Source of the DNA: Anaerolineae bacterium | GTDB taxonomy: Bacteria; Chloroflexota; Anaerolineae; Anaerolineales; UBA4823 | Direction: 5' to 3' | Assembly: GCA_041301185.1 (NCBI GenBank) | Contig: JBFYSV010000198.1 | Location: forward strand, 1-62,961 | Length of the DNA stretch: 62,961 nucleotides | In this document: positions 1 to 62,961 of the stretch, in pieces | How positions within the stretch are numbered: position 1 is the first letter of the stretch | How the letters are laid out: each line of letters starts with the position of its first letter | Program-made: the position numbers and the translations under genes | The notes under the pieces: generated by a model | Database searches by the model: none | What the model saw: the letters and a program-made list of their open reading frames with translations, nothing else | What the model was told of the DNA's origin: nothing

Positions 1-173
1 GCCTTGCCTGCCCCGCTATATGCCACTGAAATAATCGCCAAAGAAGCCAGTTCGATCTGGGGAGTGCAGGCAAACATGGACACCAGGTGAACCTGGTAGC
101 CGGCAGCCACAAAATACTCAATCCAGTTCAAGGCGATGGGGGAGCGCCCATCAGCAATAAAGAGCAGCTTCAT
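1..173 (-). CDS. Glycosyltransferase family 4, N-terminal fragment (runs off the window edge)
   Basis: Manual translation from ATG at 173: MKLLFIADGRSPIALNWIEYFVAAGYQVHLVS, a typical GT4 N-terminus. It follows the upstream GT4 in the same operon. Confidence 0.75.
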   Translation of the reverse strand, partial: MKLLFIADGRSPIALNWIEYFVAAGYQVHLVSMFACTPQIELASLAIISVAYSGAGK

Positions 174-185
174 CACCGGACCAAC

Positions 186-1346
186 TCATTCTGCAATAGA
201 GATGCTGGCAAGGGCAGCCACGAAACCAGCCACCATCGCTCCAATATTGAACTCATCCCGCACAATGCACAGGGATTGGCTTCCCATCTTGCGCAAGCGC
301 TGGATATCCGAGAGCGCCTCGCGCAGCGCCCTCTGGAGAGCGGTTATATCATTCGCAGGAACCCGCCAGCCATTCTCTGGGCGCACCAGGTCATCCTGGG
401 TGCCGTCGCCCTCCGCGACAATCACCGGCAGGCCGTGCCCCATGGCTTGCTGCACTGCCAGCCCGCCTGTGCCTGGCAGGACAAACAGGTCGGCAGCGAC
501 GAAATAACGTTCGAGAGCAGGCCCGTGAACTGCCCCGGCAAACTCCACCTGCGGGTAAATTTCCTGGGCAAGCTGTTGAAGCCCGGTCAGGGCAGGACCG
601 TCTCCTACGATCGTCAGCTGGGGCTGCAACCCGGTATCTAACCCCGCGCAGGCGCGCAGCAAGTTATCCAACCGCTTGCGCTCCTGAAGGCGCCCGACAA
701 ATAACACCTTCTGGCGACCCTCCTTTTCGATTGGGCGAAGCGGCGCGTCTTCAGTAGGCCGATTTACCACCGCGTTTGGGGCAACAAAGACGCGCTGTGC
801 AGAAAACCCTAAAGCCCGGTACTCGTCTGCCCCGCGCCGGCTGTAGGCGATCATCCCATGAAAGTTACGATAGAAACGGCGCCGCCCAAAACTGCCAATA
901 GCTCCCCAAAAGCCAGCTGGCTCTCGACCTGCATTCGGTGCGCCCAACCCCCAGCCGATCACCGGGCGGCCGCGTCTGTGCATCCAATCCGCCGCTCGGT
1001 AGGTGCTGAGGTAACGCGGGTTTGCCTCGACAACCAGGGCATCCGGCTGCCATTCCTCCAACCACTCGACCAGCCCGCGCTGCCAGCACAAATAGTATGG
1101 CTGGCGAACGCGGCCTAGGTGCAGGTTGCGCGCTGCGACAAAACGGGCAGCGGTGAGTTGCCCCGCCACTGCAATCGACTCGTCGTGTTGCGGCTGCCCG
1201 GCGATCACGCTCAACCCTCCCCGGCAGGCGCGAGCCAGCGCCTCAAAGAAACCTGCCCGATAAGAAGGCAAAACTCGCTGCTGTACGCCCAAACGCCCGG
1301 GATACTCAGGGAGTTGATCAGGATTAGGCAGTAAATCAGAATCCAT
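186..1346 (-). CDS. Glycosyltransferase family 4 (GT-B fold)
   Basis: VLFVGRLQERKR, LFVLPG..GLAVQQAM..GLPVIV C-terminal GT4 motif. Confidence 0.9.
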   Translation of the reverse strand: MDSDLLPNPDQLPEYPGRLGVQQRVLPSYRAGFFEALARACRGGLSVIAGQPQHDESIAVAGQLTAARFVAARNLHLGRVRQPYYLCWQRGLVEWLEEWQPDALVVEANPRYLSTYRAADWMHRRGRPVIGWGLGAPNAGREPAGFWGAIGSFGRRRFYRNFHGMIAYSRRGADEYRALGFSAQRVFVAPNAVVNRPTEDAPLRPIEKEGRQKVLFVGRLQERKRLDNLLRACAGLDTGLQPQLTIVGDGPALTGLQQLAQEIYPQVEFAGAVHGPALERYFVAADLFVLPGTGGLAVQQAMGHGLPVIVAEGDGTQDDLVRPENGWRVPANDITALQRALREALSDIQRLRKMGSQSLCIVRDEFNIGAMVAGFVAALASISIAE

Positions 1347-1373
1347 GTTTGATGGCCTGGTTCTCGCCCGGCA

Positions 1374-2237
1374 TCAGCTTGTAGCAGGGAAAGCCACCAG
1401 GTAAGCTTTCCAATCTAACTCATCGAATGAATGAACTTCTGGGTAACCTTGCGCAAGATTACTCAGGCGGTAGCCAGCCAGGTTAAATTCGTGCCAGGCA
1501 GCTTGTGCAGCTTGTGGTCCATGCAGCTCAAGGAAGACGATCGGCCGCGCCTGCGCCAAGACCTGGCGCATCCCCGGCAGTGCCAGCACTTCCCCGCCTT
1601 CGATATCCATTTTTACCACATCGGGTTGAGGATGATCGCGACGATAGACAAAGTCATCCAAAGAAAAGCCTTCTACCTGGATCGAAGCGCGGTATTCAAC
1701 TGATTCTCGCCCGGCTGAGCCTTCGGCTTTGCCCATCCCGCCAGACGGCCCAACCCAGAAGCTCACCAGACCACTTTGATCCACAACTGCACCGGCGATA
1801 ATCTCTACTTGATCCTGCAGCTCATTCAAACGGATATTTTCCTCCAGCCGCTCCAGGTTTTTGGAAAGCGCCTCAAAAGAATATACATGCCCGGTCTTAC
1901 CTACCGCCTGCGCCAGCAACAGGCTGATATACCCGATGTTCGCCCCAACGTCGTAAGCCACCATACCCGGCTTGACCAGATCACCAATCCCAACCTGCAA
2001 ATCTGGCTCATAGGTGCCTAGCCAATAGTCTTTCTCACTCTGCAAGTCCAACTGAAGAGACATTCCCGCCAGGCCCCCGCCGGCGACTCTCACCCGGGTG
2101 AGCCCTTGCGGTGCAGCCCGATTCAGGCTGCCACGGACCAGCTTTGCCAGCCAGGGCAGGCGATAAATACCCCGCTTGACACTCATCGGCAGGTAGCGGG
2201 CGGCCGCATCTGCAAAGGACAGGATCAGCTTAGCCAT
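1374..2237 (-). CDS. FkbM family SAM-dependent methyltransferase
   Basis: YDVGANIGY, YSFEA, VVKMDIEGGE motifs; likely start ATG 2237 (MAKLILS). Confidence 0.9.
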   Translation of the reverse strand: MAKLILSFADAAARYLPMSVKRGIYRLPWLAKLVRGSLNRAAPQGLTRVRVAGGGLAGMSLQLDLQSEKDYWLGTYEPDLQVGIGDLVKPGMVAYDVGANIGYISLLLAQAVGKTGHVYSFEALSKNLERLEENIRLNELQDQVEIIAGAVVDQSGLVSFWVGPSGGMGKAEGSAGRESVEYRASIQVEGFSLDDFVYRRDHPQPDVVKMDIEGGEVLALPGMRQVLAQARPIVFLELHGPQAAQAAWHEFNLAGYRLSNLAQGYPEVHSFDELDWKAYLVAFPATS

Positions 2238-2280
2238 AATCGGGCATCCCAAACCGTCCAATCAATCCGGAAGCTCACGA

Positions 2281-3345
2281 TCAGTCGATTCCCTGTAAGG
2301 CCTGCACATAGCCCTGCACCATCTGCTCCACGTCAAAGGCTTCTTCGGCGCGCCGGCGAGCGCCCGTGCGGTATGCAGCCTGATCCTGCAAGATTTCGGC
2401 AGCCGCGCCCACCAACCCGACCATATCGGGTGGTTCAAGCAGCCACGGGTTGCCGCCATAAGGCACCACGCGCCCGGCTGATGGACTGACCAGCTCCGGC
2501 AACGCACCGGTATCGAATGCCAGCACCGGCAGCCCGCACGCCAGGGCTTCGATCACGGAATTGGGACAGGCCGCGTTCAGATCCGCAGAATACAAAATAT
2601 GCCCGGTCTGGTCGATCTCAGGGATATGCTCGTGCGGCACCTGACCAGCCCATCTTATCGAGATTTGGGTTTGTTGTTGCCAGCGCTGCTGGGTCTGCTC
2701 CGAGACTCGCCCAACCACCATCAGCTCAACCGCCTGATGAGTTGACTGGGAGGTAGATTGCCCCAGATGGATCCTTCCTTCCAGCCCTTCCACCAGCTTC
2801 ACCGCCACTTCCAGGCCTGCCTCGTAGCCACCCAGCAAGCTCCCTTCCACCAGCAACACCCGCCAGCGGTCAACAGGCGGGTCTTGCCCTTCGCCAGGAA
2901 AATATTGAGTGAGATCGACTCCATTATAAATCACCCGATTTGCTGCCGGTACTGGCCCACGGACCCGCTCCCACCACTCGCGGCTGAACTGGCTCTGGTA
3001 CACGATAAAATCAGCCAGATGTGACCGGATGTACGCCAGCAGCCAGTTGCCAATTTCAGCACGCAGGTAGTGGCGCACGCCCGTTCTCAGCCGGCGATGC
3101 AGCCAATTCATCCCGTCCAGGCGCTGCACAATCCGCGCCCCATTTCGCCTGGCTTTCCGCAAACCAGTCAGGTTGCGCGTACCCCCAATCACCAGCACAG
3201 CCTGGTAGGGGGTGTCGTCCAGGTCAGTACATACTTCAATCCCGCCCGCCTGCAATCCCCTGGCGATTTTACGCTGAAAAGACACCATCCCGCCGACGCC
3301 CTCCAGGCGCGGCACCAGGCATACCCGGGTCAACTTCGAGACCAT
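2281..3345 (-). CDS. Glycosyltransferase family 4
   Basis: VIYNGVDL and ACPNSVIEALACGLPVLAFDTGALPELV (EX7E-type motif). Confidence 0.9.
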   Translation of the reverse strand: MVSKLTRVCLVPRLEGVGGMVSFQRKIARGLQAGGIEVCTDLDDTPYQAVLVIGGTRNLTGLRKARRNGARIVQRLDGMNWLHRRLRTGVRHYLRAEIGNWLLAYIRSHLADFIVYQSQFSREWWERVRGPVPAANRVIYNGVDLTQYFPGEGQDPPVDRWRVLLVEGSLLGGYEAGLEVAVKLVEGLEGRIHLGQSTSQSTHQAVELMVVGRVSEQTQQRWQQQTQISIRWAGQVPHEHIPEIDQTGHILYSADLNAACPNSVIEALACGLPVLAFDTGALPELVSPSAGRVVPYGGNPWLLEPPDMVGLVGAAAEILQDQAAYRTGARRRAEEAFDVEQMVQGYVQALQGID

Positions 3346-3374
3346 CTTAAGATACCAGAGTGATCATAGGGTTT

Positions 3375-3842
3375 TCAATCCACTGCCCCCGGGCTGGCAG
3401 CCATCTCCCGGACTCCCACCCGCCGGGCAGGAACTCCCGCCCATAATTCGTACTCCCCGGTCGATTCCAGGAGAACGGCGTTTGCACCCACGACTGTACC
3501 TCGTCGCACACGTAAGATGCCCTGCTTGCAGAGCACCTTGGCTCCCGGAGAGAGGACGACGTCATCTTCGATGACCACCCCTTCGAATTGCGAGTGCTCG
3601 GCTGGGCGGTAGATGTCAGCCCGGCCTATCCCTACCCCCGGATACAGCCTGACCCGGTCACCAATAACCGTTTTCGAGTGTACCACCACGCCAAATCCGC
3701 CATGCGCCAGCTCAAACTGGCGACCAACCACCACCGAGCAGGGGATTTCTACACCCAGCAGTTTGAGGGCGTAATAGGCAAGCTTCCCAATCACAGGCGC
3801 CTGGCGGGCATAGACCAGGCGGGTGTACACATCACGCGCCAT
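3375..3842 (-). CDS. Hexapeptide-repeat (serine O-acetyltransferase-like) acyltransferase
   Basis: HGGFGVVVHSKTVIGDRVRLYPGVGIG, VVGANAVLL, WAGVPAR left-handed beta-helix motifs. Confidence 0.85.
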   Translation of the reverse strand: MARDVYTRLVYARQAPVIGKLAYYALKLLGVEIPCSVVVGRQFELAHGGFGVVVHSKTVIGDRVRLYPGVGIGRADIYRPAEHSQFEGVVIEDDVVLSPGAKVLCKQGILRVRRGTVVGANAVLLESTGEYELWAGVPARRVGVREMAASPGAVD

Positions 3843-3847
3843 GCGAG

Positions 3848-4981
3848 CTATCCATGTTCCAGGATCGCCTTCACGATGCGGGAGGCAGCCTGCCCATCGC
3901 CGTAAGGATTGACGGCGCGTGCCATCGCCGCATGGGCGACAGGATCATCCAGCAGGAGGCGCGCCTGGTTGACGATCCGCTCCACATCAGTGCCTACCAG
4001 GCGCACTGTACCCGCTTCCACTCCTTCCGGCCGCTCGGTGACTTCACGCATGACCAGCACCGGCACACCCAGACCGGGGGCCTCCTCTTGCAAGCCACCT
4101 GAGTCGGTCAGCACCAGGGTAGAGCGCTTGATCAGGTGCACCAGGGGCAGATAATCCAGCGGGGGCAGCAGTGTAATGTTGGGTACCTTGCCCAGCATGC
4201 GATAGACCGGGACTTGCACATTGGGGTTGAGATGCACGGGGTAGACGAATTGCACCTGGCTTTGATAATGGTCTGCCAATTGGCGGATTGCCGTACAAAT
4301 ATTCTCAAGGGGCTTCCCGAAATTCTCCCTGCGATGGGCTGTGATCAGCACCAGCCGGTTTCCTGGCGAAGGATTGGCATCCTGAGATAACCCCAGCTTA
4401 TATAACAGGCTGGTCACTTCGGGCGGCGGCGGCATGTTGACCACAGACTGCAACGCGTCGATCACCGGGTTTCCCGTCACGCGGATGCGCTCATCCGGCA
4501 CATTCTCGCGCAGCAGGTTTTGGCGCGACCATTCCGTCGGAGCAAAATGCAAATCGGCAACCGCCCCCGCCACCCTGCGGTTGATCTCCTCGGGGAACGG
4601 CTGCCATTTATCGCCCGTGCGCAAACCCGCCTCAACATGACCGACGCGGATGCGGTGATAGTATGCCAATAAAGCTGCCGCCATGACCGTGGTTGTATCA
4701 CCCTGAACCAGGACCCAATCGGGTTTCAACCTGGCAAGTACCGGGTCCAGGTGCGTGAAAACCGCTGCTGTGACCTGGGCCAGCGACTGGTCGGCCTGCA
4801 TCAAGTTCAGGTCAACATCTGGGACAATCTCAAATAGGCTTAATACCTGGTCAAGCATCTGGCGGTGCTGGGCTGTGACACAGACCAGCGATTCAATGCC
4901 CGGCGTCTGAGCCAGATACCGGACAACTGGCGCCATTTTAACCGCCTCGGGACGTGTCCCGAACACTGAGAGCACCTTCAT
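3848..4981 (-). CDS. wecB: UDP-N-acetylglucosamine 2-epimerase (non-hydrolysing)
   Basis: FGTRPEAVKMAP, QGDTTT, HVEAGLR, HRREN, DSGGLQEE, NPYGDG. Confidence 0.97.
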   Translation of the reverse strand: MKVLSVFGTRPEAVKMAPVVRYLAQTPGIESLVCVTAQHRQMLDQVLSLFEIVPDVDLNLMQADQSLAQVTAAVFTHLDPVLARLKPDWVLVQGDTTTVMAAALLAYYHRIRVGHVEAGLRTGDKWQPFPEEINRRVAGAVADLHFAPTEWSRQNLLRENVPDERIRVTGNPVIDALQSVVNMPPPPEVTSLLYKLGLSQDANPSPGNRLVLITAHRRENFGKPLENICTAIRQLADHYQSQVQFVYPVHLNPNVQVPVYRMLGKVPNITLLPPLDYLPLVHLIKRSTLVLTDSGGLQEEAPGLGVPVLVMREVTERPEGVEAGTVRLVGTDVERIVNQARLLLDDPVAHAAMARAVNPYGDGQAASRIVKAILEHG

Positions 4982-5011
4982 TCACTACTCCATCCGCCAC
5001 AACTACGGGCG

Positions 5012-6316
5012 TCATAATGACTGTTCGCCAACCCCTAACCGGTACAGGTTGAAGCCAGCCGGATGCCAGGTTTTGGATGACCAGGCATTGACACAATCCA
5101 CCACAGTGCGCGCCCGGGTCAGGGCGGCAACCTGCTCTGGTAGTAACCCCCGCAAGGTTGCGTGCCCAACCAGCAGCACCACTATCTCAGCCCCTGCCAG
5201 GGCTTCTTCCAGGCTGGTAGCCATGTGAACACCCGGCAAGCAAGCGTCAGGACGGTTGGGCTCGAAAGCGGTCACTTTTGCACCAGCTTCTGCCAGCAGG
5301 CGGGTGACCTCTATCGCCGGGCTTTCGCGCAAATCATCCACATCCGCTTTATAAGCCAGCCCCAAAACTGTGACCGAGCACCCATGCAGGGAATCTTCCT
5401 GGGCTGCCCCACCTGAATGGGCCGCTTTGCGAACTAAAGCGACCACGTGCTGCGGCTGGGTGTCGTTCACCTGGCGCGCCGTGCGGATCAGTGCGGCAAG
5501 ATCGGGTGCCGACTCCACCAGGAACCACGGATCGACGCTAATACAGTGCCCGCCAACACCCGGACCGGGGCTGAGGATCCTCACCCGCGGGTGGCGGTTG
5601 GCAATTGATATCGCTTCCCACACGTCAATACCAAAGCGTTCCGCCAGGCGGGTAAACTCGTTTGCCAGGGCGATATTCACATCGCGGTAGGTGTTTTCCA
5701 TCAGCTTGACCATCTCGGCGCTGGTGGCATCGGTCAGCACGATCTCGCCGCGCACGAATGTAGCGTACAGATCGCGGCCTGCCTCAGCAGAAACCCGGTT
5801 GATGCCGCCTATCACGCGGTCATTCTCGATCAGCTCTCGCAGGATCTGCCCCGGCATCACCCGCTCTGGCGAATATGCCAGGTAGAAATCAACCCCCGCC
5901 CGTAAGCCCGATTGCTCCAAGATGGGCGCCAGCAGGTTAAGAGTCGTTAGCGGGGGGGAGGTCGATTCCAGGATAACCAGATTGCCCTCCCGTAAATGGG
6001 GCACGATAGACTGAGTGGCTGAGGTGACCGCCCGCATGTCGGCGCTCTTATCGGGATAGAAAGGCGTGGGTACCTCGATAATGAAGGCATCTGCCGGCTC
6101 GGGCGTTTCGCTGATGACCAGGTTCCCCGATCCGATTGCCGCCTGGACAAGCGTGCGCAACCCCGGCTCATAGATATGTAACCCGCCATTGCGCAGTGTT
6201 TCAACAACCACCGGGTTTGTGTCTACGCCGACAACTTTCAAGCCATGCGTGGCGAAAGTGCTGGCCGTTGGCAAACCGGTATAACCCAATCCCAGAACAC
6301 AAAGCTTGCTGAACAC
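5012..6316 (-). CDS. wecC: UDP-N-acetyl-D-mannosamine dehydrogenase (nucleotide-sugar dehydrogenase)
   Basis: GLGYxGLP, KLMENTYRDVNIA, PGPGVGGHCI, GLAYKADVDDLRESP; probable GTG start at 6316 after AAGGAG; adjacent to wecB. Confidence 0.9.
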   Translation of the reverse strand: MFSKLCVLGLGYTGLPTASTFATHGLKVVGVDTNPVVVETLRNGGLHIYEPGLRTLVQAAIGSGNLVISETPEPADAFIIEVPTPFYPDKSADMRAVTSATQSIVPHLREGNLVILESTSPPLTTLNLLAPILEQSGLRAGVDFYLAYSPERVMPGQILRELIENDRVIGGINRVSAEAGRDLYATFVRGEIVLTDATSAEMVKLMENTYRDVNIALANEFTRLAERFGIDVWEAISIANRHPRVRILSPGPGVGGHCISVDPWFLVESAPDLAALIRTARQVNDTQPQHVVALVRKAAHSGGAAQEDSLHGCSVTVLGLAYKADVDDLRESPAIEVTRLLAEAGAKVTAFEPNRPDACLPGVHMATSLEEALAGAEIVVLLVGHATLRGLLPEQVAALTRARTVVDCVNAWSSKTWHPAGFNLYRLGVGEQSL

Positions 6317-6499
6317 CGAAAAATCTCCTTTTTGAAGGGCAGCCAACCCAGCCTTCAGAACCCGCCCGTCAATCTAAATTCACCCAATTATGCCACAGGA
6401 TAATCTAAAAAGACCGAGTTCGGGGTAAAAGAGGGTTTATAGTGTCCGCATCACATCCTTTTCCCTTATCCCAAATTCACCAAAAAAACAAGAAATCCC

Positions 6500-6528
6500 T
6501 TGACACAGAACGAATGTTCGGTTATTAT
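6500..6528 (+). promoter_or_regulatory. sigma70-type promoter of lexA
   Basis: TTGACA (6500-6505), 17 bp spacer, TATTAT (6523-6528). Confidence 0.85.
6507..6520. promoter_or_regulatory. LexA (SOS/Cheo-type) box AGAACGAATGTTCG
   Basis: GAAC-N4-GTTC at 6508-6519, inside the -35/-10 spacer of lexA; matches the Gram-positive/Chloroflexota LexA consensus. Confidence 0.9.
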
Positions 6529-6646
6529 ATTTTTAGCACAAATGAACGAATAATGACCGAATCCACTCACCCCCAGGACACCTGGGATGGGCATCCAATA
6601 ATGGTACTACGCTTTGTAGGTTCTGATGCCCTCAGGAGAAAAGATT

Positions 6647-7399
6647 ATGATGGCTAGAAAACGTGCCAAAGGGCTAAGCGAGAGACAGATAAAAATCCTC
6701 GAGGTATTAGAGCGATTCAACAACCAGAACGGATACCCGCCTTCGATCCGTGAGATCTGTGATATGACTTCTATTTCTTCCACCTCTGTGGTTAATTATT
6801 ACCTGAACCAGCTGGAGGAAAGCGGTCATATTGAGCGCGATGGCCGTGTTTCGCGCGGCATCCGCCTGGTAAAACCCTATTCAGAAGCTTCAACAAGCGA
6901 GGCATTTGCCGCGATGGGTGCCCAGATCAAGAAATCGGCAGAGGCTGTGCGCCAGGCAGTCGAAGAAGTGCTGCAGATTCCAATCGTCGGCCGGATCGTT
7001 GCCTCTTCGCCCGTGCCGGTGCCTCCGTCAGACTTCTCGTATTTCGATGCTGAATCGATGGTCGATGTCGCCCGCAGCCTGCTGCCCGCCCGGGAACGGA
7101 TCAACGAGCTGTTTGCCCTCGAAGTCCAGGGGAACTCGATGATCGATGCCATGGTGAACGACGGCGATATCGTGATCATGCGGCGAGCCCAAGAAGCCCG
7201 CAACGGTGAGATGGTGGCAATCTGGCTGACTGAGAACGACGAAACCACCCTCAAGTATTTCTACCTGGAAAACGGGCGCGTCCGCCTGCAACCCGCCAAC
7301 CCGACCATGGACCCGATTTACATCGACGACCCCACCCAGGTTGAGATCAAGGGCAAAGTCGTGATGGTCATCCGCCAGGTTCAAGGACAGCCTTCCTAA
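6647..7399 (+). CDS. lexA: SOS repressor LexA
   Basis: N-terminal wHTH (GYPPSIREIC..SSTSVVNYYL), S24 domain with VQGNSM (Ser) and TTLK (Lys); SD AGGAG before ATG 6647. Confidence 0.95.
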   Translation: MMARKRAKGLSERQIKILEVLERFNNQNGYPPSIREICDMTSISSTSVVNYYLNQLEESGHIERDGRVSRGIRLVKPYSEASTSEAFAAMGAQIKKSAEAVRQAVEEVLQIPIVGRIVASSPVPVPPSDFSYFDAESMVDVARSLLPARERINELFALEVQGNSMIDAMVNDGDIVIMRRAQEARNGEMVAIWLTENDETTLKYFYLENGRVRLQPANPTMDPIYIDDPTQVEIKGKVVMVIRQVQGQPS

Positions 7400-7419
7400 A
7401 AAACCTTACTGCAAAGCAC

Positions 7420-7457
7420 AAAACACCCGGTTCGATATCGAAACCGGGTGTTTTTTT
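7420..7457. terminator. Bidirectional intrinsic terminator
   Basis: AAAACACCCGGT...ACCGGGTGTTTTTTT hairpin between convergent lexA and the LTD gene. Confidence 0.9.
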
Positions 7458-7509
7458 GCCAGCACGACCCAATATAATTCCCAGCCCAGACAGGTTAAGT
7501 TGGGGAAGA

Positions 7510-8853
7510 CTAAGGAATCACCGTCGCTGTAGGCAGCACCAGGTCAACCACCCCTGGAGCAGGGGTGGCTTGATCACGCCAGTCCAGGGCACTATCCGTA
7601 TCGCGATCCGGGGGGTATCTTTCCAGGGAATGCCCAACCTCCACCTTACCAACGGACGGCAAGAATGCAAAGGCAGATGATCCCCAGGATAGCGCATCGA
7701 TTATGGAGCCACTCTCATCCAGAAGGAGCACTTCGTCGCCATCATTGCTCAGGTTGACCGTGCCGGTGCCCCAGGTTGTATCCCGCAGCATCTTCGGGAC
7801 CTGCGGATCAGATGTGTTGACTGCAAAATCCGGATTAAGGCCATAGACACTCTTAAATGCCTGAGCATCATTTGCAACCACCAGGGTTTGTCCTGGCTGG
7901 ATAAAATAACCGGAGGGGAACAGCAACATTCCCTCTCCCCCGCCGGCTGTCTCTTCATCTCCAATTTTGATCCCGTCCAGGCCAATCACTCCCTCCCCAA
8001 AATTGTAGACCTCAAACCACTCGCCGGTCGGGTTGCTACCTAAGGGATCGTAGAGCACCTCGCTGATCAGCAGGCCTAACGCAGCATGCGGGGTTGGCGT
8101 GCCGCCCGCCGGCAAGGTTGGTGTGGGGGTCGGTATGCGCAGGTCCACACCCCCAGGATTGGGCAACCCCTGGTCGACCCAATCCTGGTAGGTACCGGTG
8201 TCCACAAAAGCCGGTTTGCGCTCGTAGGAATGCCCCTGTTGAATAATTGCCAGGGAGGGATCAAAGGCAAAATTTGAGCTACCCCAGGAGACCGCATCGG
8301 CGGGCTGGTCGTGCGCATCCAACAAAAGCAACTCGTCCCCACCGTTGGAAAGCTCCACATTTCCGCCGGACCAGGCGGAATATTTGAGCAGGTTGGGGAC
8401 GGCAGGGTCGGTCTCAGATAGCTCGTAATCCGGCACCACCCCGTAGATTTGGAAAAATGCCACCGCCTGGTTCGCCACCACAATCACGCCACCCGGCGGC
8501 AGAACCGCCTGCTCTGGAAATTGAAACATCCCCTCGGGCCCTGAGCGAGTCTCCTCATCCCCCAATTTATATTGACTCAAGTCAACCGCCGTCACCCCAG
8601 GGTTGAATATCTCGATCCACTCCGCTTGTGGCTCTATGCCATCTGGATCATAGAGAACTTCACTGATCAGCAAGTACCCGGGGCGGGGTGTCGCAGTCGG
8701 TGTAGGCCAGCCCTGGTACAAAATCGGCAGATAGCTGGGTGCGGATAAACCCTGTGTCCAGGCAAATTCCGGGGAGATAAGAGAAACGGCTGCAATCACC
8801 GTTCCAATGATTGCAGCCGATAGCCATGCACACTTTTGTTTAATTCTCATCAC
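7510..8853 (-). CDS. Secreted/membrane-anchored protein with two lamin-tail domains (LTD)
   Basis: Two repeats of LLISEVLYDP..EW(I/F)E(I/V)(F/Y)N...LSN.GDE(L/V)LL; Pro/Thr linkers; hydrophobic N-terminus. Confidence 0.8.
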   Translation of the reverse strand: MMRIKQKCAWLSAAIIGTVIAAVSLISPEFAWTQGLSAPSYLPILYQGWPTPTATPRPGYLLISEVLYDPDGIEPQAEWIEIFNPGVTAVDLSQYKLGDEETRSGPEGMFQFPEQAVLPPGGVIVVANQAVAFFQIYGVVPDYELSETDPAVPNLLKYSAWSGGNVELSNGGDELLLLDAHDQPADAVSWGSSNFAFDPSLAIIQQGHSYERKPAFVDTGTYQDWVDQGLPNPGGVDLRIPTPTPTLPAGGTPTPHAALGLLISEVLYDPLGSNPTGEWFEVYNFGEGVIGLDGIKIGDEETAGGGEGMLLFPSGYFIQPGQTLVVANDAQAFKSVYGLNPDFAVNTSDPQVPKMLRDTTWGTGTVNLSNDGDEVLLLDESGSIIDALSWGSSAFAFLPSVGKVEVGHSLERYPPDRDTDSALDWRDQATPAPGVVDLVLPTATVIP

Positions 8854-8887
8854 AGCCGAATTTCAGAGGATTACCTGCCAAAATTGA

Positions 8888-10123
8888 TTACTTGTCTTCG
8901 AATACAGTCGCCACCGTCATACCCCAACGCAGGCGCGGATCGACGTTATCCAACCGGATGCGGGCCGTGTAGGTGATATCCCCCCGCTTTTCCTCAAATA
9001 AATCGCTGATCGACTCAACGACACCGGTGAGGGTCACCTCAGGCAGCGCATCAGGCGTGATAGACGCCTTATCGCCCAGCACGATATCCACCACCTCAAT
9101 CTCGGTCAGGTTATCCGTTTCGACATACCATTGCGAAAAATCCGCCAGCCGCAGAACTTCCTGCCCGGGAGAGATTCGCTGTCCTTCAATCAAGTCCATC
9201 TCGACAACCGTGCCATTAATGGTTGCTACCAGGTTAAGATCTGCCAGGGCAGCTTCAGCAGATTGGATCGCAGCCTGAGCTGCGGCAATCCGGCTCTCGG
9301 CGGTGACAATCCGACCATCTACGATCGCCAGCTCGTCCGGGTCCGGACCAGCCTGGAGGGTGTCGTACTCCTCCTGAGCCAGGTCCAGGCGTGACTGGGC
9401 TACACTCAGCTCGTCAGCAGCCTGTGACTCAAAAAACTGGCTGGTGCCACCAAGTAGTTTATTTAAGTTTTTCTCCGCAGCCTCAAATTTACGCTGGGCG
9501 TCAGCCAGTTGGCTCAGGTAGTATGCACGCTGAAGATTGGTCTCGGATTTTTTCTCATACGGCTTGTAATCGTCCTCAGCCTTATCAAGCCTGTTCCGAG
9601 CAACTGCCAGATTAGCGCGAGCCTCGTTAAGGTCTGCAACGGAAGCTGGCGCGCTGATATTATCGTTCTTGATTGTGGCCTTGCGCAGCGCATCCTTGGC
9701 AGTCGTCAGCTCTTGAAGTGCTTGAGTCAGGCGTTCAGGAAGATCTCTAAACAGTTGGCCCCTGGCATCCTGAGCGGTGAGAAGCTCCTGCTGGGCAGCA
9801 GCCAGCTCCAGTCTTGCATTTGCCACGCCGGCTTCAAGCGGTTCCCGGTTACCCAGGCTCGCCAGCACGTCTCCGGCTTTAACGACATCACCTTCTTCAA
9901 TCAAGACGTCGAATACCTCCCCGGTGCTATTGAATGACAGGGATACCGTCTCGCGGGGCACCAGGCGCCCGTCGACAACAATACCGGTATCTGCCACAAC
10001 CACCGGGACTGCGGTCGGCGTCCCATCCCCCGCGCCGGTTAATCCCCCCGACTGGCACGCAGCCAGGATCAGGCTGGCGATAATCACAAATACAAAAATG
10101 AACGCGCGATTTCTTTTTTTCAT
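8888..10123 (-). CDS. Efflux RND/HlyD-family periplasmic adaptor, lipoprotein
   Basis: Lipobox LAAC, lipoyl-like halves flanking a long coiled coil, C-terminal LRWGMT. Confidence 0.88.
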   Translation of the reverse strand: MKKRNRAFIFVFVIIASLILAACQSGGLTGAGDGTPTAVPVVVADTGIVVDGRLVPRETVSLSFNSTGEVFDVLIEEGDVVKAGDVLASLGNREPLEAGVANARLELAAAQQELLTAQDARGQLFRDLPERLTQALQELTTAKDALRKATIKNDNISAPASVADLNEARANLAVARNRLDKAEDDYKPYEKKSETNLQRAYYLSQLADAQRKFEAAEKNLNKLLGGTSQFFESQAADELSVAQSRLDLAQEEYDTLQAGPDPDELAIVDGRIVTAESRIAAAQAAIQSAEAALADLNLVATINGTVVEMDLIEGQRISPGQEVLRLADFSQWYVETDNLTEIEVVDIVLGDKASITPDALPEVTLTGVVESISDLFEEKRGDITYTARIRLDNVDPRLRWGMTVATVFEDK

Positions 10124-10162
10124 TGCAACTTACTCCTGATTGATATTGAACTGGTCTATATT

Positions 10163-12562
10163 TTACTCGTATGCCAGCACTTCGCGCACAGTTAAACGGA
10201 CCGCATTGCGCGCTGGGAGAACACAAGCCAGGGCTGAAATGAACAACACCAACCCCAGCCAGATTAAGAATCCATCCAAAGAAAACACATAAACGAGTGG
10301 GCTCTGTAAAATACTGATCCCAACTGCGTAGTTCAATACTATCGCAATCGGCACGGCTAGAATAGTGCCGAAAATCCAGCTAATCACGCCAATTATCATC
10401 CCCTCTGCAACTACCATACGCATGATCGTCCCGCTCGGAGCGCCAATCGCCCGCATCACACCAATTTCACGGGTGCGCTCGAATACGTTGATGCTCATCG
10501 TGCTGGTCATTCCCAGACCACCCACCAGTGCAATCAGCAAGGCCATGATCATCAGGAAAAATACCAGCACATCCAGGGTTGAGGTATTGGCCCGTACCAG
10601 ATCGGATCCAACCAATACCTGACCGACTTCAATCCCCTCAGCTCGAAATACCGCTTCTAGGTCGCGGGCGACGCGTTTTTGGAAAGCCGGGTCGTGCTCT
10701 TCGGTAACCACCCGCAGGCTGCCCGCCATGTTCTGGAAATGGGCAATCTTCGACAGGTACTCGTTGTTAGCATAGATGATTGGCGGAATCACATTGCCAA
10801 CCAGGCGGTACATCCCGACAATCTGCCAGGTATTTTTTACCCCCTCGATATCAATAACCACCTCATCCCCCACTTTCAGCTCAGGTCGCAGAGCGATCAG
10901 ATGATTGCCGATCACGATCGCATTCTCATCCTCCGGACGTAACCACCTGCCTGCGATCAGGGTGGGTTTGATCAGGTTGGAGTCAGCAGGCGGTGAAAGG
11001 AAGCCGATCTGGGTGCCGGTTGCCTGGTCATCCTGGAGCAGCGAGCCGTTCGCACCACCCCATGCTTCCGCTTTAACGACACCAGGTACGCTCATTGCCA
11101 TGGCATGCACTTTCTGCAAACGGTATGGGCGACCGAAGCTGACATTGACATCGCTGAGTATATAGCCAAATGTTTCGTTGATCGCGCTGGTCATCGATGC
11201 CCGCAGGCTAAATACTCCAATGAAAATGGCTCCCGCTAATATCAGGGTCGAAAGAGTCAGGATTAAGCGCGCCTTGCGGCGGAAGGTATTGCGGATCGAG
11301 ATCAGGAACGGGCGAGGTAACCCGCGGATGCGTTCGACCATGCGGTCGAACAGTCCCCTTCTATAGTTTCCGCGTCCCAAGCCATAGCTGGTGATCGCCT
11401 CTCGTACCGTAATGCGGGTGCTCTTGTAAACCGGTAATATCGCGGCTACAACCGGTATTACCAGGGCAACAAATACTTGCAGGGCAATACTCTCGGGAGC
11501 AAAGTGAAATGGGCTGGGATTAAAGTTTAAAAACGTTGCAATCCCACCGCCGGTGGTGGTGGATAATAATGCACCCAGGGGGATTGCAACTGCCAGGGAT
11601 AACAACCCATAAAAGATGGTCAATACCAGGTACATCACCACCAGTTGGCCTGTCGCTGCGCCGACTGCCTTCATGACCCCGATCTGGCGTACCTGCTGGT
11701 TGAGCAGAGCATTGAGGGTATTGACTACCAGAAATGCGCTCAGGGCAACGGACAGCCCACCCAGGAACATCATCATCGCTCCTAATGATGCAGTGATATC
11801 GGCTGCAAAATGCCTTCCAGGCTGAAAAACAAAAGTGAAGTAGGCTGTGCGACCGCTTTCCTCTAATTTGTCCGCAACCGCTTCTGCTACGGCCTTTACA
11901 TGCTCCTCGTCGCGTTGGTTCTCTTCCACCGTCAGATAAACCTGGCTATATTCGCGCGCCCCGCCCAACCAGACGAGCGTGTCCGGAGAGGTATAAGCAT
12001 AGGCTGCCTGAGAGAAGGCATATGGCGGGATTGTCACATCAAACACAAAACCGGCAACTCGCAGTTTACGCTGGGTGCCATCTGCAGATTCTGTAGTGAT
12101 ATAGTCGCCCGGATTCACCTGGAGCACATTTTGAATAGAACGATCCAGGTACACTTCTCTTTCACCTAAAGGAGGGATCGTTTCCCCGGGCTTTTCCGGC
12201 TGCAACATTGACACCTTCATTTGCTCAACTGGGGGAATACCCGTCAGGCTTAATGCGATCCATTCGCCATTGGGTCCAAGCACGCGCCCGGTCTCGCCAC
12301 TACGCCCTTCAACATCACCTACCCCAGGCACCCGCGCCAGGGATGGTAAAAGGTCGTCGTCAAATAAATCGGTGTAGATAATCGCCCCATGCGGGTTAGC
12401 AACCTGGTAGTTGTTGTCCAGGTCAGGCAGGGTGATAAAGAACAAATCTCCCACAAAACCCACCGCAAAAACCCCGACTGCAATGGTGAGCATCACCAGC
12501 AAGGTACGGGCTTTGTGATCCCACAAGTCGTGGAAAATCTTGGACCAGCGCGGGCGGCTCAT
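10163..12562 (-). CDS. MacB/FtsX-like ABC permease (two FtsX repeats)
   Basis: [14 protein letters not shown] and [14 protein letters not shown] motifs; 799 aa. Confidence 0.92.
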
Positions 12563-13722
12563 TTTCCCCTCCCGTTACGCACCTGAACATTTTCCGCTGC
12601 CCTGTGTTCTGCAATGAGCGCCAGAGCATCTCGGGTAGCTTCCGATTCAGACATGAGCCGGATGAATGCCTCACGATCGAGGGTGACCAACTCAACAGGC
12701 GATTCAGACATAGCCCGAATTGTGGCGATATTGCGCCCGCCGCGCATCAGTTCCACTTCCCCAAAATACTCTCCAGGTCCGGGGCGCATTACCACGACAT
12801 CTGATCCACCCTGGCGTTTAAGCGCCACCTCGGCGCGCCCTTTCGTGACAATGTAAAACCGGTCGCCGGTCTCGCCCTCCTTCAGGATTGTCTCACCGGG
12901 AGCGTAGACCATTGGATGCAAGTCATGCGTGGCTTCGAGCAATTGCTGGTGGCTCAATTGGGGCAGCGCCCGGGCAATAAATTCGTTGACGATCTCGCCA
13001 TCCACGATTAATAACGTGCGCGAAACCCGTTGAGCCAGGCTGGAGTCATGGGTAACCATGATGACCGTCTTACCCTGGCGGGCAAGATCTTCGAACATCT
13101 TGAAAATGATCTCAGCAGTCTTAGAGTCCAGGTTGCCAGTTGGCTCATCTGCCAGCAGGATAGGAGGATCGTTCGCCAATGCGCGGGCAATCGCCACGCG
13201 TTGCTGCTGCCCGCCGGAGATGGCAGTCGGTAGCTTATAGGCATGCTCTTCCATCTCGACCATACGCAATAACTCCAGAGCGCGCTCCTTACGCTGCCGT
13301 GGCGAGTACATATTGCAGAAATCCATCGGGAGCATGATGTTTTCCAACAAAGTCAGCATTGGCAGGAGCTGGAAAAATTGAAAAACAATACCCAGGTTGC
13401 GCCCGCGCCAGATCGCCAGCTGGTTCTCACTCAAACGGTGCACTTCGGTATCGCCGATAATGACCTCTCCGGATGTCGGACGGTCTATCCCGGTGATCAT
13501 GTTAATCAGGGTCGATTTGCCACTGCCCGATTTACCGATTACCCCCACGAATTCGCCCGGTTTGAATTCCGCATCGATGCTCTTCAGGACGGTAAAATCA
13601 CCCGCTGCTGTCGAGAAGGTTTTGACAATATCCTGCAGCTGGATATAAGCAGCATTGCCATTACTCGACGATGGATGGTTGTTCTTTCCATTCGTTTTTT
13701 TGCGGCGGAATAATTGCGCCAT
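12559..13722 (-). CDS. LolD/MacB-type ABC ATPase fused to a C-terminal cyclic-nucleotide-binding-like domain
   Basis: [31 protein letters not shown], then [23 protein letters not shown]...YFGEVEL...ATIRA. Confidence 0.9.
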
Positions 13723-14097
13723 GTCGGGATTACCTCCTTCTCAAGTAAGCCCATTTCCCTGGGTGCGTCCGGTTGATCTCCCTGACCCATGATCTCCAGA
13801 CACAATTTATCCATATCTTATCCACGAGTTCTGATCATCATACGCAGGAGAAGAATTAAGGTCGCGTTCTTGCCCTCGCAATAGACCTCTCCACACAATC
13901 ATCTTATCAAATATAAAGATCGACCACAACCAACGAAAGACGTATCCGCTCCTGGTCAACCAGACAGGATAAAACCTATCCCTCGGAAGGGCATCCATTT
14001 TTTCTGCCTGAGACAAGGATTACACACTGGTTGGCAACCTACCGGGCGAAGTGAGCGAGACGAACTATGGTATCATCTCTACCTGTGAGAGGCTGCC

Positions 14098-15141
14098 ATG
14101 CACGATATTCTTAGCGATGTTACTCAGTGGATCGATCAAAACGAGCCGGTTGTACTGGCTACCGTGGTTCAGACCTGGGGTTCCTCCCCGCGGGGTGTAG
14201 GTGCGAAGATGGCCTTTACATCCAGCGGGAAAATCGCCGGCTCTGTCAGCGGTGGTTGTGTGGAGGGTGCAGTCTATGAAAACGGCTTGCAGACCCTGAA
14301 AACCCGGCAATCACAATTATTGCACTTTGGCGTCGCCGATGAGACCGCTTTCGAAGTTGGCCTGGCTTGCGGCGGGAAAATTGAGGTCTTTGTCAGGCGG
14401 CTTGATCCTGGCATCTTCCGGATTCTGCAGGCAGAAATCATTGGGCAGCAAGCAGTGGTGATTGTCTCAGCTCTGGAAGGCCCGCCTGACCTTAAGGGTA
14501 AAGAGATCCTGGTTACCGAGGCTGGCAAGGTAGAAGGCACCCTGGGAGGCGGGTTGGATGGGGAAGCCGTCCGGTTCGCTATCCAGGCATTGCAGGAAGA
14601 GCAATCGCAGACGTTCACACTGCAGACCGCGACCGGAGACCTGCTGCACCTATTCGCGGATGTGATCCTTCCCCCGCCAACGCTGGTCATGGTCGGCGGC
14701 GTGCATATCACGATAGCCCTATCTGCCATTGCCAAGGCGCTTGGCTACCGCACGATTGTCATCGATCCGCGCCGGTTATTCGGAAGCCAGGAACGCTTCC
14801 CGCACGTCGACCAGCTGATCCAGGAATGGCCGCAAGAGGCTTTACCAAAAATCAAGCTCACCCGGAGCACCTGCGTGGCAATGCTCACCCACGACCCCAA
14901 GATTGACGACCCTGCCCTGAAAATCGTCCTGGACAGCCCGATATTTTACATCGGCGCTTTGGGCAGCCGCAAAACCCAGGAAAGCCGCCGCCAGCGTCTG
15001 CTGGCAGACGGGCTATCCCAAGCCCAACTGGACCGCATCCATGGCCCGGTGGGCATCGATTTAGGAGCGAAAACTCCCGACGAGATCGCCCTATCGGTGA
15101 TGGCGGAGATCATCTCTGTGCGGCGCGGGCGAATAGGCTAG
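14098..15141 (+). CDS. XdhC/CoxI family molybdenum-cofactor chaperone
   Basis: TWGSSPR..GA, GSVSGGCVEG, VGLACGG, THDPKID, YIGALGSRK, GPVGIDLGAKTPDEIALS. Confidence 0.92.
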   Translation: MHDILSDVTQWIDQNEPVVLATVVQTWGSSPRGVGAKMAFTSSGKIAGSVSGGCVEGAVYENGLQTLKTRQSQLLHFGVADETAFEVGLACGGKIEVFVRRLDPGIFRILQAEIIGQQAVVIVSALEGPPDLKGKEILVTEAGKVEGTLGGGLDGEAVRFAIQALQEEQSQTFTLQTATGDLLHLFADVILPPPTLVMVGGVHITIALSAIAKALGYRTIVIDPRRLFGSQERFPHVDQLIQEWPQEALPKIKLTRSTCVAMLTHDPKIDDPALKIVLDSPIFYIGALGSRKTQESRRQRLLADGLSQAQLDRIHGPVGIDLGAKTPDEIALSVMAEIISVRRGRIG

Positions 15142-15143
15142 GA

Positions 15144-15168
15144 CTGGGGGCAAGCGAGCAACCCCCAG
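15144..15168. terminator. GC hairpin between convergent genes (possible terminator)
   Basis: CTGGGGG-N11-CCCCCAG; no clear U-tract. Confidence 0.4.
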
Positions 15169-15194
15169 GTGCTTCGCAGCGCGCCGGCGAGCAA

Positions 15195-15584
15195 TTACGC
15201 AGCCCGCTCTAAAATGACCTTGTCACCATCCTTTACCTGTCGGAAGCGTGTCGCATCTCCGGTCAGCTTGCCCAGTAGATTGACCGGGCTGGCAGCCCGA
15301 GGCCGGCTGCCCGAGCTGACCGGGGTTGGTCCGAAGAAGATGCAAAATGCGCTGCCCGGCGGCCAGTAACCCAAATCGCCCACTTCAACATCCTGTAGAG
15401 CACCCGCCTCGCTACCGGTTTTGACCGGAATCGAGAAGTAAATCTCTTCTCCCCAGCGGTTGGCGCGTCCTTCGATCGGGAGGGCCTCCCAAACCAGCCG
15501 CGCGGTCGGGCTATCATTCAAGTCTGCTTCCATCTCGATGGTTCCAGCGCATATACGGATTGTATTCACTGGCATTCTCTCCAT
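15195..15584 (-). CDS. Cyclophilin-like fold protein (TM1367/DUF369-like)
   Basis: ALPIEGRANRWGEEIYF, VEVGDLGYWPPGSAFCIFFGPTP, ASPVN..G. Confidence 0.85.
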   Translation of the reverse strand: MERMPVNTIRICAGTIEMEADLNDSPTARLVWEALPIEGRANRWGEEIYFSIPVKTGSEAGALQDVEVGDLGYWPPGSAFCIFFGPTPVSSGSRPRAASPVNLLGKLTGDATRFRQVKDGDKVILERAA

Positions 15585-15602
15585 TATTTTTCAATCACTG
15601 GT

Positions 15603-16370
15603 TTAACTCTCGTCACTGCGCGTGCCCGGTGCGAGGTACTGGATGCGTTTATATGGCTTGACCTGGGCGGCAACATTGTCCTTGAGGACGTTCCCTGAGA
15701 CGTGCATCAGGGTATCGCCAAAATCGATGTCTTTTCCCATGCTCGCCAGGCAAGGGTAATGGTGGTGGAGCAGCCCGGCTTTCTCCTCGGCTTCGTCTGC
15801 CGACAGGCCCACCAGACCCTGCGCCACGTAACGAGCACAGCCGCATACCGCATCCCGGCGCACCTCGGCAGAGATAATCTGGCGCGTCTCAGGATCGATA
15901 GTGATCTCCAGCTCCGGCTGCCCAAAATAGCGCGCAAATTCGGAGATGTAGGGGCTATCGTACTCCAGGCGCTGGCGGCGGGTTACCCCAAAATCCGTTT
16001 CGGTCAGCGAGCAGAGCGGCTTGGGCGTGGCACAAGCCACATCCATCTTTTCTAACCAGCCGCGCAGCTGGCGCGCCAGACCGCGCGGCAACCAGGACTC
16101 GTTATCTACTGAAGCAATCACTCCTCTGGCGCCGGTCATGGCGGCGATATCCGGCAGCAGCTCCGCCACACCCTTATGCTCGGCGAATGACAGGATCAGC
16201 TCGCAGGCAGGCAGCTGCTCGGGCAGGTAATCTTCAGGGTAATCGATCACCAGAGGGAAAAATTGCGGCGCGTTCCACACTTCCACCTGCCAGCTGGACG
16301 GTCCCTGCTGGCGGATATTCTCCACGTGCCGGGCGCCATATTCGCCTGAAATGATCGCCAAAATACGCAT
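15603..16370 (-). CDS. DUF166 family protein
   Basis: PKPLCSL, DAVCGCA, HHHYPCLASM pattern recalled for DUF166; SD GGAGG before ATG 16370. Confidence 0.7.
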   Translation of the reverse strand: MRILAIISGEYGARHVENIRQQGPSSWQVEVWNAPQFFPLVIDYPEDYLPEQLPACELILSFAEHKGVAELLPDIAAMTGARGVIASVDNESWLPRGLARQLRGWLEKMDVACATPKPLCSLTETDFGVTRRQRLEYDSPYISEFARYFGQPELEITIDPETRQIISAEVRRDAVCGCARYVAQGLVGLSADEAEEKAGLLHHHYPCLASMGKDIDFGDTLMHVSGNVLKDNVAAQVKPYKRIQYLAPGTRSDES

Positions 16371-16513
16371 TCTCAACCTCCACTTTTCTCAACGTTAATC
16401 ACCAACTCAAGCCGCCAGGAGCGTAACCGGACCTGGCAAATTATATCCCAATCACACCCCTGGCAGATTCTTTCCCGGCTCGTTCTCCGGTCTCATTCAT
16501 CCCTTATGATGTA

Positions 16514-16550
16514 AAGCGCCCCCCGCTCAGGTAGATGAACGGGGGGCTTA
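16514..16550 (-). terminator. Probable terminator ending the left catabolic arm
   Basis: AAGC(G)CCCCCCG...CGGGGGGCTT hairpin about 60 bp after the dapA-like stop; short U-tract on the minus strand. Confidence 0.5.
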
Positions 16551-16609
16551 AGGGGAGGGGGAACCGGCCCGAAGTAAGCCTTCTGAATGTAATTTCGCCC
16601 GAGAACGGG

Positions 16610-17554
16610 TCAGGATATGGTCTTATCGTCTCCCATCTCCATCGGCAGGTCCAACTCAGCCAGGCCGAGGCGGATGATCTCGCGAATTTCACGGTATTTC
16701 GGGCTTTCAAACGGCGGAAGAGCCATCGGCAGGCGAGGATAACCGGCATTGTAGCCGCGGGCATACAATCCCATATGGGATACTAGGGTGCTATCGATAA
16801 AGTGCATCTTGCGGCTCAGGTCCATCATCACCAGATATGCCTTCTCCGCTTTGTCGAACTCGCCTGCAAAAGTGGTTTGGACAAGGTAAGTGATCACCTC
16901 CGGCGCCCAGTTGTTCATGCCGGCAATCATCGCCCGGATGCCCATGTGGTAATACGGCAGCCAGCCTTTGGAGGTGCCCAGGATGATCTCGAAGTTCTTG
17001 TGGTTCACCCTGGCATCGTAATACAGGCTGCTCAGGAAACCTACATCCACCGGGCTATCCTTCAATCCGGCTAAGCCCAACTCTTGCAGCTTGTAGACTG
17101 TATTCAGCGTAAAGTTGAAGCGGGAGGTCTCTGGATTGTTGTACGCATAAACCGGTAGAGTCACGCTTTCGACGATCTCTTTATAAAAACGAATGATCAG
17201 GTCTTCAGAGTGCTTGTAATAGAATGGAGGCACAGCCGAGATAGCATCCACACCAATCGCCTGGGCGGCCCTGGCTAACTCGATGGTCGATTTGGTATCG
17301 ATACAGCCTACGTGGGGTAGCAGAATTTTCCCGCTGAACCCGGCAGCCACTTCTTTGGCTATTTGATAGACCTGCACCCGCTCCTCGATGCTCATCAATG
17401 GACCTGCGCCATACGAGCCAGTCAGGAATAAGCCATCCACGCCTTTCTCAAACATCCACTGCATATGCCAGCGGGTCTTATCAGGATCGAGGTTGCCCTG
17501 GGCATCAAAAAATGTAATATTCGGTACCAATGAACCCTTGATCATTTTTATCAC
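16610..17554 (-). CDS. DapA/NanA-family class I aldolase or dehydratase
   Basis: GVDGLFLTGSYG, AVPPFYY, YNNP, GLKDS (Schiff-base Lys). Confidence 0.88.
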   Translation of the reverse strand: MIKMIKGSLVPNITFFDAQGNLDPDKTRWHMQWMFEKGVDGLFLTGSYGAGPLMSIEERVQVYQIAKEVAAGFSGKILLPHVGCIDTKSTIELARAAQAIGVDAISAVPPFYYKHSEDLIIRFYKEIVESVTLPVYAYNNPETSRFNFTLNTVYKLQELGLAGLKDSPVDVGFLSSLYYDARVNHKNFEIILGTSKGWLPYYHMGIRAMIAGMNNWAPEVITYLVQTTFAGEFDKAEKAYLVMMDLSRKMHFIDSTLVSHMGLYARGYNAGYPRLPMALPPFESPKYREIREIIRLGLAELDLPMEMGDDKTIS

Positions 17555-17567
17555 TCCTTAAGTTCGC

Positions 17568-19064
17568 TCAAAGTTTGCCAGCCTGTTGCAAGACGTGTAA
17601 AAATCGCTGGTACTGCTCCTGGTAATATCCATGGGCGGACAGATCCGGATCGACCCGCTTTCTGGCAACAGACAAACCTTCAAAATCATCCAGCCCAGAT
17701 TTCATCCCCAGAGCAATCATCGCCAGCATGGCAGCTCCACGGGCAGAGCCCTCGCTGGTTTCCGGCACAATCACCGAAGCGCCAAACATATCCGCTGCAA
17801 TCTGCAACCAGAGAGAAGAAGCAGTCAGCCCGCCAGTAACATATACTTCTTCGAACTGCCTGCCAAGCAAACCTTGGATTGCCTCAGAGATCCGGAAAAT
17901 TGAACGGGTGATGCCCTCCAACACAGCCCTGGAGATATGGCCGCGGCGATGCTTCAAATCCAGCCCAATAAAACCGCCGCGGGTCTCCGGGCTCCAATCG
18001 GGGCATTGTGCGCCGCTGAGGTAGGGGATAAACAGCAAGCCCTCGGCGCCTGCCGGCGCATCACCTGCCAGCCTGTCCACCTGGCTGTATAGCGAGGCAG
18101 AAAAGCCACCTGACGCACTTGCCTGGGCCAGGAAGAAGTTCTCCAAAAACCATTCCAGTACAATCCCGCCACTGCTGACCATACCCCCAGTGACCCAAAG
18201 ACCGTCATCAATTAAATATGTCCAAAGCTGGCCTGCCGGATCGATCCGGGGTTGGCGAATCACTGCCCGGGCTGCCGCGCTGGTGCCCACATTCACCGCT
18301 AACCCATTCGTTCCGACTGCCCCGACCCCCAGGCTGGCGAGCGGGCCATCTCCCCCACCGATGATGAGTGGCAGGTCCGGTGGAATGCCGGCATTTTGGC
18401 TAGCCTCGCCGCGGATCGCAAGCACAGTGCGGGTGGACACTAGCTCCGAGAGGTTCTCCGCCGCAATACCTAACTGGTCCAATGCGGTTGCATCCCAGGT
18501 TTTATTTTTTATATCGAATAAGCCGGTAGCTGAAGCCATCGACCAATCTGCCAGGAATTGTCCGGTCAGCCGATGGATGACATATTCCTTGATCGAAATA
18601 AAGCGGACATCCTCAGGCAGGCTGATGTGTTCTTTGATCCACTGGATCTTTGACCGGGGGAAGACCGAGTCGATTGGGCAGCCTGTTCGCTGGCGGATGC
18701 CATCCGCCTGGGGATTCTGGCGCAAGCGAGCGGCTTGTTCGGCACTGCGCGTATCGGACCAGGGGATCGAGTTTGTCAGCGGCTTGCCGTCTGCGGTTAC
18801 TGCCAGGATGCTGTAGAGCTGGGCGCTGATCGATAATCCCCGGACTACACGCCCTGGCGGGCAGGCTTGCAGGGCGGCCCGGACGGCTTCAAGGACTCCC
18901 TGGAAGATCGCCTCTGGCTCCTGCTCGCTCCAGCCCTTGTTAGGTACGTGGATGGGGTAATGCCTCCTGACCAGAGCGACCTGCTTCAGGCTGGCATCAA
19001 ACAAGACTGCCTTGGTCGCCCCAGTACCGATATCCACTGCGAGGATTAGATCTCTCTCACTCAT
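17568..19064 (-). CDS. FGGY carbohydrate kinase (gluconokinase-like)
   Basis: AVDIGTGATKA, WSDTRS, GGGDGPLASLG, PYLSG..CPDW, RAVLEG. Confidence 0.88.
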   Translation of the reverse strand: MSERDLILAVDIGTGATKAVLFDASLKQVALVRRHYPIHVPNKGWSEQEPEAIFQGVLEAVRAALQACPPGRVVRGLSISAQLYSILAVTADGKPLTNSIPWSDTRSAEQAARLRQNPQADGIRQRTGCPIDSVFPRSKIQWIKEHISLPEDVRFISIKEYVIHRLTGQFLADWSMASATGLFDIKNKTWDATALDQLGIAAENLSELVSTRTVLAIRGEASQNAGIPPDLPLIIGGGDGPLASLGVGAVGTNGLAVNVGTSAAARAVIRQPRIDPAGQLWTYLIDDGLWVTGGMVSSGGIVLEWFLENFFLAQASASGGFSASLYSQVDRLAGDAPAGAEGLLFIPYLSGAQCPDWSPETRGGFIGLDLKHRRGHISRAVLEGITRSIFRISEAIQGLLGRQFEEVYVTGGLTASSLWLQIAADMFGASVIVPETSEGSARGAAMLAMIALGMKSGLDDFEGLSVARKRVDPDLSAHGYYQEQYQRFLHVLQQAGKL

Positions 19065-19152
19065 ATACAGGCTCTATATGCCCGATCCTGGAACATCCTA
19101 CCAAGGCGCCAGATTTACCCGGTAGGATCAGCCAATCTCCAAATACTATTTT

Positions 19153-19182
19153 GGGAGAGGTATGCTACAGCACACCTCTCCC
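19153..19182. other. Strong intercistronic stem-loop without a U-tract
   Basis: GGGAGAGGT-ATGCTACAGCAC-ACCTCTCCC. Confidence 0.6.
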
Positions 19183-19195
19183 GAGTCCCTGGTTC

Positions 19196-20341
19196 TTATT
19201 TGTAGTACAGGTAGGACTTGACGCCTTCGCCCAGATAGGTTTTCCAGACGATAAAGTTGTTTTCGTCATTCCAATCCAGGTCGCCGTCAAACATCACGTG
19301 CAGGTGATTGTTGTTAAAGATCAGGTAGCCCTGGTTGTCAAAGGCCATCCCGTCTACCCAATTCATCAGCTTGTCGGTGATGAATGGGCTGAAGGTGCGC
19401 TTTACCGGATCGTAAATCCCGATGCCCATGCCCTCCAGCATGGTGTAATAGATCAGCCCGCGGTTGTCTGCCCCCATACCATCTGTGTTAGTGCCCTTAT
19501 CACCCAGATCCTGGACGGCTTTCTCAATCTCTTCTCCCGGGATGGTGTAATCTTGCAATAAAGCGGTATCCAAAGCATACAGGTTACGCCCGGTTAGGGG
19601 GCACCAGTAGACGGTCTTGCGATCGGCAGACAGGGTGATCCCATCCGCGCCGGTGCGATTCGGGCGATCTTTCCAGGCTGGTCTCCCGGCGATCTTAAAC
19701 CAAAAGCCGGGGGCATCCTGGGTGCTCACGTGCTGGTGCAGAACCCGCCGGAATTGCTTGGTGCGCATGTTATAGACGATCAAACCACCCTGCAATGGAT
19801 CGGTAAAAATGCCCGAATCAGCAATGTAGATAAAACCATTGGCATTATCGACAACCAGATCGTTCAGGAATGAGGCCGTGAAATCTGCAATCTCGCTGGG
19901 TACCGGGACCGAATCAATCAGCTCGTTCCTGGTCATGTCCCAGCAAACAAGTTTTTGATCACCTTCCTTGCAGGGTGCTCCGTTGATATGGCCCTGATCC
20001 AGGAACCAGGCCCGGTTGTACTCGTCGATTTCCCAGCCCAAGACGGATTGCAGTGCTGCAGGATCGCCAACTTTGTTCATCTCCCAGGTGGGGTAGGCAG
20101 ACAGGATTGCCTTTCCATCGACCATTTCGATCTTGTTTACGGTTGCCGGGATTCCAAGCACCCAGCGCGGCACGGACAGATAATAATTACCGGCGTGGTC
20201 CACCTTGAAGCCGGCCGGCATCGCGCCTTTCCAGTACTCTTTTTCGTAGAATTCCTTTTTCATTTCCTCGTCCTGGAAGGACCACTCCAGGCGATTCCAC
20301 TTGATGATGGCTTCATATTCTCCGATTTTTCTTGCAGACAT
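19196..20341 (-). CDS. Major royal jelly protein/yellow family six-bladed beta-propeller, no signal peptide
   Basis: YLSVPRW..GIPAT, LQSVLGWEID...WFLDQG, FLNDLVVD, YIADSG, GADGITLS, TDGM..D, WVDGM. Confidence 0.8.
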   Translation of the reverse strand: MSARKIGEYEAIIKWNRLEWSFQDEEMKKEFYEKEYWKGAMPAGFKVDHAGNYYLSVPRWVLGIPATVNKIEMVDGKAILSAYPTWEMNKVGDPAALQSVLGWEIDEYNRAWFLDQGHINGAPCKEGDQKLVCWDMTRNELIDSVPVPSEIADFTASFLNDLVVDNANGFIYIADSGIFTDPLQGGLIVYNMRTKQFRRVLHQHVSTQDAPGFWFKIAGRPAWKDRPNRTGADGITLSADRKTVYWCPLTGRNLYALDTALLQDYTIPGEEIEKAVQDLGDKGTNTDGMGADNRGLIYYTMLEGMGIGIYDPVKRTFSPFITDKLMNWVDGMAFDNQGYLIFNNNHLHVMFDGDLDWNDENNFIVWKTYLGEGVKSYLYYK

Positions 20342-20384
20342 GGCTTTTTCTCCTGGGATAATATGATCTCGTCTGTTCTAAATG

Positions 20385-21212
20385 TCAGTGTTTTCTATCT
20401 CTCTGCATCCAATGTTGATAAAAATCTTGCGCATTCTCAAAAACCGCAGCAGGTTGAGCTGTCCCATTATCAGGATGATAGGAGGGCGTTAATGAAGATA
20501 GCACCAGGAATGGCCGAATCCCGGCATTTACGGCACCCTGGATATCGATTTCGGGTTGGTCGCCCAACATACCCGTCCTGCTGGCCTCGCTACCCAGGCG
20601 TTCCAATGCCATCTGAAAACCCGGCAGGGCTGGTTTGCCGGTTACCCGCGCCCGGACGCCGGTGGTGGCTTCCAGGGCAGCCTGCACAGCCCCAGAGGCC
20701 GGCACCACCTGCTCGCCGTCGGGGTAGCTGGGGTCTGGATTGGAGCTGATAAAGTGGGCTCCGGCACGGATCGCCAGGGCAGCCGATTTGAGCTTCTCGT
20801 ATGTGAGCTGGCGGTCCATGCCGATTACTACGTAGCTGGCGGCTTGATAGTTACTCTGGGTGACCCCGAAACCACGCTGCTCCAACGCTTCGATCAAGCC
20901 CGACTCGCCAATCACATAACAAACTGTACCCGGCTCAGCTTCAGCAGCTAATACTTGCGCGGTCACGCGCGCCGCAGTCAATAATATATCTTGTGGATTC
21001 GGCACACCCAGGCGAGACAACTTCTCGACGTGGTGTTGAAACGTGTAAGTGGTATTGTTGCTCAAAAAAAGATAGGGCGTGTCGCGCTGGTTGAGATGGG
21101 CAATTAAATCAACCGCTCCGGGCAGAACACGACCGCCCTCATATAAAACTCCATCAATATCAATGATCAGGGCATCGATTTGCTGCAGGTGGTGAAGGCG
21201 CTGATCAGGCAC
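20385..21212 (-). CDS. HAD-IIA (NagD-like) hydrolase/phosphatase
   Basis: DIDGVLY, FLSNN, NPD, GKP, MLGDQPEIDI; probable GTG start at 21212. Confidence 0.9.
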   Translation of the reverse strand: MPDQRLHHLQQIDALIIDIDGVLYEGGRVLPGAVDLIAHLNQRDTPYLFLSNNTTYTFQHHVEKLSRLGVPNPQDILLTAARVTAQVLAAEAEPGTVCYVIGESGLIEALEQRGFGVTQSNYQAASYVVIGMDRQLTYEKLKSAALAIRAGAHFISSNPDPSYPDGEQVVPASGAVQAALEATTGVRARVTGKPALPGFQMALERLGSEASRTGMLGDQPEIDIQGAVNAGIRPFLVLSSLTPSYHPDNGTAQPAAVFENAQDFYQHWMQRDRKH

Positions 21213-21216
21213 CGCA

Positions 21217-21975
21217 CTACCAGGCAAGCCAGCCTCCGTCCACGGCGAGATCTGCTCCGTGAATATAGTCGCCAGCTTCAGAGGCAAGCAGTACCACCGC
21301 TCCCTGCAAGTCCTCGGCGGTGCCCCAGCGCTTGGCAGGCATGCGCGCTTCCAGGTTGAATTTGGGATTTCCCACCAGGGGGTCGGTCAGGTCGGTATGC
21401 ATATATCCAGGAGTGATGGAATTGACATTCACGCCTTTTGCTGCCAGATCGTTGGCTAACGCCTTGGTGAACCCAAGGATGCCGTGCTTTGAGGCGGTAT
21501 AACCAGGGACTATCGTCCCACCTTGATGGGAAAGGAGAGAAGCGATGTTAATGATCTTCCCCCCGCCCTGTTTCACCATCTGGCGGGCGGCAGCCTGAGC
21601 CAGGAACCAGGGAGCGATCAGGTTGGTTTGCAGGGTGTCGTTCCAATACTGTGCGGGGTAATCCAGCACATTCTCGCGCGGGCAAATCCCAGCATTATTG
21701 ACCAGGATGTCAACTCGACCCCATTCCGAAACAACCTCATCGATCAGCCGGGTAAAATCCTCGGGAGTGGCGGTGAGCAGATCGACCTGCTTCCACATAT
21801 GGCGGCGCCCCAGGGCTTGGACTGCCTGGCGAGTCTCGATAGGGTCATTGCGGTCAAAGCTGACTATATCCGCACCGGCCTCCGCCAGCCCGATCGCCAT
21901 GCCTTTGCCGAGGTTCCGCCGACTGCCGGTTACAATTGCGATTTTTCCATCCAGGCGAAATTTATCCAGTATCAT
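21217..21975 (-). CDS. SDR oxidoreductase, KduD-like (2-dehydro-3-deoxygluconate 5-dehydrogenase family)
   Basis: DILVNNAG, KIINIASLLSHQGG..VPGYTASKHG, NSITPGY, AVDGGWLA; start ATG 21975. Confidence 0.85.
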   Translation of the reverse strand: MILDKFRLDGKIAIVTGSRRNLGKGMAIGLAEAGADIVSFDRNDPIETRQAVQALGRRHMWKQVDLLTATPEDFTRLIDEVVSEWGRVDILVNNAGICPRENVLDYPAQYWNDTLQTNLIAPWFLAQAAARQMVKQGGGKIINIASLLSHQGGTIVPGYTASKHGILGFTKALANDLAAKGVNVNSITPGYMHTDLTDPLVGNPKFNLEARMPAKRWGTAEDLQGAVVLLASEAGDYIHGADLAVDGGWLAW

Positions 21976-22000
21976 TTTAGCGTCCTCCTCAAGATATGGT

Positions 22001-22759
22001 TTAGCGCGCCAGGAATCCGCCATCCACCGGCAGCAGGATGCCGTGCACATAATCCGATGCCGGCGAAGCCAGGAAGATCAATGCCCCTACCAGGTCCTCC
22101 GGCAAACCCCAGCGACCGGCAGGCACCCGGTCCATGATCAGTTTGTTGCGGTCTGGATCTTCCATGAGTGGGATGTTCATCTCGGTCGCCATGTAGCCGG
22201 GTGCGATGGCATTCACATTCACCCCCTTGCTGGACCACTCGTTAGCCAGGGCTTTGGTCATCTGGGCGACCCCGCCCTTGCTGGCTGCATAGCCAACCGT
22301 CAGGTAGCCGCCGCCAAAACTCAGCAGCGAGGCGATATTGATGATCTTGCCATGCCCCTGCTTTAGCATGGATTGCCCGGCAAGCTGGGCCATGAAAAAG
22401 AGCGAGTTCAGATTGACTTCCAGGACGATGTCCCAGTCCGCTTGGCTCATTTCCTCTGCCTTGCTCCAGCGAGTGATGCCTACATTGTTGAGCAAGATGT
22501 CCAACCCGCCCAACCCGTCCACTGCCTGTTGGAATGCTTTGCGTAGCTCATCCCGGTTGGAAAGGTCTGCCTGAACGGCAAAGACCCGCCCGCCATGGGC
22601 GCCTATCTGCTTGGCGACATCGTGGACACCCTCCAGCACGTCGATCAGGGCAAGCTCAACTCCGGCATCAAACAACCCTTGTGCCATGCCTCTCCCCAGG
22701 CCGCGTGACGCTCCGGTAACGATGGCTTTCTTCCCGGCAACAGAAAACATATCGGTCAT
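22001..22759 (-). CDS. SDR oxidoreductase, KduD/gluconate 5-dehydrogenase-like
   Basis: TGASRGLG, KIINIASLLSFGGG, YAASKGG, NAIAPGYMAT, VDGGFLAR. Confidence 0.88.
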   Translation of the reverse strand: MTDMFSVAGKKAIVTGASRGLGRGMAQGLFDAGVELALIDVLEGVHDVAKQIGAHGGRVFAVQADLSNRDELRKAFQQAVDGLGGLDILLNNVGITRWSKAEEMSQADWDIVLEVNLNSLFFMAQLAGQSMLKQGHGKIINIASLLSFGGGYLTVGYAASKGGVAQMTKALANEWSSKGVNVNAIAPGYMATEMNIPLMEDPDRNKLIMDRVPAGRWGLPEDLVGALIFLASPASDYVHGILLPVDGGFLAR

Positions 22760-22786
22760 GTCAATCCTCTCTGATCAGTTAAGTCC

Positions 22787-22798
22787 TTGATTGGAACA
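22787..22798 (-). promoter_or_regulatory. 12-bp motif TGTTCCAATCAA (copy 1), 28 nt upstream of the SDR start
   Basis: Identical to 29816-29827 and at the same offset from its ATG; overlaps the near-palindrome TGGAACA-C-TGTTCTA (22792-22806). Confidence 0.55.
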
Positions 22799-22831
22799 CT
22801 GTTCTACCAGATAACAGAGAACAGCCCTGCC

Positions 22832-23875
22832 TCAAGCCACCATGCAGTCCAGGTGGGCTTTCACCAGGTCTGGCTTGCCCTCTGCCACCATTGCCAGCGC
22901 TTGCGGCGCCATCGACAGGGGAAAGTAGTGGGTATTGATGGGCTTAACCTGGATTCTGCCCTGGCGAACCATCGCAATGACATCGTCGAATACCAGTGGG
23001 CCACCCAGCGAGCCAATCACGGTCAGCTCTTTGGGCATGATCGTATTCAGGTCGATGGTCTGCATCTCACCCTCGAACACGCCAGTGATCACCACCCGCG
23101 CCCGCGGCGCGGCCGCTCTCAACGCCAGAGTAGCACCCTCAGGGACGCCAGCCGATTCAATAACGACATTAAACCCCTCACCCCGGGTGACTTCCTGAAT
23201 AGCATCTTCCAGAGGTTGCTCCCCCAGGACAAAGGTCTCATCTGCCCCCATCTGGCGCGCCAGTTCTAGCTTGAATGGCTTGCGCCCAAAGGCGACCACC
23301 AGCTCCGCCCCGTGCAGGCGCGCCATCTGGCAAGCCACGATGCCTACCGTGCCTGCCCCGATAATCCCCACCCGGTCGCCGGGGGAGATCCCCCCCCGCT
23401 GGCAAATCCATTCGCCCACCGTGAATGGCTCAACCAGCGCCCCCTCCTGGTAGGAGAGATCGTACAGGTGGTGAGCGTGCGTGTAAGGAGCCACCAGGTA
23501 TTCGGCGTAGGCGCCATCCCGGTTGAATACTCCAGTCTCTACCCGGTCTGGGCAGATATTCCCCAATCCTTGCCGGCACAAGGAGCACTTACCACAGCCA
23601 ATGCCGCATTGACCGGTGACGCGATCGCCAACCTTAAAACCCTGGACGTCAGCCCCTACCTCAACCACTTCCCCGGCCCACTCATGGCCGGGGATGATCG
23701 GCAAGGAGGCGCCGCCAGAGCGATAGATACCCAGCTCCTGGCGGAACACCTCCACATCGCTGTGGCAGATCCCAACCCGGTGGACACGCACCAAAAGCTC
23801 GTCCGCTTTGGGTACCGGCTCAGGCGCATCGGTATAAATGGCTTGCTCATAACCGATAATGTGAATGGCTTTCAT
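22832..23875 (-). CDS. Zinc-dependent medium-chain alcohol/polyol dehydrogenase
   Basis: GICHSD, GHEWAG, CGIGCGKCSLC...C, GAGTVG; start ATG 23875. Confidence 0.92.
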   Translation of the reverse strand: MKAIHIIGYEQAIYTDAPEPVPKADELLVRVHRVGICHSDVEVFRQELGIYRSGGASLPIIPGHEWAGEVVEVGADVQGFKVGDRVTGQCGIGCGKCSLCRQGLGNICPDRVETGVFNRDGAYAEYLVAPYTHAHHLYDLSYQEGALVEPFTVGEWICQRGGISPGDRVGIIGAGTVGIVACQMARLHGAELVVAFGRKPFKLELARQMGADETFVLGEQPLEDAIQEVTRGEGFNVVIESAGVPEGATLALRAAAPRARVVITGVFEGEMQTIDLNTIMPKELTVIGSLGGPLVFDDVIAMVRQGRIQVKPINTHYFPLSMAPQALAMVAEGKPDLVKAHLDCMVA

Positions 23876-23931
23876 CTTTATCACACCATTCCAGGCTCTG
23901 GCGAGGACGGGCACCTGCCCGAAGGTCACTG

Positions 23932-25026
23932 CTATTGTGGTCGAATTGCCTTTCCGGTCTGCAAATCAAAGAAGCGGATATAGGCAGGATTGAATTTCAA
24001 GTAGATCTTCTCGTGGCGGGCAGGCCTGAAAGCCGGTGTGGTCACTACCGTCAGGCGCAAATCGTCGATATCAAGGGAGACAGTACAGTTATCCTGCAGA
24101 TTCTCGCTCAGAAAGACCTCTCCTTGCAGATCGTACGGTTGCTGGGGATCGAGAGTCACGTCGATGTAAAACGGCCGGATACCCAGCTTGACCTGGGCAG
24201 GCATCTTCTGCCCGTAGGATTGCCAGTGCTCGGGTAAGACAACCATCTGGCCTTTCGTCTGGAACACCCATTTTTCATCCACTCTGGCAATCGACCCTTC
24301 GATGAAATTCATCGGCGGCTCTCCCACGAATCCAGCAACAAAGTCATCGGCAGGATGGTTATAAATCTCATCTGGGATCCCAATTTGGCGCACTACTCCT
24401 TCGTGCATGACCACGATGCGGTCAGCCAGCGCCATGGCTTCTTCCTGATCGTGGGTCACATAGATCATGGTATAGCCCAGCTCCATATGGATGTGCTTGA
24501 TGAACTGGCGCATGCGGTAGCGCTGGCGCGTATCGAGGTGGGAGATCGGCTCATCGAGCAGGAACACCGCCGGTTCACGAACCAGGGCGCGCGCCAGGCC
24601 AGCACGCTGCGCCTGTCCACCACTCAACTCAGAGGGCAAACTGTTCAGGATCGATTCCAGCTCCATACGGTGAGCGATATCACGCACCCTCTCATCCACC
24701 TTTTCGCTGGGCCAATTTGCTGAGCGCAATGGAAACGCGATATTCTCATAAATATTCAGCGTAGGGTAGAGGGCGTAGGTTTCAAATGCCATAGCAACAT
24801 TGCGATCTCGCGGGCGCACATCATTGACGGGCTTATCGTCGAATGAGATCGTTCCGGATGAGATCTCCTCCAGACCGGCGATCGAACGCATGGTCGAGGA
24901 TTTTCCGCATCCCGATGGTCCGAGCAGAGCAACAAATTCACCATCAGCAATCTCAAACGAGGCGCCGCGGACGGCCTTGACATCACCATAATTTTTAACA
25001 AAGTTATCAATATTTATTTTGGCCAC
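23932..25026 (-). CDS. CUT1 sugar ABC transporter ATPase (MalK-like)
   Basis: GPSGCGKS, LSGGQ, LLDEP, YVTHDQEEA, C-terminal TOBE domain. Confidence 0.93.
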   Translation of the reverse strand: MAKINIDNFVKNYGDVKAVRGASFEIADGEFVALLGPSGCGKSSTMRSIAGLEEISSGTISFDDKPVNDVRPRDRNVAMAFETYALYPTLNIYENIAFPLRSANWPSEKVDERVRDIAHRMELESILNSLPSELSGGQAQRAGLARALVREPAVFLLDEPISHLDTRQRYRMRQFIKHIHMELGYTMIYVTHDQEEAMALADRIVVMHEGVVRQIGIPDEIYNHPADDFVAGFVGEPPMNFIEGSIARVDEKWVFQTKGQMVVLPEHWQSYGQKMPAQVKLGIRPFYIDVTLDPQQPYDLQGEVFLSENLQDNCTVSLDIDDLRLTVVTTPAFRPARHEKIYLKFNPAYIRFFDLQTGKAIRPQ

Positions 25027-25037
25027 TTTCCACCTGC

Positions 25038-26171
25038 CTATGCATGAATATTGTTGTTCAACTTAACCTTCTGGCTCCGCATTGGATGGACTATCGCCTG
25101 TTCGTTATGGAACAGGTGGATATTCTCACCATCCATGGATAACCAGACCGTCTCGTTTACTTCAGGCCGGGTGGTAGGATCGACCACAACCCGGATGGTG
25201 CCGTCACCAACTTTCACACTGATAATATTGCAGTAACCCAAGGGTTCAATCACATCTACTGAGCCTGGTGTCTGGTGGCTATCGTCTTGCTGGCCGGTGA
25301 TGCTCAGCTCATTGGCTCGCACCCCCAGGCGGTAACCGGATAGATCGCCGTTCAGGCTTTGAGCTACCCGGGGTGAGATGGGCAGATGAATATCACTCCC
25401 TTGAATATGGAGTGCAGTGCGCCCATCACCCCGAACAGGCTCAACATCCAGAAAACTCATCGGCGGCTCGCCAACGAATGAGGCGACAAACTCATTCTGC
25501 GGCAAGCTGTAAATCTCCTGCGGCGTACCAACCTGCTCCAGGATGCCGTCTCTCAGGATCGCAATCCGGTCACCCAAAGCCAACGCTTCGCGCGACGCAG
25601 TGGTTACCAGAGCCACTGTAGCGTTCATATCCACCGCCATAGCCTTCAGCTCGGCGCGCATACGGTGGCGCAGCTTAGCATCCAGGTGACCGATTGGCTC
25701 GTCCAGCAGATACAGGCTGCTGGGGCGCACGATGGCACGACCCAGGGAGACACGCTGCCTCTGACCACCGCTTAAGAAGCCTGGGCGCCGATCAAGCAAA
25801 TCTGAGATCTGCAAGATGCGGGCAACCCGCTGAACCTGCTCCTCGATCTCCTGCTTACTATACTTGCTGGCTTTGAGGGGAAACGCCAGGTTTTCATAGA
25901 CCGACATGTGCGAATACAGGGCATAGTTCTCGAATGCCATAGCCATGTCACGGTTCTCGGGAGCCACATTTAGTAGTGAAACGCCATCTCGCAAAACGTC
26001 GCCCTGGGTCGGGCGCGTAATCCCGGCGATGATTCGCATGGTTGTCGATTTCCCTGCCCCGGCAGGTCCATAGACTACGAAAAATTCTTGATCTTGAATC
26101 TGCAGATTCAGATTGCGCAATGCAATCGTACTTTGTCCGTATATTTTGGAGACATTACGTAGCTCGATCAT
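25038..26171 (-). CDS. Second CUT1 ABC ATPase (degenerate H-loop)
   Basis: GPAGAGKS, LSGGQRQR, LLDEP; VTTASREA where VTHDQ.EA is expected. Confidence 0.9.
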   Translation of the reverse strand: MIELRNVSKIYGQSTIALRNLNLQIQDQEFFVVYGPAGAGKSTTMRIIAGITRPTQGDVLRDGVSLLNVAPENRDMAMAFENYALYSHMSVYENLAFPLKASKYSKQEIEEQVQRVARILQISDLLDRRPGFLSGGQRQRVSLGRAIVRPSSLYLLDEPIGHLDAKLRHRMRAELKAMAVDMNATVALVTTASREALALGDRIAILRDGILEQVGTPQEIYSLPQNEFVASFVGEPPMSFLDVEPVRGDGRTALHIQGSDIHLPISPRVAQSLNGDLSGYRLGVRANELSITGQQDDSHQTPGSVDVIEPLGYCNIISVKVGDGTIRVVVDPTTRPEVNETVWLSMDGENIHLFHNEQAIVHPMRSQKVKLNNNIHA

Positions 26172-26419
26172 TTTGCCTCCTGACCTGTTTGGTTAAGGGT
26201 TGCAATCTGAGCCTGTAGTGCTCGCCTTTCCTGGCGGACTTTGCGAATGCCAACAACAATCCGGGCAGCAGCCAATCCAACCGCAACGATGATCATCAGG
26301 ACTACTGATGTTTGTTGCGACGAGAAGAGCGGCTCAATGAATCTTAGCCAGATAATCCCAACGCCAATAAAGATCATGAAGGCTTGAAAAGCCACTTCCC
26401 ACATTTGCCAGAATACCAT
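26168..26419 (-). CDS. Small two-TM membrane protein within the ABC operon
   Basis: Two hydrophobic stretches; SD AGGAGA; stop overlaps the next start (ATGA). Confidence 0.75.
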   Translation of the reverse strand: MVFWQMWEVAFQAFMIFIGVGIIWLRFIEPLFSSQQTSVVLMIIVAVGLAAARIVVGIRKVRQERRALQAQIATLNQTGQEAK

Positions 26420-26432
26420 GTCTGCTCTCCTT

Positions 26433-27290
26433 TTAACCGCGTACGGCGCCAAACGTAAGCCCGCGAACCATGAAACGTTGCAGGATCAGAACAAAGAACA
26501 ACATCGGTGCGACGCTAAGTGCCGCCGCCGCTGCAACGGGTCCCCATAATACACCTCGTAAGGTGAAAAAGGACTCTACGCCAACCGTAATGGTCCTGGC
26601 TGCGTCACGCGTCAATATATAAGCAAAGAGAAACTCGTTCCAGGCAAAGATCAGGCAGAAGATGGCCGTGACTGCGATACCCGGCGCTGCCAGCGGTAAA
26701 ACAACCTTTCTTAGAACTTGCAAACGGTTATAGCCATTCAAGCGCGCCGAGTCCTCCAGCTCTGTGGGAATATCCTGGAAAAACGAGACCATCAACCAGA
26801 TGGCAAAAGGCAGGTTGAAGATGGTATAGCTGATCACCAGCGCGGCGCGTTTATCCAGGCCAATCCCCAAGGCTTCGCCAATCGGCGAGGCGCCGATATC
26901 GCGGAAGATCAGGAAAAACGGCAGCACCACGGCGATAGCAGGCATCATCTTGGTCGTCAGGATGAAGAACAAGATATTGCCCATGCCCACGTTGTAGCGG
27001 GCAAAGCTGTAGGCTGCCAGGGATGCCAGAATCACCACGAAAAATGTTGAGAGCAAGGAAACATACAGTGTGTTGCCGATAAACATGGCAAAGTTCGCCT
27101 TGCCCATCGCATAGATATAGTTCTCCAGGGTTGGCGTGAATACAAACCGCGGTGGAGATACCATAATATCGTTTGCCGGCTTGAACGAGGTCACGAGCAG
27201 CCAGGCAATCGGGAACACCGTCCAAAACAGGACGATCAAAATAATCCCGTAGCGCAAAATCTCAAGAGGAGTACTTCGTCTTTCCAACAT
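26433..27290 (-). CDS. Carbohydrate ABC permease (MalG-like)
   Basis: FQDIPTELEDSARLNG EAA-like loop, FAWNEFLFA. Confidence 0.93.
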   Translation of the reverse strand: MLERRSTPLEILRYGIILIVLFWTVFPIAWLLVTSFKPANDIMVSPPRFVFTPTLENYIYAMGKANFAMFIGNTLYVSLLSTFFVVILASLAAYSFARYNVGMGNILFFILTTKMMPAIAVVLPFFLIFRDIGASPIGEALGIGLDKRAALVISYTIFNLPFAIWLMVSFFQDIPTELEDSARLNGYNRLQVLRKVVLPLAAPGIAVTAIFCLIFAWNEFLFAYILTRDAARTITVGVESFFTLRGVLWGPVAAAAALSVAPMLFFVLILQRFMVRGLTFGAVRG

Positions 27291-27304
27291 GTCTAACTAC
27301 CTCC

Positions 27305-28252
27305 TTACTTGGCTGTAGCGCGACCGCCGAACATGTTCAGCAACGGTCGGAGGGCGAATAATGACGCTACGACTACAGCGTATAGGAACAGCAGCGCCAT
27401 GGTCGAGGCATAATCCATGCGGAAGAAGACCAGGCCTTGCCGGTAAAGATAGTAGGTCATGGTCTCCGTCGTCGAGCCAGGACCGCCGCGAGTGAGAACC
27501 GCTACAGCGTCATACAGGCGCAACGCATCGATGGTGCGTAAAATGATCACCAGGAACAAAACCGGCTTAAGCATGGGGAAGGTCAGCTTGCGCAATACCC
27601 GAAAATAAGGCGCGCCATCCAGCTCGGCGGCCTCAAATGGTTCCTTGGGCAACGCTTGCAAGCCAGCCATAACAATCAAAGCCACAAACGGCATCCATAA
27701 CCAGACATCGAACATGATCACCGCCCACAAAGCGACCTTAATATCGCCCAACCAGTTCGGCTGGGGTAGTCCCAACAAACCCAGGAAGTAGTTGTACAGA
27801 CCGAATTGGGTATCGTACAAATACCTCCAGAAGAGACCGGTCACTGCAGGGGCAGTCGCCAGCGGTAAGATCAGCAGGCTGCGGATAAGTCCCTTCGCCA
27901 CGGTCGCGCCATTGATCAGGAAGGCGACAAAGGTGCCCAGGACCACTTCGATGGAAACGGCAAAGAAGGTAAAGAACAACGTGGTACGCACCGACTCCCA
28001 GAAGAACTTATCAAACAGCACAGTGCGATAGTTATCCAGTCCAACGAACCCTTTGATACCGCCGGCTGTGAGATCGGCTAACTGAAAGGAGACATAGATC
28101 GCATAGAATAAAGGATACAGGGCAAAAAAGGCAATGATGATCATCGCCGGCAAGATCAGCAGGACAGAAAACCAGGCATCCGACATCGCCCTGCCTTGCT
28201 TCTTGGGTACAGAACGGGTGTCCTGGGGTGTGCTCATGGAAGTCGACGCCAT
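27305..28252 (-). CDS. Carbohydrate ABC permease (MalF-like)
   Basis: GLDNY, AGLQALPKEPFEAAELDGA, TRGGPG..TET; start ATG 28252 after AAGGAG. Confidence 0.93.
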   Translation of the reverse strand: MASTSMSTPQDTRSVPKKQGRAMSDAWFSVLLILPAMIIIAFFALYPLFYAIYVSFQLADLTAGGIKGFVGLDNYRTVLFDKFFWESVRTTLFFTFFAVSIEVVLGTFVAFLINGATVAKGLIRSLLILPLATAPAVTGLFWRYLYDTQFGLYNYFLGLLGLPQPNWLGDIKVALWAVIMFDVWLWMPFVALIVMAGLQALPKEPFEAAELDGAPYFRVLRKLTFPMLKPVLFLVIILRTIDALRLYDAVAVLTRGGPGSTTETMTYYLYRQGLVFFRMDYASTMALLFLYAVVVASLFALRPLLNMFGGRATAK

Positions 28253-28345
28253 AACGCTCTCCTTAGGCAAACAATTCCAATAATGTGATCCTGATTGGGA
28301 TGCGCTGTTAATGCGCATCCCAATCATTGTGAACATTACGTGATC

Positions 28346-29788
28346 TTATTTGTTAATGGGGCATGGTCCGCCGCAGATCTTCTCGATCTCGGCTGCCAGA
28401 TCCAGCACTGCCTGCTCGGGGGTCTTCTCACCGGCTGCAGCAGCCTGGAGCATAGGTCCAAGCGTGTTGTAGATCTTGCCGCCGTAAGGTGTGAAGAACA
28501 GGTTTTCCTCGAGATCACTCTGGCTCTCGAAGACCTCTACCAGGGTGGCGAAGTGACCGGTCTTGGGCCATTGTTCTTCTGTAGCCATGGCTGGATCGTT
28601 CAGGATGCTTAAACGCGTGGTGGAACCGCCCTGCATCGAGAAATTCCGCTGGGCTTCCTTGCCGCCCAGGTAAGCAACCCAATCCATTGCTTCCTTGGGG
28701 TGCTTGGACGACGACGAGACGGCTGCCAGGAAGGCACCGACATAACCACGCTTTTCAGGCGCCTCTTGAGGGCACATCCTGGCGCCCGGCACCAGCTCGT
28801 CGGTCATGGCTGCATTCGGCCACTGGTCAAGGAAGAAGCCGGCTGTCTGGGCGATCTGCCCATCCTTCATCTGATTCATCACGCCGTCGTAGGTCACCGT
28901 CAGGGCTGCGGGCGGAGCGAAGGGCAGCAGCTCCTCGACATACCACTTCAACGCCTTGGTGGTGTTTTCTACGTCAAGTGTGCCGTCATCCTTCAGCCAC
29001 TGGCCGCCATAAGCCCAAATGAAGGCCGACAGCTCGTCTTGGATCTCCTGGAAGCGCCCTGCCATCAGGCCGACGCCGTAGAAATCCTTGGTCAGGGCTA
29101 CGCCCTTGAGCATGTCACCGGTCTTGCGGGTGAAGAACTCGGCAACGTCGCGGTGCTCTTCCCAGGTGGTGGGAACTGCCAGGTCGTAACCATACTTTGC
29201 CTTGAAGGCTTCCTGCTCGGTGGGATCCTCGAACAGGTCGCAGCGCCCAAAGTAACCGGCAGTGTAGGTGTAGTACGGCAGGCCCCAGATCTGGCCCTTG
29301 TACTCGGTGGTCAGTTTCCGCATAATGGGAGCGATATCCTCGTAATCGACTTCCGGGTTCTCCTTGAGATAGTCATCCATAGCCAGGAGGAAGCCGTTCT
29401 CAGCAAACTCGGCTTTCTCCATGGCCTCGATGTTGACCACGTCATAGGCGCCGGTCTGTCCGACCAGCTCGATCACCTGCTTGTCATACAGCTGGGCATT
29501 ATCGATGCCGATGATGTTCACGTCAATGCAGTGAGTGGCCTCAAAATCGGCTATGATCGATTCCATGGCATCAGTATAGAAGCCGGCGATGGTTGACCAG
29601 TTGATCTGTACGCGGTCCTCATCTTTACACTCGCCGGTTTCAGCAGCAGGTTCTTCAGCAGCAGGCTCTTCTGCGGCCGGTTGTTCGGCAGCTGGCTGCT
29701 CGGGGGCAGGTGTAGGCTGGGCGCATGATGTGAGTACCAGGGATGCCACCAGCAGAATAAAGATCAAAAGCTTGGTTGCGTGTTTCAT
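28346..29788 (-). CDS. ABC sugar-binding lipoprotein (SBP_bac_1/8)
   Basis: Lipobox LTSC, PAAE linker, YDVV, IWGLPYY, P.TWEE motifs. Confidence 0.92.
   Translation of the reverse strand: MKHATKLLIFILLVASLVLTSCAQPTPAPEQPAAEQPAAEEPAAEEPAAETGECKDEDRVQINWSTIAGFYTDAMESIIADFEATHCIDVNIIGIDNAQLYDKQVIELVGQTGAYDVVNIEAMEKAEFAENGFLLAMDDYLKENPEVDYEDIAPIMRKLTTEYKGQIWGLPYYTYTAGYFGRCDLFEDPTEQEAFKAKYGYDLAVPTTWEEHRDVAEFFTRKTGDMLKGVALTKDFYGVGLMAGRFQEIQDELSAFIWAYGGQWLKDDGTLDVENTTKALKWYVEELLPFAPPAALTVTYDGVMNQMKDGQIAQTAGFFLDQWPNAAMTDELVPGARMCPQEAPEKRGYVGAFLAAVSSSSKHPKEAMDWVAYLGGKEAQRNFSMQGGSTTRLSILNDPAMATEEQWPKTGHFATLVEVFESQSDLEENLFFTPYGGKIYNTLGPMLQAAAAGEKTPEQAVLDLAAEIEKICGGPCPINK
29639..29703 (-). repeat. Degenerate 15-bp coding repeats (E-Q/E-P-A-A x4) in the SBP linker
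   Basis: Protein PEQPAAEQPAAEEPAAEEPAAE. Confidence 0.8.
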
Positions 29789-29815
29789 TTGTTACTCCTC
29801 CAATATGTACTCAGG

Positions 29816-29827
29816 TTGATTGGAACA
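29816..29827 (-). promoter_or_regulatory. 12-bp motif TGTTCCAATCAA (copy 2), 28 nt upstream of the SBP start
   Basis: Exact match to 22787-22798 with the same spacing to the ATG. Confidence 0.55.
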
Positions 29828-30019
29828 AAACTTGGTGTAACTGTGGTGAACTTATTCTTCTCTATGATTATCCTGCGACACGCCTGGGTCACTCGTGTTA
29901 TCGCTTGCCAGGCATCGCTATTTTGCATGTGAACCACCTCCTTTTCTTTGAAACGAAAGTAGCAGCTGATAGATTCCAATCCAGAGATCGACAACCCTCG
30001 AGGATCGTGTCGATCCGGA

Positions 30020-30976
30020 TCACCGCACCCGGTTGAGGGGCTGCCCACCTTGCAGCGTCTGGATGACATTCTGAGCAGCCATGATTCCCATCCGCTCGAT
30101 GGCCTCCTGGGTGTGCGCCCCAACGTGCGGCGTAACGACAATGTTCTCCAACCCCAACAAGGGGCTGCCCAGGGGAGGCTCCTCGACGAACACGTCCAAA
30201 GCCGCCCCGGCAATCCATTTCTCTTGTAGTGCCTTGTGCAAAGCAGTTTCGTCCAACAGCCCACCGCGGGCCGTGTTGATCAGGTAGGCGGTCGGCTTCA
30301 TCGCGGCCAGCTCAGGTTCTCCGATCATGGCGCGGGTCTCTTCGGTCAGGGCGGCGTGCAAAGATAGAAAATCTGCCGATTGGATCACCTCCTGAAGCGA
30401 AGCTGTCAAACGGACATCCGGTAGACCGATTTGATCTGCCTGGATATACGGGTCGTACACCAGTACTTGCATATCAAAGCCCAGGGCGCGTTTTGCCACT
30501 CCGCGTCCGATCCGGCCATAGCCAATTAGCCCCAGGGTCTTGCCCCAAAGCTCGCTGCCGCTATATCGACCCCATTGTTGCCCGCGTAGCGCCCGGTCAG
30601 CCGGGGGAATGTTGCGGGCGATGGCAATCATTAATCCAATCGCCAGATCGGCAACCGCCTGGTCATTCGTACCCGGGCAGTTGGCAATGACGATCCCTAG
30701 CCGGGAGGCAGCCTGTAAATCGATATGGTCCACGCCGACCCCGTGCATGCTGACGACTTTCAAGCGGGGCGAACTCTCCATTACTCGGGCAGTCATCGGC
30801 ACTACTCCCACGATCGCGCCATCGATGTCTTTAAGCCAGTCCATCAGGCGCTCCTCGGTCATCTCGCCCTTCATATCCGCTTTGATCACCTCAACGCCAG
30901 CCCCCGCCAGCACATCCCACGGTTTTTGGGATGTGCTTCCGAATGATCGGGTTGCTACCAGGACTCTGTCTGCCAT
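30020..30976 (-). CDS. D-2-hydroxyacid dehydrogenase (SerA-like, no ACT domain)
   Basis: HGVGVDHID, GLIGYGRIG, NTARG, LDVF..EP, TPHVG. Confidence 0.92.
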   Translation of the reverse strand: MADRVLVATRSFGSTSQKPWDVLAGAGVEVIKADMKGEMTEERLMDWLKDIDGAIVGVVPMTARVMESSPRLKVVSMHGVGVDHIDLQAASRLGIVIANCPGTNDQAVADLAIGLMIAIARNIPPADRALRGQQWGRYSGSELWGKTLGLIGYGRIGRGVAKRALGFDMQVLVYDPYIQADQIGLPDVRLTASLQEVIQSADFLSLHAALTEETRAMIGEPELAAMKPTAYLINTARGGLLDETALHKALQEKWIAGAALDVFVEEPPLGSPLLGLENIVVTPHVGAHTQEAIERMGIMAAQNVIQTLQGGQPLNRVR

Positions 30977-30998
30977 AAATCATGCTCTCCGGGTCGAG

Positions 30999-31643
30999 TT
31001 AGCTCGCCTGTTTGACAGCCTGCATCAGCCGTTGCGCTTCTGCGGTGAGTGCAGCAAAATCGCCCCGGGCAACAGCTTGTTTATCCACCAGTTTCCCGCC
31101 CACCCCCAGAGCAGTTGCCCCCGCTTTTAGATATTCAGCGGCGTTATCGGCACTGATGCCGCCGGTGGGCGCCAGGCGCACCTGTGGCAAAGGAGCCAGC
31201 ACAGCTTTCAAATAAGCTGGACCCATGCTATCTGCCGGGAAGAGCTTGACCATATCCGCTCCGGCTTCCCAGGCGGTCAGAATTTCGGTGGGGGTCAGCC
31301 CGCCAGGGATAACCGGCTTGCCATAGCGGCGGCATAGCTGGATGGTTTTCACGTTCAAGGCGGGCGTGACGATAAACTGCGCCCCTGAGAGGATCGCAGC
31401 CCGGGCGGTCTCGGCATCTAGAACGGTGCCAGCGCCCATGATGACCTCATCGCCAAAATAAGCCGAAGCTTGCTTGATCATATCCAGCGCGCCGGGGGTA
31501 GGTACGGTAAATTCAATCGCGGTGACTCCACCGGCTTTCAGCGCCTCGGCAACCTTGATCAGCTGGTCGCCGCTATCCAGACGCACCACCGCCACCACCT
31601 TGCCTGCAATCAACCGTGACAGGATCTCGAAGTGAGAGGGCAT
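30999..31643 (-). CDS. eda: KDPG/KHG aldolase
   Basis: VVAVVR, AIEFT, GAGTVL, FIVTP, PGGLTPTE, VKLFPA, PTGGI; start ATG 31643. Confidence 0.92.
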   Translation of the reverse strand: MPSHFEILSRLIAGKVVAVVRLDSGDQLIKVAEALKAGGVTAIEFTVPTPGALDMIKQASAYFGDEVIMGAGTVLDAETARAAILSGAQFIVTPALNVKTIQLCRRYGKPVIPGGLTPTEILTAWEAGADMVKLFPADSMGPAYLKAVLAPLPQVRLAPTGGISADNAAEYLKAGATALGVGGKLVDKQAVARGDFAALTAEAQRLMQAVKQAS

Positions 31644-31656
31644 AAGCCTACCCGCC

Positions 31657-32382
31657 TTACTTGTAATCGTGAACGACTTTACCCAAAGGCAGGTACAGGT
31701 CGCCCTGACCGAAGAAGCCACCCAGGATGCGCTTGGGCTCCAGCAAGTAGGTGGGGTCGATCTCAGAGCGCTCGTAGACCACCGAAGCGCGCCCACCGAA
31801 GAACTTGCCCTCTTGGGCGGTGAACTCTCCCGGGGTGAGGATCAATTCTCGCAAAGGGGTGCCGCCTTCTTCAGCGCTGGGGATATACTTCAAGGAAAAC
31901 ACTCCCCCAGTGCTCCATGGGATTTCGGACATGGAGGCAACATACTCCGGCACAACCAGGGCCTTGAGAATCTGGTGTCCCAGGCGGTTGACCTGACCGC
32001 GGACTGCCTCTTGCTCGTGGTAGAGACCGATCTCAGCCAGCTTCTTCTGGTAACCCCAGATCTCTCGTCCGGCGGTCAGCGGGAGCGGCGTGTTGACATA
32101 CAGGAATGGCTCATAATCACCTTCGATATCGCCGAACTTGACCTGGACGTAAATCGCCATTTCCTTGAATGCGCCCTGGGTGGTGCCCAGCTCGAACTCA
32201 GAGACCCAGGTAATGACCTTATTCGTACGTGCTTCAAGCGGTTCGGGGATCACCCGTTTCACGTTTTCGATATCCGTCTCATAGACGACCAGCTGGATTC
32301 GCATGTCCTTCCACCACAGAGGTGGTTTTCCATACAGCGGAGAAACAACTGGATTTGTATAGCCCCATTCTTGAACTTTCAT
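31657..32382 (-). CDS. Acetoacetate decarboxylase (ADC) family protein
   Basis: IPEPLE, FKEMAIYVQV, LTAGREIWGYQKK (Schiff-base Lys region); start ATG 32382. Confidence 0.85.
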   Translation of the reverse strand: MKVQEWGYTNPVVSPLYGKPPLWWKDMRIQLVVYETDIENVKRVIPEPLEARTNKVITWVSEFELGTTQGAFKEMAIYVQVKFGDIEGDYEPFLYVNTPLPLTAGREIWGYQKKLAEIGLYHEQEAVRGQVNRLGHQILKALVVPEYVASMSEIPWSTGGVFSLKYIPSAEEGGTPLRELILTPGEFTAQEGKFFGGRASVVYERSEIDPTYLLEPKRILGGFFGQGDLYLPLGKVVHDYK

Positions 32383-32479
32383 GGTTTTTACTCCTCTTAG
32401 TTCGCTCAGGTCGGATGATTTTGGGCAACACTCGCCTGTGTGCTGCCTGCACACACAAGGGAATGGACTTATCCCCGAT

Positions 32480-33931
32480 CTATCCCAGCTCCAGCAGGAT
32501 ATGTTTGACCTGTAAATATTCCTCAATACCATAGTGGGATAGCTCGAGGCCAATTCCACTGTGCTTCCACGCCGGGTAAGGGGCGTATAGAGAGTCCGGA
32601 CTGACCGTATTGATTGCCACTGACCCGGATTCGACACGCTCGCTGAAATTGAAAGCCGTTGCCAGATCACGGGTATACGCGTATGTCACCAGGCCGTACA
32701 CGGTGCTGTTTGCCAGCTCGACCGCTTCATCCAGCCCGCGAAAAGTGCCGATGCCGACGATCGGGCCAAAAGACTCCTCATGCATCACCAGCATATCCCG
32801 GGTGACGTTGGTCAGAACTGCCGGCTCATAGAAATAGCCTTGCTGCAGTTCCGGCTGGCTGGGACGTTTGCCGCCATATAGCAAGCTGGCGCCTTTCTTC
32901 ACCGCGTCTTCGACATGCGCCTGGGTGCGCTGGACGCCCTCTTCATCGATCATCGGGCCCAGATCTAAATTGGGGTTCGCCAGTCCATCGCCCATCGTCA
33001 GGCGGGCGGTCTGCTCAACAAAGCGCCGGATATAGTCGTCAGCGATGTCCGCTTCCACGTAGATCCGGTTGACCGCGTTGCAGATCTGGCCCATGTTGCG
33101 GAAGGAGCGCTTGACACCGTCCACTACAGCCCGGTCGAGGTCGGCGTCCTTGAAAACAACCATCGGGGTATGACCGCCCAGCTCAAGCAGCAGCTTCTTC
33201 AGGTCTGGGGCGGCAGCGCTCATCAGGTGCTTACCGGTCTCGGTCGAGCCGGTGAAAGCAATCATGCGGGTGATGGGATTGGTGAGCAGCTCTTCACCTA
33301 CCTGGCTGGAAGGTCCGGTGATGACATTAACCGCACCGGCAGGCAAGCCGGATTGACCGACAATCGCCGCCACCAGGCCACAAGTCAGTGGCGCCAGGGC
33401 TGGCGGTTTGACCACCACCGTGCAACCGGCTGCCAGGGCTGGGGCCAGCTTCCATGCCATCAAAGAAACAGGGTAGTTCCAGGGGGCAATCGCCGCCACC
33501 ACCCCGATAGGCTGGCGGATCACAAGACTGCGCGCCGTGGCAGATTTGCTCGGAGCAACCTCGCCGGCAATCCGTCGCGCTTCTTCGGCGTAATATTCCA
33601 GGGTATCGATCGTGCCTTTGATTTCTTTGCGGGCATCTCCCAGGGGCTTGCCATGCTCCATCGTCAGGATGCGAGCCAGCTCCTCCTGGCGGGCAGCTAC
33701 TGCAGCCGCCGCTTTTTTCAATCCTTTGGCGCGCTCGTCTGGGGTGGCTTTTCCCCAAACCTTGAAGGCCTTGTCAGCCGCTTCAAGGGCGCGCCGCGTC
33801 TCGGTCCGCCCGGCCTTGGCTGCCCGTCCAATCGGTCGGGTGTCAACCGGATTAACGACCTCAAAGGTCTCGCCAGAGTCGGATGCAACCCATTCGCCAT
33901 TAATGAATAGATTCAGATCAACCAGCTCCAT
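32480..33931 (-). CDS. NAD(P)-dependent aldehyde dehydrogenase (GabD/SSADH-like)
   Basis: APWNYP, FTGSTETG, LELGG, GQICNA, EESFGP; start ATG 33931. Confidence 0.93.
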   Translation of the reverse strand: MELVDLNLFINGEWVASDSGETFEVVNPVDTRPIGRAAKAGRTETRRALEAADKAFKVWGKATPDERAKGLKKAAAAVAARQEELARILTMEHGKPLGDARKEIKGTIDTLEYYAEEARRIAGEVAPSKSATARSLVIRQPIGVVAAIAPWNYPVSLMAWKLAPALAAGCTVVVKPPALAPLTCGLVAAIVGQSGLPAGAVNVITGPSSQVGEELLTNPITRMIAFTGSTETGKHLMSAAAPDLKKLLLELGGHTPMVVFKDADLDRAVVDGVKRSFRNMGQICNAVNRIYVEADIADDYIRRFVEQTARLTMGDGLANPNLDLGPMIDEEGVQRTQAHVEDAVKKGASLLYGGKRPSQPELQQGYFYEPAVLTNVTRDMLVMHEESFGPIVGIGTFRGLDEAVELANSTVYGLVTYAYTRDLATAFNFSERVESGSVAINTVSPDSLYAPYPAWKHSGIGLELSHYGIEEYLQVKHILLELG

Positions 33932-33954
33932 GATTAGATTCTCCTTACAGAATT

Positions 33955-34779
33955 TCACTGAGGGGTGCGATTAACGGTGGCTAAATCACTCGCCAGATTG
34001 CTGGTAAGACCGCCATCCAGCTCGCCCCGCAGATCGCTGCCCAAACGTTCGGACAGGCTATTGGCAGTTTGTTGCGCCAGCACAGCCAGCTGCCCATCGC
34101 GGTCAGGAGTCATGGTCAATGACCAGCCGCTGATGCTGATGGCAGCAATCGTTTTCCCGGTGTGATCGCGCACCGGGACTGCCACGCAGCGGATGCCGTC
34201 CTCGTTTTCGCTATCATCTATCGCATATCCGCGTGCTCGGATATCGCGTAGGTGATCGTACAGCTTTTCTGGATTGGTGATGGTGTTGGGTGTGCAGGCC
34301 GGCAGCCCTTTGGAGTAAACATAAACCTGCCATTGGCTTTCGTCTTCCTGTGCTAATAAAGCTTTGCCAAGGCCGGTTGAATGCGCAGACATGCGATTTC
34401 CTACTTGAGACGCCATCTTGACAGGCTGGTGACCATCCACTTTGTCAATGTACACCACCTCGAAATTGTCCAGGATCGCCAGGTGAACGGTCTCCCGGGT
34501 CTCTTCCACCAACTGCTCCAAATAGGGTCGCGCAATCGTGCGGATATCGAGGCGGTCGAGGAACTGGGATGCCAGCCAGACTATCCTGGATCCGAGTGCG
34601 TAACGGCCGGTTTCCTGATCTTGCACGACATACCCAAAGGATTCCAGGGTGGTCAGGAAACGATACACGGTGCTCTTATTCATGCCCAAAGATTGGCTGA
34701 TCACACCCAGTTCCTTGGGTGTTTCAGCAGTCGCCATATATTCAAGGATAGCAATCGCTTTGGCAACCGAATAGTTCAT
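33955..34779 (-). CDS. IclR-family (KdgR-like) transcriptional regulator
   Basis: SVAKAIAILE, GMNKSTVYRFL, HSTGLGKALLA, RGYAID..E...IRCVAVP. Confidence 0.93.
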   Translation of the reverse strand: MNYSVAKAIAILEYMATAETPKELGVISQSLGMNKSTVYRFLTTLESFGYVVQDQETGRYALGSRIVWLASQFLDRLDIRTIARPYLEQLVEETRETVHLAILDNFEVVYIDKVDGHQPVKMASQVGNRMSAHSTGLGKALLAQEDESQWQVYVYSKGLPACTPNTITNPEKLYDHLRDIRARGYAIDDSENEDGIRCVAVPVRDHTGKTIAAISISGWSLTMTPDRDGQLAVLAQQTANSLSERLGSDLRGELDGGLTSNLASDLATVNRTPQ

Positions 34780-34840
34780 CACAGTGGATGTTACAAATTG
34801 AATAAACGGGGAAAGTACACGGTTGGGTCGTTTCTCATTT

Positions 34841-34855
34841 CAAAACGCCGTTTCA
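34841..34855. promoter_or_regulatory. Candidate IclR/KdgR-type operator CAAAACG-C-CGTTTCA
   Basis: Palindrome AAACG-N-CGTTT resembling the KdgR box TGAAAC.N.GTTTCA; lies just downstream of the leftward promoter. Confidence 0.65.
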
Positions 34856-34867
34856 CATACGAAATAT

Positions 34868-34896
34868 AATATAGCATAATAAATAATCGATGTCAA
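34868..34896 (-). promoter_or_regulatory. Leftward sigma70 promoter (iclR arm)
   Basis: Minus strand TTGACA (34896-34891), 17 bp, extended -10 TGc-TATATT (34873-34868). Confidence 0.8.
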
Positions 34897-34900
34897 TACA

Positions 34901-34918
34901 TCATCTTGTCATTACCAG
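34901..34918. promoter_or_regulatory. Candidate GntR/HutC-type operator, copy 1 (TCATCTTGTCATTACCAG)
   Basis: 17/18 identical to 34999-35016; reverse complement TGGT-AATG-ACAA resembles the NagR/DasR box. Confidence 0.6.
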
Positions 34919-34957
34919 TTGCCATCTATCTGATGACACCCGCGGGTTGGTTGCCCC

Positions 34958-34986
34958 TTGATTCTCGCGGTGATGTGTTTTATAAT
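34958..34986 (+). promoter_or_regulatory. Rightward sigma70 promoter (cupin...lut arm)
   Basis: TTGATT (34958-34963), 17 bp, TATAAT (34981-34986). Confidence 0.8.
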
Positions 34987-34998
34987 AAAATCAACTTA

Positions 34999-35016
34999 TC
35001 ATCCTGTCATTACCAG
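34999..35016. promoter_or_regulatory. Candidate GntR/HutC-type operator, copy 2 (TCATCCTGTCATTACCAG)
   Basis: Repeat of copy 1, located just downstream of the predicted rightward TSS. Confidence 0.6.
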
Positions 35017-35066
35017 AAAACCAGTTCTACCCTATTCCACCCAACCTAATCGAAAAGGAGTATGAG

Positions 35067-35456
35067 ATGGGTACTGAAAAAGGCAAGCTTATTCAAAGCG
35101 AACAACTTCATGCTGAGTCTGGCGGCAGCTCCTTTGCAGCGCTATTACGCCAGGAAGGCGATGAAATCCGTCGTGATGTGTACATGCTGATCAACCCAGA
35201 TCAAAGCGCCTCTGGCAGGATCCAATCCGGCATCACGATCGTTTATCCCGGCTGCCGTACCAAAGGTCACGCCCATCCAGACCGTGAAGAGGTCTATTTC
35301 TTCCTGGAAGGCCGGGGGATCATGGAAGCCGACGGTCAGGCCTGCGAAGTAAAACCGGGAGATACCTACTACGTGTCCCCTGGTCCATTCCACACCACCA
35401 AGAACCCTTACGAATTCCCGCTCAAATTCTTCTGGATCACAATCAAAGTAGATTAA
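35067..35456 (+). CDS. Cupin domain protein
   Basis: GHAHPDREEVYFFLEG.G...PG..YYV.PG.FH metal-binding cupin motif; SD AAGGAG. Confidence 0.9.
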   Translation: MGTEKGKLIQSEQLHAESGGSSFAALLRQEGDEIRRDVYMLINPDQSASGRIQSGITIVYPGCRTKGHAHPDREEVYFFLEGRGIMEADGQACEVKPGDTYYVSPGPFHTTKNPYEFPLKFFWITIKVD

Positions 35457-35458
35457 TT

Positions 35459-36613
35459 ATGGATGTAACACCCAATTTCAATCTCTTAAAAGATGACCTC
35501 TCGGTGTACGACGGGGTAGAACCGGCTTTCGTAACCTTTGGAGAGACGATGATCCGCGATACCCCGGCTGATATGCAGCGCGCCGAGCGCACGCGCCAGA
35601 TCGATATCTCGCTTTCCGGCAGCGAGCATATATTATGCGTCGGCTTGAGCCGCCTGGGCATCCCCTGCCGCTACATCACCCGCACGCCGGATAACCCGTA
35701 TGGCTGGATGTTGCGCAATGTCAGCCGCGAGCAAGGCATCGACACCAGTTACTTTGTCTGGGCGCACAAGACCGAGCTGATGGGGCGTTATATCTACGAA
35801 CTGGGGCGCACTCCCCGGCGCTCAACCGCCTGGTACCAGCGTAAGTACTCGGCTGCTAGCAAATTCGGGGCGGGTATGGTCAATTGGGAGGCTGCTCTGA
35901 AGGGAGCCCGGTTGTTCCACGTATCGGGGATCAACTTCGGGCTGGCAGCCCACAGCGGGTACGAGCGCAATTACAACCTGGAGGCATTCGAAGAAGCCCT
36001 GGAAGCTTTGCCGGAAGAGTGCCGGGTGGGGATGGATTTTAATTACCGCGGCACGCTGTGGAGTATCGAGCAATGCAAGCAGGTGATGACGCCAATCATC
36101 CTCAACCATGTCGATTGGTTCATCACTACCATCGAAGATATGGCTAAACTGTACGGGATGAACTGCGGGCAGTATAGCGCCGAAGCGATCAACCGCGGCG
36201 ATATTGGTCCGCTCAGCGATGCTGACCTGAAAGCCTTTACCCAGCAGGTGCAGGAGAAGTTCCAGGTCTCGATCGTTGGCGTGACTGTCCGCTACCCTGA
36301 TTCGTTCGAGCAGCACCGCTGGGAGAGCGTGGCACTAGATGCCAAAGGCAATTTCTACCGCTCCCCGGCAATAAAGCCAATTGTCCTGTGGGATCGCATC
36401 GGCGGTGGTGACACCTGGAACAGCGGTTTCTACTATGGCCTGCTCACCGAGACCGATTCTGGCCTTGGAATTCAAAAAGGCGTGCTGGTAGGCGACGCCA
36501 TCACACGATTAAAGCAAACCATGATGTTCGATCTGGGCATTGTAACAAAGGAAGAAGTACAAGCACTGATCGACGCAGATAAAACCGGCGGCGGCAAGCG
36601 CGAGTCTCGCTAA
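35459..36613 (+). CDS. PfkB-family sugar kinase, KdgK-like
   Basis: VTFGETMIR, SGSE...VGLSRLG, DFNYR..LWS, DRIGGGDT. Confidence 0.85.
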   Translation: MDVTPNFNLLKDDLSVYDGVEPAFVTFGETMIRDTPADMQRAERTRQIDISLSGSEHILCVGLSRLGIPCRYITRTPDNPYGWMLRNVSREQGIDTSYFVWAHKTELMGRYIYELGRTPRRSTAWYQRKYSAASKFGAGMVNWEAALKGARLFHVSGINFGLAAHSGYERNYNLEAFEEALEALPEECRVGMDFNYRGTLWSIEQCKQVMTPIILNHVDWFITTIEDMAKLYGMNCGQYSAEAINRGDIGPLSDADLKAFTQQVQEKFQVSIVGVTVRYPDSFEQHRWESVALDAKGNFYRSPAIKPIVLWDRIGGGDTWNSGFYYGLLTETDSGLGIQKGVLVGDAITRLKQTMMFDLGIVTKEEVQALIDADKTGGGKRESR

Positions 36614-36624
36614 AGGGGCAGAGA

Positions 36625-37623
36625 GTGCCAGAATACACCTTTACCATGCTGATGGATACCCACGATTGGGACTCCATCCAGATAGAGAAAGCGATCCTGG
36701 CCCAGGTGGGCTGCCGGGTGATCCCGCTTGAATTTTCCGACGACGACGAGCTGGTTGCTGCGATTCGCCAGGCTGACGCTATCCTGCCCCGCTACGTCAA
36801 CATCGAACGCCAGCATATAGAAGCGATGCAGCGCTGCCAGATCATTGCCCGCAGTGGCATCGGCGTAGATATCGTCGATGTCCAGGCAGCAACCGAGCAT
36901 GGTATCTGGGTGACCAACGTACCCAACTACTGCGAAGAAGAAGTAGCCGATCACGCCCTGGCACTGATCCTTACCTGTGCTCGGAGACTTCCCCTCTACC
37001 ATGGAGGTGTACAGCACGGCACTTGGAAGTGGCAAACTGGCAGGCGGATCAAGCGTCTAAGCGAGGCTACCTTCGGTTTGATTGGATTTGGCAAGATCGG
37101 ACGATTGATCTGGCAAAGGATGAGCAGTTTTGGCTGCAAGGGGCTGGTGTACGACCCCTTTCTCAGCCCGGAAACAATCGCTGCAAGTGGAGCCACCCAG
37201 GTCGTGCTGGATGATCTGCTGACTCAGTCGGATTTTGTCCACATTCAATCACCCCTTACGCCACAAACCTATCACTTGATTGGCGAGCGCGAGATCAGCC
37301 TGCTCAAGGCGGATACAATCCTGACCAATACAGCCCGCGGGCCAATCATTGACGAAAGGGCACTGTACCAGGCCTTGGTGAATGGGACAATCGCCATGGC
37401 TGGGCTGGACGACCTGGAAGAAGAACCAGCCAAGATCCGGGCCTGGCAGGCTGAGAACCCGCTTATCCACCTTCCGAACGTAATCATCACGCCCCATTCA
37501 GCCTGGTACTCCGAACAATCTGCCGAGGAAGTGAAACGGATCTCGGCATCTGAGATCGCCCGGGTACTGTCCGGGCAAAGACCCCAATATCCTGTGAATG
37601 AGCCTGTTTTCAAGAGAGGATAA
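36625..37623 (+). CDS. D-2-hydroxyacid dehydrogenase (CtBP-like)
   Basis: SGIGVDIVDV, VPNYC.EEVADH, GLIGFGKIG, NTARG, TPHSAWYS. Confidence 0.9.
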   Translation: MPEYTFTMLMDTHDWDSIQIEKAILAQVGCRVIPLEFSDDDELVAAIRQADAILPRYVNIERQHIEAMQRCQIIARSGIGVDIVDVQAATEHGIWVTNVPNYCEEEVADHALALILTCARRLPLYHGGVQHGTWKWQTGRRIKRLSEATFGLIGFGKIGRLIWQRMSSFGCKGLVYDPFLSPETIAASGATQVVLDDLLTQSDFVHIQSPLTPQTYHLIGEREISLLKADTILTNTARGPIIDERALYQALVNGTIAMAGLDDLEEEPAKIRAWQAENPLIHLPNVIITPHSAWYSEQSAEEVKRISASEIARVLSGQRPQYPVNEPVFKRG

Positions 37624-37624
37624 A

Positions 37625-38779
37625 ATGGCATCCCCCTACTATTTTCAAATACCCACGCAGATTATCTACGGCAAGGACAGCCTTCGCCAGCTCGGAGAGC
37701 TGGCTGGCAAATTAAATATCAGCAAAGTACAGGTGATCACCGATCCCGGCGTCGCCTCCTCCGGTGTTCTGGAGCAGGTTCTCAATCAATTGAAAAACTC
37801 CGGTATTAGTTGGACCGTCTTCGACCAGGTTGAGGTCAATCCGACCGTGAACACAGTCGACAAAGCCGCGGCTGCTTACAAAGAAGAAGGATGCCAGGGC
37901 GTGATTGCCCTGGGTGGCGGCAGCCCGCTGGATGCAGGTAAAGCTGTCGGCGTGCTGGCAACCAATCCGGGCAATGCCGCAGATTATCTGGGGGTGGACA
38001 AAGTCCAGATTCCCAGCGCCCCAGTGATCGCCATCCCAACAACCGCCGGCACCGCTGCCGAGATCACGGATGTGACCGTGTTGAGCGACCCAGTGAAGAA
38101 AGCCAAGATCGGTTTGCGCAGCGCGTATGTTGCCCCGCGGGTGGCTTTACTCGATCCAGTATTAACTCTCGGCCTGCCGCCGGTGCCCACCCGCGACTCC
38201 GGCCTGGATGCCCTGACCCACGCCATCGAAGCCTTTATTTGTGTCAACGCCTGGGCTGCCTCCGATGCTTTGGTGTTGAAAGCCATCTCACTAATCGGGA
38301 AAAACCTGCGCACAGCAGTGCATAACGGCAAAGACCTGGAGGCGCGCGATGGAATGCTCACCGCCAGCTTGCTGGCCGGGATGGCTTTCCACAACACCAA
38401 GCTCACCCTGGTGCACGCCATCACCGGGCCTTTAGGCGGGGCCTTCAACCTGCCGCACGGAGCGATCAACGCCATTATCCTGCCGCATGCGATGCAGTTC
38501 ATGATCCCCGGTGCGATTGAGAAATACACCCAGGTTGCCGCCGCGTTAGGTGAAAACGTATATGGGCTATCTCACAGGCAGGCTGCCGAGAAAGCTGTGT
38601 CTGCTGTCAAGCAGCTCTCCGAAGATGTTGGACTGCCATCCGGGCTATCCTTCTATGGCGTCAAAGATGAAGACCTGGTTCCGCTATCTAAAACCATTGC
38701 CGGCAGCTTTATGGTGCCGCTCGCGCCGCGGGTTGCCAATGTCGATGATATCCTGGCGGTTTGCCGGGCAAGCTTATAA
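37625..38779 (+). CDS. Iron-containing alcohol dehydrogenase
   Basis: GGGSPLDAGK, PTTAGT, DALTHAIEA, LVHAI, HGAINA. Confidence 0.93.
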   Translation: MASPYYFQIPTQIIYGKDSLRQLGELAGKLNISKVQVITDPGVASSGVLEQVLNQLKNSGISWTVFDQVEVNPTVNTVDKAAAAYKEEGCQGVIALGGGSPLDAGKAVGVLATNPGNAADYLGVDKVQIPSAPVIAIPTTAGTAAEITDVTVLSDPVKKAKIGLRSAYVAPRVALLDPVLTLGLPPVPTRDSGLDALTHAIEAFICVNAWAASDALVLKAISLIGKNLRTAVHNGKDLEARDGMLTASLLAGMAFHNTKLTLVHAITGPLGGAFNLPHGAINAIILPHAMQFMIPGAIEKYTQVAAALGENVYGLSHRQAAEKAVSAVKQLSEDVGLPSGLSFYGVKDEDLVPLSKTIAGSFMVPLAPRVANVDDILAVCRASL

Positions 38780-38797
38780 GCACTTAGGATCGAATTT

Positions 38798-39745
38798 ATG
38801 AAACCATATCGAGTTTTGCTCTACGAAGATATGCACGCCGCCGGTAAAGAAGTGCTGGCAGCCAAAGCCGACCTGATTATGGCTCGCAGCCTGGATGAAA
38901 CCAGCTTGATCGAGCAGGTTCGGGACGTGGATGCCATCATCATCCGTGCCAACGGCTCAGTCAATGCAAAGCTGATGGATGCTGCTCCAAAGCTGAGAGT
39001 GGTCGGGCGACATGGCGTGGGTGTGGACGCTATTGACCTGGAGGCAGCCAAATCCCGGGGGATCGTGGTGTGCAACACGCCAGACGCCAATCTTGAGTCG
39101 GTCGCCGAGCAGGCTGTCGGATTCATGCTTGCCGTCTCCAAGCAAATCCTGCGCGCCGACCGGGCAATCCGGCAGGGTCGCTGGGGGGTGCGCTACGAAT
39201 ACATCGGCCAGGAGATGTATGGGCGCACGCTGGGGTTGGTCGGCATGGGGCGGATCGGCTCCAGGGTAGCAGAGATCTGCCATATGGGCTTTCGAATGCC
39301 CATCCTGTATTACGATGTTGTGGCGTATCCTGCTCTCGAAGAGAAACTTCAGGCAAAAAAGGTCACTTTGGATGAGGTTCTCAGGCAGGCAGATTATGTT
39401 TCCTTGCACATACCCCTCCTGCCATCCACAAAAGGTCTGATTGGCAGCGACCAACTTGCAATGATGAAACCGGGCGCCATCTTGATCAATACCGCCCGCG
39501 GCGGGGTGGTAGATGAGACCGCCCTGGTAGAGGCTGTCGAAAGCGGTCATCTTGGCGGAGCTGGTCTAGACGTCTATGCTGTAGAACCAACACCGGCGGA
39601 TAACCCACTCTTAAGCCTGGAAAAGGTCGCCCTGACTCCCCATATGGCTGCCCATACCGATGATGCCCTCAAAGCGATGTCGATGGTAGCCCAAGACATC
39701 ATCCGCGTGTTGGAAGGTCAAGAACCGGTTTATCGTGTTGTTTAG
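38798..39745 (+). CDS. D-2-hydroxyacid dehydrogenase
   Basis: HGVGVDAID, GLVGMGRIG, NTARG, LDVY..EP, TPHMAA. Confidence 0.92.
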   Translation: MKPYRVLLYEDMHAAGKEVLAAKADLIMARSLDETSLIEQVRDVDAIIIRANGSVNAKLMDAAPKLRVVGRHGVGVDAIDLEAAKSRGIVVCNTPDANLESVAEQAVGFMLAVSKQILRADRAIRQGRWGVRYEYIGQEMYGRTLGLVGMGRIGSRVAEICHMGFRMPILYYDVVAYPALEEKLQAKKVTLDEVLRQADYVSLHIPLLPSTKGLIGSDQLAMMKPGAILINTARGGVVDETALVEAVESGHLGGAGLDVYAVEPTPADNPLLSLEKVALTPHMAAHTDDALKAMSMVAQDIIRVLEGQEPVYRVV

Positions 39746-39760
39746 ATCAGGAGCCAGAAT

Positions 39761-41659
39761 ATGCCGAATGGATTTTGGGGTCGAGTATTACGAGTTAATT
39801 TGAGCAATGCACAAATCAGCGTTGATGAGCACGATGCCAAGTTCTACCGCACGTACTTCGGCGGGCGCGGCATTGTCGCCCACTACTTGTTGAAAGAAGT
39901 TCCCCCAGATTGCGACCCGCTCGGACCGGACAATATCCTGGTGTTTGCAGCCAGCGTGCTGACCGGCACCGCCATCCCGGGCTCTGGCAGGAATAGCGCG
40001 GGAGCCAAGTCTCCACTAACCGGCGGCTACGGTGAAGCTGAGGGTGGTGGTGATTGGGGTGCCAAGCTACGATGGGCCGGCTACGACGGTCTGGTCATCA
40101 CCGGGCAGTCGGAAAAACCGGTCTTCCTGTGGATCAACAATAGCACTGTCGAGCTGCGCGATGCCGCCCACCTGTGGGGGATGGAAGCCTACGAGACACA
40201 GCAGGCCGTTCTGTCTGAGATCGGCGACCCGCGGGCCAGCGTGGCTGTGATCGGGCCTGGCGGCGAGCGGCTGATCAGCTATGCCTGCATTGCCCAGGAT
40301 ATGCACGATTTTCTGGGACGCTGCGGGCTGGGAGCGGTGATGGGCTCCAAGCGACTGAAGGCAATCGTGGTGAACGGAAAGACCCGTCCTGATGTCGCCC
40401 GAAAAGACGAGGTGATCGATACCGCCCGCTGGATGCGTGACAATTATGAGGCTCCCCTGGGCACGATGCAAGAAATGGGTACCGCGCGTGGTGTGCCTGT
40501 ATTGAATGCTGCTGGTGGTTTGCCAACCCGCAACTTCCAAGAAGGCAGTTTCGAGGGGTTCGAGACTCTGAGCGGTCGATACATGACCGATACCATCCTG
40601 GTGGGGCGCGAATCGTGCTACGCCTGTCCGGTGCATTGCAAACGAGTGGTGGAAGTCGATGAAGAAGGACTTCAGGTCAGCCGCAATTACGGCGGGCCAG
40701 AATACGAGACCATCGGCGGTTTTGGCTCAGCCTGTGGCATCAGCGATATAAAAATCGTCGCCAAAGCGAATGAGCTATGCGACCGGCACACCCTGGATAC
40801 GATCTCTGCCAGTGTGATGGTATCTGGCGCGATGGAATGTGCCGAGAGGGGATTGATCCCAGCGGAGCTGCTGGAAGGGCTGGACCTGCGATTTGGATCG
40901 GCAAACGGGCTGCTGGGGCTGATGGAGCAGATCATCAACCGCCAGGGGCTGGGCGGTATCCTGGCAGGCGGACCGGCAAGTGTGGCTGAAAAGCTGGGCG
41001 ATGAAGCAGCCGGCTATTTTATGCACGTCAAGAACCAGCCGCTACCCCTACACGAACCGCGCTGGAAATCAGGGATGGGCATCGGCTTTGCGATTTCTCC
41101 CAGCGGCGCAGACCATATGCACAATATCCATGACGCAGTCTTTGCTAATGAAGAATCGCCTGCCTTTGGAGCAGTGCGCAACATGGGCATCCTGGATGCA
41201 GTCGGGTCCAGCCAGCTCGGGCCGGGCAAAGCGCGCCTGTTCGTCTATATGATGCTCAACAAATCCGTTAACAACAACCTTGCGATGTGCTCCTTTATGC
41301 CCTACAGCCTGGATATGATGGTAGAGCAGGTCAAATCGGTTACCGGCTGGAATGTATCCAACTGGGAAATCCTCAAAGCCACCGAGCGATCGCTGGCGAT
41401 GGCGCGCGCCTTCAACACCCTGGCAGGTTTTACCGCACAGGAAGACACGCTGCCGGAACGCTTTTTTGAGCCTTTGCAGGGCGGGAGCCTGAAAGGCGCT
41501 TCCCTCTCGCGCCAGGAGTTCTACGAGACCCGCGATATTGTGTATGACATGCTGGGGTGGGACCGCCAGACGGCTTCTCCCATGCGCTGGAAATTGTATG
41601 AGCTCGGCCTGGATTGGGTGGCTGAAAAACTAGAACAATCTAATCATCTGGTTGGGTGA
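39761..41659 (+). CDS. Aldehyde:ferredoxin oxidoreductase (W/Mo bis-pterin AOR family), copy 1
   Basis: KSPLTGG, GAVMGSK.LKAI, CYACPVHC, GPEYET, GADH, AMC. Confidence 0.93.
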   Translation: MPNGFWGRVLRVNLSNAQISVDEHDAKFYRTYFGGRGIVAHYLLKEVPPDCDPLGPDNILVFAASVLTGTAIPGSGRNSAGAKSPLTGGYGEAEGGGDWGAKLRWAGYDGLVITGQSEKPVFLWINNSTVELRDAAHLWGMEAYETQQAVLSEIGDPRASVAVIGPGGERLISYACIAQDMHDFLGRCGLGAVMGSKRLKAIVVNGKTRPDVARKDEVIDTARWMRDNYEAPLGTMQEMGTARGVPVLNAAGGLPTRNFQEGSFEGFETLSGRYMTDTILVGRESCYACPVHCKRVVEVDEEGLQVSRNYGGPEYETIGGFGSACGISDIKIVAKANELCDRHTLDTISASVMVSGAMECAERGLIPAELLEGLDLRFGSANGLLGLMEQIINRQGLGGILAGGPASVAEKLGDEAAGYFMHVKNQPLPLHEPRWKSGMGIGFAISPSGADHMHNIHDAVFANEESPAFGAVRNMGILDAVGSSQLGPGKARLFVYMMLNKSVNNNLAMCSFMPYSLDMMVEQVKSVTGWNVSNWEILKATERSLAMARAFNTLAGFTAQEDTLPERFFEPLQGGSLKGASLSRQEFYETRDIVYDMLGWDRQTASPMRWKLYELGLDWVAEKLEQSNHLVG

Positions 41660-41700
41660 TCAGACCTGCCCTTAATCTTTACTGGTGCCCAGGAGAGAAT

Positions 41701-43386
41701 ATGCCCGCCATGGAAAGCGCTGATCCAAAAGCGAACCAACCACCCGAACTCTCGGGTAGTGAAGCCCTCGCCTGGGGGTTGATTGAATCCGGCGTGCAGT
41801 ATGTCACCGGACATCCCGGGTCGCCGGGATCGGCAGTGGTCGATGTACTGGTGCGGCTCAATCCTCCAGGCGTGCGGATTGAATGGGCAAGCAACGAGCG
41901 GACCGCCTTCGACGCTGCTTTTGGATACTCCCTGGCTGAGGCACGCTCATTGGTCTGCTTCAAGAGTGTTGGGTTGAATGTGGCATTGGATTCGCTGATG
42001 GTGAGCAACCTGGCAGGCGGCGATGGAGGCTTCGTGATTCTAACGGGTGACGATCCCGGCGGTTGGGGATCGCAGAACGAGCAAGACTCGCGCCCGCTCA
42101 TCGCCACTGCAGAGATCCCCATGCTGGAGCCGTCCACGCCTGCAGAAGGACGCACAGTGATCCAACGCGCCTATAAGCTGTCAGAACGCATCAAGACGCC
42201 GGTAGCCGTGCGCATCACGCAGGCGATGGCAATCGGCAAAGGACCAGCTGCTTCCCCGCTCCAGGCTCCCCAAAGCCACACCCTGGCTCGCTTCCGACGC
42301 CAGGAAGACCGGTGGACGGTCACTCCAACCTTCGTCGTCAGCTACCACCAAAAACTGGTCGAGACCCTGCGATCTGTTCAGGCTGAGTTCGAGGATTGGG
42401 ACCTGAACCAGGTCGAAGGTGGCGGGAAGCTGGGAATCATCGCTCCTGGTCACGCCTATTCCAAGCTCAAGCAAGTGCTCGATCAAAACCCAGGACAAGC
42501 GGTGCGCATATTAAAGCTGGGCACCCTCTTTCCACTACCGGAGAAGCGGGTCGCCAGCTTTCTGGAAGGGCTGGAAGGAGTGCTGGTAATCGAAGAAACT
42601 GCCCCATATCTCGAAAACCAGTTGCCAACCATTGCTTTTCGGGCAGGTTTGCAAGTGGCGATCTCAGGGCGAAACAGCGGTCATATCCCGGTAGCAGGCG
42701 AGCTATTCCCCGAACACATCTCCCAGGCTCTGGGAATTTTCCTGCCTGCCTGGCAGGCACCCTCCCACCTGGAGCCCCCCCGGCGGCATATGATCAGCAT
42801 GGATCCCCTGTGCGAAGGCTGCCCTTACAGCCCTGGTTTTGGTGCGCTGTTGAAGGTGATGGAGCGCCATGGAGGCCGGGACGCTTTTGTGGTCACCGGG
42901 GAATCGGGTTGCATGATCCGCGCCCAGGTATCCCCGGAGCGAATCCTGGACACAAAATTCGCTATGGGTTCGAGCATCGGGATTGCCTCAGGAATCGCCC
43001 GCAGCGGTATTCCGCAGAAAGTGATCTCCCTGGCGGGTGATAATGCATTCTTGCATACCGGCTGGGGGCAGCTCATGGACGCAGTCCAGGCAGGGGTGAA
43101 GATGCTGGTCATCATCCTGGATAATGCCACGGCAGCCATCTCCGGCGGGCAGCCCCACGCTGCCATCGAGCATGACTTGCGCGGCAACCCGCGCAAACCG
43201 GTGGATCTGGTGCGCCTGGTGCAGGCAGCCGGTGTAGAGGAAGTCCGCGTGGTTGATCCGCATAATATTCAAGAGACCCAACAAGCATACGAAGAAGGGC
43301 TGGCGGCAGACGGAGTCTCGGTGGTAATCATCCGCCATCCGTGCCCGTACTTTGTTTCAGATATCTCTCATGAAATCGGTACTTAA
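41701..43386 (+). CDS. Indolepyruvate:ferredoxin oxidoreductase alpha-like TPP protein (lacks the C-terminal ferredoxin)
   Basis: GSEALA.G, GLNVA.DSL, DDPG..SQNEQD, LCEGCP, GDNAFLHTG, LDN..A.ISGGQ; start ATG 41701 after GGAGA. Confidence 0.85.
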   Translation: MPAMESADPKANQPPELSGSEALAWGLIESGVQYVTGHPGSPGSAVVDVLVRLNPPGVRIEWASNERTAFDAAFGYSLAEARSLVCFKSVGLNVALDSLMVSNLAGGDGGFVILTGDDPGGWGSQNEQDSRPLIATAEIPMLEPSTPAEGRTVIQRAYKLSERIKTPVAVRITQAMAIGKGPAASPLQAPQSHTLARFRRQEDRWTVTPTFVVSYHQKLVETLRSVQAEFEDWDLNQVEGGGKLGIIAPGHAYSKLKQVLDQNPGQAVRILKLGTLFPLPEKRVASFLEGLEGVLVIEETAPYLENQLPTIAFRAGLQVAISGRNSGHIPVAGELFPEHISQALGIFLPAWQAPSHLEPPRRHMISMDPLCEGCPYSPGFGALLKVMERHGGRDAFVVTGESGCMIRAQVSPERILDTKFAMGSSIGIASGIARSGIPQKVISLAGDNAFLHTGWGQLMDAVQAGVKMLVIILDNATAAISGGQPHAAIEHDLRGNPRKPVDLVRLVQAAGVEEVRVVDPHNIQETQQAYEEGLAADGVSVVIIRHPCPYFVSDISHEIGT

Positions 43387-43400
43387 GAAAGGTGAGCTGT

Positions 43401-43652
43401 ATGGCTTCCAAAGAGCTGGTTAAACAAGAGATCGAAATCAACCCCACGAAAAAACTGGTAGTCACCGTTAGCTGGTGCAAAGCCTGCGGCATCTGCATGG
43501 AGCTCTGTCCGAAAGAGGTGCTGGGCGAGGAAGAAGTGACCAAGAAAGTGATCTTGATCGCCCCGGAAAAGTGTAATGGGTGTGGCTTATGCGAGCTCTC
43601 CTGCCCGGACTATGTGTTCACCATCCAAGAGCTCGAAGATATTTTGAAATGA
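43401..43652 (+). CDS. 2x[4Fe-4S] ferredoxin (OFOR delta subunit)
   Basis: CKACGICMELCP and CNGCGLCELSCP. Confidence 0.92.
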   Translation: MASKELVKQEIEINPTKKLVVTVSWCKACGICMELCPKEVLGEEEVTKKVILIAPEKCNGCGLCELSCPDYVFTIQELEDILK

Positions 43653-43661
43653 GGCCTGTTT

Positions 43662-44810
43662 ATGACCAGGAAATTACTTCAAGGCAATGAAGCCTGTGTA
43701 GAGGCTGCAATAGCAGCCGGGGTGAGATTTTTCGCAGGGTACCCGATTACCCCAGCCACAGAAATCGCTGAAGGGATGGCGAACCGGCTTCCTGAAGAAG
43801 GCGGAGTCTTTATCCAAATGGAAGACGAGATCGGCAGCATCGCCGCCTGCATCGGTGCTTCCGTTGCTGGCGCAAAAGCCATGACCGCCACCAGCGGACC
43901 GGGCGCTTCGCTCATGCTGGAAAACCTGGGGTTTGCGGTGATCTCCGAGACTCCGGTGGTCATCGTCAATGTGATGCGCGGCGGGCCGAGCACGGGTTTG
44001 CCAACCTTCCCAGCCCAGATGGATGTAATGCAGGCGAGGTGGGGAGCGCATGGAGATTATCCAATGGTTGCATACGCCCCGAGCAGCGTACGCGAGACCT
44101 ACGAGCTTACCGTTAGAGCGATCAATACTGCTGAGCTTTTGCGCACACCGGTCTTCTTGCTCTCAGATGCCATGATCGGGCATATGCGCGAGGCGATCAC
44201 CTTGCCGGACCCATCTGAACTGCAGCTCATCGAGCGCAAACGCCCTGATCCGAATGACGATGATTTTGCCCCCCATCGTGGCAGCCAGGATGGGTTGGTG
44301 ATCCCCGAAATGGCGCGCTTCGGAGATGGCTTCCGCTTCCACGTGGATAGTAATGTTCACGATGAATACGGCTTCCCTGCCACTGAGCGCAACGACATTG
44401 CCGATAAGCTGATCCGCCGCCTGAACAACAAGACTAAAGCGCATGCCGACGAGCTGATCATCGTCGAGGAAGACCAGCTTGAGGACGCCGATGTGGCTAT
44501 TTTTGCCTTCGGCTCTTCCGCCCGGTCAGCGCTGGAAGCAGTGGATATGGCACGCCAGCGCGGGTTGAAGGTGGGCTTGCTCAAAGCCATGACCCTGTGG
44601 CCTTTCCCTGAAGAATATGTCGATAAATGGACCCGGCGAGTCAAAGCATGGGTGGTGCCCGAGATGAACCTGGGCCAGATGGTGCGCGAGGTTTCACTGG
44701 TTGTTAACGGTCGCGTGCCGGTGTTCCCACTGAACCGGGTAGATGGACTGTTGATCGAGCCGCACCAGATACTCTCGCTAATCGAGAAGCAGATCTTCGC
44801 CACCGCCTGA
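43662..44810 (+). CDS. 2-oxoacid:ferredoxin oxidoreductase alpha subunit (KorA-like)
   Basis: GNEA, GYPITPATE, QMEDEIGS, TATSGPG, RGGPSTGLPT, EMNLGQ. Confidence 0.93.
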   Translation: MTRKLLQGNEACVEAAIAAGVRFFAGYPITPATEIAEGMANRLPEEGGVFIQMEDEIGSIAACIGASVAGAKAMTATSGPGASLMLENLGFAVISETPVVIVNVMRGGPSTGLPTFPAQMDVMQARWGAHGDYPMVAYAPSSVRETYELTVRAINTAELLRTPVFLLSDAMIGHMREAITLPDPSELQLIERKRPDPNDDDFAPHRGSQDGLVIPEMARFGDGFRFHVDSNVHDEYGFPATERNDIADKLIRRLNNKTKAHADELIIVEEDQLEDADVAIFAFGSSARSALEAVDMARQRGLKVGLLKAMTLWPFPEEYVDKWTRRVKAWVVPEMNLGQMVREVSLVVNGRVPVFPLNRVDGLLIEPHQILSLIEKQIFATA

Positions 44811-44824
44811 AAAGGAGAAATTTA

Positions 44825-45607
44825 ATGTCACCAACCCATACAGCTAATTTGCTGGATCGCTATTTCCTGAAAGATCGCCTGCCTACCATCTGGTGCCCGG
44901 GATGCGGCCTCGGCACTGCGAATGGAGCGATCTTGCGTGGATTCGAAGCAGCCGGGGTGGACCAGGACAAAACCGTGCTGGTCAATGGCATCGGGTGTTC
45001 TGGGCGTACCGCTGCCTATCTTGACTTCGACGTTTTGAAGGGCACCCACGGCCGGGCGATCGCCTTCGCCACCGGCATCAAGCTCTACCGCCCAGAATTA
45101 ACCGTAGTTGTCATGGCGGGCGACGGGGACACGCTGGCCATCGGCGGCAACCATTTTATCCATGCCGCCCGGCGGAACGTGGATATCAAGGTAATTTTGT
45201 TCAATAACTTCATCTATGGGATGACTGGGGGCCAGGTTTCTCCTACAACGCCTGCCGGCGCCAGGGGTTCGACCGCCCCCCACGGCTACAACGAACGCTC
45301 CTTCGACGCATGCAAGCTGGCGGAAGCTGCCGGGGCGTCATTTGTTGCCCGGTCCACTTCCTACCATGTCCAGCTTCTCAGCAAAATCGTCCGGGATGCC
45401 CTGCTCCACAAAGGCTTTGCCCTGGTCGAAGTATTGACCCAGTGCCCGCAGCAATACGGTCGCTGGAACAAATCCGGGGATGCTTTCGATATGCTGACCT
45501 GGTTTAAGGAAAACGCAGTCCGGGTAGAACAAGCTGCCAAAATGCCTGCCGATGAGCTGGTCGGCAAATTCATGATCGGTGAGCTGGTCAAACAGCAGGA
45601 TGGGTAG
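44825..45607 (+). CDS. 2-oxoacid:ferredoxin oxidoreductase beta subunit (KorB-like)
   Basis: WCPGCG, GIGCS, HGRA, GDGD...IGGNH, NN..YGMTGGQ.SPT. Confidence 0.93.
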   Translation: MSPTHTANLLDRYFLKDRLPTIWCPGCGLGTANGAILRGFEAAGVDQDKTVLVNGIGCSGRTAAYLDFDVLKGTHGRAIAFATGIKLYRPELTVVVMAGDGDTLAIGGNHFIHAARRNVDIKVILFNNFIYGMTGGQVSPTTPAGARGSTAPHGYNERSFDACKLAEAAGASFVARSTSYHVQLLSKIVRDALLHKGFALVEVLTQCPQQYGRWNKSGDAFDMLTWFKENAVRVEQAAKMPADELVGKFMIGELVKQQDG

Positions 45608-45608
45608 A

Positions 45609-46163
45609 ATGATGAGACAGGCAGTTATTCTGAGCGGTGCCGGGGGGCAAGGTCTGATCCTGGCGGGAGCAATCCTTGCGGAAGCAGCTGGGGTATTCGA
45701 GGGCAAGGAAGTCGTCCAGACCCAGTCCTATGGTATCCAGGCTCGCGGTGGAGCGAGCCAATCGTCCGTGATTATCAGCGATGGGCGCATCAAGTTCCCT
45801 GAGGTGCTGGTTCCGGACATCTTATTATGCCTATCCCAAGAGGCATACCAGCGATACGCCCCCAGCTTGCGCGAAGGGGGCATCTTGATAATCGATCAGG
45901 ACCTGGTAAATCCCGACCACGACCAACAGGATATCCAGGTGATTGCGTTACCCTTCACCGCCCAGGCTGAAAAGATGGAGCGCCGCATCCTGGCGAACGT
46001 GATTGCCCTGGGGGCATTGGCTACCGCCACAGGCGCGGTATCGGTTGATTCACTGGCTAAGGCGCTGCACAGCCGCCTGCCAGAGCGCAGTGTCCCGCAG
46101 GCTGTCGAAGCACTTCACCTTGGAAAGCAGCTGGCAGAAGAGCAAGGATTGGTTCGCGTATGA
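45609..46163 (+). CDS. 2-oxoacid:ferredoxin oxidoreductase gamma subunit (KorC-like)
   Basis: SGAGGQGLILAG, QSYG..ARGG.S, NVIALGA. Confidence 0.93.
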   Translation: MMRQAVILSGAGGQGLILAGAILAEAAGVFEGKEVVQTQSYGIQARGGASQSSVIISDGRIKFPEVLVPDILLCLSQEAYQRYAPSLREGGILIIDQDLVNPDHDQQDIQVIALPFTAQAEKMERRILANVIALGALATATGAVSVDSLAKALHSRLPERSVPQAVEALHLGKQLAEEQGLVRV

Positions 46164-47296
46164 TCATACCCGAAGATTACGCAAAAAGCATGCTGGCGAG
46201 ATATGGTCTGGTTACACCGCGCGGTCGTCCGGCCGAATCGACCGAAGAAGTCGCCCTGATTGCCCAGGAGTTGGGCGGGCAATGCGTTGTTAAAGCGCTC
46301 ATCCCCACTGGCGGGCGCGGCAAGGCCGGCGGCGTCAAGCTGTGCCAGTCGGTGGAACAGGCACAGCAAGCCGCGAGGGAGCTCCTCGGTCAGCAACTGC
46401 TGGGACATACCGTAAAGAGAGTGCTGGTTGAGGAGATTGTCCCCCTGGCGGGAGAGATCTACGCCGGGGTGGTTGTCAACACAGCCACCGACCAAATCGA
46501 CCTGGTATTGAGCCTCGCCGGTGGTGTGGAGATCGAAAACACCGCTCGAGACAACCGGCACAGTGTGTACCACTTATCACTCCAGCCAGGCGACTTGCTG
46601 CCGGTACACCGGGTAAGCCGCTGGTTGGGTGAGAACAAATTAGACCCAGCCCGAGTGCCTGACCTGGCTCACACGCTGGTTGCCCTTTACCGTGCGGCTG
46701 CCGATCTGGATGCCATCCTCCTGGAGATCAACCCTTTGGCGATCGGGCAAGATGGACGCCTGATCCTCTTAGATGCCAAGCTGGAAGTGGACGATAACGC
46801 CCTATCCCGGCACCCCGAGTTGAACAGCTTCTTTATCGCCTCGCTCAGCCCACGCGAGCTGCGCGCCCGCAAGCTGGGCGTCTCATATGTACCTCTGGAT
46901 GGCGATATCGGTGTGATCACCAGCGGTGCAGGATTGGGGATGGCAACCCTGGATTTGCTGCAGCACAGAGGCCTTTCGCCGGCGAATTTCCTGGACACAG
47001 GCGGCGGCATCTCGGAAGATATGGTCAAGGGTGCGGTTGAGCTGATCCTGGAGCCATCTCACATCAAAGGCGCGATCATCAACCTGTACGGCGGGATCAA
47101 CCGCATGCTCGAAGCTGCAAAAGGGATCATTGCCGCCCTGGAGAATATCCCCGGCGATCGACCGCTGGTGGTGAAAATCCTTGGTAACCAGCAAGAAGAG
47201 GCCTGGGAGTTGTTGGAGCCTGTGTCAAATGTACATGTGATCCGCCAGGTACAGACTGAGACTGCCGTAGACCTTCTGGCAGGATTGTTGAATTGA
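46160..47296 (+). CDS. ADP-forming acyl-CoA synthetase beta subunit (SucC-like, divergent)
   Basis: GGRGKAGGVK, EINPL, LDAK...DDNA..RHP, GAGLGMAT.D, ANFLD.GGG. Confidence 0.88.
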   Translation: MIIPEDYAKSMLARYGLVTPRGRPAESTEEVALIAQELGGQCVVKALIPTGGRGKAGGVKLCQSVEQAQQAARELLGQQLLGHTVKRVLVEEIVPLAGEIYAGVVVNTATDQIDLVLSLAGGVEIENTARDNRHSVYHLSLQPGDLLPVHRVSRWLGENKLDPARVPDLAHTLVALYRAAADLDAILLEINPLAIGQDGRLILLDAKLEVDDNALSRHPELNSFFIASLSPRELRARKLGVSYVPLDGDIGVITSGAGLGMATLDLLQHRGLSPANFLDTGGGISEDMVKGAVELILEPSHIKGAIINLYGGINRMLEAAKGIIAALENIPGDRPLVVKILGNQQEEAWELLEPVSNVHVIRQVQTETAVDLLAGLLN

Positions 47297-48177
47297 TAGA
47301 TTCTATGCAAACATTATTATTGAATCACCAAACTCGCGCCGTGGTGCAAGGCATCACCGGAAAAGTTGGCCAGGCACAAACTCACTGGATGCTCAAAGCC
47401 GGTACTCCCCTGGTGGCGGGCGTGACCCCCGGGAGAGGAGGGCAGGTCGTCGAGGGGCTGCCAGTGTACGACACAGTGGCTGAAGCAGTCGCTCAGCAGC
47501 AGGCAAACGCCTCGGTGATCTTTGTCCCCGCTCCTTTCGCCCGTGAGGCTGCTTTTGAGGCGATTGATGCGGGTCTCCAGCTGGTGGTCATCGTGACCGA
47601 ACATATACCCATGCGCGACACCATGGAGATCAAAGCCCGCTCCCAGCTAGCAGGCGCCACGGTGATCGGTCCCAACTGCCCCGGAATATTCATCCCCTCA
47701 GTCGGCAAGCTGGGAATCATGCCAGAGAGCATCTTTCGCAAGGGCAATATCGGCGTCGTGGGGCGCAGCGCTACCCTATCCTACGAAGTCATCGCCAACC
47801 TGACCGATGCCGGTCTGGGTCAGACGGCTGCGATTGGGGTTGGCGGCGATCCGATTGTATGCACGGAGTTCAGAGAGGCGCTCAAGCTCTTCGAAGCTGA
47901 CGATCAAACCACGGGGGTAGTCCTGGTGGGAGAGATCGGCGGCTCCGCAGAGGAGCGCGCCGCAGAGTATATTGCCGGAATGAGCAAGCCGATAGTCGCA
48001 TTGATCGCGGGTAAGGCAGCCCCCCCTGGGAAGCGTTTTGGACATGCCGGCGCCATCATTCGCGCCGGTGGGGGTGGCGCGCAACACAAAATTGATATCT
48101 TGCGCCAGGCTGGCGTATCGATCGCTGCATCGCCTTCCCAGATCCCATCCCTTATGAAAGACCGGCTGCGCCATTAG
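47293..48177 (+). CDS. ADP-forming acyl-CoA synthetase alpha subunit (SucD-like, divergent)
   Basis: VQGITG, GVTPGRGG, GPNCPG, GEIGG, FGHAGA phospho-His motif; alternative ATG at 47305. Confidence 0.9.
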   Translation: MIDSMQTLLLNHQTRAVVQGITGKVGQAQTHWMLKAGTPLVAGVTPGRGGQVVEGLPVYDTVAEAVAQQQANASVIFVPAPFAREAAFEAIDAGLQLVVIVTEHIPMRDTMEIKARSQLAGATVIGPNCPGIFIPSVGKLGIMPESIFRKGNIGVVGRSATLSYEVIANLTDAGLGQTAAIGVGGDPIVCTEFREALKLFEADDQTTGVVLVGEIGGSAEERAAEYIAGMSKPIVALIAGKAAPPGKRFGHAGAIIRAGGGGAQHKIDILRQAGVSIAASPSQIPSLMKDRLRH

Positions 48178-48203
48178 CCAAACCCGGATAAAGGTAGATA
48201 TCC

Positions 48204-48536
48204 ATGTCAGACGGTCAACGCGGGGCAATCATCCAGGTGAAAGTCAAGCTGTTCGGTCACCTGAAACAGATCGCCCAACTGGCAGTCTTTGACATGGAAA
48301 GCCAGGCTGGTTCCAGCGTGTACGAAGTGATCCAGGCGATTGCCCAGCGGCTGGGGGATGATTTCCGAAAGGCACTCCTGGAGCAAAGCGGTAATCTGCA
48401 CGGCGGGATTGAGATTGTGCTCAACAGCGAGCACCTGCCTGCCAGGCGCATCCGTACGATTTATATTTCCGAGGATTGCGAGCTGTTCATTATGCCCATG
48501 ATCGAAGGTGGGTTGCAGTCCATCGAGCCAAAATAG
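48204..48536 (+). CDS. MoaD/ThiS ubiquitin-like protein with a C-terminal extension (GG-LQSIEPK)
   Basis: VKLFGHL...IVLN...LFIMPMIEGG. Confidence 0.8.
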   Translation: MSDGQRGAIIQVKVKLFGHLKQIAQLAVFDMESQAGSSVYEVIQAIAQRLGDDFRKALLEQSGNLHGGIEIVLNSEHLPARRIRTIYISEDCELFIMPMIEGGLQSIEPK

Positions 48537-48562
48537 ACGCAGACCTGTATAAAGAGGTCAAT

Positions 48563-50401
48563 ATGATAAAAAGCGGATATACAAAAAAATTGCTCCGGAT
48601 CAACCTAACAACCCGCGAGCACTCAGTCGAACCCATTGAACTACAGGAATATGAGCAATTCCTCGGCGGGCGGGGCACGGGGGCTGCCTGGTACTGGCGT
48701 GAAATCCCCCCCGAGATAGCTCCCCTGGAGGCTGCCAATAAACTAGGATTCTTCACCGGACCGATGACCGGCGCGCCCCTGGTTTCCACCACGAAATTCC
48801 AGTTGGCTACCAAAGGTCCTGAGACGGGGCGCTACCTGTGCTCCAACTCCAGCGGAAATTTCGGACCCCGCCTGCGCGAGGCCGGTTACGATGCCCTGAT
48901 ACTAGAAGGCGCATCTGAGCAGTGGACGGCGGTAGTGATTGAGAATGATGAAATCCGCTTCATTGATAATGCTGCCTGGCAGGGTCAGACTCCCATGCAA
49001 TCTCGCCAGAGGCTCCTCGACCAGTTGGAAGGCAAGAAATGGGCTACGATGAGCATCGGACCGGCTGCTGAAAACAAGGTGGTCTTCTCCTCGATCTTCG
49101 TAGATGATGGGCGCGCTTTCGGGCGCGGCGGCGGCGGTGCGGTGCTGGCTTCCAAGAGAGTCAAAGCGCTGGCAGTACGCGGCGACCAGCCGCTTCCGGT
49201 TGCCGATAAGCAGAAATGCAAAGAGATCGCCGACCTGGCGCGCAACGATTTGAAAACCTCGCGTGCCAAGCACCGCCAGTACGGAACTGCCCAACTGGTA
49301 GAAATTATCAATGCCCTGGGTTGCATCCCTACCCGCAACTTCCAAACCACCTGGGAATCGCCCGACCAGGTGCAGGGCGTGTATGCCCAGACTCTACACG
49401 ACCAGCATTACGTGCGCAACTACGCCTGCTACCGGTGCTCGGTCGCCTGCGGGCAGGTAGCTGAAGTGAAAGAAGGTGAATTTGCTGGAGCCTCCGCCAG
49501 GCCAGAGTACGAGAGCATTGGTCTGCTAGGTCCTTCTTGTGGCATTTACGACATGGCTGCGGTCATCGCGGCCAACCAGGTTTGTGACGACCTGGGAATG
49601 GATACGATAACCGCCGGGAACATGGTCGCCCTGGTCATGGAGCTGTATGAGCGCGGCCTGGTCTCGCCGGAAGAGAACGAAGGCCTGCTAGTGCGCTTCG
49701 GCGACGGGAAAGCCATGCTGGAGATGCTGCGCCTGATCGCCGAAAAGCGCGGTCTGGGGGCGGTGCTGGCAAGCGGCGCCCTGGGCGTCATCCAGGCGCA
49801 CCCGGAATGGGAGCCCTACCTGGTGCATTCAAAAGGCATGACCTTCCCCGCTTACGATCCGCGCGGCTTCAATGGGATGGGGCTGGCGTACGCCACCTCA
49901 TCCCGCGGCGCATGCCATAATGTCGGCGGCTACACCGTCAGCGATGAGCTGCTAAAGCCAAAATACGATCGCTTCGCCACTCAGGGCAAAGGTGAGCTGG
50001 TAAAGTCCTTGCAAGACAACCGCGCCTATATCGATAGCCTGGGGCTTTGCACGGTAGTGCGCGGGGCGTATAATTTCACTACCAACCCGGCGCCTGAGAC
50101 CTTGCTGGCGATCACCGGCTATGATTTTGCACCTCACCTGATGGAGATCGGCGAGCGGGTATCGAACCTGGAGCGGATGATCCTGGTGCGCGAGGGCGTC
50201 CAGCGCAGCGATGACAGCCTGCCACCGCGCATGATGGAAGCCATCCCCTCCGGCCCGGCTGCCGAGCATCTTATCAGCTACGAGATGCTCGACCAGATGC
50301 TAGACGATTACTACACCTTGCGCGGTTGGGATCCGAACGGGGTTCCTTTGCCAGCAACCCTGGAACGTCTGGGGCTTTTGGAATTGGTTATGCCGGCATG
50401 A
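48563..50401 (+). CDS. Aldehyde:ferredoxin oxidoreductase (AOR family), copy 2
   Basis: GAVLASK.VKAL, CYRCSVAC, PEYES, CDDLGMDTI, KG...PAYDPRG, RGACH, DSLGLC; start ATG 48563. Confidence 0.94.
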   Translation: MIKSGYTKKLLRINLTTREHSVEPIELQEYEQFLGGRGTGAAWYWREIPPEIAPLEAANKLGFFTGPMTGAPLVSTTKFQLATKGPETGRYLCSNSSGNFGPRLREAGYDALILEGASEQWTAVVIENDEIRFIDNAAWQGQTPMQSRQRLLDQLEGKKWATMSIGPAAENKVVFSSIFVDDGRAFGRGGGGAVLASKRVKALAVRGDQPLPVADKQKCKEIADLARNDLKTSRAKHRQYGTAQLVEIINALGCIPTRNFQTTWESPDQVQGVYAQTLHDQHYVRNYACYRCSVACGQVAEVKEGEFAGASARPEYESIGLLGPSCGIYDMAAVIAANQVCDDLGMDTITAGNMVALVMELYERGLVSPEENEGLLVRFGDGKAMLEMLRLIAEKRGLGAVLASGALGVIQAHPEWEPYLVHSKGMTFPAYDPRGFNGMGLAYATSSRGACHNVGGYTVSDELLKPKYDRFATQGKGELVKSLQDNRAYIDSLGLCTVVRGAYNFTTNPAPETLLAITGYDFAPHLMEIGERVSNLERMILVREGVQRSDDSLPPRMMEAIPSGPAAEHLISYEMLDQMLDDYYTLRGWDPNGVPLPATLERLGLLELVMPA

Positions 50402-50652
50402 TAACCCTAAACCTCAGGTTGTTAGGTGGGTTGCACCAGGGAAAGATAGCCTCTCCGATGGTATTGAATTTACCAGACGGGGCAAGCATTCAAGATCTGG
50501 AGACCGAACTAAAAGAATTGGGCATCCATCCAGATTCACCTGAGGTAATCATCAGTCTATCGGGCAAGGGGCTGCGCCAGTATCCTGCTGGGCATTTGTT
50601 GCAGGGCGGTGAAGAGCTGATCGTATTTCCCAACATTTCCGGAGGGTTGTGA
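50398..50652 (+). CDS. MoaD/ThiS ubiquitin-like protein ending GG-L
   Basis: LRLLGGL...LQGGEELIVFPNISGGL; ATGA overlap with the AOR2 stop. Confidence 0.8.
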   Translation: MITLNLRLLGGLHQGKIASPMVLNLPDGASIQDLETELKELGIHPDSPEVIISLSGKGLRQYPAGHLLQGGEELIVFPNISGGL

Positions 50653-50703
50653 GCGGATTGCTTTGATACAATTCCTTTAAACGATGATCAGGGAGCTGCA
50701 GGC

Positions 50704-51483
50704 ATGGTGAACAATAATTTTACAGACATATCTGCCAGTGATATCGATAAGGATCTGCCGATCCCGTATCACTACCAGCTGCGCGAGCTGCTGCGAGATG
50801 AGATCACCTCTGGTCACTGGGATGTGGGCGAGCGCCTTCCCAGCGAGCGCGAGCTGTGCGATGCATTTAATCTCAGCCGCACAACCATCCGGGAGGCGAT
50901 CGACGCGCTGGTAAGCGAGGGCTTATTGCGCCGCGAGAAAGGCCGGGGGACGTTTGTCTCCGAGCCAAAAATCACGGAAAAATGGTTGGGAGCACCGGAT
51001 AGCTTTACCGATTCGATGGTGGAACAAGGCTACCATATCGAAACCAAAGTGCTCACCCTTTCGATAGTCCCAGCACCGCACCGCGTTGCCCGCGAGCTGC
51101 GCTTACGATCCGAAGAGCCAGTGATTGTTCTTGACCGCCTGCGCCTGATCTTGAATGAACCAATCCTTGTAGTTACCTCGTACATCTCTGAGAAACACTG
51201 CCCCGGATTGGTAATGGAGGACTTTACCAGCCACTCGCTGTACCAGCTGTTTCGCGAAAAATACAATATCCATCTGGGGCGCGCCAAACGGGTGATGGAA
51301 GCCGTAGCCGCCGACGACCTGGAGGCCAGCCTGTTAAATGTCAGGCCAGGGGCACCCTTGCTGCTGATCGAGAGCACAGCCTACCTGGAAGACGGTACCC
51401 CGATTGAATATTTCAAAGCCCGCCACCGCGGCGACCGCACCCGGTTCCAGGTGGATTCATTCAAGTCACTCCTAACACGATAA
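50704..51483 (+). CDS. GntR-family regulator, HutC subfamily (UTRA domain)
   Basis: PYHYQL, LPSERELC..F.LSRTTIREA, GRGTFV, SLYQL, RGDR. Confidence 0.94.
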   Translation: MVNNNFTDISASDIDKDLPIPYHYQLRELLRDEITSGHWDVGERLPSERELCDAFNLSRTTIREAIDALVSEGLLRREKGRGTFVSEPKITEKWLGAPDSFTDSMVEQGYHIETKVLTLSIVPAPHRVARELRLRSEEPVIVLDRLRLILNEPILVVTSYISEKHCPGLVMEDFTSHSLYQLFREKYNIHLGRAKRVMEAVAADDLEASLLNVRPGAPLLLIESTAYLEDGTPIEYFKARHRGDRTRFQVDSFKSLLTR

Positions 51484-51542
51484 TTGGGTATCCTTCCCCA
51501 ACATCCAACTGAAGACATTCAACAAATCAAGGAGGTGCATGG

Positions 51543-53066
51543 ATGGCAGGTCAATATCTCATGGGGATAGACATCGGTACGCAAAGCACGCGCGCCGCAA
51601 TACTCGACCTGGACGGAAAAGTGGTCGCCAGCGCGAGCACTGCGCAGGATATGCAGACCCCTCGACCGGGATGGGCTGAGCAAGACCCGCAAATCTGGTG
51701 GGATAGCACCCTGGTCAATATCCGCAAGGCAATCCAACTATCTGGCATCTCGCCCAAAGAAATTCTGGGTATCGGGGTGAGCGGACAGATGCATGGTTGC
51801 GTATCGATCGATGAGAAAGGCGAGCTGCTTAGCCATGGCGTGCAGCTGTGGTGCGATAAACGCAGCGCTGACCTGGTGGAGGAATTCAAAAAGCGACCCG
51901 AAGCCGCAGATGGCTACCGTATTGCGGGCAGCCCGCCGGTAGCGAACTGGTTTGGTTTCAAGATCAAGTGGGTTCAGGTGTACGAGCCGCATGTCTACCA
52001 GAATGCCTGGAAGTTCTTTCTGCCCAAGGACTACATCAACTATAAGCTGAGTGGAGCGGTTGCAACCGATCATACCGAGGCGTCGGGCGCTTTCCTGATG
52101 GACGCCCGCAGCGAAGACTGGTCGCCTGTGCTGGTTGACCAGGTGGGAATTAATGCTGGGCTGCTTCCCCCCATCCATGCCAGCTCGGATGTGATTGGGT
52201 ATGTGACGGATGAGGTCGCCGCGCTGACCGGGCTGGCAGCCGGAACCCCGGTGGTGGCTGGCGCAGGCGATATGCTCTGCATGCTGCTGGCAGCCGGCAT
52301 CACCCGTCCGGGCAACGCTTCTGACGTTACCGGCACCTCATCGATTTTCTCTGTGTTCACCGAAGAGCCGGTTTTCGATGTCCGCCTGATGAACCTGCAC
52401 CACGTCATGCCCGGCTGGATTCCCTTTGGGATTATTGACTCGGGCGGTGGCTCATTGAAATGGTTCAAGGATTCGTTCTGCCAGAGTGAAGTCGAAGAAG
52501 CGCAGAAAACCGGGGTGCAGGTGTACGATATCCTCAATGCCCTGGCAGCCAGAGTCGAGCCAGGCGGCGAAGGGCTGCTGTATTATCCTTACCTGATGGG
52601 CGAGCGCACCCTGGGCACGCCCTACGCCAGAGGCGTGTTCTTCGGCGTCACGCCCCGCACCGGCAAAGGGGCGATGGTGAGAGCCATCATGGAAGGCATC
52701 ACCCTGGAGCTGCGCCGGACAATGGAGATTGTAGAGAATGCCGGTCACGAGGTTGGGGTAATCTACCACAGCGGCGGCGGAGCCTACAGCGATGTCTGGT
52801 CACAGATCAAGGCAGATATCTACCAGAAGAAGGTAGCGACTTTCGAGACCTCCGAGGGCGGTATCCTGGGATCTGCCATCCTGGCGGGCGTCGGTGCCGG
52901 CGTTTATGAAAACCCGGCTGCCGGGGTCGAGCATTGCCTGCGGGTGGCAAAAGAATTCATGCCCAACAAGGAGCTGCGTCCTCGCTACGATGATCTCTTT
53001 GAGCTTTTCAAAGATCTCCATGACCGACTGCAGGAGCCTTTTAACCGGCTGCCTGCTATCCCCTGA
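51543..53066 (+). CDS. FGGY carbohydrate kinase (xylulokinase-like)
   Basis: GIDIGTQSTR, SGQMHG, PKDYI...L.G, PYLMGERT, RAIMEG; GDMLC differs from the XylB GDNAA. Confidence 0.88.
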   Translation: MAGQYLMGIDIGTQSTRAAILDLDGKVVASASTAQDMQTPRPGWAEQDPQIWWDSTLVNIRKAIQLSGISPKEILGIGVSGQMHGCVSIDEKGELLSHGVQLWCDKRSADLVEEFKKRPEAADGYRIAGSPPVANWFGFKIKWVQVYEPHVYQNAWKFFLPKDYINYKLSGAVATDHTEASGAFLMDARSEDWSPVLVDQVGINAGLLPPIHASSDVIGYVTDEVAALTGLAAGTPVVAGAGDMLCMLLAAGITRPGNASDVTGTSSIFSVFTEEPVFDVRLMNLHHVMPGWIPFGIIDSGGGSLKWFKDSFCQSEVEEAQKTGVQVYDILNALAARVEPGGEGLLYYPYLMGERTLGTPYARGVFFGVTPRTGKGAMVRAIMEGITLELRRTMEIVENAGHEVGVIYHSGGGAYSDVWSQIKADIYQKKVATFETSEGGILGSAILAGVGAGVYENPAAGVEHCLRVAKEFMPNKELRPRYDDLFELFKDLHDRLQEPFNRLPAIP

Positions 53067-53072
53067 TAACCC

Positions 53073-53801
53073 ATGACTGAAACCGTTCAATTATTTGCAA
53101 CCTGTATCCTGGACACCATTTACCCAGAAACCGGCGATGCTGTGGTGCGCGTGCTGGAGCGGGCTGGCGTCAAGGTGGAATTTCCCGCCGGACAAACCTG
53201 CTGCGGGCAACCAGCTTTTAATGGTGGCATGCGCTCGCTGGCTCGCCAGATGGCAATCCATACCATCCAGGTATTTGAACCCGCACCCGGTCCAGTGGTG
53301 GTCCCTTCCGGTTCTTGCGCCGCCATGATCCGCCATAGCTACCTGGAGCTATTCGCCGATGACCCCGTCTGGCTGCCGAGAGCCAGGGCGCTGGCTGCCC
53401 GCACCTATGAGTTCAGTGAATTTCTGGTGGACTATATGGGAGTGATCGATGTAGGAGCCAGGTTCCCGGGTAAGATCACCTATCACTCGTCGTGCCATCT
53501 TTTGCGCGAGCTTGGCGTCGACCGCCAGCCGCGCCTATTGCTGCAAGCCGTCAAAGATGCTCAATTTGTAGAGTTGGCAGAAACAACAGAGTGCTGTGGC
53601 TTTGGCGGTGTCTTCTCGGTTGAACACGGCGAGATTTCCGCGGCCATGCTGGAGCGCAAACTAGCCAATCTTGAAGACAGCCAGGCGCCGGTGGTTGTCT
53701 CCTGCGACGCCGGTTGCATCACCAACATCAACGGCGGCTTGCACCGCAAAAAGATGCCTCAAAAGGCGCTGCACATCGCCGATATCCTGGGCAGCACGTA
53801 A
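53073..53801 (+). CDS. lutA: Lactate-utilisation protein A (CCG-domain Fe-S protein)
   Basis: QTCCGQPAFNGG, PSGSC, YHSSCH, CCGFGG.FS, D.GC. Confidence 0.9.
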   Translation: MTETVQLFATCILDTIYPETGDAVVRVLERAGVKVEFPAGQTCCGQPAFNGGMRSLARQMAIHTIQVFEPAPGPVVVPSGSCAAMIRHSYLELFADDPVWLPRARALAARTYEFSEFLVDYMGVIDVGARFPGKITYHSSCHLLRELGVDRQPRLLLQAVKDAQFVELAETTECCGFGGVFSVEHGEISAAMLERKLANLEDSQAPVVVSCDAGCITNINGGLHRKKMPQKALHIADILGST

Positions 53802-53868
53802 TCTTATACGGGCTGGTGAACTTATTTCCAGGACACCGTCCCCCACTACCTGAGACCCGGACTTACCT

Positions 53869-55929
53869 ATGCCTGATCAATTCAAGTCCCATATCCACAA
53901 GGCGCTGGAAAACCCTAATTTGCAAATTGCCCTGGATAACAACGCCACCCGCCGCCGGGAGGTGCGCCTGTCCAGCTACCCGTCGCTTCCAGAAGATATC
54001 CAGGTGCTCCGCAAGCGCGCCCATGCGGTGCGCGCGGATGTGATCGCCAATCTCGATCGCTACCTGGAGCAATTCGCCCGCCAGGCATTTGCCAACGGCA
54101 TGATCATCCACCACGCTGCCAATGGAGAAGAAGCTGCCCAGATCGTGCTTGAGATCGCCCAGCGCAAAGGAGCGCGCCTGGTTGCCAAGGCGAAATCGAT
54201 GCTGAGCGAAGAGATCCATCTAAACCACGTCCTGGAAGCGGCAGGGATTCAGCCGGTGGAGACCGACCTGGGAGAGTATATCGTCCAGCTGCGCAAGGAG
54301 CTGCCAGCCCATATCATCACCCCTGCCGTTCACCTGCGCAAGGAAGACGTCGGTCGCACCTTTGAGGAAAAGCTCGGCCTGCCCTATACGGATGATATCC
54401 CCACCATGACCAGCGCCGCCCGCCGGGAGTTGCGCCAGGTGTTCCTGGATGCAGAGATTGGCATATCCGGGGTAAATTTCGGCGTCGCAGAGACCGGCAC
54501 CATCAGCCTGGTGACCAACGAGGGCAACGGGCGGATGGTGGTCACCCTGCCGCCGGTGCACATTGCCTTGATGGGCATCGAGCGGCTCGTGCCTACCCTG
54601 GATGACCTGGCGCTGATGCTGTATCTCCTGCCCCGTCATGCCACCGGGCAAAAACTCTCTGTGTATGTCAGCCTGCTGAACGGCCCTTCCCCTCCACCAG
54701 CCAACGCTGCTCAGCGGGACGGCCCCCTGGAGCGGCATATCGTACTGGTGGATAACGGGCGGCGAGCAATCAGCCAATCGCATCTGGCGGAGGCGCTCTA
54801 CTGCATACGTTGCGGGAGTTGTCTGAACGCCTGCCCCGTGTTTCGCGAGATCGGCGGTCATGCTTATGTAGGCATTCACGGGCAGGGCAGCATCTACCCC
54901 GGACCAATCGGCTCGGTGCTTTCTCCGGCATTGTTCGGGCAATCCGAGTTCGGTCACCTGGCGCGAGCCAGCAGCCTGTGCGGGGCGTGCAAAGAGGCCT
55001 GCCCGGTGGATATCGACCTGCCCAAGCTGTTGCTGCGCATCCGGGCGGGCAAGATTGAAGCCCCAGGCCCACAGGACGCTCAGCCGGCAGCAAAACCCAA
55101 TGCGCCCGCCTACCTGCGGATGGGATTGCAGTTTTTCACCTGGATTGCCACCTCTCCGTGGCGTTTTGCGAACGCGCAGCGATTGGCGGGGGTCTTCAGC
55201 CGGGTTATTGCTCCGGTCCAGCCGTGGATTCGTCTGCCCGCTGTGACCGGCTGGGGATACTCCAAAGATTTCCCCCGACCGGCTGCCAAGCCATTCCGGG
55301 ACCGCTGGGCAGATCGCCAGGCGGAGCAGCAACAAAACCCAATCACCGGGAATGAGGGCAAGCAGGCAGCCGACTCTCCCGTTGAGACCCCAGTTCAGCA
55401 GAAACCGCCGGATGCCTCCCTGCTGGATCGATTCACTGCCGAGCTGCTCGCGCTTGGCGGCAATTACCAGGCTTGCCGATCCACCCAGCTCAGCCAGCTT
55501 ATCCTGGACTTCCTGCGCCAGCGAGATATCACCCGCCTGCAAACCTGGCAGGCTGCCTGGCTTCCCGATGGACTGATCGATGAACTGCGCGCCCAGGGTA
55601 TCGAGGTTGTTACGCAGTGGGATGCCTCCACCCAGGTCGGGTTAACCGGCGCACAGGCGGCGATTGCCGAAACGGGCACGTTGGTGCTGATCGGCGCGCC
55701 AGAGCACCCGCTATCCGCCTCGCTGGTGCCGGCGATTCACCTGGCCGTCCTGCCTGCCAGCCAGATCTATCCAGGCATGGCCGAAGCGCTGAAAATTCCT
55801 GCCATCCGCCGGGCGACGGCAGCCACATTGATCAGCGGACCGTCACGCACTGCCGATATCGAGATGACCCTCACCGTAGGAGTGCACGGACCAGGCGAGG
55901 TACACGTCTTCTGTTTGACAGATCGTTGA
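53869..55929 (+). CDS. lutB: LutB-LutC fusion (LUD + 4Fe-4S + LUD)
   Basis: ETDLGEYI.QL..E.P.HI..P, CIRCGSCLNACPV, LCGACKEACPV.I; C-terminal AETGTLV...SGPSRTADIEMTL..GVHGP. Confidence 0.9.
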   Translation: MPDQFKSHIHKALENPNLQIALDNNATRRREVRLSSYPSLPEDIQVLRKRAHAVRADVIANLDRYLEQFARQAFANGMIIHHAANGEEAAQIVLEIAQRKGARLVAKAKSMLSEEIHLNHVLEAAGIQPVETDLGEYIVQLRKELPAHIITPAVHLRKEDVGRTFEEKLGLPYTDDIPTMTSAARRELRQVFLDAEIGISGVNFGVAETGTISLVTNEGNGRMVVTLPPVHIALMGIERLVPTLDDLALMLYLLPRHATGQKLSVYVSLLNGPSPPPANAAQRDGPLERHIVLVDNGRRAISQSHLAEALYCIRCGSCLNACPVFREIGGHAYVGIHGQGSIYPGPIGSVLSPALFGQSEFGHLARASSLCGACKEACPVDIDLPKLLLRIRAGKIEAPGPQDAQPAAKPNAPAYLRMGLQFFTWIATSPWRFANAQRLAGVFSRVIAPVQPWIRLPAVTGWGYSKDFPRPAAKPFRDRWADRQAEQQQNPITGNEGKQAADSPVETPVQQKPPDASLLDRFTAELLALGGNYQACRSTQLSQLILDFLRQRDITRLQTWQAAWLPDGLIDELRAQGIEVVTQWDASTQVGLTGAQAAIAETGTLVLIGAPEHPLSASLVPAIHLAVLPASQIYPGMAEALKIPAIRRATAATLISGPSRTADIEMTLTVGVHGPGEVHVFCLTDR

Positions 55930-55973
55930 GAGAATGTTCCCTTTATAATGAAACTCAAGAAACGCGTGGTGAT

Positions 55974-57473
55974 ATGAAAACCGACTTAACAAGCGAGCCG
56001 CCACTAATCCTGGCAACCGGCGCCACTGGCTATATCGGTGGGCGCCTGGTAAGCCGCCTGCTGGAAAATGGCTACCGCGTGCGAGTACTGGTGCGAGACC
56101 CGCAGCGACTGCAAGGACGCCCCTGGATTGAGCGCGTTCAGGTAGCAGTCGGGGATGTCTTGCACCCCGAAACGCTGCCGACAGCATTAGAGGGTGTCTC
56201 CGCAGCCTATTATTTAATCCATAGCATGATGGGCGGCGAGGATTTTCACCAGCGCGACTTACGCGCGGCGCGCAATATTGCCATTGCCGCTCGCCAGGCT
56301 GGCGTGCAGCGCCTGATTTACCTGGGAGGTCTCGGCGATCCAGATGCTGAGTTATCTGAGCATCTGCGCTCGCGACAGGAAACCGGCGACGCCCTGCGCG
56401 AGGCGGGGGTGCCGGTTACCGAGTTCCGGGCAGCGGTGATCGTTGGCTCCGGTAGCCTCTCATTCGAAATGATTCGCTACCTCACCGAGCGTCTGCCAGC
56501 CATGATCTGCCCGCGCTGGGTCTACACCCGTACACAGCCGATTTCAATCCATAATGTGCTGGATTACCTGCTGGCTGCCCTGGAGACACCCGAAAGCAGC
56601 GGGCAGATCATCGAGATCGGTGGGGCGCAGGTGGTCACCTACGGTGAGATGATGACGGGTTACGCCCAGGCACGCGGTCTGAAGCGCTGGATGATCCCTG
56701 TCCCCGTGCTCACGCCGCGCCTTTCGTCCTATTGGGTGCACCTGGTAACCCCAGTGCCGGCCTCCATTGCGCAGCCCCTGATCCAGGGTCTGCGCAACGA
56801 AAATATCGTCCGCAGTGATTTAGCCCGGCGCTTGTTCCCCCACATCCAGCCCATGGATTACCAGCGCGCCGTCGAGCTGGCCTTGGAACAATTGGATGCC
56901 GGCAATGTTGAAACCACCTGGAGCGACGCCCTGGTGACCAGCCAGGGGGATCTACCACCGGTTGTCCTGGCGACCATTGAGGGCATGATCCTGGAAAAAC
57001 GCCAGCTGGTCGTTACAGCTCCAGTGCACGAGGTCTACCGCGCCTTCAGCGGCCTGGGCGGCAGGCACGGCTGGTTGTATATGAATTGGGCATGGGAGAT
57101 TCGCGGCGCTATGGACCGCCTGGTGGGTGGGGTTGGGCTTCGCCGCGGCCGGCGCGACCCGGATGAGGTGCGGGTTGGCGACGCCCTGGATTTCTGGCGA
57201 GTTGAGGCGGTGGAACCCGACCACTTACTGCGTTTGCGGGCCGAGATGAAAGTGCCCGGGAGTGCCTGGTTGCAGTTCCAGGTGCAAGAGCAAAACCAGG
57301 GTCAATCCCTGCTCTCTCAGACTGCTTTTTTTGCACCCAAAGGTCTTTCTGGTCTACTCTACTGGTACCTGCTTTATCCATTCCACTCGCTCATCTTCAG
57401 TGGAATGATCCGCAAAGTCGCCGAACGCGCCGAGAAGCTCGTCGAATCTCACGAACCGCAACCAACCAGATAG
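55974..57473 (+). CDS. SDR/NmrA-like NAD(P)-binding protein with a C-terminal DUF2867 domain (YbjT-like)
   Basis: TGATGYIGG, AYYLIHSM, RAAVIVGSGSLSFE, GDALDFWRV, LRAEMKVPG; start ATG 55974. Confidence 0.87.
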   Translation: MKTDLTSEPPLILATGATGYIGGRLVSRLLENGYRVRVLVRDPQRLQGRPWIERVQVAVGDVLHPETLPTALEGVSAAYYLIHSMMGGEDFHQRDLRAARNIAIAARQAGVQRLIYLGGLGDPDAELSEHLRSRQETGDALREAGVPVTEFRAAVIVGSGSLSFEMIRYLTERLPAMICPRWVYTRTQPISIHNVLDYLLAALETPESSGQIIEIGGAQVVTYGEMMTGYAQARGLKRWMIPVPVLTPRLSSYWVHLVTPVPASIAQPLIQGLRNENIVRSDLARRLFPHIQPMDYQRAVELALEQLDAGNVETTWSDALVTSQGDLPPVVLATIEGMILEKRQLVVTAPVHEVYRAFSGLGGRHGWLYMNWAWEIRGAMDRLVGGVGLRRGRRDPDEVRVGDALDFWRVEAVEPDHLLRLRAEMKVPGSAWLQFQVQEQNQGQSLLSQTAFFAPKGLSGLLYWYLLYPFHSLIFSGMIRKVAERAEKLVESHEPQPTR

Positions 57474-57590
57474 AGGTTTTGCGCAACGAGTAATACCATT
57501 GGGTGTTCTACTATCATGGCAAAAGCAAGTTAAATCAATTGGCTTGCAAACCAAACATCCAAAAAACAGGAAAAAGAAAGGAAATTCAAA

Positions 57591-57980
57591 ATGGCTAAAA
57601 AACGTCCCGTTGGTGTCACAATCTTGGCAGTGCTGGCTGGAGTGGCGGCAGTCCTGGCAGCCATACACGCTTTGCAGGCGCTAGGAATTTTCCCCTTTGT
57701 CATCGGTCCCTTCCAGGTGCACGCCTTCAGCTTCTGGTCCTTCCTGATGTGGGCTCTGATGGTCTGGGTCTACGTTTGGCTGGTGCAGATGCTCCTGAAG
57801 GTGGATAAGCAGGCCTGGCTGTTCCTGGCAGTGATCACGGTTTTCAACCTGATCCTGGATTTCACCGTTATGCTGGGCCAAGGCGAGTGGTCGGATGTCA
57901 GCCTGAGCTTCATCGTCAACGCCATCATCCTGATCTATGTCATGCTGCCTGGGGTCAAAGACGCCTTTGATGTAAGCTGA
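57591..57980 (+). CDS. Hypothetical 4-TM membrane protein
   Basis: KRPVGVTILAVL... with four hydrophobic segments; SD AAGGAA; codon bias looks genuine. Confidence 0.75.
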   Translation: MAKKRPVGVTILAVLAGVAAVLAAIHALQALGIFPFVIGPFQVHAFSFWSFLMWALMVWVYVWLVQMLLKVDKQAWLFLAVITVFNLILDFTVMLGQGEWSDVSLSFIVNAIILIYVMLPGVKDAFDVS

Positions 57981-58034
57981 CCGCAGAGCCGATCGCCTAT
58001 CATTTCTAAACCAATCCAGTTCCCGATAGAGGAG

Positions 58035-58066
58035 AAAATGCGCCGTTCACAAGAGGCGCATTTTTT
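58035..58066 (+). terminator. Intrinsic terminator
   Basis: AAAATGCGCC-N10-GGCGCATTTTTT. Confidence 0.85.
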
Positions 58067-58267
58067 GATCCACCACTATGCCCAATGCAAAGCTACTGGA
58101 GTAATTATCGAGATACCAGTGAACGCATAAATCCGGTGTTAGAAATTTATTGCACATACTTGGTTAATCTTGTAGAATCATTAACAAATCCATTTATTTC
58201 TTCTCCAGATGCTGGCGGGCAGCAACGCAGACGCAATATATCGGCGTGGAAATACAGGAGTACAAGC

Positions 58268-59605
58268 ATGAAAAATAAAACTTTGAAAGTCGTCTCTGGA
58301 GCAATCCTCCTGGTGGTTCTGGTCACCTTGATTTTCGTCCCCAACGGCAACGCCCAGGGCATCATCTATGGCGATTCGATTCCTGCGGGGCGGACAGTTG
58401 AGAATAATGTCATTCTGGTGGGAAATAATGTGACCATCAACGGCAATGTTGACGGGGACGTGATCGCCGTGGGATCAAATGTGACCGTTAACGGCGATGT
58501 CAGCGGCAGCCTGGTCACCGGGGGGCAGGTGATAACCGTTAACGGGGCTGTAGCGGGGAGTATCTATGCAGCCTCGCTTACCTTAGAACTGGGCGAAGAT
58601 GCAACAATTGGCAGAGACGTCTACTATCTCGGTACCCAGCTGATCACACTACCCGGCTCTACAATTTCCAGGGACTTGCTTGCGTTCACCTTTGGAGCTA
58701 CGCTGGGTGGGCAGGTGGGGCGCGACACTCGAGCGATCATTGGTCCGATCGAAATCGTGAATGCGATCTTACAAGCCACTCAAGGCAAAACCTTGCGAGA
58801 TATTTTTCCTTTGAGGAGCAGCTCAAACATCTCTCCTGCGCCGGTTGCAATGCGTCTTTTGCCTGCCGCCCTTCAGTCAAATCCCGGTTATAGATCTGTG
58901 AAGCATCCGCAGTACTATTCCGAGCTAAATTTTGCCAGCCAGGCAAACCCCGGAAATACCTCTCTGATAGTTCTTGCGCCTGAAGAACAAGATACCCCTC
59001 CAGCCAGTGGAATTGATACCGAGCGCGTAGTGGACTGGTTGTTGGGCCGCCTGCGCGCCCTGGTGACCTTCCTGGCAATCGGCGGGCTGGCAATGCTCAT
59101 CTTCCGCAGGTGGTTTGAGCAGTGGTCGGAGAAAGTACGCACCGCTCCGCTGGCAGCGACCGCCTGGGGGCTGGTTGTGCTGGTGTTTGGATTCAGCGCT
59201 GCCTTGCTTCTTGCATTGTTGATCCTACCCCTTGCCATATTATTCTTTAGCCTGTCGCTTTCAGGATTAGGTTTAGCAACTTTGTCCTTCGGGTATTTCA
59301 GCCTGGGGATTGCATTCACAATCTTCTGGATCTTTGTCGCCTATATCAGCAAAGTGATCGTCGCTTATTTTGCCGGTAAATGGATCCTGGAACGGCTGGC
59401 GCCACGCGCCGTCCGCTACCGGTTCTTATCGCTATTGCTAGGCGTATTCATTTACGTTCTGGTGAATGCCATCCCCATCCTGGGCTGGATCATCGGTATC
59501 CTGGTCACCCTGCTCGGTATGGGAGCCGTGTGGATGGTGCTGAAAGATCGCTCGAAACCGGAGGCTGAGGCCGCAACCGCTCTGGAGCCTGCGCCCGTCG
59601 AATAA
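58268..59605 (+). CDS. Bactofilin-like (polymer-forming) beta-helix exported domain plus a multi-TM C-terminus
   Basis: Signal peptide, repeats VTINGNVDGDV/VTVNGDVSGSL/ITVNGAVAGSI, 5-6 C-terminal TM helices; start ATG 58268 after AGGAG. Confidence 0.75.
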   Translation: MKNKTLKVVSGAILLVVLVTLIFVPNGNAQGIIYGDSIPAGRTVENNVILVGNNVTINGNVDGDVIAVGSNVTVNGDVSGSLVTGGQVITVNGAVAGSIYAASLTLELGEDATIGRDVYYLGTQLITLPGSTISRDLLAFTFGATLGGQVGRDTRAIIGPIEIVNAILQATQGKTLRDIFPLRSSSNISPAPVAMRLLPAALQSNPGYRSVKHPQYYSELNFASQANPGNTSLIVLAPEEQDTPPASGIDTERVVDWLLGRLRALVTFLAIGGLAMLIFRRWFEQWSEKVRTAPLAATAWGLVVLVFGFSAALLLALLILPLAILFFSLSLSGLGLATLSFGYFSLGIAFTIFWIFVAYISKVIVAYFAGKWILERLAPRAVRYRFLSLLLGVFIYVLVNAIPILGWIIGILVTLLGMGAVWMVLKDRSKPEAEAATALEPAPVE

Positions 59606-59659
59606 TTAATTACTCGCTGTCTTCACCGGATTATCCGGGTGAGAATACCAAAATCTGTA

Positions 59660-59703
59660 GGAACCTGATCGACCATGTCTGCCGATCAGGTTCTTCTCTT
59701 TTC
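59660..59703 (+). terminator. Intrinsic terminator
   Basis: GAACCTGATCG-N11-CGATCAGGTTC followed by TTCTCTTTT. Confidence 0.8.
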
Positions 59704-59881
59704 AGGCAAGCCCTGCCAACCAGGCATTTGGCAATCTGATGCCGGGATCAGGAGGATACTCACCAATCATTAATCGTTGTGCAGGAACCCGGTGAGAGGT
59801 CGATTCGTCTTGACTCCGTTCGTATCACAAGGAATACAAGCGCATCTACGTGCAAGCACAAATATCAAGGAGAAAAAGACA

Positions 59882-60679
59882 ATGAAAACCATCCATTTAT
59901 TCCCCATATTGATCAGCTCGATCATGATCCTGTCGGTGGGCTTGACCGCCTGCACCTCCCGGTCTGCCGCCCCTGCCTTCCCGCTGGAAGGAACGTACTG
60001 GGTGCTCCAAAGCTTGATCGACCAACAGGGCGAGAGCCAGGTGGCGCTAAGCGCCACCCAGGTCGATGCCATCTTCGAGCAAGGCAGGGTATCTGGCACG
60101 GATGGCTGCAACCGCTATTCCGCCTCTTTCGAGCTAGACGGCAACAAATTGACCATCCAGCCTGGAATGTCTACTTTGATGGCATGCCCCGAACCCATCA
60201 TGGGACAGGCCCAACTGTACCAGGCAGCCCTGGCAAGTGCCAGCAGCTATCGAATTGATGGAGATGCGCTGGAAATTCTTAACTCGGATGGCAAGGTCGT
60301 CTTGGTCTACAAAACGCCCGGAGAAGTGAGCTTATCTGGCACAAGCTGGATAGCCCTATCCTACAATAACGGCAAACAAGCCGTAGTCAGTGTGCTCGCC
60401 GACTCTGAAATCACTGCAATATTCGGAGAGGACGGAAAACTTTCAGGGTCCGCGGGGTGCAACAACTACACTGCAACCTACTCTGTGGATGGCAAATCGA
60501 TCCAGATCAGCCCTGCAGCGACCACCCGCATGATGTGCCAGACGCCAGAAGGTGTTATGGACCAGGAAGCAGCTTACCTGAGCGCGATCCAGGCTGCTGC
60601 CAGCTACCAGTTGCAGGGAAACTCGCTCACCCTGAAAGATGCGGATGGCGCAACTTTAGCTCAATACACAAGAAAATAA
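59882..60679 (+). CDS. Lipoprotein with two META (HslJ-like) domains
   Basis: Lipobox LTAC; two G..GCN.Y...T.M.C repeats; start ATG 59882. Confidence 0.88.
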   Translation: MKTIHLFPILISSIMILSVGLTACTSRSAAPAFPLEGTYWVLQSLIDQQGESQVALSATQVDAIFEQGRVSGTDGCNRYSASFELDGNKLTIQPGMSTLMACPEPIMGQAQLYQAALASASSYRIDGDALEILNSDGKVVLVYKTPGEVSLSGTSWIALSYNNGKQAVVSVLADSEITAIFGEDGKLSGSAGCNNYTATYSVDGKSIQISPAATTRMMCQTPEGVMDQEAAYLSAIQAAASYQLQGNSLTLKDADGATLAQYTRK

Positions 60680-60697
60680 CTTCCCAATAAACACCCA

Positions 60698-60747
60698 AAA
60701 GCCCCCTTTGGCAAGCTTGATGGCAATCTTGCTCCCGGGGGCTTTAA
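60698..60747. terminator. Bidirectional terminator between convergent genes
   Basis: AAAGCCCCC...GGGGGCTTT with A/T flanks. Confidence 0.65.
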
Positions 60748-60763
60748 TTTTCTGACCGCGCCA

Positions 60764-61753
60764 TCATGAGGTGCGCAGCTCGACGATATCCCCGTCCTGG
60801 AGCACATAATCACGCTGCACCATCTGCCCGTCGAACATCGTGCTCCCCCACACACGGGCAGTTTTCAGTTTGTCGTAAAAATCGCGGTGGATCTTGGCTG
60901 CCAGGTCAATCACGGTGCTGCCTCTCTTCAGAGCAAAGGGCTTCTCCAGGTCGGCCTCCTTTCCGGGAGGCTTGGCATAGACCCGGATGATATCCAGCTT
61001 CTCATAAACCAGGCGTTTATAAGTTTCTAAATTCCTGCCTGTTACTGCTGAGACTGGCAGCATCTGCCACTCTTCTTCCAGCAGCTCGCAACAAACCTCG
61101 AACAGTTCATCCATGCTCTCGTCATCACACTTATTGACCAGGATAACGACGGGAATGAACGCCATGCGCGTTCCTTCGGGATAGTTTCCTTTGTGCTGCA
61201 AGGGCGCGATATGGTGTTCTTCCAACAAGGTGAGCATATCCTCCATCTGCTGGAGCGGATCTGCCTGCAGGTCGAGCATCAGCAGGGTAAGATCAGCCCG
61301 GCGGATCAGATCAAACAATCCCGGTTCCACAAAATCCCTGTCCAAAGGCGGGGTATCAACCAGCTGGATCTGGATGTTCTCCACCAGCATCATGCCTGGG
61401 GTGGGCTTCCAGGTGGTGTAGGGTGCCTCAGAAACCTCTGGGGTGGCATTGGTCAAGGAGACCACCAGCGCCGATTTGCCGACATTGGTCGGTCCGATCA
61501 GCACTACCTGTCCAGCGCCTTCCCGCTCGATATGGAAAGCCGATTGGTGCGTGCCGTGCTTTTTATGCGTTTGCGCTTCTTCCCTCAGCCTGGATAGCTG
61601 GCGGCGAAGGTCGGCGCGCAGTTTATCGGTCCCTTTATGCTTGGGGACGATGCTAATCATTTCCTCCAGCAGAGCGATCTTCTCAGCCGGGGATTCGGCC
61701 TCACGCAAGCGCTTTTCAACCCGGAAATAATCGGGCGGCAGGTTGGTAGGCAT
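60764..61753 (-). CDS. DRG-like OBG-family GTPase with a TGS domain
   Basis: MPTNLPP N-terminus, G1 GPTNVGKS, G2 PYTT, G3 DTPP, G4 NKCD, TGS ending L.DGDIVEL. Confidence 0.87.
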   Translation of the reverse strand: MPTNLPPDYFRVEKRLREAESPAEKIALLEEMISIVPKHKGTDKLRADLRRQLSRLREEAQTHKKHGTHQSAFHIEREGAGQVVLIGPTNVGKSALVVSLTNATPEVSEAPYTTWKPTPGMMLVENIQIQLVDTPPLDRDFVEPGLFDLIRRADLTLLMLDLQADPLQQMEDMLTLLEEHHIAPLQHKGNYPEGTRMAFIPVVILVNKCDDESMDELFEVCCELLEEEWQMLPVSAVTGRNLETYKRLVYEKLDIIRVYAKPPGKEADLEKPFALKRGSTVIDLAAKIHRDFYDKLKTARVWGSTMFDGQMVQRDYVLQDGDIVELRTS

Positions 61754-61889
61754 ACAATTCTATTTTACTCTCACCGGCAGAAAGTGAAAGTACCTGTCCG
61801 CAAAGAAATGCGAACAGGTACTGGGATGATCGATAGAATTGTTGCTTACTCTCTCTTCCAGGATCTGGAAAAGAGATGATCATGCAAGA

Positions 61890-62696
61890 TTACGGCTGCG
61901 CTGACAGGTAATAGGCTACCGGGAGGTACTGGTCATCTGCCAGATAAAGAATTACACCCAGGCTGACGAACTTGGTTGCCTTAGGTAATGAAGCCAGGTA
62001 CTGTGCCTCCTGTTCCATGATCCCTGCGGGATCTGAACACATCATCATGGTAGAAGCAGCCATGCCAATCGTAATTGAGCTGCCATCTACCTCATACTGC
62101 GTGGTGTAATTATTGCAGCCGGCTGATCCAGACAGGCTGCCATCCTCGCCGAAATTGGCGCTGATCTCGGTGCCTTCCAGTACGGTAACAAAAGCACCCT
62201 GTCCGTTATTGAAGGCACTCAATTTCCAGGAAGTGCCTGAGATCCCGATCGGCGGCATCAAGGAAAATACCGCCGTCAGGCTGTCATCCGGATTGCTAAG
62301 GGTCAACTTCTCCGCGGCCATCTGGGCGCTAGATGCCTTCGTAATGGTCTGCACGAGAGCCTCTTCCTGGACTGTCAGAGCCTCGGGACAGGTGAAAGAG
62401 GTTACAACATTGACGGTTATATCCACACTACTGCCCGAGGTCTGGTAATTGCCATTGACAATATTGCAGCCGGTGAAACCCAACACCCCTCCCTGACCGC
62501 TGAAAAACAATATCGCCTCTTGATCGCTGGAAGCAGGGACATTATTCACCGACTCCAGTTTCCAAGTCGTATCCGTCAAATTGAGGCTGGTAGCTTCTGT
62601 TGTTGGAGCAGCAGGAGCAGCACAGGCTGCCAGCGCCAAGACCAGAAGCAAGCCGGCGATCACGCTACTCATTCGGAAAAGGTATGAATTGGTCAT
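61890..62696 (-). CDS. Lipoprotein with two META domains (paralogue of 59882)
   Basis: Lipobox LAAC; GFTGCN and GSAGCNNY...STMMMC. Confidence 0.88.
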   Translation of the reverse strand: MTNSYLFRMSSVIAGLLLVLALAACAAPAAPTTEATSLNLTDTTWKLESVNNVPASSDQEAILFFSGQGGVLGFTGCNIVNGNYQTSGSSVDITVNVVTSFTCPEALTVQEEALVQTITKASSAQMAAEKLTLSNPDDSLTAVFSLMPPIGISGTSWKLSAFNNGQGAFVTVLEGTEISANFGEDGSLSGSAGCNNYTTQYEVDGSSITIGMAASTMMMCSDPAGIMEQEAQYLASLPKATKFVSLGVILYLADDQYLPVAYYLSAQP

Positions 62697-62719
62697 ATGA
62701 TCTCCTGTATAGTTTCATT

Positions 62720-62754
62720 TGATGCTTAACCAAGCACATGATGCTTGATCAAGC
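62720..62754. promoter_or_regulatory. Tandem palindromes TGATGCTT-N4-AAGC x2 upstream of the META lipoprotein
   Basis: tgatgcttaaccaagc (62720-62735) and tgatgcttgatcaagc (62739-62754), 19-bp period. Confidence 0.5.
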
Positions 62755-62961
62755 TAAAAACTTTACTTACGAGAACTTGAATGGTTAAAACCAGGTTGTT
62801 GGTTTGTTTGCAGAACTGCGTTCGGCTTGATATAGGCAATTATAATGGCAAATCCAGGGGGGATCGAAGCAGTAGCTGAAGTATAGCAGCCCCAAGGGGG
62901 GAAAATGGGGGTTGACCCAGCATAGCTCGGCCCGGAGGGAGGGTAAGAACGAAGCAGTAGG

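Follow-up and report, generated by a model that had tools for sequence, protein, structure and literature searches.

A 39-kb divergent gene island of an Anaerolineae-type bacterium that looks like an undescribed anaerobic variant of oxidative sugar pathways

A 39-kb island of about 38 intact genes (positions 16610-55929 of the window, the whole stretch of 62,961 nucleotides that was analysed) appears to encode an anaerobic, ATP-yielding version of known oxidative sugar pathways that has not been described. The genes are packed tightly into two arms with a divergent 284-bp region (34783-35066) between them, and the island is probably a single conserved catabolic unit of an uncultured anaerobic Chloroflexota (Anaerolineae-type) bacterium, rather likely built of two layers, namely a sugar module and an anaerobic back end. 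The first-pass annotation did not recognise the combination as a described pathway and no description of AOR, OFOR and SucCD ligase together with sugar(-acid) genes was found in full-text literature searches. Gene families, conserved synteny, modularity and promoter elements are direct observations; the features, with families assigned from Pfam and NCBIfam, are the following:

16610-17545, minus: DHDPS/NAL-family pyruvate aldolase-like protein, 311 aa (PF00701, 1.9e-42)
17568-19064, minus: FGGY kinase 1 (FGGY1), gluconokinase/xylulokinase-like (FGGY_N and FGGY_C domains)
19196-20341, minus: MRJP/SGL six-bladed propeller, cytoplasmic (PF03022, 1.9e-31; PF08450, 2.6e-6)
20385-21287, minus: HAD-IIA (NagD-type) phosphatase (Hydrolase_6 and HAD domains)
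21217-22759, minus: two KduD-like SDRs, SDR2 at 21217-21975 and SDR1 at 22001-22759 (adh_short domains)
22832-23875, minus: Zn-dependent medium-chain (polyol-type) dehydrogenase, Zn-ADH (ADH_N and ADH_zinc_N)
23932-29788, minus: six-gene CUT1-type ABC importer with 2 ATPases, 94-aa TM protein, 2 permeases and lipoprotein SBP (Pfam)
30020-30976, minus: D-2-hydroxyacid dehydrogenase a (HADH_a), PGDH/glyoxylate-reductase-like (2-Hacid_dh and 2-Hacid_dh_C)
30999-31643, minus: Eda, KDPG/KHG aldolase, 214 aa (PF01081)
31657-32382, minus: ADC-family protein, 241 aa (PF06314, 4.7e-42)
32480-33931, minus: NAD(P)-dependent aldehyde dehydrogenase (ALDH), 483 aa (PF00171, 2.8e-161)
33955-34782, minus: IclR-family regulator, first gene of the minus arm (HTH_IclR and IclR_C domains)
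34783-35066: divergent control region (promoter scan, repeat search)
34900-34918 and 34998-35016: two 19-nt boxes, ATCATCYTGTCATTACCAG (repeat search)
34958-34986, plus: promoter TTGATT-N17-TATAAT (promoter scan)
35067-35456, plus: small cupin (Cupin_2 domain)
35459-36613, plus: PfkB kinase, KDG-kinase-like (PF00294)
36625-37623, plus: D-2-hydroxyacid dehydrogenase b (HADH_b), CtBP-like (Pfam domains)
37625-38779, plus: Fe-dependent alcohol dehydrogenase (Fe-ADH), lactaldehyde-reductase-like (Fe-ADH and ADH_Fe_C)
38798-39745, plus: D-2-hydroxyacid dehydrogenase c (HADH_c; Pfam domains)
39761-41659, plus: aldehyde:ferredoxin oxidoreductase 1 (AOR1), tungsten/molybdenum pterin enzyme (AFOR_N and AFOR_C)
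41701-43386, plus: orphan IorA-like TPP protein, with no IorB and no C-terminal Fe-S domain (IOR_alpha)
43392-46163, plus: four-subunit 2-oxoacid:ferredoxin oxidoreductase, KorD (2x[4Fe-4S] ferredoxin), KorA, KorB and KorG (Pfam domains)
46160-48177, plus: SucC-SucD ADP-forming CoA ligase (SCS-alpha models, solved relatives)
48204-48536, plus: ThiS/MoaD-like small protein 1 (MoaD1; PF02597, 4.3e-5)
48563-50401, plus: aldehyde:ferredoxin oxidoreductase 2 (AOR2), 612 aa (AFOR_N and AFOR_C)
50398-50652, plus: 84-aa protein, weakly MoaD-like, overlapping the AOR2 stop by 4 nt
50704-51483, plus: GntR/HutC-type regulator with UTRA effector domain (GntR and UTRA domains)
51543-53066, plus: FGGY kinase 2 (FGGY2), xylulokinase-like (TIGR01312 XylB, 368 bits vs cut-off 380)
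53073-55929, plus: LutA and fused LutB-LutC lactate (2-hydroxyacid) oxidation Fe-S complex (Pfam, TIGR00273)

Every family named in the first-pass annotation was found at its place, and its inventory is extended here by the HAD phosphatase, the cupin and the small TM protein, which it had missed. Its description of most gaps as shorter than 100 bp is also accurate: with refined starts only two are larger (231 bp ahead of the SBP gene, 131 bp ahead of FGGY1), several gene pairs overlap by 4 nt, and ribosome-binding sites along the island are plausible. Since the flanks outside 16610 and 55929 code for unrelated functions, these boundaries are reasonable. Most island enzymes score well under the NCBIfam equivalog cut-offs, and their specificities are therefore guesses.

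The proposal of one shared divergent promoter region agrees with the finding that five of the six best promoter-like sites of a 20-kb scan sit in the 284-bp region, together with two boxes that occur nowhere else in the window (0.03 chance matches expected). Both boxes and the promoter are kept in two related loci (L044 and L056), where the IclR gene is likewise divergent from the cupin gene; the IclR regulator itself scores under cut-off on both the BhcR and the KdgR model. The GntR/UTRA gene comes after SucD-MoaD genes in L002, L044, L047 and L056. The divergent promoter and its two conserved boxes, plus the IclR and GntR regulators, probably co-ordinate both arms, and the presence of two regulators and of the 231-bp internal gap leaves room for sub-blocks to be controlled separately.

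At least three other assemblies from Chloroflexota/Anaerolineae show the same overall layout, with proteins 62-98% identical; the clustering is thus no accident, and the earlier claim of a conserved unit holds. The full layout is found in GCA_900174595.1 (contig FWPV01000472.1; L053 and L056) and the plus arm in ERZ25039527 (L043) and ERZ25039502 (L044), with the core colinear in L002 and L003. Kor genes lie upstream of SucC in all ten contexts seen for its clade, and HADH/Fe-ADH/AOR1 or AOR1 are present in the seven loci that reach further upstream. Downstream of SucD there is MoaD1-like/AOR2 sequence by tblastn in seven loci (L001-L003, L043, L045, L046 and L056) and, in three (L044, L047 and L048), a gene whose ThiS/MoaD match in Pfam is weak or faint; MoaD1-like sequence lies 3′ of sucD at 30-100% identity (tblastn) in L001-L003, L043-L046 and L056. 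The IorA-like gene (present in L002 and L043, absent in L003, L044, L045 and L056) and AOR2 (absent in L002 and L044) are dispensable in relatives.

The two arms, which had been described as parts of one system, are functionally linked, because in the rearranged locus L045 the ADC-ALDH-Eda genes lie on the same strand as, and directly 3′ of, AOR-KorDABG-SucCD-AOR2; the order there, all on one strand, is LarA-PfkB-HADH-FeADH-HADH-AOR-KorDABG-SucCD-MoaD-AOR2-small ORF-GlcF-like-GlcD-like-ADC-ALDH-Eda. The tie of AOR, a four-subunit OFOR and SucCD to sugar(-acid) genes also recurs in the distant bacterium GBS-1 (L005; TctBA-SDR-FGGY-DHDPS-IlvD/Edd-KorDABG-SucCD-HADH-AOR-GarD/UxaA-type dehydratase-Ldh_2-LarA-IlvD/Edd), an analogue in which KorDABG-SucCD-HADH-AOR stands amid sugar-acid dehydratases, an FGGY kinase and a DHDPS-family protein.

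The sugar module is portable and exists without the AOR/OFOR/ligase layer in aerobes. Specifically, the ABC importer, MRJP-like, FGGY, DHDPS-type, ADC-like, Eda, 2-hydroxyacid dehydrogenase and cupin genes co-occur in an Acidimicrobiia MAG (L057), from whose locus AOR, Kor and SucCD are absent; identities to the island are 81% for ADC, 62% for DHDPS, 66% for MRJP and 50-58% for the permeases, and the locus also carries FGGY kinases, HADH, Eda and a GPI-type cupin that adjoins the ADC gene. FGGY1 adjoins MRJP-like and DHDPS genes in L050-L055 as well as in L057, and on a JGI contig FGGY-ADC stands beside the same six-gene importer architecture. On plasmids of Rhizobium, Neorhizobium, Pantoea and Caballeronia, an MRJP-like gene (40-42% identical to the island's) is accompanied by genes for a transporter, CtBP-like HADH, RraA-type aldolase and KdgK-like kinase; both MRJP-like N-termini that were translated (R. 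etli and Caballeronia) carry a signal peptide, and the island version is cytoplasmic. The comparisons with L045, the portable module and L005 thus lead to reading the AOR/OFOR/ligase set as an anaerobe-specific back end on sugar(-acid) catabolism.

Within the sugar module, the DHDPS-type protein, for which a DapA-family dehydratase role in an anaerobic Weimberg/glucarate-like route had been suggested, looks by homology like an aldolase rather than a dehydratase. On the KdgD dehydratase models it reaches just 58-73 bits (cut-offs 374 and 278); among NCBIfam models the archaeal one for KD(P)G aldolase matches best, at 132 bits and far under cut-off, and the nearest solved relatives are the E. 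coli YagE 2-keto-3-deoxy sugar-acid aldolases. The second aldolase, Eda, passes TIGR01182 (194 bits vs 156). The MRJP/SGL propeller (top solved relative 2qe8, uncharacterised) is a candidate lactonase or hydrolase, and the cupin, whose closest solved relatives include cupin-type phosphoglucose isomerases (5e-8; KduI just 4.5e-4), a candidate sugar or sugar-phosphate isomerase. The SBP is closest to solved sugar- and sorbitol-binding proteins and the PfkB kinase to the Thermotoga maritima KDG kinase 2afb (1.1e-36). The HAD-IIA phosphatase passes its HAD-SF-IIA subfamily model (124 bits vs 100). FGGY1 reaches 376 bits on gntK_FGGY (cut-off 649) and is just 28% identical to FGGY2, and the two SDRs, which share 45% identity, reach 297 and 300 bits with the TIGR01832 kduD model (cut-off 339). 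The top NCBIfam matches of Zn-ADH are scyllo-inosose 3-dehydrogenase and threonine dehydrogenase, both under cut-off, and HADH_a reaches 313 bits on PGDH (cut-off 454). HADH_b shares 38-42% identity with the 'C-terminal binding protein' genes that accompany the MRJP-like and KdgK-like kinase genes on Rhizobium etli and Pantoea plasmids, so that at least one of the three D-2-hydroxyacid dehydrogenases that had been placed in a C3 chain belongs to the sugar module.

Among the redox genes, ALDH gets comparable scores, none of them reaching cut-off, from the models for SSADH, for AldA and for the dehydrogenases of lactaldehyde, glyceraldehyde and KGSA, and is therefore not assignable to KGSA, succinate semialdehyde, lactaldehyde or glyceraldehyde; its gene adjoins the ADC gene also in L045. 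Fe-ADH reaches 339 bits on TIGR02638 (cut-off 523), and HADH_c stays under cut-off with the PGDH (315 bits) and glyoxylate reductase (264 bits) models; an HADH_c-like gene adjoins SucCD or Kor in L005, L007, L018, L026 and L037. AOR1, with a CxxCxxxC motif in its translation, is nearest, among solved structures, to the AOR-type enzymes 9mqx and 1aor, and AOR2, just 31% identical to AOR1, is also nearest to AOR-type structures. Of the two MoaD proteins reported earlier the first stands, while the 84-aa protein (50398-50652) has no Pfam match of its own and is called MoaD-like only because a 47%-identical L056 orthologue has a precomputed ThiS match and its C-terminus (...SGGL) has the GGL end. 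LutA has two CCG domains, and the LutB-LutC fusion has two LUD domains, Fer4 and LutB_C; LutB passes TIGR00273, the L-lactate oxidation model (452 bits vs 445); in L045 the position of LutABC is taken by a GlcD-like FAD oxidase and a CCG Fe-S protein. The L-lactate model of LutB, the lactaldehyde-reductase-like Fe-ADH and LarA in L045 and L005 count against 2-oxoglutarate and toward lactate and pyruvate.

From these families we infer every substrate, direction and flux of the following scheme, the first layer of which would resemble in its logic the branched Entner-Doudoroff, Dahms and Weimberg pathways. A sugar, polyol or sugar acid would be taken up by the importer; Zn-ADH, the two SDRs, MRJP/SGL, HAD phosphatase, FGGY1, FGGY2, cupin, PfkB, HADH_a, HADH_b and the ADC-like protein would contribute to oxidation or epimerisation, lactone or ester hydrolysis and phosphorylation to 2-keto(-3-deoxy) acids; and two pyruvate aldolases (the DHDPS-type protein and Eda) would split these into pyruvate and a phosphorylated triose or free aldehyde. 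Neither the window nor the MRJP clusters of proteobacteria encode a sugar-acid dehydratase, and the step making the 2-keto-3-deoxy acid is therefore unexplained, which also tells against the Weimberg/glucarate-like route as first drawn. In the second layer (the two W-AORs with MoaD-like proteins, ALDH, Fe-ADH, HADH_c, LutABC, KorDABG with the IorA-like protein, and SucCD) free aldehydes would either be oxidised with ferredoxin, giving acids, or be reduced, giving alcohols; oxidation of 2-hydroxyacids would supply 2-oxoacids; and one 2-oxoacid would pass through the OFOR and then the SucCD ligase to give an acid and ATP.

The last two steps would, by homology, most likely run from 2-oxoglutarate to succinyl-CoA to succinate plus ATP, a tentative assignment which, if true, would make the ending anaerobic Weimberg-like. 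SucD passes both SCS-alpha cut-offs (TIGR01019, 385 vs 353; NF004230, 381 vs 336), and the top solved relative of SucC (331 vs cut-off 370) is the Thermus aquaticus SCS-beta (277 bits). KorA passes the curated OFOR-alpha model NF006412 (534 bits vs 411); among named models those specific for 2-oxoglutarate fit Kor best, yet under cut-off (382 vs 579; 282 vs 364), and POR models score far lower (PorA 107 bits vs 382-534 for KOR models). Methanobacteriaceae have the same korDABG-sucC(D) order, with KorA and KorB 47-53% identical to the island's; korDABG-sucCD is an ancient 2-oxoglutarate/succinyl-CoA unit, with an apparently orthodox ligase and Kor. Because SucD and KorA pass curated cut-offs and the unit is ancient, 2-oxoglutarate to succinate plus ATP is favoured over a novel acyl-CoA; likeness to central-metabolism orthologues, which the first-pass annotation had itself named as a refutation, speaks against its SqwKL-type C3 route. 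Of the complete energy-conserving chain proposed earlier, the conserved cluster and the linked arms stand and the novel acyl-CoA is weakened. The IorA-like protein (440 bits on IOR_alpha vs cut-off 651; profile positions 6-533 of 595 matched) is regarded as accessory.

Passage of pyruvate, hydroxypyruvate or another oxoacid through these two steps is, taken jointly, less likely than that of 2-oxoglutarate. More specifically, it is rather unlikely that lactaldehyde, glyceraldehyde or glycolaldehyde from non-phosphorylative aldol cleavage goes to a hydroxyacid (AOR/ALDH), a 2-oxoacid (pyruvate, hydroxypyruvate or glyoxylate; HADH/LutABC), a non-succinyl CoA ester (acetyl- or glycolyl-CoA; 'Kor') and finally ATP (SucCD-type). 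Such a C3 (or C2) route would suit the LutB match, the Fe-ADH, ALDH (420 vs 500 on the AldA-type model), the resemblance to YagE, which releases glycolaldehyde or glyceraldehyde, LarA with a GlcD/GlcF-type oxidase beside the module in L045 or with Ldh_2 in L005, and the sub-cut-off scores of SucC and of the 2-oxoglutarate-specific Kor models, but the SCS-alpha equivalog match of SucD, the genuine SCS nearest to SucC, the low PorA score and the classical 2-oxoglutarate unit all argue against it. Moreover, anaerobes normally have a housekeeping PFOR, and a pathway-specific one would be needless.

Still less probable is a coincidental neighbourhood, where KorDABG-SucCD, perhaps with AOR, would be a housekeeping incomplete-TCA segment making or consuming 2-oxoglutarate that lies beside sugar genes through lineage-specific organisation. 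The curated central-metabolism matches of SucD and KorA would fit, Kor-SucCD is adjacent without sugar genes in Methanobacteriaceae, Synergistaceae and other MAGs (L006, L008, L032 and L041), and close synteny comes mostly from related Chloroflexota. Against this, the SucC-clade contexts keep Kor upstream and MoaD/AOR-type genes downstream (10/10), with the seven longer loci adding AOR1; the ADC-ALDH-Eda link survives the L045 rearrangement; the distant L005 independently places Kor-SucCD-HADH-AOR between sugar-acid dehydratases and an aldolase-family gene; and stop/start codon overlaps (4 nt for sucC with korG and with sucD) tie the block into the operon. A sulfosugar variant, in which sulfolactaldehyde would pass through sulfolactate, sulfopyruvate and sulfoacetyl-CoA to sulfoacetate plus ATP by the SqwKL-like ligase of the first-pass annotation, is very improbable: it draws on an enzyme-class analogy (the SucCD-type ADP-forming sulfoacetate-CoA ligase reported for sulfo-transketolase variants) and on ALDH being SSADH-like, as SLA dehydrogenases are, but SucD is orthodox, the IorA-like protein matches sulfopyruvate decarboxylase weakly (30 bits), and Pfam finds no sulfoquinovosidase, SQ isomerase, sulfo-aldolase, transketolase, sulfonate exporter or sulfite-releasing family among the roughly 38 proteins.

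The ADC-family protein is a candidate beta-keto-acid decarboxylase, judging from its sole solved relatives found, which are true acetoacetate decarboxylases, and from the Lys-Lys pair and Glu kept in the alignment to them. Versions 76-90% identical to it occur in over 120 protein clusters, some of them from Acidimicrobiia and cyanobacterial MAGs. The neighbours of its gene vary by lineage (ALDH in the island, an FGGY kinase in L057 and on the JGI contig), and its role may be different from that implied by its neighbours in the island.

The gene content that the first-pass annotation had listed for this region was borne out by a six-frame ORF listing, translation and Pfam scans, with gene starts refined by homologue length and ribosome-binding sites. 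The island (16610-55929) consists of two arms diverging from a 284-bp region (34783-35066), and its genes are arranged as follows, together with a cluster at the left end of the window.

Genes of the two arms, block by block, and of the left-end envelope cluster
34782 down to 16610 (whole minus arm), minus strand, first block: IclR regulator, ALDH, ADC-family protein (acetoacetate decarboxylase family), Eda, HADH_a
Minus arm, minus strand, second block: six-gene CUT1 ABC importer (SBP, two permeases, 94-aa membrane protein, two ATPases)
Minus arm, minus strand, third block: Zn-ADH, two KduD-like SDRs, HAD-IIA phosphatase
Minus arm, minus strand, last block: MRJP/SGL propeller, FGGY kinase, DHDPS-family (DapA-family) protein
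35067 to 55929 (whole plus arm), plus strand, first block: small cupin, KDG-kinase-like PfkB, HADH_b, Fe-ADH, HADH_c
Plus arm, plus strand, second block: AOR1, IorA-like TPP protein, KorD-KorA-KorB-KorG, SucC-SucD
Plus arm, plus strand, third block: ThiS/MoaD-like protein, AOR2, 84-aa protein
Plus arm, plus strand, last block: GntR/UTRA regulator, second FGGY kinase, LutA, LutB-LutC fusion
186-6346, minus strand, left-end envelope cluster: two GT4 glycosyltransferases, FkbM methyltransferase, hexapeptide transferase, UDP-GlcNAc 2-epimerase, UDP-sugar dehydrogenase

With the refined starts, all intergenic gaps are below 100 bp except those preceding the SBP gene (231 bp) and FGGY1 (131 bp), and 4-nt overlaps are found at korG/sucC, sucC/sucD and AOR2/small ORF. 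Paralogues within the island are old, judging by their identities (AOR1 and AOR2 31%, the three D-2-hydroxyacid dehydrogenases HADH_a, HADH_b and HADH_c 31-44%, FGGY1 and FGGY2 28%), which argues for distinct roles. The flanks carry functions unrelated to the island, namely glycosyltransferases, LexA, a MacB-type exporter and an XdhC-family protein on the left, and an NmrA/DUF2867 protein and META-domain proteins on the right. The cell-envelope sugar-nucleotide cluster at the left end, which is followed by the LexA gene, likewise has no relation to it.

The gene for the 94-aa membrane protein (window 26168-26452, minus strand; no Pfam match) sits within the importer genes, overlapping the gene of the second permease on one side and that of the first ATPase on the other. 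A 68% identical counterpart is found in L053 (a locus on the related contig FWPV01000472.1), and comparably sized ORFs are encoded at this place in the Acidimicrobiia locus L057 (67 aa) and on the JGI 3300041966 contig (96 aa); the protein may be a seventh, unusual part of importers of this kind.

The linkage that had been read as a super-operon is conserved in other genomes. The exact SucC protein occurs elsewhere on just one 4-kb JGI metagenome contig, and relatives at 63-89% identity are numerous in metagenomes, the named ones being Chloroflexota, Anaerolineae or Anaerolineaceae MAGs. Judging by these best matches, the window probably derives from an uncultured Chloroflexota bacterium of the Anaerolineae type. 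The island layout recurs on FWPV01000472.1 (GCA_900174595.1), where an SBP-to-DHDPS block at 78.6-99.8 kb and an IclR/cupin-to-LutBC block at 104-125 kb show 62-90% protein identity to the window, and the intervening 4.3 kb match in length what HADH_a-Eda-ADC-ALDH would require. Among the other relatives, the plus arm is retained in L043 (84-98% identity) and L044 and its core in L002 and L003; in L047 the module is truncated or decayed and uninformative. Kor genes lie upstream of SucC in 10 of 10 contexts of this SucC clade. On the 3′ side of SucD, MoaD1-like or AOR2 sequence was detected by tblastn in seven of the contexts extending that far; in the other three, the gene at this place has no more than a weak or faint ThiS match. 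AOR2 and the IorA-like gene are accessory: the former is missing from L002 and L044, and the latter is present in three of the seven loci covering its position (the window, L002 and L043).

Several gene calls in these relatives are split or interrupted, specifically AOR2 and FGGY2 in L043 (12404-14456 and 15388-16912) and HADH_b, Fe-ADH and SucD in L044 (2168-3140, 3167-4322 and 11154-12033), and in L043 PfkB and HADH_b were called as one 721-aa product. Such split or fused calls are probably assembly frameshifts rather than real pseudogenes.

The most informative relative on whether the two arms form one system is L045 (GCA_964501865.1; SucC 66% identical), in which a single strand reads LarA-PfkB-HADH-FeADH-HADH-AOR-KorDABG-SucCD and continues with MoaD-AOR2-small ORF-GlcF-like-GlcD-like-ADC-ALDH-Eda. 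The proximal minus-arm genes therefore remain joined to the AOR/Kor/SucCD block despite rearrangement. Moreover, the place of LutABC is taken in this locus by another 2-hydroxyacid oxidase, and such a swap of functional analogues is classical evidence of a shared pathway.

The region between the arms, as judged from its sequence, has the anatomy of a repressor-controlled divergent promoter. More specifically, when 20 kb were scanned for sigma-70-like matches, five of the top six fell within these 284 bp, which also hold two copies of the 19-nt box ATCATCYTGTCATTACCAG (window 34900-34918 and 34998-35016, about 100 bp apart), one of them immediately downstream of a -10 element. The window contains no further copy of the box (chance expectation 0.03 matches), and both copies are kept in the same intergenic region of L044 (299-312 and 412-425) and of L056, which lies on FWPV01000472.1 (201-214 and 315-328), as is the plus-strand promoter TTGATT-N17-TATAAT. 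The pair likely represents putative operators for the IclR or the GntR regulator. Promoter and terminator counts across the arms show no excess over shuffled controls, so that only the clustering within the divergent region and its conservation are informative.

Part of the island also travels separately. The 241-aa ADC-like protein (window 31657-32382, minus strand) is 76-90% identical in more than 120 protein clusters, far above the conservation of its neighbours, and these clusters include MAGs labelled Acidimicrobiia and cyanobacteria; on a cyanobacterial contig its gene lies near PhoX and a DeoC-family aldolase. In L057, an Acidimicrobiia MAG locus, the order DeoC-FGGY-ADC-cupin(GPI type)-FGGY-HADH-Eda-PTE faces DHDPS-FGGY-MRJP-small ORF-permease-permease, with identities to the window of 81% for ADC, 62% for DHDPS, 66% for MRJP and 50-58% for the permeases, and AOR, Kor and SucCD are all absent within 10 kb of the sugar module. 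The module (1404-5936) adjoins a tyrosine integrase and a TrwC-type relaxase, an arrangement recurring in many samples (24 contigs read), which suggests that it may be carried on an integrative mobile element. On a JGI contig, FGGY-ADC faces the six-gene importer type of the island, with dihydroxyacetone kinase, triose-phosphate isomerase and a xylose-isomerase-fold protein as neighbours. The occurrence of the module elsewhere without the anaerobic back end argues that it is portable and that it predates its link to the anaerobic enzymes.

A further set of clusters is found on proteobacterial plasmids, where MRJP-like proteins are 40-42% identical to that of the window (L061 on Rhizobium etli pRetNXC12e, L062 in Pantoea, L063 in Neorhizobium and L064 in Caballeronia). 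These comprise GntR, a TRAP or MFS transporter, a CtBP-like HADH (38-42% identical to HADH_b of the window), an RraA-family aldolase and a KdgK-like kinase, with an SDR and a cupin in addition in Rhizobium etli; no dehydratase was found in them, and the ADC-like protein has nothing above about 30% identity on plasmids of cultured bacteria. The two N-termini translated, those of the MRJP-like proteins of Rhizobium etli and Caballeronia, carry a signal peptide. Against PDB, the TRAP SBP of the Rhizobium cluster is nearest to EFI TRAP SBP entries (best match 4p47), several of which presumably bind small hydroxy acids such as erythronate and pantoate. The plasmid cluster thus looks like an uncharacterised acid-sugar pathway, as far as its predicted genes indicate. 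As cultured strains of Rhizobium, Pantoea and Caballeronia carry the module, its substrate can be approached by experiment, and the plasmid clusters offer a way into the function of bacterial MRJP/yellow proteins.

Individual enzymes were compared with family models and solved structures. PfkB matches the KDG kinase structure 2afb at 1e-36, and Eda is above the TIGR01182 cut-off. The two SDRs score 297 and 300 on the KduD model (cut-off 339), and FGGY2 is xylulokinase-like (368, cut-off 380); the Zn-ADH/SDR set would fit ketose and polyol interconversion. The ALDH reaches 379-387 bits on KGSA (2-oxoglutarate semialdehyde) dehydrogenase models (cut-offs 750-770) and similar or higher scores on SSADH and AldA models. 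The cupin was tried as KduI or KdgF, for which there is no support: the KduI structure 1ywk is matched at 4.5e-4 over a short stretch, and its closest solved relatives are, among others, cupin-type PGIs and DddK-type cupins.

The score of 78.8 that the ADC-like protein obtains on the Adc model NF002614 (cut-off 150) speaks against orthology with Adc. In the alignment to 3bh2 it keeps both the Lys-Lys pair and the Glu found in true decarboxylases, which makes decarboxylase chemistry plausible and suggests that the protein may decarboxylate a beta-keto (3-oxo) sugar acid to a ketose. A precedent for such logic, in which an SDR or HADH would be combined with FGGY and the ADC-like decarboxylase, is the sugar-acid ‘metabolic funnel’ of Paracoccus litorisediminis, one large cluster collecting several C4-C6 sugar-acid routes (Watanabe et al. 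2026, PMC12994016), in which an SDR makes a 3-oxo (beta-keto) sugar acid that is then phosphorylated and decarboxylated to a ketose phosphate (PMC12994016). Unlike the island, Paracoccus litorisediminis uses a DUF1537 kinase and a class II aldolase-type decarboxylase, is aerobic, and lacks AOR, OFOR and ligase genes in the cluster. Another idea is that the ADC-like protein might be a family-V aldolase-dehydratase; among solved structures, it matched true decarboxylases only and no enzyme of that family. The human decarboxylase C11orf54 is unrelated to it.

No sugar-acid dehydratase (enolase-superfamily or IlvD/Edd) is present among the approximately 38 island proteins, such enzymes being seen only in the distant analogue L005 of bacterium GBS-1. 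There are two candidate sources of a 2-keto-3-deoxy acid. The substrate may already be deoxygenated, for example an unsaturated uronate, with which the KduD-like SDRs, the KDG-kinase-like PfkB, Eda and IclR fit and the cupin, not being KduI, does not; or the MRJP-like or ADC-like protein may perform a non-canonical step. The anaerobic Weimberg/glucarate-like route considered in the first-pass annotation had assigned the dehydration to the DapA-family protein, a role rejected on its KdgD model scores (58 against a cut-off of 374 and 73 against 278) and on its closest solved relatives, which are YagE-type aldolases; its best match is the archaeal KDG aldolase model, at 132 bits (cut-off 390). 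The island also has no glycerate kinase family, its kinases being two FGGY and one PfkB.

In the back end, both AORs have AFOR_N and AFOR_C domains and are nearest to the AOR type rather than GAPOR (27 bits only on the GAPOR model), FOR or BamB, and as members of the broad-specificity AOR subtype they give no clue to the substrate. KorDABG is a four-subunit delta-alpha-beta-gamma enzyme (Fer4 protein, POR_N plus PFOR_II, TPP_enzyme_C and POR, in that order). The IorA-like protein (window 41701-43386, plus strand), encoded between AOR1 and korD, scores 440 on IOR_alpha (cut-off 651) over profile positions 6-533 of 595; it has no C-terminal Fe-S domain and no IorB gene accompanies it, which argues against an IorAB enzyme. 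It might be an alternative catalytic subunit using the Kor delta and gamma subunits. The Lut proteins carry the domains expected of LutABC (two CCG domains, two LUD domains, Fer4 and LutB_C), with LutB and LutC fused.

The central proposal of the first-pass annotation, that sugar or sugar-acid cleavage is tied to AOR, OFOR and ligase, is backed by comparative genomics. In L005 (SucC 40% identical), TctB-TctA-SDR-FGGY-DHDPS-IlvD/Edd-KorDABG-SucCD is followed by HADH-AOR-SAF/GarD-type dehydratase-Ldh_2-LarA-IlvD/Edd, and a Desulfobulbaceae MAG (L004) combines a TctCBA transporter, a GntR regulator, Fe-ADH and KorABG-SucCD with an AOR nearby beside an ABC importer. HADH_c-like genes are also found 5′ of SucCD in three deltaproteobacterial MAGs.

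For the Kor/SucCD step, conversion of 2-oxoglutarate to succinyl-CoA and then to succinate plus ATP is the reading we tentatively favour, on model scores, gene order and metabolic need. SucD is above both SCS-alpha cut-offs (TIGR01019, 385.3 against 353.2; NF004230, 380.8 against 336). SucC scores 331.3 on NF001913 (cut-off 370) and 313.4 on TIGR01016 (cut-off 375.6), both SCS-beta models, and 285 on the malate-CoA ligase model (cut-off 604), its best solved relative being Thermus aquaticus SCS-beta (277 bits). KorA is above the generic OFOR-alpha cut-off (NF006412, 534 against 411); the 2-oxoglutarate-specific models are the best named specific ones, far above the pyruvate models, with scores below their cut-offs (KorA 382 against 579, NF007206; KorB 282 against 364, NF007207). 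The korDABG order upstream of sucC also occurs in Methanobacteriaceae, with KorA and KorB 47-53% identical, and the enzyme there we take to be the 2-oxoglutarate one. Furthermore, if the product is a TCA intermediate, an aerobe with the sugar module needs no dedicated KOR/SCS, whereas an anaerobe with an incomplete cycle does.

Against 2-oxoglutarate stand several lactate- and lactaldehyde-type signals: LutB is above the cut-off for L-lactate oxidation (TIGR00273, 451.9 against 444.8), Fe-ADH is lactaldehyde-reductase-like, the ALDH is equally close to AldA and KGSA dehydrogenases, and LarA and lactate/glycolate-type oxidases accompany the module. It is therefore likely that a branch through lactaldehyde, glycolaldehyde or glyceraldehyde is present too. 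The same signals would suit a chain in which a C3-type aldehyde is converted via hydroxyacid and 2-oxoacid to a non-succinyl CoA ester and finally to acid plus ATP, but HADH_b, PfkB and the cupin are members of the sugar module rather than of a C3 hydroxyacid chain according to the plasmid and L057 clusters, and we consider this chain less likely than the 2-oxoglutarate reading. Sulfoglycolysis (sulfo-EMP, -ED, -TK or -TAL) was rejected, as the cluster proteins include no sulfoquinovosidase, SQ isomerase/dehydrogenase, sulfo-aldolase or sulfonate exporter and no GH31, YihS-type, LacD/YihT-type, transketolase or TauE-type family. The sulfo-transketolase variant (SqwKL, ADP-forming sulfoacetate-CoA ligase) resembles the island in that a SucCD-type ligase ends a sugar pathway and gains ATP; it differs in that the island has no sulfosugar-specific genes and in that the SqwKL acyl-CoA comes from a CoA-acylating aldehyde dehydrogenase, not from an OFOR.

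Three described systems come closest, namely the archaeal branched Entner-Doudoroff pathway with AOR, the Weimberg/Dahms/glucarate routes and the Pyrococcus-type OFOR-ligase-AOR chain. The island combines elements of all three in one bacterial operon while lying outside each, since the defining steps (dehydratase, glycerate kinase, KdgD) are missing. In the branched (semi- and non-phosphorylative) Entner-Doudoroff pathway of thermophilic archaea such as Thermoproteus tenax, Sulfolobus and Picrophilus, free glyceraldehyde is oxidised by aldehyde:ferredoxin oxidoreductase or ALDH. Common to both are a propeller of the lactonase fold, a Zn dehydrogenase of the medium-chain type and, to deal with the non-phosphorylated aldehyde, AOR/ALDH; the DHDPS-family protein and PfkB of the island are candidates for the KD(P)G-type aldolase and the KDG kinase. 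The island's host, however, belongs to a bacterial, mesophilic-type lineage, the gluconate-dehydratase and glycerate-kinase families are absent, and Eda, the ADC-like protein, FGGY kinases and a downstream OFOR and SucCD are added. The Weimberg/Dahms/glucarate routes lead from a pentonate or hexarate through a 2-keto-3-deoxy acid to 2-oxoglutarate via the semialdehyde, or to pyruvate plus glycolaldehyde. Here the likeness lies in the YagE-like aldolase and the KGSA/AldA/SSADH-type ALDH, in 2-oxoglutarate as the would-be natural feed for KorDABG-SucCD, and in the IlvD/Edd and GarD/UxaA-type dehydratases beside Kor-SucCD-AOR in L005. The known versions, however, are aerobic and end in the TCA cycle, whereas the island has no dehydratase, its DapA-family member is unlike KdgD, and ferredoxin-dependent AOR, KOR and substrate-level phosphorylation would stand in for NAD(P) enzymes and respiration. 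In Pyrococcus-type peptide fermentation, POR/VOR/IOR/KGOR are followed by ADP-forming acyl-CoA synthetases or SCS, and AOR oxidises side-product aldehydes; AOR, OFOR (the IorA-like protein included) and an ADP-forming ligase, with reduced ferredoxin and substrate-level ATP, are common to both, but the trio in the island is fed by sugar-type genes rather than transaminases, lies in one operon and has a ligase of the SucCD type, not ACD.

A lesser likeness is to the KduI/KduD-KdgK-KdgA(Eda)-KdgR unsaturated-uronate route, seen in the island's two KduD-like SDRs, KDG-kinase-like PfkB, Eda above cut-off, IclR regulator divergent from a cupin-kinase pair and CUT1 importer. The cupin is not KduI, however, the SDRs and IclR are below the KduD/KdgR cut-offs, lyase and unsaturated glycuronyl hydrolase are absent, and the route covers at most 6 of the approximately 38 genes. 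No description of the combination was found in the openly accessible full-text literature, in agreement with the first-pass annotation, which had not recognized it either. The island is real and conserved, and its energy-conserving logic is plausible.

The stronger proposition, in which the island would encode an entire sugar-acid pathway that is strictly anaerobic and not described before, several of its enzymes having new functions, is given a low probability. The MRJP/yellow-family propeller would then be the entry hydrolase (lactonase-type), the ADC-family enzyme would decarboxylate 3-oxo sugar acids as a non-phosphorylative counterpart of OtnC, UlaD or C11orf54, the oxidation of aldehydes derived from sugars would be the physiological role of W-AORs in a mesophilic bacterium, and a dedicated KOR/SCS-type pair would harvest ATP from the resulting 2-oxoacid, with the IorA-like alternative subunit perhaps borrowing the Kor delta and gamma subunits. 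In sediments and digesters the Anaerolineae are an abundant group of fermenters, whose carbon metabolism has, to our knowledge, been described almost entirely through gene lists. If the island functions in the proposed way, this would extend oxidative (non-phosphorylative) sugar-acid routes beyond aerobes and thermophilic archaea, with ferredoxin-dependent AOR/KOR and substrate-level phosphorylation replacing NAD(P) ALDHs and the TCA cycle and yielding energy without respiration. It would also provide a first physiological context for (i) bacterial MRJP/yellow proteins, (ii) the 241-aa ADC-family protein, so highly conserved across phyla, and (iii) orphan IorA-like proteins.

Just outside the island, window 14098-16376 encodes an XdhC/CoxI-family protein, a cyclophilin-like protein (PF04126) and a DUF166 protein. 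XdhC/CoxI is a chaperone family for molybdenum-cofactor insertion, and the XdhC protein beside the island could have a role in AOR maturation. The PF04126 and DUF166 genes are also found 3′ of the DHDPS gene in L053, and not in locus L052.
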